Shown here piece after piece: positions 1 through 64,000 of a stretch of 64,000 bases of DNA. Position 1 is the stretch's first letter. Each line of letters opens with the position of its first letter. Both the position numbers and the translations under genes were made by a program. Below the pieces are notes generated by a model, which was given only the letters and a program-made list of their open reading frames with translations, made no database searches and had not been told where the DNA came from. The stretch is from Amphiscolops sp. MND2022 (Eukaryota), in contig OZ076412.1 in assembly GCA_964187785.1 (NCBI GenBank), positions 81,716,001 to 81,780,000 on the forward strand, written 5' to 3'.

Positions 1-1520
1 TTCGAAATCAGTTCTTTTAGTGGTATAATCTGATGTCATTCGTTTATAACGTATAACACTATACCGTGTTTGATGGCAGAAGTTCTGGTTCCGAAAAAAG
101 GCCCCTGCGGGGCACAGTATTATTTCTGCTTTATAGTCTTGCATGTTCATTAATTGAAGCATATCTGGAATAACTAAACACTCATGTTGAATCATTACAT
201 AGCGCACACTTAATCACACTACCAGTTTACACCGCCTTTAATTCTTCTCGTACTAAAGAAAAGATAACTACAGGCTATTTTAGGTCCTATTTTCTCGAAA
301 TCTGTTGGGAATTTTGAAAAACATCAAAATTAAAAGTTTCTTACAATTTCATCTAGTTTATATTAATAGTTTTTTTTAAACTTTCCGGGAAAAAATGAGA
401 AAGTTACAAGTAGCTGATTTTGAGCAAATTTGGGACTTTTTTCCGTTTTTCCATCCAATTCTTGACTGTTTTATCCACAGTTTTTTTGACAAGTTTTATG
501 CTCGAATAACTCGCACAAACCTACTAAATCTGTGGATATTTTTCGATTTCAAAAATTATGAACCGTTTTCGAAATATCACTGATCGGAAGGTAAAATTTC
601 ATCAATTTACAAGTATTAAGATAAGAAATCAACGTTTCGCGGAGAAAACGTGAGGTGAGATTGTTTTTCAATTTGGAATGTTTTGGAAACAAAAAAAATA
701 TATCACTAAATTCTAAACAGTCTGAAGAACCCGATTTTCAGTCAGAAGAATTTAAAATTTTCAGGAAAAAACCAAATTCCAAAACTGCGAAAATAACAAA
801 AGAGTTCTTGCTGCAGCGGAGATTTCACTCTATGCGCCAATCAGAATTGAACGTGAGAGCAAATGAGCAAATCTGATTGGTTGATAACGACGCTCAGAGC
901 ATAGGGGGGCGATTTCTTAATCACAGTACTGTACTAAGCGTAGACGAAGTTTCGTATTCGCATTTGAATGCAGGCGAAGCTCTCGGCGAACGAATATTTA
1001 ACACTCGTTCGCTGCATCTCAATAACTCGGCGTACGAATGCATAATTACCACTCGCTTGTTGCATCGGACGAGAAACAGAATTGTTGTCGGCAGCTTGAG
1101 AAATTTAAATCTCACGCTTATACTCACTTCCGAGAAAAATATCTGAATTTTCAGTAGGTACTCGAACCGCGTACGAAAAGTTGGCTGGAAAAGAGTTGCA
1201 AAGTTCAGATTTCAATATTATTCCTGCTATCGCAGAAATAGTAAAATATGGTTTCTGATCAATTTCACTGACTGCGTACATTTAGTTGTCATGTATCAGG
1301 TTCGAACGCTTATCATCACTCAGAGAGAAACAATGACGAACGTTTTTCAATTTTCAACTACAGCTTTTTTGTGCTGGTGCATTGAAACCAATACGAACTG
1401 TTTTTTTTTAAAAAAAAACTGACAAGTTCTCATTATTTTTGAGGTGAAGATTCAAGATCTCACAAGGTAATGGGAAAATTCCGTAAGAGAACAAAATCGT
1501 TTTTAACTCTAGAAACATCA

Positions 1521-1978
1521 TTTCTAGTCGGTGCTTTTCTTGAACTACAGTCATGGCTTTTTGTCGGCGTTTTCAAAATTGTTTTCGATGAACCTGAAGT
1601 GACTGAAATAGTTCTACCGAAAGGTCTACAAAAATTTTAGAAGACGCCATATTGTACCTCTTGGCCCAAGGAACTGAACCGAAAAGGTTTCCCGCGTAAC
1701 ATACAATACCAGACGAGAGCAAAGGGTCCCCTTTCAGTTTTTTTCGGGATTGCAAGACTTTTTTTCGGGAAAAAATTTTCCCAAAGGGTTCCCCTTCAAT
1801 TTTTTTGGAGTTTTGCGACAGAATGGATGTTGAAAAATCCCGACGGGTCCCCTTTCAATTTTTTCGGCATTGTGAAACTTTTCAAAAAAATTTTTGGGTG
1901 CTGTAGGAGAGAATACTTTGACATTTTGAAATACTTTTGCTATTTTTGAGCCTTAGATATGACGCCGATTTGGGCCGG
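1521..1978 (-). mobile_element. Copy of abundant non-autonomous repeat with subterminal inverted repeats (HINE/Helentron-like)
   Basis: Reverse complement of the family at 12572 (ggcccaagtcggcgcc...aaggctcaaaaatagc head; gggaccct internal repeats; gcgccgacta tail). Confidence 0.75.
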
Positions 1979-2639
1979 TAATGTCATGTTTTACTTTTTG
2001 ATTTTGCCATTGCTTCATAGGGCTCTTGAGGTAGCATGGAAACAGTTAATCTTGAAGAAACAAACATCGCAACTGTTTTGGGCACAAGCTGGAATCTTTT
2101 TGAAAACAATTTGTTGAACACGTCTTAGATACCGTAAAATGGCACAACGGACTCAACTTGAAACCTGAAGGTTTACAGTTAAGCAATTGAGGTTGCCATG
2201 TTTTTGTACAGGGCATTTCAATTCTCGGAGACAATTCAGTTGCTTTTGAATTCAATTAAGAAAGACGCCCGCTCAGCAGCGGGAGAGGATCCGCTCCGAA
2301 CTTTTCCAACAACGACTACTAGTAGTACTTTTAAGGCCAGAGGGTGGCCTGTAAAATACGAGCTCGCAAAAATATTGGGAAAAGTTTTCGAACTTTGTGA
2401 CAGACTTTGGTTCATCTTTGCACTTTTTAGTTCATCTTTTCTCGAAAAAAAAATTTCCCAACAATAAAATATAAGAAAAACTAATTAATTTTCTTCAAAC
2501 AATGAAATATAAAAAACTAATTGTTTTGTCGCTGAAGTCACTGAACAATCACTCTTGAAAACACTCACAAAATGTGAAGCAATTGTGTAAACCAGCGGAT
2601 AGTTCAAAACAGAGAATAATGTTCAATTCCACATTGCAC

Positions 2640-3230
2640 TGTGTGGAGGCCGAACAAGCAGCTCTGCTTTTCTAAACGGTGTCGTTTCCGTATGCTTCCG
2701 ATGCAAGCTACCAAGCTATGGTACTAAATTTACTGCCAAATTAGAAGAAATGGTTGTTTTGACGCTGTGATTCCAAAGTGACTAACTCAAGGTCATAAAG
2801 ATCTGACTGCTCGCCTTTTCTCTTTTTACTTTCGGTTTAAAAATGACGAGTTGAGAAGCTAATTTTTCCCATTACCGCGGGGTGGACGCCGAATAAGCAG
2901 TTCTGCTCTTCTAAGTCGGCGCCCTTTCGGATACTTTATCCCCATAGCAAGCTATGGTACCATATTTGCAGCCATGTGGTCAAGCAATGGTGGGCTTGAA
3001 GCTGTGGTTTCAGAGTGACTTGCTCAAGGTCACAAAGGTATGACTGCTCACCGTTGCTCTTTTTTATTTTGCTTTTCTCCGCCACATGCGTTATTTTGTG
3101 TCACTGACCATACCACTCAGCTAAGGATTAAGGACTTGCTTAAGGACCAGCAATGGTGAGTTGAGAGAGATTCGAACCTGATACCGCCCCAGTACAGGCC
3201 GAATGCTCTAACCACTACGCCATGCTCCCC
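2640..3230 (-). mobile_element. tRNA-derived SINE-like element; head at 3154-3230, adjacent degenerate about 240-bp tandem duplication (2640-2830 / 2880-3070)
   Basis: The minus strand reads GGGGAGCATGGCGTAGTGG (A box)...GGTTCGAATC (B box), with an unpaired acceptor stem. The duplicated body shares gctatggtac and caaggtca..aaag..tgactgctc. Linking head and body is inference. Confidence 0.55.
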
Positions 3231-4488
3231 ATGTTTTTGTGACCATGACACGGCGAAAATTGCAGATTTTTTTCCGATTAATTAGGAAGAAAAGTTTAGA
3301 TTAAAATTGTTTCCTTAGATTCACGCACTCGAAATTGCTTACTTGAAGGAACTCACGGTCTGATAAAATATCTTTCGGCGACCATTAAAATTATCAATTA
3401 TTTATTTTTTTGAAATTATTTCAAGCGGTACACATTTTTTATCCGGCATTGTGAACTGTGCGGTTTTCACATCGGAGCATAGCCGAGTAATATTTCAGAA
3501 AATTTTCAATTGAAAATAACAAAACTTAATCGATCGTCCATGTTGCCTTGGATCGTGAATGGAAACCTATGAATTTACCCATGATAAGGTTCAAGATTTC
3601 TCTATTTTGAAATTGTGATGCTTGTAAACAACACTAGAATAGAAAATTGGTGCAATGTAAGAAATTTGTCCGACATCTACGAGTAAAAGATGATAATTTA
3701 CTTCGTACCCGTCTTTGTGTTGAGAAATTTTACAAATCGGTTTGAACAAGTTGATTTCAAAGCATTTTTTAAAAAAAAAGTTACATTTTTTTCATTTGGT
3801 TGTCACAAATAATCGCAGCAAACATTTCTGTAAACAAAACTCGTTCCATTCGAACCTTCCTCCTGATTGGTTGTTGCTGAATTGCATAAATTATCACAGA
3901 CTTGCCAAAAGCTTTCGTGGATAACAAAACGTCATGGATCTTCGTTGATGATACATGGGTTCTCATCATAGCCTTGATCATCGATGATTAGCCATGAATC
4001 GTATGTATGAAAATAACCACGAATGATTTGCCGAATTTGAATGTAAAGCCATGAAAAATGTATGACTTTGGATGAAAAACCGAGAAAGAGCCAAAGATAG
4101 TCAACCTGAACTATCAGCTGTTTCTAAATTATCATTGTTTGAATCAGCATCGCTGAACTACTCCAATTACAGAATCACTACAGAATCGCTAAAAGAAGTG
4201 AGTGAAAACAAAAAATGGAAAGCATGCCAAATCGAAAAATTGCACAATCGTCTAATTGAGCGGTCTATTCGGCTATGTTATCGTTCACATATTGTAAAGA
4301 TTCGAGCAATATCACCAGAATTGGTTCGAACTTTTGAGTGCTGATGAATTTTCGGCACGATTTTTTTCAAAGTTGCGGGATCATAGATGTCTACATGGTC
4401 CATTTTCTGGTTAAAAATGGGTTTTCATGATGAAATCCTTTCCATATAGGGTAATTTTTAAAATGCTGAGAAAACTTTGATTACTAAC

Positions 4489-4656
4489 ACTTTGTTATCT
4501 GGAAATCTTTGGAGGAAACAATTTTGGTCTCATCTCTGTACCACGTGACTTGAGGCTCTGGCTCTCCAGAAATTTCCACCTCAAACGTCGCCCTCTGTCC
4601 AGCTGACACTGTGAGGTCTGCCAACTTCTTCCGAATTAGAGGTGCTTCTCTGATGG
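4489..4656 (-). CDS. Ig gene exon, N-half of Ig7 (IREAPLIRKKLADLTV...GEPEPQVTWYRDETKI...ITK)
   Basis: Acceptor ctgcag|CC (phase 1), probable donor AAG T|gttagt. The C-half exon was not found in 1-4488 and is presumed outside the window. Confidence 0.87.
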
Positions 4657-7600
4657 CTGCAGCACAAACATTTTGTATACTTTTTGCCCATATTTCATTT
4701 GAGATTTTCGAGTTTTTATTTTTTGAAATCTTGCATCGGTTCCATGTATGAGTGCTATAAAATTTTAAATGCCATTTCAACATATTACAATGAAATATAA
4801 TTTAGTATTTTTGTTGCAGTAATATCATATTTCTAGGGACATTGATGCTTCATTCGAGATGAATCATGAATGAATCAGTTACCGAAAAAGTTTTTCATAG
4901 AAATTGGTACCTTGGTTGAGAAGCAGCCAACAAATTCATTGTCGACAGTGTTTGATGACTACGTTATGCTAATTTGCCGTGAATGGAAAATATTTGCTTC
5001 ATGAAAAGACCATACTGAGTTCTTTGTATAATTTGAATGTTTTGTTGCTCTTGCGTGGTCAATGTATCTGAACTGTTGTCATATATCATGCTTCTTCATG
5101 ATCTGAATATTTTTTCTATGTAACTCAGCCCGGGAAATTCAGAAAAGGGACCATGTCATCTATCCCCCCCCCCCCAAATTGCGACGGGGGGAATAAGGAA
5201 CAAGGTTCAAATACCATTATATCGACATCGCTTGCGTTAGAATTTTGGTCCAATAAAACAACTGATGTCGACATGAGCCTATCCATTACATTGACTGTCA
5301 GTGGAAAGTTGCTCATTAGATTTTATCACAGAAAAAATTTGCGTTGAAATGAAGGCCAATTTCACGATTTTAGCTTGTTCAGAACGTGGATTTCTGCTAT
5401 TTTGGACAATAATATTAACAAATTAGGGCATTTTTTGCCTGAAGTGTCAAAACAGTTGTAGAGACAATCCTCTAAGTATTTACATTCACATAATAATCTC
5501 TTTATATTAGTGAAATATTTTTATTCAACAGAAAATGCGCTTTCCGAGTCGTGTTGGGGAAAAATTCGCAACAAGGTGTACAAGGGGGGGGATAGATGAC
5601 ATGATCCCAGAAAAGTTCAAATTTTGCCGAAAAACCCAAAGGAGACCCAGCTTTAACAAAGACTTTTTCTGACTGGAAGTGTCAAAAAAACGGAAGGAGT
5701 CCCCCTCTACCTAAAGTAGAATGTGACGGAAAAAAATCAAAATTTACATTTGCAAACTTTGACAATTTTCAGTCCAGCGCAGGGTTCGAACCCTCTCCAC
5801 CTTCCTCTCGACATGCGTCACCATGCACAGACACCTGCGGTAACCACTAGGGCTGGCGGAAAGTACTTTCATTCCAGCAGGCCAGTAGATTCAGTCAGAA
5901 AGTGTTGGAAAAGAGAGAAGGGAAATAAAAACTTTGGTAAAAATAGGGTGTTTCACTTAAAGAAACGAAGCTTTCTTTCCCGACCAGCAGGGTTTCCCGA
6001 CAAGGTTGATCATACTCTTATCATATATGGTACCATACGAATCATACAATTTTTTTCTATGATCTTAACATGATCAATCTGGAATGATATATGATTCAGA
6101 GTATGGTCAACCTCGAAGCATAAACTTCTATGGTCCAGTCTGAAACCATAAATGGTGCAGACTATGATCAAACTGAAATCATGAATTTTTGTTGCCCACG
6201 CGGGTTGCCTTGAAATGCAACTTAGAGAAAAAATTTTCACATATTGAGAAGCTTTATATGCCTAATGCAGAACCCGCGGTAGAGCCACGCATTCTATCTT
6301 TGGTATTTGACCATGATTTGTCGTTAACTCCGCGGAAAGTTTTACGGAGTTACCGACAAATTATATCCACACAAATTGTTCTCCGCCACTCCTTAGTTAA
6401 TCCGTAATCCTTTTGTTACAGCAGTACCCACTTTTCAGGGTGATTTCTGATTCTTTTGAAAACAATTACCAACAATGCAGTAAAAGCTGCCCAAAGGTGA
6501 TTATTGCTACCTTGTTCTCAGTTTTGTGAATGTATTGGCACTTTGGTTGAGGAATATGTGGAGCACTTTCATTTTAACATTATTCTTGTTTTTAGTATTG
6601 TACACTGCCTTCAATGATTTAACGATAGCGTTTTATTTGAAAAGGAAATTCAGTGTTTTTAGGTAGTAATTTCATCAATGTATGCGTTGTTTGACTACGT
6701 TATCCTACTTTTTTTATTTATGGCTCCAGGCTGACCATACTCTGGGCCATATATGGTCCAGAGTATGATCAACTTGTTTTTGTATGGGTGGGAAACTCGG
6801 GAGAGTAAAAAACTTGGAATCAAAAGTTGTTGATCAAACCTTGAATGACGACATCGCATGACGAGGAACTACTTTTCTTGCCATCGCTGGAAACAGCGCG
6901 GGCGGAATAATGGCCGGAATCAGCGACACTTGGTTTGTTCACACTCAGTGAATGTTCGTTGTTGTGAGAAGTGACGTCATATTTGTTATTGGTCATTCTG
7001 ATTGGCTGGTTGTCTTTGAGCCACGTGACCCTACATGGCAGGCTGAGTTGGCAGCTGAGTTTTAGGGGAGAACCCTCGGATTGAGTTATGTCACCAAGAG
7101 GAGTGATAAACTCGGGAACAACAGTAGGATCTGTAAAAAGGGAACAAATTTAACGGGTGATATCTTTCGACACGCTAAACGCAACGCGAGCTGACGAATT
7201 CGGCTTGAAAATCAAAACCACAATCACGGTCATTTTGTTTTTAAGAAGAGATAAGAAAATAGAAAGAAACCCAAATTTGTGAATCTGACAGAATTGAGAG
7301 AAAGAAATTGAAATCATGAGGATTAAAGACGATTAAATTGAATTTTCTTCTTTTGTCTCTATAGACTATAGTGACTATCTGTTCTAAAATAAAGTTTGAT
7401 GTAATTTTTTGCAACAAACATTTTATCCAATTAACAACCAAAGGTTAAAAACTAAAACAAGAACAAAAAGCAAGCTTAAGGGTGCTGATTGTTTTGATTT
7501 ATGAAGCTGAGATTTTTGTTTTAAAAAAAGAGATATCAATGAAAACAATAAATTACGTATCAAATCTAACATCTAAACAGTAGTGATAAAACCATTTCAT

Positions 7601-10600
7601 TTCTCAAATATTTTTTCAATGAATACAGTGTGTATTATTTCCATCTGTTTACCATCGAAACCACACCATGCATGTTCGCCATGTTAATCCATGCGAGTTC
7701 ACAACAAAAAAGAGTGTTTTTTCTATTGACTTTTAGCCTTAACCTACTTTTTGAATAAGTTTTCCCACTTTTTGTAAGCGTTTTTTTATCATTTTGAAAA
7801 CCAGGCCTATATAGTTATAACTTGCTTTTCTCTTCGAAAATTTGGTTCTTTTCTGTTACCCACCAACCACCAACTTGTTTTGAAATCTTGTGCAAATATT
7901 ATCATAAATATACTTCAAAGTGAAACCAAAAACCTTCAAAGTTAAATGTATTTCCAGATTGACAGTTTGGGATCTGGCACTATATAGACTTTGTTCACAC
8001 TTTTCTCCTTATGAAGTCACGCATCCTTCATTAAAAATCAATAACTTCCTGTTTTTTGACTCACAAAAAAGAGTCAATTCGAAGATAATCACAGTCAGAA
8101 TGTGTGAAAAATGTTTTGTTCAAACAAAAAACTCATTTAGTAGAAGTTTACATTCTGTTATGGAAACAGATTTCATTTTTAATTGCTCCCTATCAAAACT
8201 TTTGTAAATTTCGTCCAAAAACTCAGATGATGGGGGGGTTCATAAGAGAGCCGAAAATTTCAAAAAAAAATTCTTACATCCAACACGACAGTCGGGTTAG
8301 TGGAAAATTGGAAGATGCGAGATAAGAATTGGCGAGTTGAGTTGGAAAGTGTGAAAAGTTGTTAGTCAACATTGGTGTTCACGCCTCGCAGTTTCAAATT
8401 TAAACGAGCATGTTGAACAACATCCACAGCAAATGCCCGCCAATGCTTTCATTTGATTGGCTCAGACTTGATCACGTGTTGGCACATTCAAGAACAGTCG
8501 TGTCTCTGAAGCTGACAGTTGCTCTCTTTCGTCATCTGCTATTGGGCGATAGATTGTTTATGAACAAGTCGTGAATACTTCTGGAATATGATTCACTTCT
8601 TGGGCTGTGAAGGAAGGCAGACGGAGCCACGTAGCACGTATCTGAACAAGAGTTTCAAATGTTTGATAGTGACGCGGATTTAGACTAATTATTCCGAAAC
8701 ATTTTTTAAGGCTAAAATTTTTTTATAAGAGCTATAGGACAAGTATCGAGAAATTTCTCATGAATCCCACATTGCCGAAAAGTTTTCCAATGCCGCTTAC
8801 ATGGTTAAAATTTTATGGGTGAATTCCATGTTTAAAGAACAGGAACAGTTCAGGTCAAATGATTCTCATATCCTAATAAAAATTTACAAATCAAAATTAT
8901 GCTCAATCGGCAGAAAAATTTCTATTTGAGACCTGAATCCTGTATTTTTAATGCCCTTTTCCAAACTTTAGTTGAAATTTTCATTGTTTTAGATTTATTC
9001 GAACAATAACGAGATCTATTTAGTGCACATGGAAGAGTTTATTGTTTTCCTTAATAAAAGAAGGAGTTCAAAATTTCGAATTAGGATCCCATGCAATGAA
9101 GATCAATCTACGTTCTGTAAACTTTGAGCTTTTGACGCTTCATTCATTTTCAGTTACAATTTCATGTATTTTTGAAAAAAATCCTTAAAACTATAGATCA
9201 ATTTTTCAGAATTTGTTTCTGCAGCATTACATTTGTCTCAACTTCGAATAACATTCTGACCGATAGACTTTCGTTATCACGGTTGTGATTGTTATACCGT
9301 TCATCCGTCTTAACCTCTACCGAGCTTCGGCCTAGCATTGGTCTATTAGGTCTATTTCGGTTCGGTCTAGCATAGGTATATAGGTCTATTTCGGTCTAGT
9401 AGGAGATCAATATCGAAAGCATTGAATTCAGCAAAAGAAGAACACATAGTAAAAGAAGAACAAATACAAAGAATGAAAACAAAACGGAACAAGACTGAAA
9501 ATTAAAACTATTGGTAAACGAACATACAGATTTTAATACGCTCCGAACTAAACATTGATTTATATATTAAATGCCCCGTTCTAGAAACAATCTGCAACAC
9601 ATGCTGAATGGAAGGCCACTACGAAAAGCAGACAAAGATTTAATGAGAATCGAAAAGTGAGAAAACAAGTCGAAGAAGAAATGAACGAAACGAAGAAAAG
9701 CCATTCACACGAAAGCAGAACGATATCAAGTGTTTCAGGCGAACGCATACACAACATGAAGGAAATAAAAACATACTAAGAAAAGAACAATCACTCCACC
9801 GCATCAGTGAAAATGAATGGAGTGAAAGAAAGTCATGCGACAATGGATCACCAATAACAACAACGTCACTAGACAGAAGAAAAATAAAGCAACAAACCAA
9901 TACAAAATCGTAGACAAAAAGGAAGTAAAATTCCAAAAATACCGGTAAACGTCGAATACGGAACTAACAAACAAAAGTTGGAAGTGTTATAAAACGCAAG
10001 AACCGACATCTCGCTCTTACTCGGTTTGGCTGGACAAAAATAGACACGATCGGGAGAATACATGTGGACGAGAGCAATCAATAAGAAAGAGCAAAAGTAT
10101 TCAGTAATCTCCAGATCTGTTTGAGAACAACGAAACAACAAAAGATACTGTGAGAAACATTAAATTCAAGCTTGAACATTACACGGTAAAACAGAAAACT
10201 AAACCGGTACAACTACATCTTCCAAAATATATGGAACGAGAACTAGAATACTTCGCAGACTCTTGGAAACAAAAAAAACGATGTTGATGAATACTGTTCG
10301 TATCTCCAGTGGTAATTACAGTGAAAAGCAATAAATCTGTGAAAACAGCACTGGACTCACGGAAATTAAACGAAAGTTGCCCAAAAATCAGACAACATAT
10401 GCCAAACGTAAAAGGATTGCTAAACTGAATTCCGGTAGAAATTATTCGTAACAAGAAACCATTAGATGGGAGATGTCAAAACAAATTACAATCTACAAAT
10501 CACGGACGCGAAAACTGACTCGGAAATAATACACCGAAACTATAATTGGAATCCATTGTTTCAGGCCGACAAGAAAAGAACCGAAGAGTTACGGCAGCAA

Positions 10601-13600
10601 TTTTACACCAAAGAACAGATACTGTTTACGGGGATTGGACACAAAGTACGGCAGATGTGATGAGAGACTCTGCATTATCCTAAACAGCATGCTGAAAATA
10701 GTACAGAACCGCAGAAAAAAGGCAGACAATGCAGCCCGGAGAAAAAGGGGGATGTTATACGGTTCATTCGTTTTAACCTCTACCAAGTTTGGGTCTAGCA
10801 AATTGTTTGTAGACAAATTTGAAAGAAATCTTCATATTTTATTTATTTACAGTTAGATTTTGAACGATCCTGTTACGCATAAAGAGACTCTTATTTTAGA
10901 AAAACTTGTCATTTCCTAACCTCTAGCTCTAGGCTGAAGAATAGAAAAGTGATAACTAAATACCCAACAATCGAATATTTTATCTATTATATTTTTATCA
11001 TTTCCCATTCTGTTCTAAAACGGCTGACTGAAATATGTAGCAAGATGATATTTTGGAAAAACCATTCAAACCCGATCTCTCGACATTCATGAAACAGGAG
11101 CTCTCAGCCTTGCCCCCTTCGTTGCTGGCGTGACACACGTACAAGCCCTGGTCCTGCAGCTCCACGGAGTCGATCACAAGTCGGTACGAGTGGTGACCCC
11201 CGTCTGTGAACACTCTGGGGGGAGAGGTCAACAGGGGTCGCCCGTCTTTAGTCCAGGTCACTTGGGGCAGAGGGTACCCGCTGACATTGCAAATAAGTTC
11301 CACCCTGTCCTCCACAAACACAGTCACGTTCTCCAAGGAAGAAGCGAACTGGGGAGCGTGGAAACCTGGAAAAATAGGAATAGGAATATTAATAATAATA
11401 ATTTAATTCATTTGGTCATTCTTATTACAAAGACAGTATATAAATAAACATTAAATTATGACCAAAAGAGCGCACTTCTAAGGGCGCACAAGCCCTCTTG
11501 AAGGAAGCCTATTCTAAACAACCTGCAAGCTCAAGTTTAATTAACAAAAAAACTATTCGAATTTGAAAGAAGCGTTGAAGAAAACAGATCTCCCTGAATC
11601 CCAACACATCGTGATGAAAGACGAGAAAACCTCGTTAACAGTAATTCTATACCCGTTTTAAGCGTTCCAATGTACTTGGTTATTGCAGCAGATTTCAAAA
11701 GATATATGGCGAGAGGACGTCATTGCTTAGACGTTGAGAAAATCGGGAAAGAATGTGAAGAAAGACTAATTTTGTCCGAAAACTAGGATATCGTACCCTT
11801 GATGAAATAGTCTTCATTTAATGCTTTTGCACAGACGATACCCCAGTTTACTGGCCCCAGGAGTCTGCAATTGGAATAGTTAGTTTGAATGGGTATTCAT
11901 AACAGAAAATGTGCAATACCGTTCATCCGTTCTGACCTCTTACCGAGCTTCGGTCTAGGGTACTAGCGAGTTGTTAGTAAACAAACTTGAATCAGAAAAC
12001 AGTGTTTTATGTTTACTATACAATCAGATTTGATATAGTATAGTTATAAAAAAGAAACTCTAATTCTACGAAACTTGTTCTTTTTTAACCTATTCGTGAG
12101 AATACAACAACATTTACAAAAATTACACAATAAAGGCGAGAAAGGAGCACTACTGCTTTTCTTGTTCACACTCTAAAGAACCAACTTTGGCACATTTAAT
12201 AATTCAATTTTTTCGAGATTGGAGTTTCTTTCCACTTGCGACGTTAATTGAAATTGTGGCAATTTTAATAAATCATTGTAAATAAAAACATTGAAAACCT
12301 GGAAAGAAAGGTTTCTCCTATTGTTCTAGTAGGGAGAAATTAGCCGTCAATTTATGGAAAGTCATTTTTCCGCTAGAAGTTTCTTGATCAAAATAATTCA
12401 TGCTCCAAAATGGCACCTTTGCGTCTCGGGAGTTTTGACAAACAATGTACCAAGAAGCGCTGCAAATATTCAAGCAACTTGTGTCTCCAATTTGTAAATA
12501 TTCTTCAAAAGGTACTGAGAGCAAAATTAATTCTCCAAGAAGGTATCATTACGTCTCAAGTATTAGGATACAAACAAGCCGGGACAGGCCCAAGTCGGCG
12601 CCATATCCAAGGCTCAAAAATAGCTAAAGGACTTCCAAGTGTCAATTTACAGTACTCGAAAATCGAAAAAGCAAAAAATATGGACCGAGTGGCGCGCCGG
12701 GGCCCGCTAGCGCGAGCCCCAGGCGCGCTAAAAGGGGGACACTTCCGAAATTGTCAACATTTTTGTCGCAGTTGAAGGGGGGACCCTTTGGACAAAAAAC
12801 AAAATTTCGAAAAAAGTCTCACAATGCCAAAAAACGGAAAGGGGGACCCTTTGGGATCTTAAACACCGCATGTGTTGTGAAATATCAAAGAAATTGAAGG
12901 GGGACCCTTTAGGAAAAAAATAGAAAAAAAATCTCACAATGCCGAAAAACTGAAAGGGGGACCCTTTGGGATTTTCCAACATCCATTCTGACGCAAAACA
13001 ACAAAAAAATTGAAGGGGGGACCCTTTGGGGAAAAATTTTTTCCGAAAAAAAGTCTCGCAGTGCCGAAAAAAATTGAAAGGGGGGACCCTTTTGGTCTCG
13101 CCCGGTGTGATATGTTACGCGGAAAAACAGGAAAAACTTTTTTGGTTCAGTTCGCTAGGCCAAATGGTGCAATTTGGTGCAATAATATTTTGCAGAACTC
13201 TTGAGAACAATTTGGGTCAGTTCGTGTGGATAGAAAAAAAAAGTCACTATAATAGTCGCGTTTCGCTTCATGAAGCGCCGACTAAAAACGATGCAAATAT
13301 CATGTAACTTACTTCTCTAGAGAAGTTTCTGTTACGGAGAAGTCGGCCGTTAGTTTTCCGAAAATTGTTGTAAAAGTTTTGTGGAAAACTTTCTGCGGAA
13401 AATTTATTCGATCGAAAGTTTTTATTGTCCCGTGATTTTTACAGTTTCGCATATCTGGCCGCTGTTAACTGTATCAGTTTAGCTTTTCATAGTTTTGCGT
13501 GCATGCCGATATTGGCCCATATTTAACGCGAGCTCCTTTGCGCCTATGTTTTTAATTGAATATTTTTCTCTCAACTACTTAAGATTTAGCTTGACGAGAG

Positions 13601-16600
13601 AAAAAAATTATTTCTGGCGAAAAGCTAAAGTTGACAGTATGGAAACGATACAATTTATTGCTTTCATATAAATTTGATCAATAGGCTGCGTCCACTATTT
13701 TTCAAAAAACCTCTTTTGTATCGTTTTCATCTGGAATTTGCAAACCTTACATGAATCTTGTAAGAGTTGGTGTCAAATAATACATGTTCGTGCAAAATCT
13801 CACAAAATTATCTGTCAGAAATTTGTAAAAATGTGTATTTTTTCAACTATTAGTTTTTCTCCCTAATTTATGCTCCGTTTGGAATAACTTCGGTTGAGTT
13901 CGTTTCATACACAAGTTATCAAAAGTAATACCAGAAAACTTCATTGCATAAAACTTACATAATATGAGGAGCTAAGTCCTGCAGACAAAACTATTGAAAA
14001 CTGAACTAATTAAAAAACTTTTAAAAGTCCTAAAAATCAATCTTGGAAAAAATTTGGAAAAAAAACAAAATCGAAATCCAGAATTGAAGCTTCTCATTCC
14101 GGTTGGAAACTTTGATAGAAATGTTTAAGCAGAACGATTGATTTGTCATACCATTTCCGAGAATTATTTGATGTGATATTACGTAATTACTTGTCAAATC
14201 AAAAGGGTTCTTTAACCTTGGTATCCGATGGGCACCTTGACTAGCACGTAGCAGGATGAAGAAGTTTGTTCTCCCCGGCTGTTGCTGGCACACACAGTGT
14301 ACTGGGCAGAATCGTCCGGCTGCACGTCCAGAATTACCAAGAAGTGCTCTTCGTCCTTCCTGAATGTCTGCCACAAAAGAAAATTCGATTGTGGAAACAA
14401 AAAATTCCAGTAGTACATATCTCAACACAGCGTTCGACACTTTGAATATCTTGCCAAGATCTTGCCAGAGGCTATCTGCTGATGTGGATTTATATAACAC
14501 ACTTAACAGGACTCAGATATTCAAGGTGTCAAGACAAAACCTAAGATCTTGTCAAGACATTCAAGGTGTCAAGACAAAACCTAAGATCTTGTCAAGACAT
14601 TCAAGATGTCAAGACAAAACCTAAGATCTTGCCAAAATATTCAAGATCCAAGATCTTACCAAGATATTCAAGATCCAAGATCTTGCCAAGATATTCAAGA
14701 TCCAAGATCTTACCAAGAAATTCAAGATGTCAAGACAAAACTTAAGATCTTTCCAAGATATTCAAGAATTCAAGATTTTTCAAAGATATCGGCAAGATAT
14801 TCAAGATGACGAACGCTGGGAACAAGAGTTGTTCACAAATGTTTACGCTGTCAAAGTACTACCATGGTTCTCGGGGAATCCAAAAAACGCCAAAAAATTG
14901 GTCACTGGTTGTGACGAAAAACTGGTTGTTCCTGATTGCCTTAAAAAGAATTGTGATATACAAAAAGAAAAAAATGCCTTCAGAACAAATTTTTTCAATA
15001 AATTATTTGGAAGAAAGAAATCAATGATCTTTGCTTTTTAAAAAAAACAGTTGCTAGAATAAAATTTTCCATGCTTTTGATCTGACATTTAATTGAGTTA
15101 AAAATGCTTTTGATTATTGAAGACTTTTTGAGAAGTTTTCCAACTAGTTTATAATGAAAGTCAGTTTCTTGCAGCGTGAATAAACTTTAACTGTTAACGC
15201 TAGCTAGATCAATTTGATAGAACGAAAAGAACTGGCGACAACTGTAAATTGTATCGTGACTAAATTTAACCAGTGTCATTTTCTCACAGTCAAGCCGTTA
15301 GCAGGTACTTGACAATATTATGATTAAAATACGTCAGCTGTCACAGACGGTTGGCTCTTTTCTGCCCTACCCCGCCATCGAAATTTTTTAGGCGAAATTT
15401 ACAGAAAATTTTAAAATAGCCCAATTAAAAATGAAATCTTTTTCCATAACAGAAAGTAAATTTCTATTGGAAGAGTTTTTGTTTGAACAAAACATTTTTC
15501 ACACATTCTAACGGTGATTATCTTCGAATTGACTCTTTTTTGTGAGTCACAAAACAGGAAGTTATTGATTTTTTAGGATCAGGAATGCGTGACTTCAGAT
15601 GGAGAAAAGTGTGAACAAAGTCTATATCCGGATCCTAAACCGTCAATCTGGGAATATATTTAACTTTGAAGGTTTTTGGTTTCCCGTGTTGACCCTCTTA
15701 CTTTCATCTTCGCTGTCTTGGCAAGATCTTACCAAATTTTTACTACATCTTGGCAACCATGGATCCCATGGCAAGGTTCTTATAAAATCTTACTAAGATA
15801 ATACTTATTCCAAGATCGTATCATATCACGATGGATAAAATTTTAAGATTATAAAAAAACACTATACCTTCGGTACAAGCAGCCGAGACTCAATCTAAAA
15901 GCTCATTTCACCCAACAACGACTATTTCTACTCGTTTTCATAATCAAAATGCTTAAACCTGCTGAAAAAATTTTGCATGCAAAAATGCGTGAAAAATTAC
16001 GATAACGTAGTCTGGCTTCCAAAATTTTGACGAGAATCCTAATAACTGCTCACCTGTTTAGGACTGAGAAATGCGAATGTACCATATAAAAGGTCATTTC
16101 AAGGGCTTTCCAAAACTTGTAATTTATCACTCCTGTCGATTCCAGAGGCGGAGAAATATGCTCTCAAACGTCCAGACCCACTATCGGAAAGTTACAAAGT
16201 AAAGACCTTAAAATACTGAAATTTTTGTAAAAATCAGATTTCCAGCTTTCTTTGAGCCTGTTTCAGCAGCCTTATTACTGCTAGAAACGGCGGTCATTGC
16301 TCTAATTTGGGTAATGATTCAGCTCAAGGCTTTTCTGACGCCGTTGTTGGCGACAATTAGGCAATTGAATGAACAAATTAACCAGCCTTCCTAAATAAAT
16401 ATCTCTTCAATCAAATTTTATACATTGCTAAAAGAAGTTTTAATGTGTATGTTGTGTACACAATGTGATTAGATTAAAATAAAACCAATAACAAGGCGCT
16501 TTGGCACAATAGCTTAGTGCGTTCGGTTTCCATTCCAAAGGTCTAGAGTTCGATTCCCGAAACCGTCAAATATTTGATACTTCTGAAAATACTAAAATAT

Positions 16601-19600
16601 ATTTTTCGAAAATATTCAATCAATTTGCTATCTCGAAAGCCAACATACCTCAAGACTCTTGTAACAGGCAAAGCAAAGACTGCAATTGCTGAATTTGCTT
16701 ACTGCGGAGCAATGTATAGAGATGCCCTAAAGACACTAGAACGAAAGTTTGGACAGCCGCAGGCTGTAGTAACTGCTTATCTGGATAAGTTGGCAAACTT
16801 TCCACCTGTGAAGATGCACAACAGTGAGAGCATCATCAGTTATTCAGCAATCATCTGTTCTCTAGTTGGGGTCTTCCGCTCTCTAAACTACGTCCAAGAC
16901 CTGGCGAGCACATCATTGCTTGGACAAGCCGTACAAAAGCTTCCGCCAAACATGAAAGAAGCATGGTCATTGCACACAGTGAGGCGAACTTTGGACAGAC
17001 CGATACTCATTGATTTCAATGACTGGCTCAAAGACAAAGCAGAAGCGCATGAGCGTATGAAATCTCTGCCCAACAAAGCGAAACCTGAAGAAAGTAGCAA
17101 CGTGACTGTAACTAAGACCAAGACTGCTTCTAAGGTTTTCGCCGCGACGACTTCTAGTCAACAAAGTGCCAGCGCTAAAGTTAAGAGTGACAAACCGCCT
17201 AACACTTGTGCCGCTTGTAAGGAAAAACATCCTTTGTGGAGGTGTCCAGCATTTAGAGCGAAAACACCCACAGAAAGAGCAAAACTTGTAGCTGACAATA
17301 AGCTTTGCTTTTCATGCTTCAACCAGAACCACACGTTTCGCCAGTGCCCGCAACCCCGCAAGTGTACGAAAGATGGATGCGGGAGTTCACACAACACTTT
17401 CTTGCACGGAGCCGACAGAATTTTTGCCAAGAAAGCCACTTATGTGAACAAAGACAAAACTGAAACATCTGGTTGTATTGGAACGTCAATGAGCAACGAA
17501 AGATCGGACGAGAGCTCAGGCATGCCTTCCGTTGCCGATGTCAAAGGCCTCTTACAAGTAACGGAAGTTGAACTTCTTGCGAACGGCAGAAGTGAAAAAG
17601 TCTTGGCACTGTGTGACTCCGCCTGCAGCCATTCCTGGATCTCAGCAAATCTGGCAACGAAGTTGAACGTTCATGGCACCCCGACCAAGCTTACTGTCCA
17701 TGGCATAAATTCCAACCAAGTCGTAGACACGCAACTGGTGGAGCTTAAGTTGACACCCGTTCATTCGGGTGGCTCTTGCTCTCCCTTTGTTGTTAAACCG
17801 TACGTCAGGGAAGACCTCAAAGTCGGAACTGACACCATCGACGTCGAACTTTTGAAAACCAAGTACCCCCATTTGCAACCAATCTCTTTGAAAAAGTACA
17901 GCTACGCTGATGTTGAAATGATCCTAGGTCAGGATGTTTTCCACTCGATCCGCCCGCTGGAGTATTTCGATTCCGACCGCAAAAATGCTCCAGTTGCCGT
18001 TCGCTTACCGTTGGGTTGGGTTTTGAGTGGACCGCTCCCCTCGTCCTCAGGTCTCTATTCAACTTGTTTTAAAGCAGTCGCTTGTAACAAAGAATTGGAC
18101 TCCGAACTTGCCGACCAACTCCGAAGCTGGTACGATATTGAATCGTATGGAGCGTACAAACAAGTAGATTCGCGTTCCGCTGCCGACGCGAGAGCGCTGA
18201 AAATACTTGAAGAAACAACTTACCACGATGGTAACCGATACCATGTGGGAATGTTGTGGACCGAAGCCGACAGTAGTTTGCCGAATAACTACTTTTCCGC
18301 GCTCGTGCAGCTAAAGTCGTTAGAACGTCGCCTCGACAAAGATCCTGAATTGAAACAACTTTACGCCAAAACAATTCACGACGACTTCAACAAAGGTTAC
18401 ATTACCCAAGTTGACAAAAGCGACTGTTTCAAATTAGACCAACCCCGCGAGTGGTACCTGCCACACCATCCTGTAGTGCACCCGCACAAACCTGGCAAAG
18501 TTCGCAGAGTATTGAATGGCGCAGCAAGGTTCCAGGGCCAATCTTTGAACAACGCCTTGTTAACCGGACCGGACTTGCTACAAAGTTTGATACACATACT
18601 GATCCGCTTTCGTCAACACAAGTACGCCGTCTCTGCCGATATCGAAGGTATGTTTCTTCAAGTTGGAGTCATACCAAAAGATCAACCTTCACTTCGTTTT
18701 CTGTGGCGGGAAGACCCAGCTGCAGAAATCGCTGTGTATCAGTACGTCCGGCACATCTTCGGGTCGAAGGACTCACCAACATGTGCGAACTACGCACTGA
18801 AGCGTACTGGTAGCGATAACCAAGACACTTTCCCTGAAGCAGCAAAAAGCGTTCATCGCAGTTTTTACATGGACGACTACTTGGAGTCAAGCCCTACTGT
18901 CGAAGAGGCCAGTAACAAAGCAAAGGACTTGGTCACACTGCTTGCAAAAGGTGGCTTCAATCTAACCAAGTTTGTCTCCAACATTACCCACCTTCCAGCC
19001 GAACTGCAACAAAGCGGTGAACTAACACCAACTGATGGGAAGGTGATTCCGAAACCAGACGAGTCCTCACATGTCTTGGGACTTAAATGGAATCATGCCT
19101 GTGATACCCTCGTAGTAAGTCGGGGAACGAGCCCCGCTACGAACGAGAAACTTACTCAACGAGTGGTGCTGAGCGTAGTTTCAGCTGTCTACGATCCCAT
19201 TGGACTCGTTGCTCCGTTTACCGTCCAAGCAAGACTGTTGTTGAAAGACATCTGGAGATTAAGTGGTCAACAGTGGGATGACGATCTGCCAGACGAAATC
19301 GTAACAAAGTTCAACGAATGGAGCAAGGAGCTGCCAACTTTGAGCGAAATTCAAATCCCACGGAGTTATTTCGAAGAGCGAGTCGAAACCTTGGAGCTTC
19401 ATATGTTCGGTGACAGCTCTCAAGATGTCTTCAGCGCCGTCGCCTTTCTACGAGGAAAAGTTGCCACCGCGACTGGTTACACCACAGAGTTAGCCTTCGT
19501 CTTCGGGAAAGCCAGAGTGGCACCCATGAAGGCCCTTACAATCCCGAAGCTCGAACTGCAAGCATCGTTGCTTGCCGCACGACTCCGAAAGGAAATCGAA

Positions 19601-22600
19601 AATGCTCTAACGGTCACAGTTGACAACACTTTCATGTGGACGGACAGTACGACGGTCCTTCAGTGGCTCCATTCATTAGAGAAGCAACCAGTGTTTGTCA
19701 CTAACCGTGTTGCCGAAATCCTGGAATTAACAACGGTGGATGAATGGAATTATGTCAAATCAAGTGACAACCCCGCTGATGCAGGAACGCGTGGTCTTTC
19801 AGCCAACTCACTTCGTGACAGTCCCTGGCTCAAAGGTCCTTCATTCTTGCGGACACACGACTGGCCGTTCGAACCACCAAAAGACGTTGAGATCAGATTG
19901 AAAGCGAAAAGGTCGGATCTCCCCAGTTCCGATCAAGAAACTTCGGAATTTTTGACTGCTTTAAGCGCAACTGTGATCGGCATCGCGACAACTTTCGAGT
20001 GGCAGAAGTACAGCTCGTACGAGAAACTTCTGCGCGTTGTTGCTTACATCTTGCGCCTACTGCCAAAAAACGAAGGTTACCGATCCGACTCTGGCTTAGT
20101 AACTGACCCGAATGAAATGCGAAATGCTGAAATGAGACTTTTCTATCTCATCCAACAAGAGTCATTTCCCGTCGAACTGAAGTGCTCGCTGAAACAATCC
20201 CCCGTCAGCAACTCTTCCAAACTCTCCCAATTCTCTCCTTTCATTGGGCCTCGAGGCCTACTGCGAGCAACCGGTCGGACCAAACAACTAACAGTTTCCA
20301 ACTTCGACGCAAAACACCCTATTTTACTGGACAGCCGTCACCCCGCCGTACGCTTGTACTTAGAGCAGCTCCATGAAACGCATTGCCATCAGGGTGTCGA
20401 CTACATGAGGGCGTTGGTGCAGCAACAGTTCGCCATCGTCAAGCTTAGAACCGCCCTGAGGTCAATTGTCTCCAAATGTGTCACTTGCCGCAAACGTCGA
20501 GCGGAAACTCTTAACCCGATAATGTCCGACCTTCCTCGGGAAAGACTGGCATTCAAAGAGCGTCCATTCACGAACACCGGGATTGACTATTTTGGTCCGT
20601 TTTACGTAGCTGTGAAGAGATCAACTGAAAAACGATGGGGATTCCTATTCACTTGCTTAACAACCAGAGCTGTCCACTTTGAAGTTGTTCCGTCAATGGA
20701 CACTAGTAGCTGTGTTATGGGGATCGAAAGATTTGCCGCCCGTCGGGGCGTCCCATCTGTTTTGTGGTCCGACAACGGAACCAATTTTATCGCCAGTGAA
20801 AAGGAGTTGCTACAAAACGTGTCAGCGTGGAATCAACAGACTCTGTCAGAAGCTTTGGTCAAAAAACGGATCCACTGGAAGTTCAATCCCCCCAGTGCTC
20901 CTCACCACGGAGGTGTCTGGGAACGAATTGTCAGGAGCTTCAAACACGTTTTTTATGCAATTCTTGGAAACCGTCGCCTAACGGACGAGATACTAACAAC
21001 TACCTTTTGTCTGGTAGAGCAGAGTCTCAATTCCCGTCCACTAGTACCCGTTAGCGCCGACGCTACGGATTTGGACGCGTTGACACCAAACCACTTCCTG
21101 TTGGGAACCGCGGGTTCCACAATGCCATCTCACCAAAGAGCCGACGTCGACCACAAAAAACGCTACGCACGTGCGCAAGCGTACTCAGATGCAATTTGGG
21201 ACCGTTGGTTAAGAGATTACGTTCCGTCGCTTAACCGCCGTTCAAAGTGGTCAACCCAACCAGATCGAGATCTCAAGACCGGAGACCTTGTCTGGATTGT
21301 GGAGCCTACGAGTCCACGAGGACATTACCCACTTGCACGTGTGGTTAAACTCAACTACGGTACCGACGCTGTCGCTCGTTCTGCGGAACTGAAAACCGCA
21401 ACAGGAAACCTTGTTCGACCCGTTGTCAAACTCGCACCCGTTTTCCCGTCCCCCGATTCTTCCAACCTTACTTAATCTGTAATAATTCTCCGTTTTTGTT
21501 CTCACTTGTAATCGTACCTAATTTGAATAAAATGTAACATGTACATCATCGAAAATCCATGTAAACCGTTTTTCGAAAAAAAAAGTTTCCTTCTCAATTC
21601 CAATGTTTCTTGCATTCACATCTTCTTGGGCCCGGAGGATGTTGTGTACACAATGTGATTAGATTAAAATAAACCAATAACAAGGCGCTTTGGCACAATA
21701 GCTTAGTGCGTTCGGTTTCCATTCCAAAGGTCTAGAGTTCGATTCCCGAAACCGTCAAATATTTGATACTTCTGAAAATACTAAAATATATTTTTCGAAA
21801 ATATTCAATCAATTTGCTATCTCGAAACTTTAATGTTTGCTGTTATTTGTAAACAATAATTTGTTCTTTTTTCTGTTGTCTGAATTTATTCACTGTGACC
21901 ATTGTGAATGATAACATTGCTTTCAATAAAACTTTGCAAAACGGACTGTATTCACCCGAAGGCTTACAGTTTTACAGTGTAACAATATAAATCTGCAGAA
22001 ATGTTGATTTTTATTGACTTCCTTTCAGATTTTTTCTTTCAAATAGGATTTTAGAATGAAAGTTTTCTTGGGAATATGGCTCTCTTGATAAGATCTTACC
22101 ATGACATCTTGCAATTCTTGCCAATATCTTGGCAAGATCTTAGCTAAAAGTTTTCCAAAATCTTGGCAAGATCTTGCCAAGATCTTACTAAGATATCCAT
22201 GGAGGGTCGACCCGGGTTCACTTTGAAGCAGTGAATTGTAGACGATACACGATACACGTTTTTTTTGCTTTTTTAATACACGAACCTACACGATACACGA
22301 TTTTTTTGGAATATACAACAAAAATACACGAAGAACACGAAGGACACAATAATCTAATTCAGCGCCAAAAATTGGGACGCGGCAAATGTGCCAGTAGTTT
22401 CAAAAAATTATGCTTGAAATTTAAGCCATTCCAGCAAGCCCAGGAGCAGTCGAAAGGCTATTTTCTCAATGTAACATACGATGCGCAAAAAGAAGAAACC
22501 TTATTTCGCCACAAAACTTGAAAATTTTGGTTCAAATTGCTGTTTATAATGAGTAAATTGAAAATCAATTTTTCGAAATTCTTTTTTTTTCATTTTCCAG

Positions 22601-25600
22601 GAAAGGTACACGAATGTACACGATTATATACGAAAATACACGATTTTCTAAAAACACGAATACCCGTAACGGTTTTTGCAAACACACGAAATACATGATA
22701 CACGAAAAACTCGATACACGACAATTCACTGCTTTGAAGTGTTTTTATGAGAGATAATTTTTGCTTTAAGATTTCAAGAAAAAATTGGTGGATGTGGGGG
22801 GGGGATGTTTCAGAAAAGAACCCAGCTGTTATGTAATATGTAATCTACCACATTAACCTTGACTCTATCGGTGCACTTAATGAGCTGACTGTCTTTGAAC
22901 CAGCGGACGGAGTTGTGGTCGACGTCTGATGAGTCATCAAGCACTATTCTCAACTTCAACTCCTCCCCCGCGGTTGTTTGCAAGGGTTGTGACTGGTCGC
23001 TAGCAGGTAGGGGCATCAGCATTCGGGGACCTTTGTCCTCTCCGCCCGTCAAACCTTTATACACAAAAAGAACGTTCAAGGAAGGAAAGAAGCACGAATT
23101 TCCAAGCTTGGTACTCCTGACTAAGGTGTGGTCCCTGCATATTTCGTCGGAATTATCATTATAACGTAGTCAGCTATGTTCACATACCCCTAGTGCCCTA
23201 AATGCAGGAGCGAAGCGAAGCGGAGCGACGTGCCATGTGGCCATGCCTCAATGTTGCTGCCTGGCGAAGGGAGCGAACCGACCGAGCCATGCAACAAATA
23301 TGCTAACCTCTTCAAATAAATCAAGTTCCATACATATTGGCTGTAACACCACTAAAAGCTAGTAATTTGAATTCTGCTGTTTGAGACTTACTTTTTAAAT
23401 GTTTGTGCATGTAATGTTTGCTTTGCGTCGGCTCTTCTAAATTTGCTAGGGACCACACTTAGTCACTAAGTCAGGAGTACCATTTCCTGTCACGTTTAAC
23501 CGTTTTTTATTCTAAAAATGAGCAATGATCAAAGAACCAATCTGCTGAACTAGGGGATGGCAACTCCGAAGCTTCGGCCTCAGAATTGACTGTGATGGCT
23601 CTTGGTTGGAAAAATGCTTTCCTTGCAAAGATCCTTAAAGAATCTTTCAAGATCTTGCAAGATAACGCATTTACCTGGAATTTCTTCTCGAAAAAGTCTC
23701 GCAAGATCCTTGCTTAAAATGCATTCCTCGGAAAGATGTTCCAGGAATCTTCCAAGGAATTTTTAATTGCAAGATTTCTCACGGACGAGAAGATCTTGAA
23801 ACGATTACATTTTCGTGTGCGTTTCATGCAAGTAATACGTTTACTTGCAAGGGTTTTCAAAGGAAGTATTGAAATCAAGGACCGTACAACATAGCAGATG
23901 ACGACTGCAGGTGTTTTGAAAATTTTTCTCTCAGAGTTCTGGTAACGTAACTGGTTCTACGTTAATGCATTTATTGTACAAATTTCAGACCAAAATATAC
24001 ACTGGTTCAGTAAATTGGGGTCAAAATTGTTGGAACTTTTTGCAAGCTTCATGCCTGTATGCAGGGTTTTTATTTTCCGCCCACATATAATGGGGGAGGA
24101 GAATCATAATCTGTGTTGCGCTTTATTTACAAATTCTGCCAAATCTCCACTTTATTTCTTCATTTAGTAAATTCTAGCCACCAGTTGGCGCAGTTGGTAG
24201 TGCCTCTGCCTGGCAGACACGAGGTTACTTTTTTAGCGGAAATTATGCCGGTGTTTAGCGGGCGTCTTGTTGAAAATAAAATCTAGAAAAGCCAGTGAGC
24301 TTCCGCCCGTAAATCCTTGAGAAGTTTTGTGCAGTTTCCACAATTGAAGTTAAACTAGAACGTAATTCCTTTTCCAAGTGTGAAAACAACGGGATTGACA
24401 CGGTGAAGAAGAATTCATTCCAGTTGATTTTCAGTTTTTGATTGAAATAGTGGACGCTGTGTTGTAATTTTACAGGAACTTGTTCCGGGCATGCTTCCGT
24501 AATTTTCCATGTTTCATCAAATAAACCTTGTATGCATGAAAGCAGCGTCACAAACTTCACATCAGTTTGAACAAGGAGATGATTGATGCGGAAATGAACT
24601 CATCAAAAACTTCAAAAAACCACGCCTGTAATATGTGCAAGTCAAAGATTAAAAAGTCGAAGATAACAAAAAAAAGTTGACATCAAACACAAATTTAATT
24701 GAAAAACAGAGATGCTGGAAGCTTAAGTAGTGGAACTATCCTTAGTTTGTGAGCAAACGAGCTGAACACAAAGTATGGCATAAATTCAACATAAACTATG
24801 ACTGGGAAAAGTTGAAACATGCCTGGAACGGCCCAAGTCGGCGCCCCGCTTTTGGTTTGAAAAGAGAAGAATATTTTGAATACGCGCTAGAACACGCGCC
24901 GACAAGTACTTAAAACATCGTTGAACAAAAAATTTTTTGTTTATAAAGTAAAAAGGTTTTTCCTCCGAAAAACCCAGATAGGGCTAGAAAACCCAAAAGG
25001 AGACCCTCGCAATGCGCGTTTTCAAACCAAAGGTTTGAAAATCAAAAAAGTGAAGAGGGAACCTTCGACGACGTTATTCTGTTTGAAATTAAAAGTCGCA
25101 CAGTACCAAAAAACCGTAGGTCTTTTCCAGAGGTATTGGAAAAACTCTGATCAGTCCTACAAAACCAAAAAAAAAGAAAGATGTCACCCTAAAGACTCAG
25201 AAAACAGTTTTCATTGACAGAGAACTACAACCAGAGCCGCATATGCGTTAAAGGAGTTGACTTAGGTCTTTTTCCTTCTGACTTGCTCCAATTCCATTCA
25301 TACGAATTTATTAAAATTGCACACATAAACCATACTATGGTGTAGAAAATGACTGTAGAAATTTTCGTTCGAATCGTATGGACAGTTTTTGCAAAAATCA
25401 AAAAAGTTGAAAAATGGCTGTTTTTTGGCCTTTTTTGGGTTAATTTTGGCTATGTTTCTCAAATCCCAGCAAAACGACTTTGATGAAATTACACACAAAG
25501 GACCATAATATAGTTGAAGTAGCAGCTAAAGAACTAGAATTAGAGGACAAACCATAGACAGGCATTATCATTGTTTGATATCATTATACTTAATTGTCTA

Positions 25601-28600
25601 CATGTCCTTAGTACCTGTTACTATTGTCTATACTTAAAAAGCTGATCTTTATTCAGTACAAAAAGATTGATAGACGAATACAGTTTTATGTTGTGTAACT
25701 TTTGTCAAGCAAAGAGATTACAACATGGCACAGTCAGGCTAACTTACACTTAGCCAAGAACTATTACATACGATTCGAAAATGGACGAATCTCACAGCAC
25801 ACCACCCACGAATGGTGAACAATCTAACCGGTCACTGGACCAATCTTCAAGTACCCGGCAACCGCCCAATGAAACTTCAATGAGAACGGGCGAGCGGACT
25901 TGCACCCAAAAGCTATCTATACCAAGTCTGGCAAAATATGATAGCACAAAACGCAAATCTGTGGTGGCGAAAATTCGTCCAATATGTGAAAATGACGAAA
26001 GAAATCGACATCTCAACAATGGTAAATTCCAAAAAGATCTTACCACAATATCGGGAACAATTAGAAACCGAGATAAAAGACATCTTCCTTGGGGCAATTG
26101 GACAAAACGCCCTTACCGAAATGACCAAGACGGTAAGAGAAAGAGAACCGAGCTCTCTCCCACTACATAAACTATACACACTATTCCGGTTACATTACAC
26201 ACCGGAATGGAACGTACAACACAGCCGATCCGACTTCTTCGACCTGAAGAGAGAAAACGGAGAAACGGCAGCAGATGTATGGAAAAGAATTCTGGAAATC
26301 GAAAAGAACTGTGAATTCGAAAATATCACAGCCGCAGAATTACTTGCATCTAAATTCTTATCGCTCATAGGGAAGTCAACTGGAAATTATAGGTTGAAAA
26401 AGAAAATACGCAAGGGCGACATGTCAGTTGAAACAATAACAGACGCAATACACGAGTACATGTATGAAAAACTGAACGATTCTCCAGAAACTGACGAAGA
26501 AAAGAAAGTCAGACATGTAGAAAAGAGAAAAGTCAAACCCACAAAAGAACAAACGGAAAAAAACACAAAACTTAGAAGAATGGACTGCAACAGATGCGGA
26601 GCTCCCAATTGGTCCAAACAACACGAATGTCCGGCGAGAGGAAAGAAATGTGGCAAATGCGATAAACCCGGACACTTCGCTAAATGCTGCCGCTCATCGA
26701 AAAAAATCAACCATATAGCAGAAGAAACTTACAGTGCGGACGAAGATGACTGGACACCAGACAGAATACATTTGATACAACCAAAAATCCATTCACTGGC
26801 AACAAATAACAAGAACGGACCGCCGTTCTACATGAAAACGGTATTGGTTAATAACCGACCAATCAAATTCATAATTGACACAGGCTCACCAGTAACTCTT
26901 TTTCCAAAATCTAAATTCAACAAGGTGACAACACTCAATCCGATAACTGTAGATTATCGGGACGTGAATGACAATAAAATAAAATTCGAAGGAAAATCCA
27001 CCGCAAATGTTGAATTGAACGGTACAAAACACCAACTGGAAATACTGGTAACAACTAGAAACACCCACCCGTTACTAGGACTAGACTGGATGGGAAAATT
27101 GGGAATTACACTAGAGGTAGAAACCCCCAAAACAGAAATCAACCACATAACCAAGACGGGAAACACAGAGGACATAACGACACTAAAACGTAAGTTCCAC
27201 GAATTGTTTAACGAAAATCACACGGTAAATAACATAGTAGATATTCAATTAAAAGAAGGAGCGAAGCTTATCTAACAAAAGGGCAGACCAATTCCGATCC
27301 ATTTACAACCGGCGGTCGAAAAAGAGATAGAAAAACTAAAAGACCAAGGGCACATTGAAAAAGCAAATGATATCGACGAAACATGCTTCGTCAGCCCGGC
27401 GGTAATAACGATCAAAAAAGACAAATCGGTAAAAATAGCCCTGGACTCTCGGAAACTAAACGAGATAACGGTAAAAAGGAAAGCACAAATGCCAAACATG
27501 GAAGAATTGATTTTAAGAATCTCCAGGAAAATAGCCGACGGACCGGCAGACGAAATATGGATCTGAACGGCATTCCGAAAACTATTAGAACAAATAAAGC
27601 CACGGCATTTACCGGCCACACTTTTAGAGAGTTTTGTAAAAATCACCATATAAGACTCATATATGGGACACCATATATACACACCCCCACAGGGCTGGTC
27701 GAACGCGGCGTAAGGACACTAAAAGAGACAATGCTGACAAACATAAAAGCGGGCGAAAAATTCAACAAAGCGTTAGATATAGCCTTAAATGTGATGAGAA
27801 AAACACCCCACACGAGACTGGGAAAATCCGCTTTCGAACTACACTACGGACGAGAACCGAACATGGAAATCAGTAACCTTCTAAACCTAGATAAACTGAA
27901 AACTATAACAAACAATTGTTTTTCAGCAAAACCAGATACCTTACAGGTATATTCCTTCCACGGAGCTGGCGGTGCCTCTGACCAGCTACCGATGAAACAA
28001 AAGAAGGGACCAAAAGGAGTGAGTACTTACCCATTTCAATTTTTCGAGAAAAGAATAAATAAACCGAAATTTGAAAGCGCCTACTCAAATAAACTACAAA
28101 CTGCCGTATCGGGAACTAAGCGCACGGTTACAACCGCGGAAAATAAAATTCTACATAGAAAACACATTAGTAAACCAATCTCTGAATTTGCACAGGAACA
28201 GAACAACAGAGGTATGGGACTGAGAGGACCGGACGGCCGGTTCATAAAATCCCCCAGACTGACACAAGAAGCCAAATCAGACAGCGACTCGGAGAAGAGC
28301 AATCCAGCAACACCACAAATGGAAACTACTCAGATAACAGAGGACACACAATCTCGAAGCAACCCAACAACGCCAACCACAAAAACAAGTGGATCATTCG
28401 GAAGAGGGCGTCCAAAACTGGTCCGCAACAGACAAAGCCCTGGTTCACTTACCGGCTCAACGGACAGTCTCGGCCCTTTAACCATCATCACGGAGAACAT
28501 GACAGATACGGACATTGACCGTATCATTGAAGACGCCAAACAAAATGACACAGAACTTTTTATCAAAGACTTAAACGGTAAGGTAACTCATAATTACAAT

Positions 28601-31600
28601 AATACCGTTTACGGAGGGGAAGAAAATAAGGAGAAAAACAACTTAGAAACAGAAACCTCCGATCTAGAATTAATTAGTAACCTAAGTTCTAGCACCGAAA
28701 TAGAACAAGAAACAAAAGAACATAACCTACGTAGATCGAAGAGATTAACGAAAACAAACCCCATTATTAGATTCAATAATCCCATAACATCTGATTACAG
28801 GAAACACAGTAAACAGACTAAATGCCCAGAAGACACCAGAAACCGAGGAAGATACTCGGGAAAAGACCAGCAGTGTCGAATACTAAACGACACAACGGAA
28901 GGACCAGTCCAGGCAGAACAATTCAACCGGACAGCTGATGAAACGCGGACCACCGCGAACATACCAAAATTGCTATGGACGGAAAACCGCCATAAAGAAC
29001 AAGTCTCCCCCATTGGTCAACTATCATCCAATCGCGGAGGGGGGAGTGAAGTAGCAGCTAAAGAACTAGAATTAGAGGACAAACCATAGACAGACATTAT
29101 CATTGTTTGATATCATTATACTTAATTGTCTACATGTCCTTAGTACCTGTTAGTATTGTCTATACTTAAAAAGCTGATCTTTATTCAGTACAAAAAGATT
29201 GATAGACGAATACAGTTTTATGTTGTGTAACTTTTGTCAAGCAAAGAGATTACAACAATAGTGTAGAAGGACTGTACAAAAGTTTGTTCGAATCGTATGG
29301 ACAGTTTTTGAGAAACTCGGAAAAAATTGAAAAGTGACTGTTTTCTGGTCATTTTTGGGCTAAATTTGGCTATGTTTCTCACATCCCAGCCATACGATTT
29401 TGATGCCATTGCACATATAGGACTTTAATATGGTGTAGAATGACTGTAGAAAATTTTGTTCGAATCGTATGGACAGTTTTTGAGAAAACTGAAAAAAGTC
29501 GAAAAATGGCTGTTTTTGGGCTATTTTTGGCCATTTTTGGGATAATTTTGGCTATGTTTCTCACATTCCAGTCGTAAGATTTTGATGCCTTTGAGCACGC
29601 AGGGGCCCCTTTGGGTGTAGAATGACTGTGCAAAATTTTATGAAAATCGTATGGAGTTTTTGAGAAATTCGAAATTTTCATAAATAGGTCGGGAGAAAAA
29701 AACGACACGATTGGATAAGTAGTCGAAAATTTTTTTCTGACTCCTAAAAAGCGATAAAATTGTTTCATTTTTTTGAAAAAAAGTTTCCGCAATGTCCCCT
29801 TATGTCAAAAAAGTCTAAGGTGGCCCGCAATGCTCGTCAAACGATTTTTTTTCTGCTACAAATCAAGGGGGCACTTGTGTTTTAAAAATTTTGGGGAAAA
29901 GTGGCATAGTGACGAACAAAATTCAATAGGAGACCCTTTGGTCTCCTCTCTACTTTTGCAAGTATATAAAATTTTTGATTTAGTGCGAGGCTCGAACACA
30001 CGCACTCCTGCTGCTTCTCGGACATCGTCTTTACGAAATCCGAAATCGACTTTAGACCAAGTGTTGTTTAGAAGATACCAAATTCTGTATTAATTATAAG
30101 TTAAATATGTCACTTCGCGCTCTTTAAAAGTCACTGCTATAGTCGGCTTTTACCTCGTAAGCGTTGACTAAAAACCAAAAAATTGATGAATTGGAGATTC
30201 TTCCTTTGCTCTAGAAAACCGAAATTTTTAAAAAAATGCTGACTTATTTGAAATGATGCGATCAAAAAATTGGTAACTAACTTCTGATAATAACGGTACA
30301 ACTCGTTTCACTTCTTCCGTACTGATTCATAGCGACACACTTGTACACTCCGCTGTCTTTTAGAATGACGTCATTGATCACCAGTCTCGTCCACCAATCA
30401 TTGCTCACTTCGAGGTTTAGTCGTGAAGTTTCTTCGATCGGCACGTCGTTCTTCAACCACATAACTTGCTCGGGAATTCGGTCGGGGTCCAATTGACACA
30501 TAAGACAAATCGTAGATTCCTCCAAGTTTTCACAGGAAGAAAGCTCAGTTAAAAACACAGGCTTGAGTTCTTCTGAATAGTCTGAAACCAAATTGAAAGT
30601 AATGTTTATGTAATTTGTTAGTTAATGTTTTACAGTTTTCTGCCGCTGATATGGTTTCAGTTTGCAAAAAACAAGTGTTTTTGTGTAAATATTTTTGTTA
30701 TTAATTTCAAATCGCGTTAGCTGTTTTACAAAGCCGCGCAAAACCTTACAAAGTTGTGAATTTTGCTTCTAAAGGTTAAGCGTTTTTGGTATATGTGTTT
30801 CTTGTTTGAAAGTTTTGGTTAACAATTTTAAATTGGTTCAAAAATCCCAGTTTGATGCATTTTGAACATTGCAGAAAATTTCAGATAGTTTAAAAACTGC
30901 ACGCTTGGTTACATTCTGAACGACTGTATCACTCTGCAAAAATGGTCTGAAAAATTTGAAGTTTGAAGCAAACTTTCAATTTGGGTATGAGTGTTCAAAA
31001 CACTATAGACTTTTTTCAACTTTGCGTATTCTCGCAACGTTTCATAGCCAGTTTTTGTGAGAGGCATTTCAAGGTTCGTAGGTTTACAAATTGGAGTTTG
31101 CTGAATTTATTGTTCTAGTTCTTGGTAATAAAAATATAAAACTAAATAAAATTTGACAGTTTTTTGTTCAGAACTTCTTTGACGGATTCTGCCAACTAAT
31201 CTATTCAGTGTGAAAACTATAGTATCAAATGATTTCGTAGCACTAAGAACATGAATACGATGTTTACCAACATAGTCTAGGATGCAAAACATAAACTTCA
31301 TTTGATATGAAATGTTACTGGTATTTTATTGTCTCAGTTTGATTGGCAGAGTTTCCGAATATATCGGTTCGGTATGAACACAGTATAACATTTATGACAC
31401 TGTTTTCTATTTTTTGTCTCTATACTTTTCGGGCCGATGTTTAAAGGCTGCTCCATTACTTTTTCTCCGGACGTCTTAGCTTAATTTAAGAATAGAAACG
31501 TCCAACTATTTCTAGAAAAGATTCAACCGAAAGTTTTGGAAAGACTTCAGATGAATGTCAACACGAAATTTGAGCTTTGTTGATTTCAATGTAAGGGGGC

Positions 31601-34600
31601 CTATTTATAAGCAAGTTTTTTCATCTGTGAACAAGATCACGGTTATTTTACCTTGGGCTGATTCACTCTGTTTCTTTTTCTCGCCATATTACGCAATATT
31701 ACAACTCTTGAATCTACACTGGAACCTTCAAGTTTTTCCATGAAACATTTTCACGGTAATTGGTACGTACTCACTTAAGTTTAAGTTTCCAGCTCTTTTC
31801 GAGCCAATTTTTCATTGTCTCGATAAATGTTTTGAAAGTCTTGAGAAAAAACACATTTTCATCAAAACTTTCATATTATATATTCCAAGTACTGCAAGTT
31901 CTATTTTAATCCATATTAGGAAGTAGAAACAAGCCGGGACCGGCCCAAGTCGGCACCATATCTAAGGCTCAAAAATAGCAAAAGGACTTCAAAGTGACAA
32001 GTATTCTCTTCCACAGCATGAGGAAAAAATTGAGAAAAAACCCGAATTTTTTTCGAATTTTTTTCGGTCTTCTGTAAGTCGCATAGTGCCGAAAAATGTG
32101 GAAGGGGGGCTTTGGGAGTTTTTGAACATCCATTCTTTTGCAAGATAGAAAAAAATGAAAGGGGGACCCTTTGGAGACATTAAAAAAAGTTGCCAAAAAA
32201 GTCTCACAAAGCCGAAATAACCTGCAAAAAAATTTTTGGTCAAGGGCAGGGCTCGAACTCACGTCCTTCTGCTTGGCAGACCGCAAAAAATCCTCAAAAA
32301 ATCAGAAGCTGAAGAAGCTACATTAGTGTGGCAAATAGTGGAAGCCAGCTTAAAAGCTTATAAAAAACTGCCACTTCGTTGGTCTTAGAAAAAAGAAAAG
32401 TCACTACTATAGTCTGCGTTTTTCTACGAAAAGCGCCGACTAAAAAATGACTATTTGGAAGAGCGAGTGGATAATCTAAAGGATTGATAATATTGCATGC
32501 AGCTAAATTTCAGCTAGTTATCGAATTCTTTGTGTCGTTAAAAATTTTATGGAAGAAAATAGCGACAACTCATATCAAGCGACAACTCATATCAGGCGAC
32601 TACTCATATCAATTTGGAAATGCGACAACTCATATCAATTGGATAAAAAGTGACAACTCAATTCAGGTTTGCCAATAGGTTACAATTTTAAGAACAATTT
32701 AAATTTAACTGCAATTAAAAATTCTAGTAATTTATTTGTAATTATTTCGCATTTTAGGCAATCTACCCACGATTATTTTCTCCGCAACCTTTTGAAAGAA
32801 GGTGTGATAAGGAACTGATTATCCATGACATTAATATTCACCATGAAATCTTGTAACTATTTTATAATTTCAAGTAATTACCTGTCAATTATCTGATTTC
32901 CTCTAATTATTTAATGATCTATTTTGAAGAAGTTTCGTTTCATATATTCCATTTTACTAATGATATGAGCTTTGATTGATATGAGTTATCGCTTGATAAG
33001 AGTTGTCGCTTGATATGAGTTGTTGCCGTACGGGTTTGTAGCAACAAGATGTCCTCTTTCATCATTTGTGTATTTCCGCAGCCAGAGAAATTTGATTATA
33101 GAACTCAAAAGTCGAGATTCCTTGAACATGCTACATGGAAACATGCAGGCTAACTTTTTTTTACAAAATATGGAAAACTCCGCGAGCCAGCTTGGGAACA
33201 TTTTGTAGGATTACAATGCAGCTTCCACTATTTCAAATAAAACTGAAAACACATTACCACATTAACTTCTTCACCGCCGCCATCACTTTGTTTTCACGCG
33301 TACATTTATCAAGTAAGTACCTTATGTAATCACCATTAGTCAAATAGCACGCTGAAAATGACGCTACTTTGGAACTTATAATGTGATTGAAGTTTTTTTG
33401 CAATAAAATCGCGGTAAAATTGATGAAGGTATCAGCTGGCAAAATTTTTGGAAGATAGTTGCCAGTATTCCCAGTACTTACAAACATTAGTCCGAAAAGT
33501 TTCAGCAGAAAATTTTTTATTACCATTTAAAGTAGGAAATAGTGTTTTTTGGTCGGCGCTTCATGAAGTTCATGAAGTGAAACGCGACTATTATAGTGAC
33601 TCATTTTTTTTCAATCCACACGAATTGACCAAAATAGTTCTTAAAAGTTCAACAAAATTAAATGGTCCCAAATTGAATCATTTGTCCTAGCGAACTGAAC
33701 TAATTTTTTTTCCTCTTTTTCCGCGTAACATACTGTCGCAATCTTGTTCTGAGGTCTGGGAGTCCGTAGAGATCTCCCTATTCAAACCTCTATGACTGCT
33801 GAATTTCTTATCTATTTTCATGTTGTTTTGTTGGTCATGAGGGCCTAACTGTCCTCCTGAACTGTTATCTGGTCTGGTGGACTTGTGGGCCGAAACACCG
33901 CTATAACATTTAGAGCCTTTGTCCGGTCCTGGAGACTTGTAGTCCGCTTGACCATATTGTTCCCCTGAGCTGCTGCCCGGTCTATGGGACTGGTGGTCAG
34001 TCTGACCTGAACAGACTCTATGGTCTCTATCTAGTCCCCTGGACCAGTGGGACGTGTGACTAGATTGGTCTCTTTGGCCCTTATTAAGTCTAATGGACCA
34101 GTGGTCCACACTATTTGAACGTTCTCTCAGGCCCACGTTAAGTCTTTGGGACTGGCGGTCCATATGACCAAAGCGATACTCGGGGCTCCTGTTTAGTCTA
34201 CCGGACTGTGAGTCCCTAATTGCGTCAGATTCAGGATTTTGAACCCCTAGTACGTTTTGAATGCTTGGAGGTACCTTTTCAGTAATTGCCGAGTTGATAA
34301 CTTCCAAAATTTGGGAATTTAAATCACTTCTAATCTCATCCAGTTTTCTGGTCATTTGGGACGTGATTTCATTATTTATCAGTCTTGCTGTCTCAATGGT
34401 AATTTCACTGTTTTCCCTACTATTTGTATTAATTAGTGACCTGAAGTCTTCACTAATAGGATTTGCAGTTTGAGGGCCATTGGACTCAAGGTCCAACTCA
34501 GTCTCTCTTTCTCCTAGCTGACAATCTAATTCGTTTCTGAAATAATTTCCTAACATTATATCTACATTCTCTAAGTCGGACATCACGTCAGATTGTCTTG

Positions 34601-37600
34601 ACCTTTTCTCCCTAGCCTTTTGTTTTCTCGTCGAAGGCATTTAAAGAATTTATTGCTCAGCAAAGATTGTATTGAGCTTTTATCGGTTAACTAAGCTTGA
34701 ACTGAGAGAAAATGAATAGAACAGAACAATAACAAAGATTGATCAATGAACAGCAATTTGTGATTTCTGGTTTTCGTCGTCGTATTCAAAGTTGTGTCCT
34801 TTAGACAAGGAGGACCAGCTATTTATACTAAATAGTGCATGACAAGCATAATTTCAGTGATCATGTTACTAAAAATAGCAACTCAATTAGGTCAAAGTGA
34901 CCCTAGGTCCTGACGTCTACATTGCGTCATTATTAGATCATATCTAAAAATAGCATCGTTTGGGATGAGGGTCTGTGAATGGGAGAATGGGATAAGGACT
35001 GACAGGCGGCTTGCCTTTCAAGCCACGTTGCGCGTAGCTTGAAAGGTCAACGCTTGTTTGCACATACGCTTATGCAAATATTACGTCATTGCGGACCGGT
35101 GGTCCATCCGACTAAATATCGTTAGCAACTACAGCACTGCGGACTGGTAGTCCGTTTGACTAAATACATGTACTACATGTTGAACAAGCAGATTAAATGA
35201 ATAATGAATACCAGCACATGATTGGTTAATAATCAAAATGGACTGCGCGTCAAATTGACCAAAGTGGATTTCACTTTGAACGCGTTTCCTTTATTGCACA
35301 GAGCTTAATTACAGTACTTGTTATTATTCCAACAAACATCAAATCGTTTTCTGGTTTACATTAATACTAGTATATATTACATGTCTAATAACAGTGATCT
35401 AAGATAATTTACATACTAAACATACTAATTCAAGTCCAAAAGTTTAGGGCAACGGGACCAATGGTCCAACTAATTACAGTGGTAGGACTCCGGGTATGTA
35501 GGACAAATGACTGTCGTTAGGGACCACTTGGTACTTGTTTCCGTCACAGTCGGCAGCCTGCGACACTCCCCGGGGGACAAGAATGAAGGAGCCTGCCTGC
35601 ATACCCGCTTGAAAAGCATTCCTACGTCTCAATCGCGTCTGATAGGACTCGCCGTCTATGTGCGTTTGTTCCAAGAAGTTGAACAGAATTTCTTCTTTGA
35701 TCGTGTCAAAAGATTTTCCACATACATAGCAATCTCCGTGGTGAACAATATTAGGCTCGCCACAAGCCCCACTGGTACTCACTGCTACGCCCGTTATATG
35801 GTCATTATCAGGCCAACGGGGGTATTGTTCAGTTGTCCAAGGGGTATCAAAATTGCCGACGTATGAGCCTTGCTCATGTATAGGCGGAGATTGGGGGGTA
35901 TCAGGAATGGGTTCCAGCTGGCTGCAGTGGGCAATGGGTCGCTGGTTTAATGGTTTAAAGCTCTCACTTGGGGGACTCTGGCCCAATACTAAGTCAACCA
36001 AATCACTAGGCGGATTGTCATCTGAGTATGAAGGTCCATACAGGGCTTCGGCAATAGACAGGTCATCAAGGCCTCCTGGGAGTTCTGTCGTCATGAATCT
36101 CCCGGTTACAGTTTGTGGCTCAAAGGGATGTTCTTCTCTGTAGCAGGCCAACACCTCGATGTCACTGTCTTGGTTGTCGTCCCTCACGGAGGTTTGTGAC
36201 GGGTCATCAATCTCCATTTCTTCGTCAGAGGACAAATAACTCAAACTAACGATCGGTTGGATTAGATCATCAACAGTAAACTGAAGGGCCATTTCCAAGT
36301 TGTATTTTCTCAGAAGGAGTTTTTTAGCAATTGTTGAAAGTGATTGTGAGTAACTGAATTGTAGATCGGAGTGAAAAATAGTGAGCGTTTCAGTCAAGAA
36401 GCCTTCGAGGTAAAATTCATAAAATTCGCGGGAGATCCCGGCGGGAAATTTACCCGCGAGTCTTTTTGATTACCTTCTGGTCTTCCCGTTAAGGTAAGGT
36501 TTCATCTTGTTGCACATCTATTCAAAACGCAGTTTCTCTAGTTGATAAGCCCTTGAGGCCAACTCAAGTATTTACTCACAATATCAGAGAGGTGTTAATA
36601 ACTCGAGTAAGTGTTTATCATCACTAAATTATTGTCAACAAACTTCTTCAAAGGGCAGCGGTCTGCTCGTCTATTACATATCAATAAACCAATGAGTCTT
36701 TGCCTTAATCATGACTGAGATTATGAATGAAATAGTAAAGATGAAGAAAATCCATGAAATAATGGCGATATGGACATTAATAATAAAATAGTGTTATTAT
36801 TTCTAATAAAAGGGAAAACAATTATGTCATGTACTTCACTGGCAGTCTCAGTAACACTTGATTAGTACATCTATTACGTAATAGTATTAATTAACGTAAG
36901 TAGGTAATGTATGCATGTGAGTACGGATTAACAATACTACTTAAGCCACGACGTCCATTAGACTTAAAGCACGCATTCGTAGCGTTCAAGTATAAGCAGT
37001 CTGAAGTATAGTCCGCGGTACTAACAGTCCAGTGGCAATTAACATTAAGTATCGATTTGCTAATCTGGAACTACGTTTAATTGAGTTGAAAGTAATGTAA
37101 ACCAGGAGTCAACAATCGTTTACGTTCAGCTATTCTTTTCATCGATTTTGAATTGATTTGTTACGAAGTGTGCTCCGCTATCAAGTCCTCAATACTAGTA
37201 GCCTTATACAGTCTGACCTACAGCCTTGTGGTCCCTTGGATCAGACTACTCCTCCCTATTTATCGTCTCCTTCAGCCTCATACGACATTTTCCCAAGCAG
37301 TAGTCAACTACGCTGTAAACAACAGAGGATAGCAATCTGCTCACGGCTTCACGGAAAACGAATTCTGGTCCACCGTCATGGCAGTCCCATCAGGTTGGTT
37401 CTTTTTAATTTGTTAAAATCAAGCCTGATCAGGGCTTTCTTTTAACTAAGTGCTTCCTCCATTGTGAAATGATAACACGCCGCATGAACGCGTTGAGTTG
37501 GACTTACTTCCGGAAGATTTTCTAAGCGGTGAAATGGATAGATTTGCAGGAAGCGAACCGCGATTATTCATATCTTTTCGTTTAGATAATGAAAAACTTG

Positions 37601-40600
37601 GCCAACCAATTTCCGGTCAAACTGAGTCGATGGATGTGACTACTCCAAATCCTGCTATCATCGATTATTGCAGCTCATCGACTAGCAGCTTAAGTGAGAC
37701 TAGTGGTCTTCCTGTCCTAGCACCATTAACGATTGACAAGGAAGTTGAAGCAGATTTGGTCCCTGAAGGTCCACCTGACCTCACCCAACTTGCAGAGGAA
37801 ATGCGGACTTCTGAACAATCTACTGAAGTTCCCCCGAACTCTGCACAAAAGACAGTGACAGCGACCGTTGCGTCCCTCGTGACGTATGCTAGCAGTAGCA
37901 CTTCTGAAGAAAGCTGTGGGGCATATTTTGATAGGAAGGTTGCCCTAATTGAAGAAGCCCGATCCTCTGAGGCCGTTGCACCTAACGCGGGGAGTGAACC
38001 CAAAGAGAGTGCCAGCGAAGCCATTTTAGTCGACACTACGCTACAGGAAAGCCCCAAACATCACACTGAGTCTGGAAGTAACAGTGACTCTTCAATGGAA
38101 ATAGAATCTGCCAGGCCAGCTAGTCCACAGTCGCCATCACCAACTCTGGGTTTCCTCTTCAGCCTTCCTGTCCAGCTTTTCAAAGCTCCTTGTAAGCCAA
38201 CCCATTATTCGACCGGTCACAGAGGTTACAAGCCTAAGAATCCTGATTCCAAAGTGACTATCGCCAACACAGTCATTGTTCAGCAAGCAATTGGAGATCA
38301 AGTAGTTGAACCCGCCACTGGCTCGATTCAAGCCCAAACTCCCCTTAGGACAGCGAGGCCTACCCGTACCTCCTTTGAACCCCGTAACCCCTCCAGTGAT
38401 GCCGAAGAAGGACCGGGCAGTGGGGTTAACTCAGAGGTTTATGCTAGGTCTACCATGGAGGAAGCGTTGACTTCCCCAAAGAAACTTCCTCGAGGTCATC
38501 TTGGTGATATGTCAAGCGATACATCGCGCTCTTCCTCCCCCGTACGAGAGTCTGGTACCGGACCATTGACTAGCAGTAGTCGTGTTTTAATCAAACAGCA
38601 TTTCAGTGAAGCCAGTCCAGTTTTTCTGCCGCGTGGACACCCTACCGTCGCTTTTAATGAGGGTCAAGTTAGCAGTATCCTCACCGCTGTCGCTAATGAG
38701 AGTGCCAGGGCGTCCTTTGATATGCTTAGTAGTGTCGTCGAACGGGCTAGCCGTCTTAACTTGGGTGGTTGTTCTCGCTGTAATCAGCCACGTGTTCCCG
38801 CACCAAAAGACAGCCTTTTATTGACCACTGACTCCGATCCAGACTGTTCTCAAAGGGGGTTTTCAGGCTCTCGAACTAGTTTCGCTAGTGACTTTTCCCA
38901 AAGCGATGGTGCAGCCGGCTCAAGCACAATGACTCCCGGGTCTCCTCGTCCGAGTCTTACATCAGTGACTCACATTCCTTCCCCTCCAGCTTTTGGCTGT
39001 AGTCAAGAAGACACCCGGGGAAATACCCCGTTAACTGCGTGCGATAGTCCGGGAGGCCAAACTTTAGCTGCTCTCAAGCAGGAAGCTATCAAGGATAAGC
39101 AAGTAACTCAGGTCAGCAAACGGTCAGCCACAAGGTCCAAAATCCCTCGCCGCAAGCCAATTCGTGGCCTGTATAATGTATAATCATTCAGGCCGTATAA
39201 TGCGGGAGGAATACTTTGAAGGAATGTCATGGACGAGAGTCTTCGTGTCCGGGCCTCTGGACCCAGAGCATAATCCTTATAAATTTTACTGTCTGATATG
39301 CAAGGACAACGTTTCCATTTACACCAAAGGGCCAAGGGAAATCATTCGACACTACTCATCTGAACGTCATCTCAGGAAAGACCAGAGGTGGAGGTATGAG
39401 TACTTGTCAGTCAAAGATTCTGTCACCGGAAATGTTAAACATCGGGTCCGCGGCAAGGATGGGAAATTGTTGACAGCGTATCAATTAGAGTTAGAGATAC
39501 CAAAGTTCATTGAAGCACCTCTGATTGACCTTGGAGAACGCATGCCCTTTTACGAGGACCATATGGCCGGACAACAACACTGCGTCACTACCCCTGACAG
39601 CAAGGTCCGAGCCCAAATCTGTGTACTGGGTTACTTCTTGCCCACCTTCGGCAACCTCTCAGTACTCCGCAGACTTTGGGGTCCCCTAGGAGCCGCTATG
39701 GGACAAGAGGTTGCTTTCCTCGGATTTAATTGGGGAAAAGAACGCCTTTCTGTAAGTATCTGTTTCCAGTCTATCAGTCCTATGAGTGTCTTCGTCGTAA
39801 ACTAACCACTTCCTGCGAGAACGTCCTAGCTTGTGTCATTAGGAATAACTTCCTTTTGTTATTGTAGGTCTTGTTCCATCATCTATTCCAACAAGTTGTA
39901 GAAGATATTGGGACGCAAGTCATGGCTAACGGTCTCTACTCAATTGACTTTGAACAACAAGGAGTCTTGCTCTACCTACACGTGACTTTCTGGAAAGGGC
40001 TACAGTTGTGCAGGGTGCCTCTACTACGCACTGGACGGACCACAGGACAAACTCCCGCAGAGATTCGTCTCTTGTCTGTGTTGCTATCTGCCATATCTTG
40101 CAAAGCCCAACTTGTCTGCTGCTCTGGGTGCACCTTAGGATTCCTCAAGGTCGTCGATTCGTGTCCCTTCTTCAAGCACGGAATTCAATGTACTACCCGA
40201 TTTGATGACTTATCAGCTGCCAAACTAATGCACAAGCAGAGTTATAGTGTATTTGGCCGGATCGATTTCTTTTCTGTCATCCAACATTTGGTGATCTGCC
40301 TCAGTGGCAGTTTGCAATATGAGTGGACAGTGATGACACCTGAGTTGACCAAGGTAAGTGTTCTTTAGTGTTCCCTTGTCTTTTTACCTTACAGTCCCTT
40401 ATATCTCTGGTATTTAGGCAATTAAGGCTTGCAAGTACGATGTGGTCAATCTTCCCACTATTTGCCATGAACTGCTCAGCAGTTGGACGGACGTAACTGC
40501 TTTCCTGTTGAAGTACGCCATGCCCCAGGAAGGACAGGGAGTGAAGAGAGTGGTTGGTAAATTTTATGCGTCCCGGTAGACCTGGCGCCCTTCAGGTAAT

Positions 40601-43600
40601 CAGAATTTCCTTTCTTGTTCTAGCCTCAAAATCTCGAGTGGTCCATCGTGTACGATGAATTCTTCACTAGCCGATTGGAGCTTTTCTCAAAGTTGATACG
40701 CGACTGTAAGTAGTTCTACTTGTATTACGGTCTCTCGGTTCATTTGGTAATAGACTAAGTAACTAATTTTGGTTCTAGACACGACCAGCTTCAGTATCAA
40801 CCTCTCCAGCCGAAGGGACCGGGGGTTCTACCTTTAAAAAGAATCCTGTCAGTTTCTGATGAAGCTCGCTCGACGATCGGTCAGCTCCAAGTGCTTACCC
40901 AGAGAGGGCCAGTTACAGCAGATTCATTCTCTGGAGTCAAAGAAGGCCATCGCACTTCCAATAGAGGACTTCCTGTCCAGATTGAAGTTAGGTGTGAAGT
41001 TCAACCATGCTTGCAAAGTTAAGGCTGAGCGAGAACAGAAGGACAAAAAGAATGCTGGTTTGAGCCTGGAAGTCATCACGAACAAGAATAAAGAGGAATA
41101 TGGACGACTTGCAAGAAGTTACATCATCCACGTTTTTAACGAGACTCAGGGGCATTTTAACCTAACAAGTGATATAGTACATGGGTTGGGCTCATTCGAC
41201 CTGGAGTCACTGTTGTCTGGACCCACCGAGTATTCTCTTGGTTGCTTCAAGCAGTTGTTTAATACCTTTTTGTTGCGTGAATATTTTAAACAAGAACAAG
41301 AAGCTCAGTGCCTGGAGGAATACACTTCCTTTGTGGACGAATTGAGACAGGTCTATTCTGATATGGCCCAACCAACCTTGTTGATCACAGATACCATCAA
41401 TTTCCTCATGGAGCAATCAAGTCTTCTGTCCCGGCCATTGATGTACCGCTTATTTACCCTTTCCTGCCTATGTATTGACCAGCCGTTTCAAGATCTTCCA
41501 GAGGTGAGGTTTAGTTCTGTTCGGACCGATGATCCCTCTAGTAAGCTGACTGATATTATCTTGCCTGTACAGTCGTATTTCAAGAGTGTTCCCCGTGGGG
41601 TTGAAACCCTTGCAGATGATTCCTCTGTCTCAAAGTTCTTGTCTCTTGAGACTACATTTGGGGACAGCGCCCTCCGAGATTCTTATGATCCCTGGTTATC
41701 AATTGACCTTTTTGGACGAGCTGGAATACTGGCGAAACTTGATCCCGATGCAATTACTCCTCACGAGCTGGCGAAAGCAGCTGAACCTGAGGTCAGCCAA
41801 ACTTGCAGTCCTCAAAAGAATTTAGCTGTCCCTAGAGGGAAGAAGCGTTCCTCCAAACTGCTGTCGAAGACTGAGCTTACACGCTCAGCGGAAAAATTGC
41901 GTGCTGGCCCTAAACATAAACTTTAATTGTACCATATGTACAATTGTCTTTAGTTTGTCTTTATGTTAATCTAGAATTGTTTGTGTTATCTATTTATCCA
42001 TTCCAATGCTTTCTATTGTTGGACTCCCAGTTCGTTTGTCTTGTACATATTCGATGAGTCATTTAGTCAAGTTTGTCAGATTTAGAACAAATATACATGT
42101 TCGTTCAGTATCTGTATTCATCAGTAAAGTTGGGGGTGGGGTTAGGTCTAAGATTGTATTTCCCTCCTCTAGGGCTGCTATTGTCTACAATCATTTCATC
42201 ACTTTCACTGTCTGATACATCGGGCACGATTGTATCGGTACCGTCAGATTTTGATTTGATCATCTCGGCGTTCGTTCTCGTGATCCGTCCAAGAGGTTCC
42301 TGTAGGTTCCTCATCATCGTTTCGGTTTTGGCTATCGGACCGGTGGTCCGTAGGAGTTGTTTCTCGGTCAGGCTGCCTGTGTGCAGCGTCGGTATCATTG
42401 TCTGGGCGAGTGGACTCGAGGTCCACTTCAGTGAGGATTTGGTCTCTTTGACCAAGAGTATCATAAGCACTGTCAGGAGCGATTTCGTCCTGTAAGCTAG
42501 GTGCCGGAAAGTCACCAAATTCCGTTTCCCAAGTGATGACGTATAGATCGTCCTGTGGGATAACAATTCCATCGTCCTGTTGTAAGTTGCCTTCCGGTCT
42601 TATGTCCTGTAATACAGTATTCGGTTCATATTTGCGCAGTCTAATACGATGTAAGATCTGCGTTTTATTGGAATTCAGTTTTCGGACATTGTAGTTTTCG
42701 TTCGATAAGACTTTTTCTACAATGTAGGGTCCAGTCCATCTGTATTCCCGAAACGGAATTTTTGATCCTTGGTGACCTGCGATAGGCTGTAATATGAAAC
42801 AGTAGTCGTTTTGCTTTAAAGGAGCCGCTTTGGCCTTTCGGTCATAATATTCTTTGTATTTCAAGTAGGATTGCATGATGTTTTTCTTGGTGTTATCTAA
42901 TAATATCTGCGTGCGGCGTTGAAATTCATCTGCAAAGTCTGTGGTCGGAAGGACCTTAGAGTTTGGATTAAGGCCCAGTTTGTGATCAAGTATGTTGTAT
43001 GGAATGCGACCGTGGAAAATCCTGGATGGTTCACAGCCTAGTGTAGCATGATAGGTTGTATTGTAGTTTAAGACAGCTAGCGGCAGGTATTTATGCCACT
43101 GTCGTCGGTAGTCCCCTGAGGCCATTTTTAGGTTCGTTTTGAGACTAGCATGTGTTCGCTCGAGTTTACCAATTGTTTGCGGATGTTTTGTAGTTGCGCA
43201 TTTTACTTGAATTCCCAGAGTTTGTGCAATTTTGGCTACTAGTTTGGACGTAAAGGCTGTTCCTTTGTCAGTGATTAGAGTGGTTGGTAAGTAGGTGTGT
43301 TTAGTCATTGTAACGGCTGCTTGATCCCTTCAATTGACCAAACTTTACGCCGCCCTGAATTCGGTGCTCGGCACTGCGGATCGTTACCGAACACTGCTTG
43401 CTTCTTAGGTTAAAAAGGACTGTATCTTGACTTAATAGGATCCAATGATCCCGAATTGCACTTCTTCCTTGTCTCTTAACGCGTCCAACTCTCCACAGGT
43501 TGAGAGTAACTAACTTAGTCGCCCTTAGTCTTTGGCGAAAAGTCGAAAAGAGGTGAAGAAATGAATTGAGAATTGAAATGGTCCTAAGACCCAACTTGAC

Positions 43601-46600
43601 TACAGCTATTCAGTCGTTAAAATCTCTATCTAATAATGGTATAAACGCGGTTTACAATTCTACAGTAAATATAAGGCGAAGACAAGTTGAAATATGTGGT
43701 ATAAATAAATGACATTTGAGTGAATTATTAAAGTTATTGGCTATGTAAACAAACCATAGTGTGGGTATAGCATGTTGGTTAGGTGGGCTTTAAAGCATGT
43801 TTACACATGGTAAATATCAGTAATTTCAACAGAGTTACATTCTAATGTGGTCATATAGGTAAATAGCAATGTTTACAGTATTGGCATAATGACCTTGAAT
43901 ATCACACATGTGAGGGGTAAAGGGGGTTATAATGGGGGAATGACCTTGAAACTTGGCCGGTGAGTTCGTGTTTAGTCCTTGCATATGTGTGCCAAGTTTC
44001 ATGGCTCTATGAATAATAGTCTTCGAGAAAATTCATTTGGGGGGGGTTTTAAAGATTTGTGATGATTGGACTTTCTTCAAATTTTCATCTAAGTTTTTTA
44101 GAGTTTAAGTTCTTGTTTCTCAACCAACCTGTTCCAAATCAACTTTCATTGCCTGCGGATGACTGGCGCCAACATTGCCGGCCCTGTTTTTCTCCCGAAA
44201 AACACTTTCATAGAACATGGGTGCCAGTCTCACTACTGGTGGTCTGAGATTGTCATCAGTCATCGTTGTCTTTCTGAGATCTTCAGCTTCATAGTCATGT
44301 TTGCCAGTTGTTTGCTGTGTTCTTTCTCTACTGCAATGCTTCTCCAGCTCATAATCCATTTCACTGACCATACAGTTGTTGTCGACAAGTTGACATAACA
44401 CAAAATATTTCCAAAAAACTGTTGTCTCATTTGAAGTGATAGTTTTCCCTATTATCCCAAACTTGATCGTCAACGTCCGACACTTTTTGTGTTCAACCAA
44501 TTCTTTTTCTCTTGAACCTTTAACAGGTATGATACAAAATTGCTTCAGTACATTTAACTCGACTTCCAGAATAATTTCAACATCCAAAGAGTACATTTCC
44601 ATATAAGTCGAAAATGTCTTCAGACAGTTTCCCAAGATTTGCTCTGCTACATATTCCCTCATCAAAGTTGACTGACCGCAGGGGAGATAGGGTAAAGAGA
44701 GTTCATTCTCTAATCGTTCCATACTCAAGCTTTCAATTTGGCGTTCGGGAGAGATTATTGAATCATCCATCATCATCATCAATAGATAAAGAGAATTTCC
44801 AACATTACGGCGACTGGAGTTTTTTCTTTTGTGTTCAATGCTCTCTTTGCATCCAATAGGAGGGGATTTGTATGGTGAACTCAGTCGCTGCGCTGCATTT
44901 TGCTCTTTGCTTACAGGCACGTCGTTTTTCGTAGCTACATCCGAGTTTTCTCCAAACAACTGCAATGCCGTGGAGTTTTGCTTCCGCTTCTGTTTGTAGA
45001 GATTCACTGTGCTTCTCTCACTACAAAACTTCAATTTCTTTTCATCTAGGTTTCTAACCGGCTCCGATAGATCAGCAAAAACTTCCAATTTACCAAAAGA
45101 CCCATGCCGAGTCCACATTGTCTTGAAAAGTGCAGCCGGCCCATTGCAAGACCCGTCGCTCCAACTTGCTGTGGTTGGTACTTTCAAAGAACACATTTCC
45201 ATTCTTGACACTGATGAGTTGTCTCTGAACTCACGTAGCCAAAGTGTGTCATCTTGTGGTGTTCCATTCATGTTCAACTGAGCTCCTTCCTCCATTCCAT
45301 GAATCAGGTTCCAGTTATGTTCAATCTTCCAAGATCTTTTCTTCAGTTGCTTGCGGTGGCCGTTGCTCAATTGAGTTTCATCAATGACGTTAGCTTGTGC
45401 CACTGCGTCCATCCCTGAGTTTCCATTACCATTCCAAGGGTTCCATATACTACTATGACTCGGGATAGTTTCTTCTAAAAGACTTTCATTGAAGTCGAAA
45501 TCCGTTTTCTTTCCAAAAGTTGCATTCACGATTTGTGTTTCAATTTTAGCATGGCATTTCGCGGGTTTATCATGTTTCATTGCAACGTGGCTTTGCTTTC
45601 GATGCATGACTATTTCATTCAAGTCTTCTGGAAGTGTATATCGTTGCTCATTCACAAAGTCATAACTTTTGACAAATTCATAACATTTGTTTCCTTCTTC
45701 AAGGAGTAGAGTAATGTCATAGGACACTGTCACTTGGAATAGTTTCCCCTGTCGCACGTCCTGTAGTACGGTCGAAACTTCTGCCATCTCTTGCAGCAGT
45801 TCCAATTGCACACTCATTTCTTCCGAAGTTTCATTGTTCGATGCAAACGCTAAGCTTCGATGCTCTTGCATTGTTTCAGTCATTCTGTAATCCAAAGTCT
45901 CCTCTGTTTGCACTACCAAGTGCTCACTCATGACCAAGTGAATCTCTTCTTCCAAAACTTGTTCTGTATCCACGAGGAGGATTTCTGATCGGAAGTCTTG
46001 CCAGCCATTGTCTACAAAGAACGTTTCTGGCCAGTTCCACATCCATTCTGCGATTAGATTTTTCGAAGTTCCTTTGTTTGCATTGCTTTCAATATTTGTC
46101 ATATTTGAATCTTCATGTGCTTCACGTTTGATAGTTTTGTCTTGCAACTTTCCATGGTTTGGACACTTGTCTGAACACTTCATCTGCTCAGGTTTCCATT
46201 TTTTCACTGTACACTTTCCTTTTGTTGTACAGTCAAGAGCTTTGAGCGAAGCCCTTTCTTCTTGCTTGCCCAAAAGTTCGTCTTTTCTTCTTTTCAGCGA
46301 TTCATTGCGATCACCTGAACTTTCTTTGCTTGAAGTATGCCTTGGTTGAGTTTGCTTTACAATTCTCATCATTGAACTACTTTCAACGCTTTTATGGTTC
46401 GAGCGCCAATGTGATCCAACAATACTCTTTGAATCAGTTCGCCCAAAACAGGCTTCTTTGTTGTTTCTCAGGTGTGACTCTTTGTTCGCCACTTCATTCA
46501 TGTTGTTCCGAGAGTGAGGGTTTTGCCCACGCCGTTCAGTTCCTGTTAGAGGCTTCCTTGAGGTCGAGGATGCCTTGAAGGTCCGATAACATTTCTGAGG

Positions 46601-49600
46601 GCCTTTACTTGGTTGCAATTGCTTTGTCACTTTCTGTGATTGTGTCAGTTTTAGCTGCATTTCATTTCGCGCTGAATCCATGTCGTTTTTTAAGACTTGT
46701 TTGGCTCTAGCGGCTTCTTCTTCGAGTTTAGCAATTTCGAGTTTTTCTGTGAGGGTATCAATTTCATCTTGCTTCCTTCGAATTTCGGCTTTGCGTCTTG
46801 CTGCAGCTAACTGCTCATCAATTTCATCTTGTTTCTTCATTGCTTCCAATTCTAGAAGAAGTATTCGTTTTGCGTTTGATGACTTAGAACTAGCTGTTGT
46901 TATGTTGCTCTTCGAGGTTGCTTTGACTGACCCTTTGTTGCTTTGTTCGGGTAACACTTTCACATCACTGATTGATTTAATCACATCAGAGGGGTTGGAT
47001 GCTCCAACAACACGTCGTTCCTCTTCAGTTACCCTGCGTGACTGTGTCAGTGATTTCTTTTCACTAGTTGCTTCCACTAAGCCATTGCGTTTCGTTGGAT
47101 TGAAGCTACTTTGCTTGAGCTTCCTTGTGTGAGTGCATCTCATTGCCGCATTTGTTGAGGTTCCACTTGCCTCTTGGCGAAGTTTCGTTTTGTCTGTCTC
47201 ATCTTTTGGACCCTTCATCAATGTCTTTACATCTGGGAACCAATAGCCCCAGCTGGCTTCTAACTCAGCAAAGAATTCTTTCCATTCAGTCACACTTCGA
47301 CTGAGCTGTCTTTGCTTTTCTTTATTTGTAAGGTCCAACATAAGATCTACGTTATGCAACAATGCTTGTTTATTCTCGCGATATTCGAAAACCCAATCGT
47401 TCAATTCTTCTTTGCGAAGAATAGCGCCTTGCTCGTCCAGCTTGTCATCCAACTCTTTAATCAGAGTCCGTAGTCTTCCAACTTGGGTGGCCACGGCGTC
47501 CACATAAAAGCGCCACACGTACCAGTCGGAATCATTTTCCAAATCTCTTGATCTGAGGTCCACCAGTTCTTGACTCTGATTTGTGTTTCTTTGATCAAAT
47601 ACATTTGTCATTCGAGGATGTTGCACCTCGAGCATTTCTTTCTTTCTGGCTTTCATTTGTTCAGATTTCAGTTTGTCGTTTAACTGGGGGTTTTTTGACT
47701 ACACAATAGTTTCTTGACGTCTTTGTCACTTTTCCCAAAAACAGCAATTTGATAGATCTGAGGTGTCAACTGCTCAACCCAGTAATCAATCGCCAATTCT
47801 TGAAGAATCAACCCAAAAACGTCAATTATGCTTGCCTTCTTTGACGGATTTGATTGTTTCGGTGGACCTCGCCCAATGACTCGATCCTTTTGCTTTACTT
47901 GGTGGATATGCTTGCAGCGACGTCTTAGTTCAAACCTTTGCTTTCAATTAGGAATACGTTTTCCAAGGATACAACTCGTCCCAAACTGGAATTGAAGCAC
48001 ACTTGCCTCCAGAGTGCTGCTAAAGCCCAACTCCCAGAGTACACAACCAATCCAGTTCCAAATCGCCCAATAGTCCAATATCAAAGCCCCAGTGTACACT
48101 TTCCCAGAGTTCCAGTCACCAACTGTAGACCCAGTCTCCACAGTTCTCGTTCGTCGTGAATAGTCGTCTCAGCTACTTGTCGCGATTCCGTTCGAATGCG
48201 ACGACTCTTGCAATACTTTTCGATTGCTGTGCGAACAGGATCACCTGCTGCCACTTCTAGGTTTGGAAGGTCCCTACGAATAGGCTTGTCCTCCCAGCTC
48301 TCTGGTTTGCCAATGAAACCAGCACGGAAGCTTTTTCCAAGCTTCGTGTTACTTGAACAGATAGATGCTGTGTCACCCGTTTGATGACTCTAACTGCTCA
48401 CGTGTCTTCCACCGCGAATGCTATCCACACACAATGAAGACGACGTTCCTCTTGTAGTGTCCACCCAGATTGATGTCCACTCCAACTGTTGGTGTCCGCC
48501 CAATGATGATGTCCGGGTCGGCGGACCAAATGTAACGGCTGCTTGATCCCTTCAATTGACCAAACTTTACGCCGCCCTGAATTCGGTGCTCGGCACTGCG
48601 GATCGTTACCGAACACTGCTTGCTTCTTAGGTTAAAAAGGACTGTATCTTGACTTAATAGGATCCAATGATCCCGAATTGCACTTCTTCCTTGTCTCTTA
48701 ACGCGTCCAACTCTCCACAGGTTGAGAGTAACTAACTTAGTCGCCCTTAGTCTTTGGCGAAAAGTCGAAAAGAGGTGAAGAAATGAATTGAGAATTGAAA
48801 TGGTCCTAAGACCCAACTTGACTACAGCTATTCAGTCGTTAAAATCTCTATCTAATAATGGTATAAACGCGGTTTACAATTCTACAGTAAATATAAGGCG
48901 AAGACAAGTTGAAATATGTGGTATAAATAAATGACATTTGAGTGAATTATTAAAGTTATTGGCTATGTAAACAAACCATAGTGTGGGTATAGCATGTTGG
49001 TTAGGTGGGCTTTAAAGCATGTTTACACATGGTAAATATCAGTAATTTCAACAGAGTTACATTCTAATGTGGTCATATAGGTAAATAGCAATGTTTACAG
49101 TATTGGCATAATGACCTTGAATATCACACATGTGAGGGGTAAAGGGGGTTATAATGGGGGAATGACCTTGAAACTTGGCCGGTGAGTTCGTGTTTAGTCC
49201 TTGCATATGTGTGCCAAGTTTCATGGCTCTATGAATAATAGTCTTCGAGAAAACCCATTTGGGGGGGGGGGTTTAAAGATTTGTGATGATTGGATTTTCG
49301 TCAAATTTTCATCTAAGTTTTTTAGAGTTTAAGTTCTTGTTTCTCAACCAACCTGTTCCAAATCAACTTTCATTGCCTGCAGATGACTGGCGCCAACAGT
49401 CATAATATCGATAAGAACTTTCGCCGTGTTGGTAGTCGAAGCGTCCGTAACTGGATATGCAAAAAGATATCGTGAAAAGACGTCCATGGCGGTAATGATG
49501 TTTTCATAGCCGCCACTAGGAGGCAAGTTCGGCAGTAAGTCGATTTGCATGGCATCTTCAGGGCCCAGGTCCCATTCGGGCAAATTAAGCAGTTCTGGGG

Positions 49601-52600
49601 TAATCGACGAATTGGGTATTCGTTTGTCTTTTATGCATGTTTCACATCCTTGGACCCATTTTTTAACGAGTTTTGCGATGCCTGGATAATAATATTTTTG
49701 TCGAATCTCTATGAGCACTTTGGATATTCCTGGGTGCTTATTGGCTTTACCATGTAGCGATTCAAGTAGTTCAGAGACTAGATGTTTCGGTAAAAGGACC
49801 TGGTTGTATCTAGTGGATCCGGTTTCGTCAAAATACTGTCGGGTGATAATTTCATCAATGACGGACAGTCGGTCCATCTGACGACAGTAATGCTGGTAGC
49901 GGTTGTCTTGTAACAGAATGGTTTCGGAGTAGTTTTCCTTGAGTATTTTGAATCGCAATTGTTGTAGAATTACATCATTATTTTGTTCTACTGCTATAGA
50001 TTTCGGGTAGGTTAGTTTTTGAAGAGTGGTTAATTTGTAATAGTCACTTTTGTGGGTAGCAAATTTTTCGAATGAGATATCGGGTAGTTGGTTTGTTGGG
50101 TAATCTCTAGCTGCTTTTTTACGCTGTAAAATTTGTTCTTCTGTCTCATCATCATCCTCCGTGTAGAAGATTTGTTCCTCTTCGGACACTCCTGCTGATT
50201 GGACGTGTAGTTCAATCGGTGTCGTTGGGATATCTTCCCTAATTCTGAGGATCAGTTTTTCCTTTGGAGAGATTTCGAGACGGGACAAGTAGTCAGCGGC
50301 AGTGTTGTTTTTGCCAGGAATATGAGCAATTGTGAAATTGAATTGGATGACATAGTCACATGCGTTCCATAATGTTGGTGGAATGATTTTCGTCTGAAAA
50401 AATCGTGTGACAGATTTATTGTCGGTGAGTATGATTACTGGTTTTGGGGTCCCCCAAAAGATATGTCCGAATTCCTTGAAAGCAAAGAAAATTGCTAAGA
50501 ATTCCTTCGCGTAAATGGACATTTTCATTTGTGCGGGACTGAAGGTCTTAGATCCATAAGCTACTGGTGCGAACGCTTTCCTTGTTGAGGTATATTTCTC
50601 AAGGGGATCGTCTTCGATGAGGACTGCGTACCCTGCGGCCGAAAAGCTAGCATCAGTCATTAGGGCTATTTGCGTGTTCGGTAGGGGTTGTTTAAGTGCC
50701 AGTTCACAACATCGGTCGAGTGCTTTGTTGATATCAGTGAACTTTTCCAGTAGGTCCGGTGTTACGAGGACTTTTTCGTCTTTAGTTAGCAATTTGAAAA
50801 ATGGCGTTAGTTTTTCCGAGAGCCTTGGGATGTAATTCCGATAGTAGTTGAGGAATCCCAAGTAACGTTGGAGTGCCTTTTTTGATTTCGGGAATTTTGT
50901 ATTTTCTAGAAAATTTTGGACTCGTGGTCTCTGCGGCTTCACTCCGGCAGGAGTGATGGTACGTCCCAGAAAGTCAATTTCAGTTGCCCTAAAATGGCAT
51001 TTATGCATTGTGAGTTTGAGACCAGCCTGTTGAATGCATTGAAATGTGGCCCTGAGGTTGTTGATAAGCTGTTCGGCATTGTTGGCAGCTATGCCAATGT
51101 CATCGACATATTGGGCACATTGGTCTGCTTTAATGACTTTATCCAGGTATTCGCGCATGAAACTAGAAAAGGCCGATAGTGCTCTACTAAGTCCTTGTGC
51201 TAATCTTCTGTATGCGAAAGTTCTACTAGCGAAATTGAAAGCAAGCATTTCGATTGATCGTTGGTCGGCCATCTGCAGGCAGTGGTAAGCTTGCGAGCAG
51301 TCCAATTTACAAAATAGTTTTTTGCCTGCCATGTGTTGGGCTGCGTCAGTGAGTGTACTCACTGGATGGTTGTTGTTGATGTAGTCATCCGAGATAAGGT
51401 TGTTAATCTTGCGCAAATCGACTAATAGTCTCAGTTTGCCGTTAGGTTTTTTTTGGGCATATATTGGGCTTGCATATTTGGAGAATGGGAGTGTTGTAAT
51501 GATCCCATAACGATGGAGTAGTGCCAGCTCCACAAGGATGTCCTCTTTGAGGTTGATTGGCGTTGGCAGACTCTGACTGTAGGCCGGTGAGTCATCCTTG
51601 GGCGTCAATTTGACCTTGAAGTCCTCGTTCATGCCTATGTCAAAGCGGTGTCTCGCGAATATGTCGTGGAACTCGACCAGTAGGTCTTCAATGCGTGCAA
51701 TCTCAGTAGGTTGCAGCATAGAGTCTGTCCAGTCAAAATTAGACAGGAATTGACGTCGTGACTCAGGGTTGTCCTGAGGGTTGAGTTTCTCTAATTCTTG
51801 GAGATTGATGAGTTCGGATAGAATCCTTTTCTGGATTGGCGTATGTTGTTGAGGGTCCCCAGGGTCTTCTGGTGTGGGAAACCAGTAGTTTTCCTTGAAG
51901 TCCTCAGGTTTGGTAGATTTGATTAAGCTGCTTGCATAGTAGGCAGCGTTCTCAGGGTTGTCCTGCAAGAGGTGCCATGTGGTCACCGGGTCTATGGGTT
52001 TGACATATTTCAACTGTTCTGGCGTCAGGACAGTGAAAGTGGCTACTTGTGTGCCTCTTTTGAGGGTATACGGACAGTCGGTAAAGTTGTTCAGGTGAAC
52101 TGATACTTGACCATTGGTCAAAGTGACTAAAGCAGCACAAAAGGCAATATCGCCATCGTCTGTAAGCATGTTGCTTGGTTGAAGGATCCCAGTAACTGTA
52201 GTGTCTTCGTACATTTGTGAAGACAGCTGGACCGAGTGTCGGTCATTAGGTGGGATGGTGACGTCCTCTCTAATGCAGATGGGTTCCATGACGTTAGTAT
52301 ACTTATGATCAGCAGTTTTCAATTGCATTGAGAAGAAGGGAAAATTCAGGACACCTTGTCTCATGTCCAGTATGGTGTTGTTCCGTTGGAGGAACGAAAG
52401 ACCAATCAGCGGGCTGGTGAGTTTTTCCATAACTATGAATATCTCGTGGAATTCGATGTCGCCGACTTCAAACTTCAGCTCGACTGTGCTCTTTGGAGTC
52501 TCCAGCTGCCCATTAGCAACCATAATCTGGAAGTTGGGTGCCGGTCCCTCTTTGACAATAGACTGAGGGGCCAATAATTGGATTTTACGTAGATCAGCTT

Positions 52601-55600
52601 CTGGGATTGCGCTAGATAGAGCTCCCGTGTCTACAAGGCCATCTAATGTTAGTTCGCCAAAATCCATTGGAAAATAGAGCATTCGTCGTTTGTATTTGAG
52701 GCCGAGATTGGTTGTCAGCGGTACATAGTCTGGTTCCCCCGTTCTGGTGACTAGGGTGCTCACAAAGCGCGCTGCAACTGCTGTGGCCAAGGAGACTTGT
52801 GGTCCTACATGTTGAGATTTGTGGCCAACGTCCATGTGGGACGTTTGATGGGTCAGTTGCGGGCCATGTTGCCATGGGTCAACTCGTGCGTTAAGAAGGA
52901 CCGTATTCAGACCTTGGTCAGTTGCCAAAGAATCTGGTTCTATGTTCAAGTGCTGTTTGTTAAAATTTTGATAGAAGTATAAGTGGTGTTGATTGTAGCA
53001 ATTAGCCTCCCAGTAGGGGTCAAAACCATAGTCAGGGTCAGGGTAATATGGGTTATAGTCGTCAACAAGAGGTATAAGTCGTATAGTCGAAGTATCGTTT
53101 TGTAGGCTGTTGGACGTGGGGTCCAAAGTGGTAGAAAAATTAGGTAGAGTTTTCATCTGCTGCTGCCAGCCAGCTGATGATGTTTCTTTAAGAGCTGTAT
53201 AATACTCAGTATAATATATGTTTGGAGGGTCAGATATTATGTACTGCCGTACACGGAGTTTTTCATTTATTTGGAGTCGTGGCAAATCTAGTTTTTTGGA
53301 TTCTTTAAGATTGACGTGGTTTGTTTGTTTTTTTACATCTTCTTGGCTGGTGGACTTATCGGCAGCTGTAGTGTCCTCCAGTTTAAGGTTTTTGGGCTTG
53401 AGGTGGGCTCCAGCGCCTTTCCAACATCGTTCTGCCGGGTGATTCGTTTTGTCGCAAGTTGGACATTTTGGATACTCTTTCTTGGTATCCTGCCCATCAT
53501 TGCGGCGTTGTTCCTCCTTTCTTTTGAGTTTTCGACAATCGTCTTTGACATGTCCTGGTTTCTTGCAATAGTTGCAAGTAAGATTTGGATCGATGCCAGA
53601 AGAGAGAAGGCCAGTTCCCGGTCGTGTTGCTGTAGGGGCAGTGGACATTGTTGGTACTGGGATGTCGTCCCCCTCCTCAAGTCCATTGAGCTCAAGTTCA
53701 CGTTCTAAGTGTGCGACTATTTCCTCGTAGGTGGCGTTTTCGAGTCTAGCCATTTTGACGGAGCGTTTCAATTTTGGTGGCAATTTGGCATAGAGAAGAC
53801 TATCAATCATAGCCTGGGCGTTCTGGCCAAACGCTTTTTCAGCTCCCTGATTGAGTTCTTCAAGGAAATCTGGCAGTTTCATGGTGTTGGGGTCGAACAC
53901 CAATCTGTGCCATTTGTGTTTGGCGGTCGCCTGGGACTCTGGTTTTACGTATTTTCTACGGAAGATGGCTAAGATGTCCTCTAATGTTTGCTTGTTTGTT
54001 GAATTGATGTTACGGAATGTTTGCAAGGCATTCTTGCGTAACAATGAGTGGAAATGGTTGATTTTCATTGCTTCAGTCATTTCGGGCTGCATTTTTATCA
54101 TTGTGTGGAAAAGGTCTTCGAAGAGCTCGAATTTCTCTGATTTCCCATCAAATGTTACTGTAGTCGAGCTGACGGGGCGTACCGTGAGGGTCTGTGCCGT
54201 GGGTCGGTTGTTGATACCTACCAGTATGTCAGCAAGTCTATTGTTGGGATCGGTAGTGGTGTTCGGTAGTGCGTCACCTGGGACCTGTTGGGTGGGGTCC
54301 AGGGGTTCGCCATGAGTGTCTTCTGGATTTTGCAGGGGTTCTTGGGATTGCATGGGACGTCCGGTAAGGAACTCAGGAACCGTATGGGGGGTATGGTTGG
54401 CTCCTGTCACCATGTCGCAATCTTGTTCTGAGGTCTGGGAGTCCGTAGAGATCTCCCTATTCAAACCTCTATGACTGCTGAATTTCTTATCTATTTTCAT
54501 GTTGTTTTGTTGGTCATGAGGGCCTAACTGTCCTCCTGAACTGTTATCTGGTCTGGTGGACTTGTGGGCCGAAACACCGCTATAACATTTAGAGCCTTTG
54601 TCCGGTCCTGGAGACTTGTAGTCCGCTTGACCATATTGTTCCCCTGAGCTGCTGCCCGGTCTATGGGACTGGTGGTCAGTCTGACCTGAACAGACTCTAT
54701 GGTCTCTATCTAGTCCCCTGGACCAGTGGGACGTGTGACTAGGTTGGTCTCTTCGGCCCTTATTAAGTCTATTGGACCAGTGGTCCACACTATTTGAACG
54801 TTCTCTCAGGCCCACGTTAAGTCTTTGGGACTGGCGGTCCATATGACCAAAGCGATCCTCGGGGCTCCTGTTTAGTCTACCGGACTGTGAGTCCCTAATT
54901 GCGTCAGATTCAGGATTTTGAACCCCTAGTACGTTTTGAATGCTTGGAAGTACCTTTTCAGTAATTGCCGAGTTGATAACTTCCAAAATTTGGGAATTTA
55001 AATCACTTCTAATCTCATCCAGTTTTCTGGTCATTTGGGACGTGATTTCATTATTTATCAGTCTTGCTGTCTCAATGGTAATTTCACTGTTTTCCCTACT
55101 ATTTGTATTAATTAGTGACCTGAAGTCTTCACTAATAGGATTTGCAGTTTGAGGGCCATTGGACTCAAGGTCCAACTCAGTCTCTCTTTCTCCTAGCTGA
55201 CAATCTAATTCGTTTCTGGAATAATTTCCTAACATTATATCTACATTCTCTAAGTCAGACATCACGTCAGATTGTCTTGACCTTTTCTCCCTAGCCTTTT
55301 GTTTTCTCGTCGAAGGCATTTAAAGAATTTATTGCTCAGCAAAGATTGTATTGAGCTTTTATCGGTTAACTAAGCTTGATCTGAGAGAAAATGAATAGAA
55401 CAGAACAATAACAAAGATTGATCAATGAACAGCAATTTGTGATTTCTGGTTTTCGTCGTCGTATTCAAAGTTGTGTCCTTTAGACAAGGAGGACCAGCTA
55501 TTTATACTAAATAGTGCATGACAAGCATAATTTCAGTGATCATGTTACTAAAAATAGCAACTCAATTAGGTCAAAGTGACCCTAGGTCCTGACGTCTACA

Positions 55601-58600
55601 TTGCGTCATTATTAGATCATATCTAAAAATAGCATCGTTTGGGATGAGGGTCTGTGAATGGGAGAATGGGATAAGGACTGACAGGCGGCTTGCCTTTCAA
55701 GCCACGTTGCGCGTAGCTTGAAAGGTCAACGCTTGTTTGCACATACGCTTATGCAAATATTACGTCATTGCGGACCGGTGGTCCATCCGACTAAATATCG
55801 TTAGCAACTACAGCACTGCGGACTGGTAGTCCGTTTGACTAAATACATGTACTACATGTTGAACGAGCAGATTAAATGAATAATGAATACCAGCACATGA
55901 TTGGTTAATAATCAAAATGGACTGCGCGTCAAATTGACCAAAGTGGATTTCACTTTGAACGCGTTTCCTTTATTGCACAGAGCTTAATTACAGTACTTGT
56001 TATTAATCCAACAAACATCAATCATCGTTTTCTGGTTTACATTAATACTAGTATATATTACATGTCTAATAACAGTGATCTAAGATAATTTACATACTAA
56101 ACATACTAATTCAAGTCCAAAAGTTTAGGGCAACGGGACCAATGGTCCAACTAATTACAGTGGTAGGACTCCGGGTATGTAGGACAAATGACTGTCGTTA
56201 GGGACCACTTGGTACTTGTTTCCGTCACAGGCGGCAGCCTGCGACACATACAGTACCGCGTGAGACTAAAGGGTCCCACTTTCAGTTTTTTTCGGCATTG
56301 TGAGACTTTTTTCTTAAAAAAAGTTTTCCCAACAGGGTCTTCCCTTCAATTTTTTGATGTTTTGTGACAGAATGGATGTTGAAAAATCCCAAAGGCCTCT
56401 GTCAATTTTTTCGACTTTGTTAGACTTTTTTCGGAAACTTTTTATTCACCAAAGGGTCCCCCTTCAATTTTTTGATGTTTTGCAACAATGGATGTTGAGT
56501 ATCAACAATGCGAAAGGATTCCCCTTTGAGTGCGCCAGTTCCGTCATTTAGGTTTTTCGTGAGTTTGATACTCTTTTTGTGAATTTGATACTTTGAGTTT
56601 TTTGCCACTTTCATGTACTTTTGCTATTTTTGAGCCTTAGATGTGGCGCCGACTTATGCCGTTCCCGGCTTGTTTGAAAAATTAATGAGATTCCTCACAA
56701 GACTTTGAAAGATTTTGCAAGATTTTTATAAAAATTGCATGAGGTTTAAAGAATTTAGCGAGACTTGAAAGAAACATTCTTGACACTTGCAAAGAAATCT
56801 GTTCTTTTTTGTTTGTAAATAAGTTGTCAAAAACCGTACCGGAAACGTAAACTTCGGCAACAGACACGGCCTTTCCTTTTCGGTTCTCGGCCGAGCACGA
56901 ATAGATTCCACTGTCGTGCGGACCAGCTTCGTGTATGGTGAGATAACAGTCGGATCCACTTCGAACTTGCGTGATGCGATGTCCGTCTATCGAAATTTGA
57001 CAGCCATTCAGACTCCACACAATTTCAGGCTTCGGTTCACCGTGAATCACACAATGGAACTGTAATGAGTCATTGACCTTCACCGTTTGACCTTCAATGT
57101 TCAGGTCAAAGCTGGGCGGCGTGGCCGGGGCTAAAGGTCAAAGCAGAAGAGGGCGTGAACGAATCAGACAGGTTAGTGGGAGAGTATTTGAAAATGGGAG
57201 ACATGAATGAAAATATGTTGAAAAGAAGAGGTTATGGAAGAGAAAGGAATGAAGTTTCAGAGGAAATGAAGCTTCGTGGATAAAATGACTGCAGTTGATT
57301 CCAAAAGGATAGTTAGCTAACATACAACAAAAATACACATTATCCTTCACGAAATTTCTTTATGAGTTTTTGTTCACACTGCGCTAATTTTTGCACTAAT
57401 TCCTAACAAAAATTCAAGCCTTTTCAGAACCTGTTTCCCATGTATTTGCAAGTTTTCCGGTGAATGAACTATGCATTTGTTTTCAACAGACAGCGTGAAT
57501 ATTTGCCCTATTCTGATGCCAACTTTCTGATCCTTTCAAGCTCTGAATATCCCTTCCTAACTTGAAAAAGTGAAGTTTGTCCTAAAAATTTTTTGAATGT
57601 TGAAAACACTTTTCAAGAACTTTGGCATAGATAAAAAGAATAGAGCATGAAAATTTTGCAATAGTGAATTCGCTTCCCGGAATAGACACTAGGACTTCGA
57701 AAAACTCGCTTGATCTTGATGAAAGTTGCAGGTGAAAGCTTCGCCGAACAGCCGACGAAGCGATGCCAATTACCCATGCACCCATTACCTGTCACGATGA
57801 TCTCGGCAGATGTCGTAGCCTTTCCCCTCTCGTTCTCGGCCAAAACCGAGATTTGACCCCCGTGTTCCTTGGAGATGCTCTTGATTGAGCACCTGTGCCG
57901 GGGTCCCTCTTGGGTGAGCGAGTCCACTCTGGGGGCTTTCAGAGCCTCCCCGTTGAGGAACCACGTGACCTTGGGTTCTGGGTTACCCCTCACTGAAACT
58001 TGCAAGTCCAGAGATTCCCCCTCCTCAACTTCTTTGGTTGAAAGTCGCTCCGTGAAAATCGGAGCATTCGAAGCTGAAACGAGAGAGAGAGCATATCAGA
58101 GGAAAGGAAAGTTTATTTGACTGGATATTTGAAAACATACAATATCATCAATTTTTATGGAAGAAAAACTAGAACTACATCCAGCCAGGAGAGAGAATGA
58201 GCTTAAGCAGCTCATGTAACCTCTCCCCGTAATATGAAAACAAAAAGAAATGTTGCAAAACAATTGGTGTGTCGAATTTCTGTTTTTCTTAACGGTTTAT
58301 CTTTCGGATTGAAAAACGAAATGTTCTTTAATAATCAGAGAAGAGTTTCACATAAGTGACTACCTTTCACGTATGGATCTGATTATTTCTTCAAATGTGA
58401 TTGTGTTTCGGCTGTGCTCAATTTGATTAAGCCAGTCGGCATTAATTAAATCATAGCCTTTCAACCAATTATACTGCTTTCTCAATCTGTTGTCAACTGA
58501 TTTGGCGCGGGTAATTGTTCGACAATAAGTCAAGGGTACTTCAAAGCTTCATTTCAAATCAAAACTCTTCGAAAACTTCATTTTAGTAAATGTTCACTTT

Positions 58601-61600
58601 TGAATTTTTGTACACTGCCTTTAATAATTCAACGATAGCGTTTTATTTGAAAAGGAAATTCAGTGTTTTTTTTGAATGATTAAAAGCTTGAGTTCAGACC
58701 TCTTTTAGTGAAATATCTACGAAACATGCAATTAACTCGCCGAATTGAAATTTTAGCTGTCGGTAAGGGCTCAACACATTGAAAAAAGTTGTTTGGTAGT
58801 TTAGTTTTTTGGTAACCCACTTTTTCAATTTTCTCAGTCCCGTGTGAGGTTCGGAGCCAAACGTTCAGTACCAATATCTTTTCACGAATTTCTTTTCTAT
58901 CAGATCTGGTTCCAGACTAAAAAATCTCTAGAGTGGCCACCAGGGTTGAACTATTTATCTGATTTTTCAAAAATTTTTGAACTAGTAAAAAATCATGAAA
59001 GTTTCTCATTAATGTCTTGCTTCTTTACACCCTTCTAACAAAAAGTTGGCGTTTCTAGTTTTAACTTCATACAGTTCAACCAACTAATTTTTGTTTTTGT
59101 CAGACATTAAAAACAAATTCGGCGTCTCAATTTATCTATCATATACTCAGCTGTACTATAGTTCTATACCAATTCACTATACCACGGAGTCACGTGGGTC
59201 TACAGACTTCGTTTTGTCATGAAAAAAAAGCTTGGTAATCGTGGTGTTTGGTGGAGAGTAACAGTCAACAAACGGCACAAAAATGAAATTAAGTAGAATT
59301 TCTGGGAATTTGTGGGAGTTTTTTTTCGAGATACAGTAAACCCTCGATTATCCGCCACCATTGGTCCAGCGCGAATTATGGCGGATAAGTGAGAGTGGCG
59401 GTTAATCAAGGGAGCTTAGACGCGGGTGTTATAGCAAAATGTCCCGGTAGATTTGTGGCGGATGACCAAAGTTGGCGGATAATCGAGGGTTTACTGTACT
59501 TTTACGGTTTTCCCTTTATATTTTTTAACTATTAACGTTTTTTGTATGATTTTATATGACGGAATAGCATAGACGGGGCTAAGTATAGATCGACTCGGGC
59601 CTGTCTAATGCACATTTCTCTCGAATTAAAAAAAAAATATTTCGGCAAAAACGATTTTTGCGACACTACATCGACGTTTCAAAAAATTAATGATCTTGAA
59701 AAATCTCAATTTTCAAATCGCCACATGCAGATATTGAGGCAGAGGACTTGTTCTATCGGACTTTCCTTTCCGAAGCAGTGTGAAGTCAAAATTTTTTGAA
59801 AAGAGTCACGGTTAGATCTTTTTGTCTCAAAAAATCCGAGATCAAGCGAAGTTAAAAGTTTAGGTTTTTGAAAACTGTATCGAGTAATGTCACTTGTCAA
59901 TGATCGCTGATGATACCGAAGTTGTTGAGTAGTACAAAAAGGACAGAATGCTAGTATAATTTTGTTCGAAAAAACGTTGATCAAAGCGTAGAAAATAAGA
60001 GAAACCTGCTTTTAGATTGGTTTTGCCAGAAAATATATCACGAGATGAGAAGCTTATTTTAACTTTTTTATGCAAAATTTGTGAATTTTTCGGGAGACTT
60101 GCAACTGAAAAGTAAAAATTTTAGAAAAATTCGGATTTTCGACATTTTGGGCTCGTTTTGAGGTGACTTCCTTCCTGGAGAACTGCAAACTTTTTCTTAA
60201 AGTCATACTGCATGACTAATAATTTTGCCTAAAGCCTTTCGAATTGTTTACCCTACGAAATGTTTTTAACTTTGCACATGAAAGTCTCCAAAAATGTAAA
60301 ATTTTGAAAATACTTGATTTTTTGAAAAAATTTTAGGGTTCAATTTGAGTATTTCTTCTCACATACATTTGCAGCTATCAGTCCAGAAAGAACCTACTGG
60401 TTAACAAACGTTTCAAAAGCTCCAGACAAAATGACAAAATAACTATGTAAGACGTTCGCTTTCAAAAGCGAAATTTTCCGTTTTTGTCGTTTAAAAAATC
60501 AGAATTTTCAAGCTTTTGGTAATTTCAACGTTTTTCTGGCTTTTTTGTAATATTTTCAAGCAATTATCTGGATTATAACAGTGTGATCGTTCAATGACAA
60601 CTGAACCCGGTATCCAGTAGGCATTTTTAGGAGATATTTGCAATTTCTATCTAGAAGAAAAAAGCCTCTAAATGACCGCAAAATGGTCGAAAATATTAAA
60701 ATTTTCCTGTTTCTCACATTTCTAGTAGTTTTCTTCTAAAACTATTTTTATTTGTTGATTTAGAAGGTTCAAAAACTTCCCGATAAAATCACGACTTATG
60801 TAGTACGCCTTTTGAGAAAGCATGTCCAGTGTTTTTCGGAAGAAAAATATATCTCAGAATGGTCCGAAATAGTAGAAAAACCCAGGTTTTCCAATATTTG
60901 ACGTCTCTATGCAATTTTTGTTTAAAATTTTTCTGACCATTATGTAGATTCGAAAGTGTGAACATTCAACAACGACTGAACCCGGTATCCAGTAAGCATT
61001 TTGGGAGATGTATGTACTTCTGTTGAGAAAATGCCACAAAGTGACCCCAAAGTAGTCGAAAGAGCCTTTTTAATAAAATGTAGAGAAAATTTAGTCCACA
61101 GAGTTTAGTACTCACAATCGTCGACTAGCAGCTGGCACGTGCACTGGGCGATTCCGGCCGAGTTCCTGGCCACAATGGAGTACTCTCCCTCGTCAGCCGG
61201 AGTGACCCCCTGGATCTCGAGGGAACACTTGCCCTCTTCCCGGGTCACCCGACACCGACCTCCGCGGTCACCCTGCTCAATCTTCTGGTCGTCTCTCAGC
61301 CACTCGATCTCGGGGTCAGGAGAGCCTGAAACTTGTTGACAATAGACATCTTTTTTCAATGTATTATTAAAGATTATTTGATTTTGTTCCTTGATGGAAG
61401 GTTTCCAATAAGGTTTACAATTGTGCCACATTTGGTTCGGTGCCATTTATGCTCATTTCCCATCCTGGTTGGGTTTTAATTTGAAAGTTAAGTTTAATAT
61501 TGCAACTATGTATTGATCTACCCAATTGAATTAACTATTCGTCTTCTTCTTGTTCATTCAGCCTGTGTAGGATCCACAGTTCGAACCGGGTCACGAAGTT

Positions 61601-63616
61601 TTTCTACCCGAAGCCCTGCTGGAGCCCATTTCAAAAACCTTAACACGACCCGATATTTTTGAACACTTTTAACACCCGACAAAACTGACCGAAAACGGAT
61701 TCGATACCCGAAAGTAAATGGTAAATGATAATCAGGTATAAGCATCATGTGAACTCAAAAATCCCATTTCTTAAACACAGAATTCAAAATTTCAACATCA
61801 GACAGTTTTTTTAGTAGACATCTGGGCTCTACTAGCTGTGCGAATAAGTCCAGCTTGAGTAAAATCTCGTTCACTTTGAGTACTGGTGGAAATTATATAG
61901 CCCAGTTTAATGAACAAATTTCTGATTTATCTTCCGAACTGTTATACGCAGCCCGAAAAAATTTAAGCTCGAAAAAGCACGGCTATACGCCCGTCCGGTC
62001 CGGCACGGCAACATTTAATCACGTGTTTGGTTCCAACTCCAATGATTGCATCGAACTTGTATACTTTCATTTTTGATAATTGTATTCATCATTTAACTTT
62101 GAGGATTTTTTTGTTGAATCCACCCACCCCCACCAATGCAATTTTCCCAGTTAAACAGTCAAGTGGAATTATCATTGAATTAAAAGTAACAGCCAATCAA
62201 ATTTCAGTATTTTGAAACTCTAACTGCAACTCAAATCGATTGCGGTAAATGGGGGAAATTGAATTTTCAGCGCTTACCATGGGGGTTTTAACAGAAAAGA
62301 TTTTTACTGTGACAGTAATTATAAACAAAATATGACAAAATACCTGAACTTTTGGAGACGAAAGACATGTTAATTTCCAATTTCGATCTAAATCCAAATA
62401 AGGTTCAACTTCAGTGCCATTTTTCCAAATTGCCAAATTTTGTGACTAAAATCTTTGATGAGTAATAACTGTTGAGTACAAGAATTTTGTTGGTCTCAAG
62501 GATCATGAAAAAATTAGATTTCTTTTGAAGTCCTCATTGGAAACTTCTTTCCATTCATTTATAATGAGAAATGTTGCATGAATCTTTTGTCAGCAGTAAC
62601 TATGCTGAAGTGAACATTTCCAGGAAATTATGCAGGAAGTGAATATGCCGACAAGCGACAAAATGACTTTGTTACCAACGTGTAACCACCACAAGAGTTG
62701 CAAAAAGTCTTCCATGCAACATAACTTAATTTATTTTTTATTTTTTTTATTACTTTATTTTTTTATAAAACAAGCCGAGAACGGCCAAAGTCGGCGCCAT
62801 ATCTAAGGCTCAAAATTGTAAAAGGGGGCCGAAAAATGTAAAAGGGGGGACCCTTCAGTATTTTTTGACATCCATTGTGTTGCAAAATAACGAAACAAAT
62901 GAATGGGGACCCTTTGGTGCAATCCAAAAAAATTCAAAAAAGTTGCATAGTGCCGAAAAAAAGTGGGCTAAGGGGGATCCTTAGTGTGTTTTCGAGGTTC
63001 TGGACGTGTTTTGTTTTTTCTTTTCGTTTTGGACGCGCTTCTGAGGTTCGAGTGTTTTGAACCTCCATAGTTCAAGTTGTTGAACAAATGAACAAAAAAG
63101 TTGACCTTACGCGAGTAAAAAAACTACCCACTGTAAGAGTAGGGCACATTTTCTTCTAAAATGCGCCGACTAAAAAACAATTGACTGTACTCATATATAA
63201 ATTTTATAAAACATTATGTAAGGCTCAATGTAGCTAGCCACCACTCGGGTAGAGCTTAATACCAGTCGCAAGAACAGTTTCTGTTTTCCAGAAAACTTCT
63301 TTTAATATTCAATTTTAAGAGGCCTTGCTTTGAAAAAAATCTTGTAAAATTTCAACGCAGCTTGTAAAACTTTCAAGTAGATTCATACACTTTTTAAAAC
63401 ATTTTCCAATTGGTATACAAAATTTTAGAAAAAAAATTATGGCATGTGCCGGGAAACGAACCCCTGACGATGATCTCCAGCAGTACATTCTGTCCGACCT
63501 CCACTATGGGGGGTTGCAGAAGTTCACTGATGAACACAGGGGGCTCCGAATTGACCTCGACCTGAATGGAACTCTGCTTGGTGACCACGTCCTCACTCCT
63601 GGTTATGCTCTTCGTG
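4489..63616 (-). CDS. Multi-exon giant Ig-repeat (titin/obscurin/twitchin-like) gene, partial; 9 exons in window, about 2.05 kb coding
   Basis: Nine GT-AG exons join in frame with matching phases at all 8 junctions: 63462-63616, 61116-61325, 57789-58073, 56840-57130, 30282-30581, 22858-23054, 14217-14367, 11072-11365, 4489-4656. The product is tandem I-set Ig domains (P-x-F start, G-x-P-x-P-x-V-x-W, D-x-G-x-Y-x-C/V-x-A-x-N-x-x-G). The exact orthologue cannot be assigned. Confidence 0.9.
5148..5607. mobile_element. MITE with about 25-bp TIRs and 8-bp TSD (Merlin/MULE-like ends)
   Basis: ggaccatgtcatctatcccccccc ... ggggggggatagatgacatgatcc (1 mismatch), flanked by CAGAAAAG at 5140-5147 and 5608-5615. 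Confidence 0.8.
6005..6773. repeat. Old foldback/MITE-like repeat
   Basis: 14-bp inverted ends gttgatcatactct / agagtatgatcaac and repeated tatggtc motifs. An internal stretch (6603-6660) recurs at about 58613-58670. No clear TSD. Confidence 0.5.
7922..8200 (+). repeat. Dispersed about 275-bp repeat; inverted partner at 15410-15683
   Basis: Aligns by eye to the reverse complement of 15410-15683 (e.g. gactcacaaaaaagagtcaattcgaagataatcac). Confidence 0.8.
9290..10810 (+). mobile_element. Decayed, internally deleted Ty3/Gypsy LTR element
   Basis: The LTR-like start TGTTATAC(C/G)GTTCAT occurs at 9290 and again at 10753, directly after the purine tract gaaaaagggggga. A broken RT fragment (ALDSRKLNES...MPN, about 10345-10410) resembles the RT at about 27430-27500. 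A third LTR-like fragment is at about 11912-11965. Confidence 0.6.
11072..11365 (-). CDS. Ig gene exon, complete Ig6 (FHAPQFASSLENV...GYPLPQVTWTKDG...DQGLYVCHASNEGG...VERS)
   Basis: Acceptor ttttccag|GT, donor TCG G|gtttga, 294 nt, phase 1-1. Confidence 0.9.
11386..11720 (-). mobile_element. Possible LINE 3' remnant with (ATT)n-like tail abutting the exon 11365 acceptor
   Basis: Only the attattattatt tail and a WN-containing fragment support this; weak. Confidence 0.25.
12572..13288 (+). mobile_element. Most complete copy of the HINE/Helentron-like non-autonomous repeat
   Basis: Subterminal inverted repeat agtcggcgc (12593-12601) / gcgccgact (13275-13283), 14-bp palindrome cgcttcatgaagcg (13264-13277), internal gggggaccctttgg tandem units. 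Classification is inference. Confidence 0.75.
14217..14367 (-). CDS. Ig gene exon, C-half of Ig5 (TFRKDEEHFLVILDVQPDDSAQYTVCASNSRG...VKVPIGYQ)
   Basis: Acceptor gtggcag|ACA, donor CAA G|gttaaa, 151 nt, phase 0-1; both neighbours are phase-compatible. Confidence 0.87.
14521..14810. repeat. Minisatellite built from CAAGAT: 3x40-mer, 3x27-mer, 1x40-mer, then decay
   Basis: tcaaggtgtcaagacaaaacctaagatcttgtcaagacat (40) and tcaagatccaagatcttaccaagatat (27). Related caagatctt clusters at about 15720-15850, 22085-22200 and 23620-23800. Confidence 0.9.
15410..15683 (-). repeat. Inverted partner of the 7922-8200 repeat
   Basis: gtgattatcttcgaattgactcttttttgtgagtc and its flanks match 7922-8200 in reverse. 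Confidence 0.8.
16450..16638 (+). repeat. 5' LTR-like repeat of BEL element (contains AATAAA 16478-16483 and tRNA-like 16495-16568)
   Basis: Identical to 21640-21827 except for one A. Confidence 0.9.
16639..21475 (+). CDS. gag-pol: BEL/Pao gag(partial)-pol polyprotein, uninterrupted; first in-frame ATG at 16712
   Basis: Gag fragment YLKTLVTGKAK and Cys-His knuckles (CAACKEKHPLWRC, CFSCFNQNHTFRQC); protease LCDSACS; RT YMDD; RNase H FGDSS; integrase HCHQG..CVTC, GIDYFGP, SDNG, GGVWER; C-terminal RPVVKLAP. Confidence 0.95.
21640..21827 (+). repeat. 3' LTR-like repeat of BEL element
   Basis: Starts TGT directly after the PPT-like tract; identity with the 5' copy ends at tctcgaaa. Confidence 0.9.
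22229..22731. mobile_element. hAT-type MITE
   Basis: 11-bp TIR CAGTGAATTGT / ACAATTCACTG, 8-bp TSD CTTTGAAG (22221-22228, 22732-22739), many subterminal ACACGA motifs. Confidence 0.88.
22858..23054 (-). CDS. Ig gene exon, N-half of Ig5 (LTGGEDKGPRML...VRWFKDSQLIKCTDRVK)
   Basis: Acceptor tataaag|GT, donor AAG|gttaat, 197 nt, phase 1-0. Confidence 0.88.
23114..23477. mobile_element. Tc1/mariner-type MITE, 59 bp upstream of the exon 23054 acceptor
   Basis: TIR ctcctgactaag-gtgtggtccct / agggaccacac-(ttagtca)-ctaagtcaggag, flanked by TA. Confidence 0.7.
25515..29257 (+). mobile_element. Internally deleted Ty3/Gypsy element (Mag-like), 211-bp LTRs
   Basis: LTRs at 25515-25725 and 29047-29257 (TG..CA, 2 mismatches), TSD ATAGT, PBS tggcacagtcagg at 25726, PPT ggagggggag before 29047. 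Confidence 0.93.
25938..29089 (+). pseudogene. Disrupted gag-pol of the 25515 element: gag + protease + start of RT fused to 3' part of integrase
   Basis: Knuckles CNRC..HEC and CGKCDKPGHFAKCC; protease IDTGS; TAA at 27273-27275. The RT start (PIPIHLQ..ALDSRKLN..DEIWI) breaks at about 27563 into integrase NGIPKTIRTNKATAF..GLVERG. No YXDD and no RNase H. Confidence 0.88.
29760..30175 (+). mobile_element. Divergent HINE-like repeat with embedded tRNA B-box fragment
   Basis: The tail gtcactgctatagtcgg...gcgttgactaaaaa resembles the family tail; ggctcgaac B-box (minus strand) at about 29990. Confidence 0.45.
30282..30581 (-). CDS. Ig gene exon, complete Ig4 (YSEELKPVFL...QVMWLKND...DSGVYKCVAMNQYG...IIR)
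   Basis: Acceptor tttcag|AC, donor AGA A|gttagt, 300 nt, phase 1-1. Confidence 0.93.
31927..32447 (+). mobile_element. HINE-like repeat copy
   Basis: aaacaagccgggaccggcccaagtcggca head and gcgccgactaaaaaa tail. Confidence 0.8.
32561..33030. repeat. Foldback MITE-like element with inverted arrays of a 17-mer (gcgacaactcatatcaa)
   Basis: 4-5 copies at 32561-32680 and inverted copies ttgatatgagttgtcgc at about 32960-33030. Confidence 0.75.
33545..33733 (-). mobile_element. Left half of a HINE-like copy split by the large Gypsy element (right half 56252-56675)
   Basis: The joined flanks ccgcgtaacatac|agtacc match the uninterrupted copy at about 1692-1712 (ccgcgtaacatacaatacc). Confidence 0.85.
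33734..35565 (-). repeat. 3' LTR (1832 bp), includes a duplicate of the gag N-terminal ORF (34640 to 33687)
   Basis: About 99% identical to 54413-56246. Confidence 0.96.
35474..36292 (-). CDS. Accessory ORF (272 aa from ATG 36292) in env position, function unknown; ends inside the 3' LTR
   Basis: Open frame; acidic/Pro-rich N-part, HHGDCYVC motif, basic RLRRR cluster; no signal peptide or TM segment seen. Confidence 0.75.
   Translation of the reverse strand: MALQFTVDDLIQPIVSLSYLSSDEEMEIDDPSQTSVRDDNQDSDIEVLACYREEHPFEPQTVTGRFMTTELPGGLDDLSIAEALYGPSYSDDNPPSDLVDLVLGQSPPSESFKPLNQRPIAHCSQLEPIPDTPQSPPIHEQGSYVGNFDTPWTTEQYPRWPDNDHITGVAVSTSGACGEPNIVHHGDCYVCGKSFDTIKEEILFNFLEQTHIDGESYQTRLRRRNAFQAGMQAGSFILVPRGVSQAADCDGNKYQVVPNDSHLSYIPGVLPL
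37534..41926 (+). pseudogene. Antisense, intron-containing gene: disordered N-terminus + BED/TTF-like zinc finger + hAT-transposase-like body; 3 lesions in this copy
   Basis: Exons about 37534-39751, 39868-40353, 40418-about 40556, 40624-40705 and 40779-41926. GT-AG introns at 39752-39867, 40354-40417 and 40706-40778 join phase-compatible frames. Zinc finger YCLICK...KGPREIIRHYSSERH. Lesions: 7-bp duplication at 39170-39183, a frame defect near 40545-40623 and TAA at 40835-40837. Confidence 0.8.
42105..43308 (-). pseudogene. pol: Gypsy integrase 3' part and C-terminal tail; frameshift near 42250-42330
   Basis: Continues IMT|KHTYLPTTLITDKG..PQTIGKLERTH across the TSD. The last frame ends GGKYNLRPNPTPNFTDEYRY* in a different frame from ORF 42244-43308. 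Confidence 0.88.
43309..49398 (-). mobile_element. BEL/Pao-derived non-autonomous LTR element nested in the Gypsy integrase
   Basis: LTRs at 48531-49398 (5') and 43309-44174 (3'), TGT..ACA, TSD GTCAT, PBS-like TGGTCCGCCGACCCGGA (48528 downward), PPT-like cagggccggcaa before the 3' LTR. Confidence 0.95.
44120..47656 (-). CDS. 1178-aa ORF: Gag-like coiled-coil N-part, unrecognisable middle, BEL integrase-like C-terminal tail; no PR/RT/RH/IN catalytic motifs
   Basis: Uninterrupted frame with a Ser-rich + coiled-coil block (SSKSSNAKRILLLELEAMKK..). The C-terminal NLRPPVVRLAPMF matches NLVRPVVKLAPVF of the BEL pol at about 21410-21445. No YXDD, HHCC or CCHC found. Confidence 0.85.
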   Translation of the reverse strand: MKARKKEMLEVQHPRMTNVFDQRNTNQSQELVDLRSRDLENDSDWYVWRFYVDAVATQVGRLRTLIKELDDKLDEQGAILRKEELNDWVFEYRENKQALLHNVDLMLDLTNKEKQRQLSRSVTEWKEFFAELEASWGYWFPDVKTLMKGPKDETDKTKLRQEASGTSTNAAMRCTHTRKLKQSSFNPTKRNGLVEATSEKKSLTQSRRVTEEERRVVGASNPSDVIKSISDVKVLPEQSNKGSVKATSKSNITTASSKSSNAKRILLLELEAMKKQDEIDEQLAAARRKAEIRRKQDEIDTLTEKLEIAKLEEEAARAKQVLKNDMDSARNEMQLKLTQSQKVTKQLQPSKGPQKCYRTFKASSTSRKPLTGTERRGQNPHSRNNMNEVANKESHLRNNKEACFGRTDSKSIVGSHWRSNHKSVESSSMMRIVKQTQPRHTSSKESSGDRNESLKRRKDELLGKQEERASLKALDCTTKGKCTVKKWKPEQMKCSDKCPNHGKLQDKTIKREAHEDSNMTNIESNANKGTSKNLIAEWMWNWPETFFVDNGWQDFRSEILLVDTEQVLEEEIHLVMSEHLVVQTEETLDYRMTETMQEHRSLAFASNNETSEEMSVQLELLQEMAEVSTVLQDVRQGKLFQVTVSYDITLLLEEGNKCYEFVKSYDFVNEQRYTLPEDLNEIVMHRKQSHVAMKHDKPAKCHAKIETQIVNATFGKKTDFDFNESLLEETIPSHSSIWNPWNGNGNSGMDAVAQANVIDETQLSNGHRKQLKKRSWKIEHNWNLIHGMEEGAQLNMNGTPQDDTLWLREFRDNSSVSRMEMCSLKVPTTASWSDGSCNGPAALFKTMWTRHGSFGKLEVFADLSEPVRNLDEKKLKFCSERSTVNLYKQKRKQNSTALQLFGENSDVATKNDVPVSKEQNAAQRLSSPYKSPPIGCKESIEHKRKNSSRRNVGNSLYLLMMMMDDSIISPERQIESLSMERLENELSLPYLPCGQSTLMREYVAEQILGNCLKTFSTYMEMYSLDVEIILEVELNVLKQFCIIPVKGSREKELVEHKKCRTLTIKFGIIGKTITSNETTVFWKYFVLCQLVDNNCMVSEMDYELEKHCSRERTQQTTGKHDYEAEDLRKTTMTDDNLRPPVVRLAPMFYESVFREKNRAGNVGASHPQAMKVDLEQVG
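49399..55319 (-). CDS. gag-pol: Gypsy gag-pol, 5' part (interrupted in integrase by BEL insertion)
   Basis: Gag knuckles CNYCKKPGHVKDDC and CPTCDKTNHPAERC; protease VDTGA; RT YVDD; RNase H TDAS; integrase H..H..CETC and IDLLP. Confidence 0.95.
54394..54412 (-). promoter_or_regulatory. Primer-binding site (TGGTGACAGGAG..., tRNA-Leu-like), lying inside the gag reading frame
   Basis: TGG directly after the LTR terminal CA. The tRNA identity is from memory of the tRNA-Leu 3' end and is unverified. Confidence 0.7.
55328..55333 (-). terminator. Candidate poly(A) signal in LTR, 8 nt upstream of the gag ATG
   Basis: AATAAA on the minus strand, at the expected R-region position downstream of the TATA box. 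Confidence 0.5.
55499..55506 (-). promoter_or_regulatory. TATA box in 5' LTR (equivalent site 34820-34827 in 3' LTR)
   Basis: TATAAATA on the minus strand about 180 nt upstream of the gag ATG. Confidence 0.6.
56252..56675 (-). mobile_element. Right half of the HINE-like copy split by the Gypsy element
   Basis: Ends gagccttagatgtggcgccgactt..cccggcttgttt, the reverse complement of the family head. Confidence 0.85.
56840..57130 (-). CDS. Ig gene exon, complete Ig3 (PATPPSFDL...GEPKPEIVW...DSGIYSCSAENRKG...VYVS)
   Basis: Branch-like ccactaac, acceptor ctttag|CC, donor TCC G|gtacgg, 291 nt, phase 1-1. Confidence 0.93.
57789..58073 (-). CDS. Ig gene exon, complete Ig2 (SNAPIFTERL...GNPEPKVTWF...AENERGKATTSAEIIVT)
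   Basis: Acceptor tttcag|CT, donor ACA G|gtaatg, 285 nt, phase 1-1. Confidence 0.93.
59334..59496. mobile_element. 163-bp Tc1/mariner (pogo-like) MITE
   Basis: Perfect 24-bp TIR cagtaaaccctcgattatccgcca / tggcggataatcgagggtttactg with TA on both sides. Confidence 0.92.
60400..61090. repeat. Degenerate about 375-bp tandem duplication
   Basis: actgaacccggtatccagta(g/a)gcattt at about 60600 and 60976, with similar flanks. Confidence 0.6.
61116..61325 (-). CDS. Ig gene exon (C-part of Ig1: GSPDPEIEWLRDD...DEGEYSIVARNSAG...LLVDD)
   Basis: Acceptor tttcag|GC, donor GAT T|gtgagt, 210 nt, phase 1-1. Confidence 0.92.
62768..63177 (+). mobile_element. HINE-like repeat copy
   Basis: aaacaagccgagaacggccaaagtcggcgcc head and gcgccgactaaaaaa tail. 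Confidence 0.8.
63462..63616 (-). CDS. Ig gene exon (linker + N-half of Ig1: ...EPPVFISELLQPPIVEVGQNVLLEIIVRG)
   Basis: Donor AGG G|gttcgt at 63461 is phase 1 and matches the next exon. The acceptor is either ttttcag|63616 (phase 2) or gacctag|63639 (phase 0); the upstream exon is outside the window. Confidence 0.8.
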
Positions 63617-64000
63617 CTGAAAAGGTCAAAGCTTTTGACCTAGGTCAAAGGTCAAATCAACACATCTTAGATTGTTTATCGTTTTTGGTTTGTCATCGGA
63701 TACAGAGCAATTGATACAGAAAGAGAAAAGGAGATTTTTCTAGCTCCAACAACTCGGATGAAAACCAATCATAATTCTGGAGGGCCTGATTATTCGTAAA
63801 GCGACAATTCTTCCCAAATTCCAAACAGCGACAATTAGTCACAATTATTGAAAGCTGCAAGTCGTCCCTAATTTAATAATGCATCCGGAAATATTACATT
63901 CAAGGCAGGTTCCCCAACAACTAACAAATTAATAGGACCTCATCTTGGCAAACTGGAATTTTTTTTTCGCATTCTTCGGTATTTCAAGACTAGTACGTTA

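Follow-up and report, generated by a model that had tools for sequence, protein, structure and literature searches.

The locus raises the question of what kind of retrotransposon carries coding sequence within its LTRs and a long accessory region behind pol, and what the accessory genes do for it. The window, that is, the whole 64-kb stretch of DNA that was analysed, contains at 33734-56246 (exact coordinates) a minus-strand element of the Ty3/Gypsy type that measures about 16.42 kb without a nested insertion. Its 3' LTR (33734..35565, minus strand, 1832 nt) and 5' LTR (54413..56246, minus strand, 1834 nt) have TG...CA ends, differ by 11 substitutions and 2 gap columns, and are flanked by the TSD CATAC on the left (33729..33733) and on the right (56247..56251). 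The primer binding site (PBS; 54401..54412, minus strand) can pair over 12 nt with the 3' terminus, CCA included, of a tRNA-Leu(CAG) present in the genome, and a purine-rich tract (PPT; 35566..35581, minus strand) adjoins the 3' LTR. Together with the Pfam order gag, protease, RT, RNase H and integrase, these LTRs, short TSD, PBS and PPT mark the element as being of the Ty3/Gypsy type. The preliminary description of a 16.4-kb Gypsy element with coding 1.83-kb LTRs and an intact TSD is thus confirmed, as is its statement that ORFs overlap both LTR ends: the gag start at 55319 falls within the 5' LTR, while the sense accessory gene traverses the PPT and stops at base 92 of the 3' LTR.

The RT-RNase H region scores almost equally against foamy virus (97 bits), 8r0s (90.5 bits), a caulimovirus enzyme, and Ty3 (89.5 bits); among the 120 matches listed for this region, none is a named relative. 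No env family was matched in Pfam, and the element is without env; the search for an env-like signal peptide or anchor gave 19-residue hydropathy maxima of 0.97 for the sense ORF and no more than 1.71 among four antisense pieces. With neither an env family nor high hydropathy in the accessory ORFs, an identity as env-bearing errantivirus or retrovirus was rejected. No conserved polyadenylation signal that would delimit R and U5 was found; a conserved AATAAA ahead of the gag ATG was rejected, being present in some families only.

Behind a TATA-like box (55501-55506), the gag frame opens within the 5' LTR, of which it covers the innermost 907 nt, and it includes the PBS. This gag-pol frame (49404..55319, minus strand) encodes the LTR-borne N-terminus, DUF1759, CCHC, protease, a dUTPase-like domain, RT, RNase H and the start of integrase, while the 3' part of integrase, the end of pol, lies at 42244..43303 (minus strand; Pfam rve and Integrase_p58_C). 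A second copy of the LTR-encoded N-terminus (33687..34640, minus strand, 317 aa) extends by a few codons into the host flank. In 17 of 18 families the gag start within the LTR keeps one phase; the 200-300 codons concerned occupy about 40-50% of the LTR, and selection is strong on the first 150. Yeast Ty1 also has its gag start codon within the 5' LTR and its primer site within the gag frame, but it belongs to copia and places no more than a few codons in its LTR, against the 200-300 found here. In most sister copies with an open gag the frame ends at 676-677 aa, in other families at 572-599 aa, where a conserved slippery heptamer precedes the gag stop (53288..53297, minus strand; found in 24 other loci) and is likely a -1 frameshift site. 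The fusion of gag and pol into one frame is a slip private to the window copy, and most of its sisters stop at the heptamer. The single RNase H is of the Ty3 type (residues 1525-1651, with its acidic residues) and the integrase zinc finger follows at residue 1844; Pfam matched no second RNase H family in the gag-pol protein. Membership in Odin, whose elements combine an RNase H tether with a newly acquired, second RNase H (PMC9040795), was therefore rejected.

The integrase is interrupted by a nested non-autonomous LTR element of 6.09 kb (43309..49398, minus strand) with LTRs of 866 and 868 nt that differ by 6 substitutions and with the TSD GTCAT at 43304-43308 and 49399-49403; this insertion is seen in none of 20 sister copies. 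Its 1192-aa ORF is without known domains, having no Pfam match (Pao peptidase A17, RT and the DUF1759 gag included) and no similarity to the true BEL element of the window. Of the nested BEL element proposed earlier, the nested LTR insertion stands and the BEL label is putative, only the start of the primer site recalling BEL elements.

Between the pol stop (42244) and the 3' LTR lie about 6.7 kb with two genes placed head to head. The sense accessory gene (35474..36331, minus strand) has its first ATG at 36292 (272 aa), and its translation likely begins at a conserved AUU at 36331 (285 aa), a candidate start that 16 of 17 families keep as ATT or ATA, flanked by a purine at -3 and by G at +4; an upstream splice acceptor was rejected, there being no AG in a shared phase. 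The predicted protein is extended by a basic stretch at its N-terminus and contains a Cys/His cluster with CxxC, and its Pfam rows are weak zinc-motif ones only. The 1.2-kb spacer between the two start codons (36332..37533) contains conserved blocks, a palindromic motif (37506-37516) and several 8-mers common to 15-17 of 17 families, features that make it a likely two-way promoter for both genes. The antisense gene is predicted to consist of five exons and four introns on the plus strand and, from its exon sizes, to encode about 1,350 aa. Exon 1 (37534..39751) specifies a disordered N-terminus, a conserved helix pair and a C2H2/BED-like zinc finger, and exon 2 (39868..40353, 486 nt) an RNase H-like core; exons 3 (40418..40552, 135 nt), 4 (40624..40705, 82 nt) and 5 (40779..41926) follow. 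GT/AG is retained at the eight splice sites in 19-21 of 21 copies, exon lengths are constant while intron lengths vary, and a relative from another source is continuous across intron 1, where genomic matches are interrupted. In the zinc finger the CxxC is nearly invariant and an RH motif is conserved, with a weak C2H2 match to Pfam in 33 of 58 proteins. In the window copy the reading frame shifts near 39.17 kb and is cut short by a premature stop in exon 5 (40835-40837), both changes being present in 0/20 sister copies; an apparent first intron near 39.1 kb was rejected, as it corresponds to this private frameshift.

Is this arrangement peculiar to one copy? We are practically certain that it is a trait of the clade. 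The full layout, including the previously described order of antisense spliced gene, 1.2-kb spacer and sense ORF, is common to 20/20 divergent loci, whose LTR pairs are 96.9-100% identical, and families share the accessory region despite integrase identities of only about 50-95%. In a sample of 33 integrase-bearing elements picked by primer site and not by cargo, the antisense gene was present in 24, or in 26 with iterated profiles. Seven of the 33 are without it, one of them a close relative (integrase 83%), so that the gene is not needed in cis. The genome contains 7,449 primer junctions; extrapolating from 40 junctions on one contig, about two-thirds would carry the cassette, which would give about 4,600-5,200 copies and, if that figure holds, make the cassette a major component of this genome. 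The recent mobility claimed in the preliminary description applies to the clade, given LTR pairs of 97-100% in other families, and not to the window copy, which is broken.

The accessory region is also under purifying selection, which bears out the view of a complex multi-gene lineage. In pooled pairwise comparisons against one copy, the values of which are not independent, dN/dS was 0.13-0.45 for all accessory and LTR-encoded frames, 0.13-0.22 for the conserved antisense exons and 0.15-0.24 for RT, IN and gag. Accessory frames show a third-position excess, and although synonymous sites are saturated across families, frames and splice sites are kept. Both accessory genes are very probably translated. 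Accessory-protein identity across families falls from 99% to under 20%, and antisense and integrase distances are correlated (Spearman 0.86, 42 loci), with at least one exchange of the antisense gene between families (L167). A search of 1.84 billion proteins with an accessory query returned 1,557 matches, with names on none of the 150 listed; no full-length spliced relative of exon 5 was found among longer database proteins, and no accessory relatives in metagenome or viral contigs. Nor was any RNA source listed for the accessory region, which speaks neither for nor against its expression.

Where the antisense gene came from was addressed through its fold. Hermes (PDB 8edg) was the top match in Foldseek (E 1.5e-3, against a tool bar of E 0.001 that was not reached; probability 0.96; 6 of the top 10 rows) and in VIA (Z 6.7, below the tool bar of Z 8; rmsd 3.8 with 121 aligned, first among 48,161), where the match reaches beyond the RNase H-like core. 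Both searches used one alignment-based model of the N-terminal two-thirds of a relative (mean pLDDT 52, core 70-86); exon 5 alone, folded from a single sequence, reached a pLDDT of 36. Language-model neighbours (Atlas) independently indicate hAT-derived families, being BED/FAM200/GTF2IRD2/CGGBP1-type proteins at 0.82-0.86 (BED 0.82-0.84) against a tool bar of 0.9, and the predicted succession of a zinc finger, helices, an RNase H core and a long helical region is that of hAT. Descent from a hAT transposase thus appears probable from the modelled fold. The alternative, capture of a gene from the host or a virus whose RNase H-like fold is generic, concerns origin only, is compatible with any of the functions weighed below, and is improbable with Hermes heading both fold lists; it draws on the integrases, Argonautes and ribosomal proteins close behind Hermes in these lists and on the sequence level, where no hAT match was obtained. 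There, hhalign and HMM comparison with 8-15 hAT ORFs of the same genome gave hhalign probabilities below 2% and did no better than a reversed control, with a shallow template (Neff 2.6); PDB profile searches with four accessory alignments had no match at E 10, the viral fold library none at E 0.001, Pfam profiles no hAT match for the antisense proteins (0/37 of those scanned from the 1.84-billion-protein search), and DUF4371 no match in the genome, nor in the controls. No conspicuous terminal inverted repeats or 8-bp TSD surround the gene in a self-comparison of the window.

The DDE triad is not intact by motif spacing relative to the Hermes positions: on strand 1 most families carry E or D and divergent ones Q, R, H or V, strand 4 is without an acidic residue, and exon 5 lacks a conserved one at the expected place. 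Since the zinc finger and the RNase H-like scaffold appear to be kept and the cutting residues are absent, the modelled protein would bind rather than cut DNA. With Hermes, its best fold match, and the catalytically dead hAT-derived proteins of the FAM200, GTF2IRD2 and CGGBP1 types it appears to share a zinc finger and an RNase H-like core; as differences it has no intact DDE, a disordered N-terminal extension of 500 aa, a retrotransposon as carrier and no detectable sequence homology.

On balance, we regard the element as a defunct member of a Ty3/Gypsy-type clade that is large and old and has spread recently, and whose head-to-head accessory genes are likely its own nuclear regulators, most probably binding the element's DNA to sustain transcription; for a self-directed transcriptional or anti-silencing role of the accessory proteins as such, the chance is not quite even. 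The antisense protein could instead be an integration-targeting or nuclear-entry factor that ties the integration complex to chromatin, as is proposed for plant antisense ORFs (PMC7264820). Its zinc finger and transposase-like scaffold suit binding of DNA or chromatin, and the gene co-diverges with integrase; this is nonetheless unlikely, since the antisense protein changes at a much higher rate than integrase (L167 excepted, it is 16-56% identical to that of the window copy where integrase is 57-95% identical), and this speed and the L167 swap are easier to reconcile with a DNA or host partner particular to each family than with integrase as a constant partner.

A Rev-like action on RNA, in export or translation of unspliced genomic RNA or in suppression of small-RNA silencing, would agree with the basic extension and Cys/His cluster of the sense protein, and C2H2 fingers can bind RNA. 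This reading is quite unlikely, as the best fold match of the antisense protein is a DNA transposase and the accessory proteins matched no RNA-binding family, although an export factor is reported for C. elegans Cer1 (PMC10309623). That the accessory region is a passive, functionless nested DNA transposon is highly improbable: nested insertions are common here, the window contains one and the antisense gene of this copy is broken, but purifying selection within the family matches that on RT, the dN/dS of the conserved exons contradicts passivity, and both the retention of frames and splice sites despite saturated synonymous sites and the co-divergence with integrase argue against passive cargo. 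Without an intact catalytic triad, the gene is moreover not selectable as a transposon.

If the accessory genes are regulators of their own element, a TATA promoter in the LTR would yield genomic RNA, from which gag would be read through the LTR end and the primer site and pol by -1 frameshifting. The internal two-way promoter would produce a sense accessory mRNA, translated from AUU and extending into U3 as nef does, and an antisense pre-mRNA, the four introns of which would not be lost on reverse transcription, since the strand that bears them is opposite to the copied RNA; the antisense protein, without cutting residues, would bind instead. The three transcription units proposed earlier are predicted from the orientation, conserved splice sites and conserved promoter-like motifs. 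More tentatively, an undescribed deep-branching animal clade with thousands of copies may have arrived independently at a programme resembling that of complex retroviruses: it would have captured a hAT transposase once, long ago, and disarmed it, so that together with an AUU-initiated zinc protein made from the same two-way promoter it would supply fast-evolving, family-specific DNA binders that defeat silencing. If true, one transposon class would have domesticated the enzyme of the other.

How far do known elements resemble this one? The accessory ORF nef of HIV runs across the PPT and U3, as the sense gene does. An antisense regulatory-type gene is likewise shared with complex retroviruses, HBZ of HTLV-1 being described as one (PMC11963269), but here env is missing, RNase H is single, and the antisense start lies in an internal spacer and not in the 3' LTR. 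Among plant elements, Retand (Tat), maize Grande (gene23) and rice RIRE2 are described with conserved antisense ORFs and, in Retand, a region of 2.9-6.6 kb from pol to the 3' LTR; the Grande ORF is driven by a promoter of its own and its product is nuclear, and the TRP28 domain (PF04195) of such ORFs is said to be limited to flowering plants (PMC11963269; PMC7264820). The passages concerned mention no introns, the review states that such ORFs are without similarity to other transposons (PMC11963269; PMC7264820), and the origin of antisense accessory ORFs is called unknown (PMC7264820). The long region and the conserved antisense ORF are a likeness of layout only, and PF04195 was absent from the 16, 58 and 37 proteins scanned. 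The comparison with complex retroviruses and plant Ogre/Tat elements thus survives as an analogy of layout and fails as kinship, for lack of TRP28 and env and with a single RNase H. The present element differs from these antisense-ORF elements in its four predicted introns, the hAT-like fold, the second head-to-head gene and the coding LTR. Vesta, Juno and TelKA of bdelloid rotifers, likewise LTR retrotransposons of the Ty3/Gypsy type in animals, place a dUTPase between protease and RT and have third ORFs of diverse kinds, but these encode env, GDSL, DEDDy, coiled-coil or transmembrane proteins, described as expressed from spliced messages, and their description does not use the word transposase (PMC5408684). 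In the present clade the origin of such a gene could be traced, copies number in the thousands, loss and swap have occurred naturally and conserved promoter motifs are candidate binding sites, and each solo LTR would bring a promoter and an open frame of 200-300 codons facing host DNA.

As the preliminary description had it, the unusual Gypsy architecture is real. Self-comparison of the window gave outer direct repeats 99.3% identical and an inner pair 99.1% identical; the outer LTRs (33734-35565 and 54413-56246, 1832 and 1834 nt, TG...CA ends) differ by 11 substitutions and are bounded by a 5-bp TSD, in line with the near 99% identity and intact TSD reported earlier. The nested element (43309-49398) splits the integrase and is bounded by a separate TSD. 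The flanks match adjoining portions of a dispersed repeat present elsewhere in the window (same self-comparison), as expected of a clean insertion. The element is flanked on either side by I-set immunoglobulin exons on the minus strand (11001-11402, 56685-57137 and 57616-58095), so it was probably inserted into an intron of an animal gene, and these exons are likely parts of a single large host gene whose very long introns are filled with transposons. Pfam domains follow Ty3/Gypsy order (DUF1759, CCHC, protease, dUTPase, RT, RNase H, integrase), the dUTPase match being weak (E 0.009) and below the cut-off. The 12 bases after the 5' LTR are complementary to the 3' end of tRNA-Leu(CAG), including CCA; this tRNA was found in the genome, with ARAGORN calling a tRNA at one of six loci. 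Similar tRNA-Leu-like 3' ends, of the same tRNA type as the clade's primer, form a dense tandem array at G000:C8:35.59-35.64 Mb in the animal's own genome (spacings about 230-300 bp), the pattern having 967 matches genome-wide. The window copy is dead, carrying the nested insertion, a frameshift and a stop in the antisense gene (seen in none of 20 sister copies) and a fused gag-pol.

A DNA search of the animal's own genome (1.07 Gb) returned 49 matches. All 20 fetched places contain the LTR, the sense ORF and the antisense region; 18 join both integrase halves without the nest, two lack pol and none carries the nest. The same gene order was found at 20 of 20 further loci, chosen for variety among 150 + 113 protein matches, with LTR pairs 96.9-100% identical. 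Because both sets were selected by cargo, an extra sample was drawn using the LTR-primer junction, of which the genome has 7,449 occurrences (control, 1). From the first 41 matches, located on one contig, 40 were taken, one being omitted as too near its neighbour. Integrase lay within the fetched stretch at 33 of the 40, and the antisense gene was present in 24 of these elements with the first profiles and in 26 with profiles iterated on these loci. Six of the seven elements without it have integrases only 38-49% identical; the seventh has a close integrase (83%) and looks like a deletion. One or more antisense pieces were present at each of six additional loci whose RT is 74-87% identical, and first-look candidates for two antisense exons numbered 7,886 and 7,470 in this genome. 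The accessory region thus holds up as a lineage layout. Natural deletion variants occur at L059/L060 (G000:C12:13.41 Mb) and L251, one having lost gag-pol but kept the LTRs and most of the accessory region, another lacking the antisense gene while retaining pol and the sense gene.

Open reading frames were also described as overlapping both LTR ends, and both overlaps recur among families. An LTR-internal ATG in constant phase to the LTR end is present in 17 of 18 families (598-907 coding nt), with a TATA-like box 119-242 nt upstream in all 18, and the gag frame crosses the LTR end and primer site and continues into gag. In most open-gag copies the frame ends, after 676-677 aa in the window copy's family and 572-599 aa in others, at a slippery heptamer that is conserved, and pol is therefore likely produced by -1 frameshifting. 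The window's 1991-aa gag-pol fusion results from a one-base slip shortly upstream, possibly a mutation, possibly an error of the assembly; gag and pol are also fused at one further locus (L158). No polyadenylation signal was conserved across the LTRs compared. At the other end, the sense gene stops at base 92 of the 3' LTR in 17 of 18 families (the window row reads 93 owing to a one-base offset) and therefore overlaps the PPT and the LTR tip. Its protein keeps a Cys/His cluster with CxxC, showed no membrane segment and matched no family in profile and Pfam searches. In 16 of 17 families an ATT (15) or ATA (1) codon, flanked by a purine at -3 and G at +4, stands thirteen codons before the first ATG; codons downstream vary synonymously, the frame upstream is broken, and no acceptor AG in common phase was found ahead of the gene. 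We infer that translation would initiate at AUU, adding a short basic peptide.

The five-exon antisense gene keeps its eight splice dinucleotides in 19-21 of 21 families, in which exons 2-4 measure 486/135/82 nt almost invariably, while intron lengths differ and intron identity is 37%, as against 57% for the exons. A relative from another source, P0070 (from a 2.6-kb contig, at most 38% identical to this genome over long matches), is continuous across intron 1, genomic matches breaking at its residue 653, and may represent either a transcript or a relative without introns. Its AlphaFold model (58 alignment rows, mean pLDDT 52) has a disordered N-terminus, a confident helix pair, a zinc finger and a three-stranded sheet plus helix. 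Hermes, a hAT transposase, ranked first in Foldseek (E 1.5e-3, prob 0.96, six of the top 10 rows) and in VIA-align (Z 6.7, rmsd 3.8, 121 residues), and Atlas neighbours were of BED, FAM200/ZBED5, GTF2IRD2 and CGGBP1 types (0.82-0.86), all below the respective tool's bar. Sequence profiles of the protein gave no match against PDB, Pfam or this genome's hATs, and the DDE triad is not intact, judged by motif spacing against the Hermes catalytic positions. A hAT origin of the gene appears quite probable. The accessory genes have head-to-head starts, separated by 1.1-1.7 kb in 16 other families. Several 8-mers recur in 15-17 of 17 spacers; two blocks keep a constant position (about -80 and -27) relative to the antisense ATG, and one of these is a palindrome resembling an ETS site. 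The simplest reading is a putative two-way promoter, which would give three transcription units.

In dN/dS values pooled against 20 near copies, which are non-independent as every pair includes the window copy, the core genes gave 0.15 (RT), 0.20 (integrase) and 0.24 (gag), the first and second 150 LTR-encoded codons 0.16 and 0.45, the sense ORF 0.22 and the antisense exons 0.13-0.41. This selection on the accessory frames rules out the possibility that the region is a passive fossil. Comparison between families, in which synonymous changes are nearly saturated, shows RT still 85-98% identical while identity of the accessory proteins mostly drops to 40-62%. Distances for integrase vary together with those for the antisense gene (Spearman 0.86, 42 loci), and the two trees have deep groups in common, which points to a single old capture of the antisense gene and mostly vertical descent. 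L167 departs from this pattern: its dS is 0.10-0.22 in gag, RT, integrase and the sense ORF, whereas the antisense exons are saturated, so the antisense cassette was exchanged there. This natural swap (L167/L168, G000:C13:56.55 Mb) combines a backbone near the window copy with a different cassette.

The core cycle would be that of an ordinary Gypsy element, with the introns persisting because they are antisense to the RNA being copied. The accessory proteins could act in trans, which would fit the occasional loss of the antisense gene. As to their role, a putative non-cutting DNA-binding scaffold with fast divergence by family would best suit a factor that binds its own element and promotes transcription or resists silencing, a reading we favour tentatively, at somewhat less than even chances. 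A role in integration targeting seems unlikely, and one in RNA handling slightly more so.

Ty1 starts gag inside its LTR, as this element does. Antisense ORFs downstream of pol are known in plant Retand, Grande and RIRE2 (PMC11963269; PMC7264820), and rotifer elements have third ORFs and a dUTPase, here a weak match (PMC5408684). The dual RNase H that Odin elements require (PMC9040795) was not seen in this element. Literature searches, mostly at listing level and within the main text of openly available articles, brought up no element that combines these features. From foamy virus, 8r0s and Ty3 the RT is about equally distant, leaving the clade unplaced; at 50301-51722 (minus strand) it carries an atypical LAQGL motif, and its match to foamy virus scores no lower than that to Ty3.

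For the nested element, a member of a non-autonomous family, there were 107 scored matches of 2,510 candidates, 85-96% identical with the window's own excepted, and many copies keep an ORF of ~1,190 aa, without known domains, that extends into the 3' LTR. A separate BEL/Pao element (16449-21827) has 190-bp repeats 99.5% identical and a 1642-aa frame with Peptidase_A17, RT and DUF5641. The 3.7-kb LTR element at 25515-29257 (211-bp repeats, 99%) has a protease ORF, a weak integrase match and no RT match in Pfam, and is probably non-autonomous. Outside the element, short tandem and dispersed repeats with periods of 27-40 and about 170 occupy 14515-14808 and 29255-29674.
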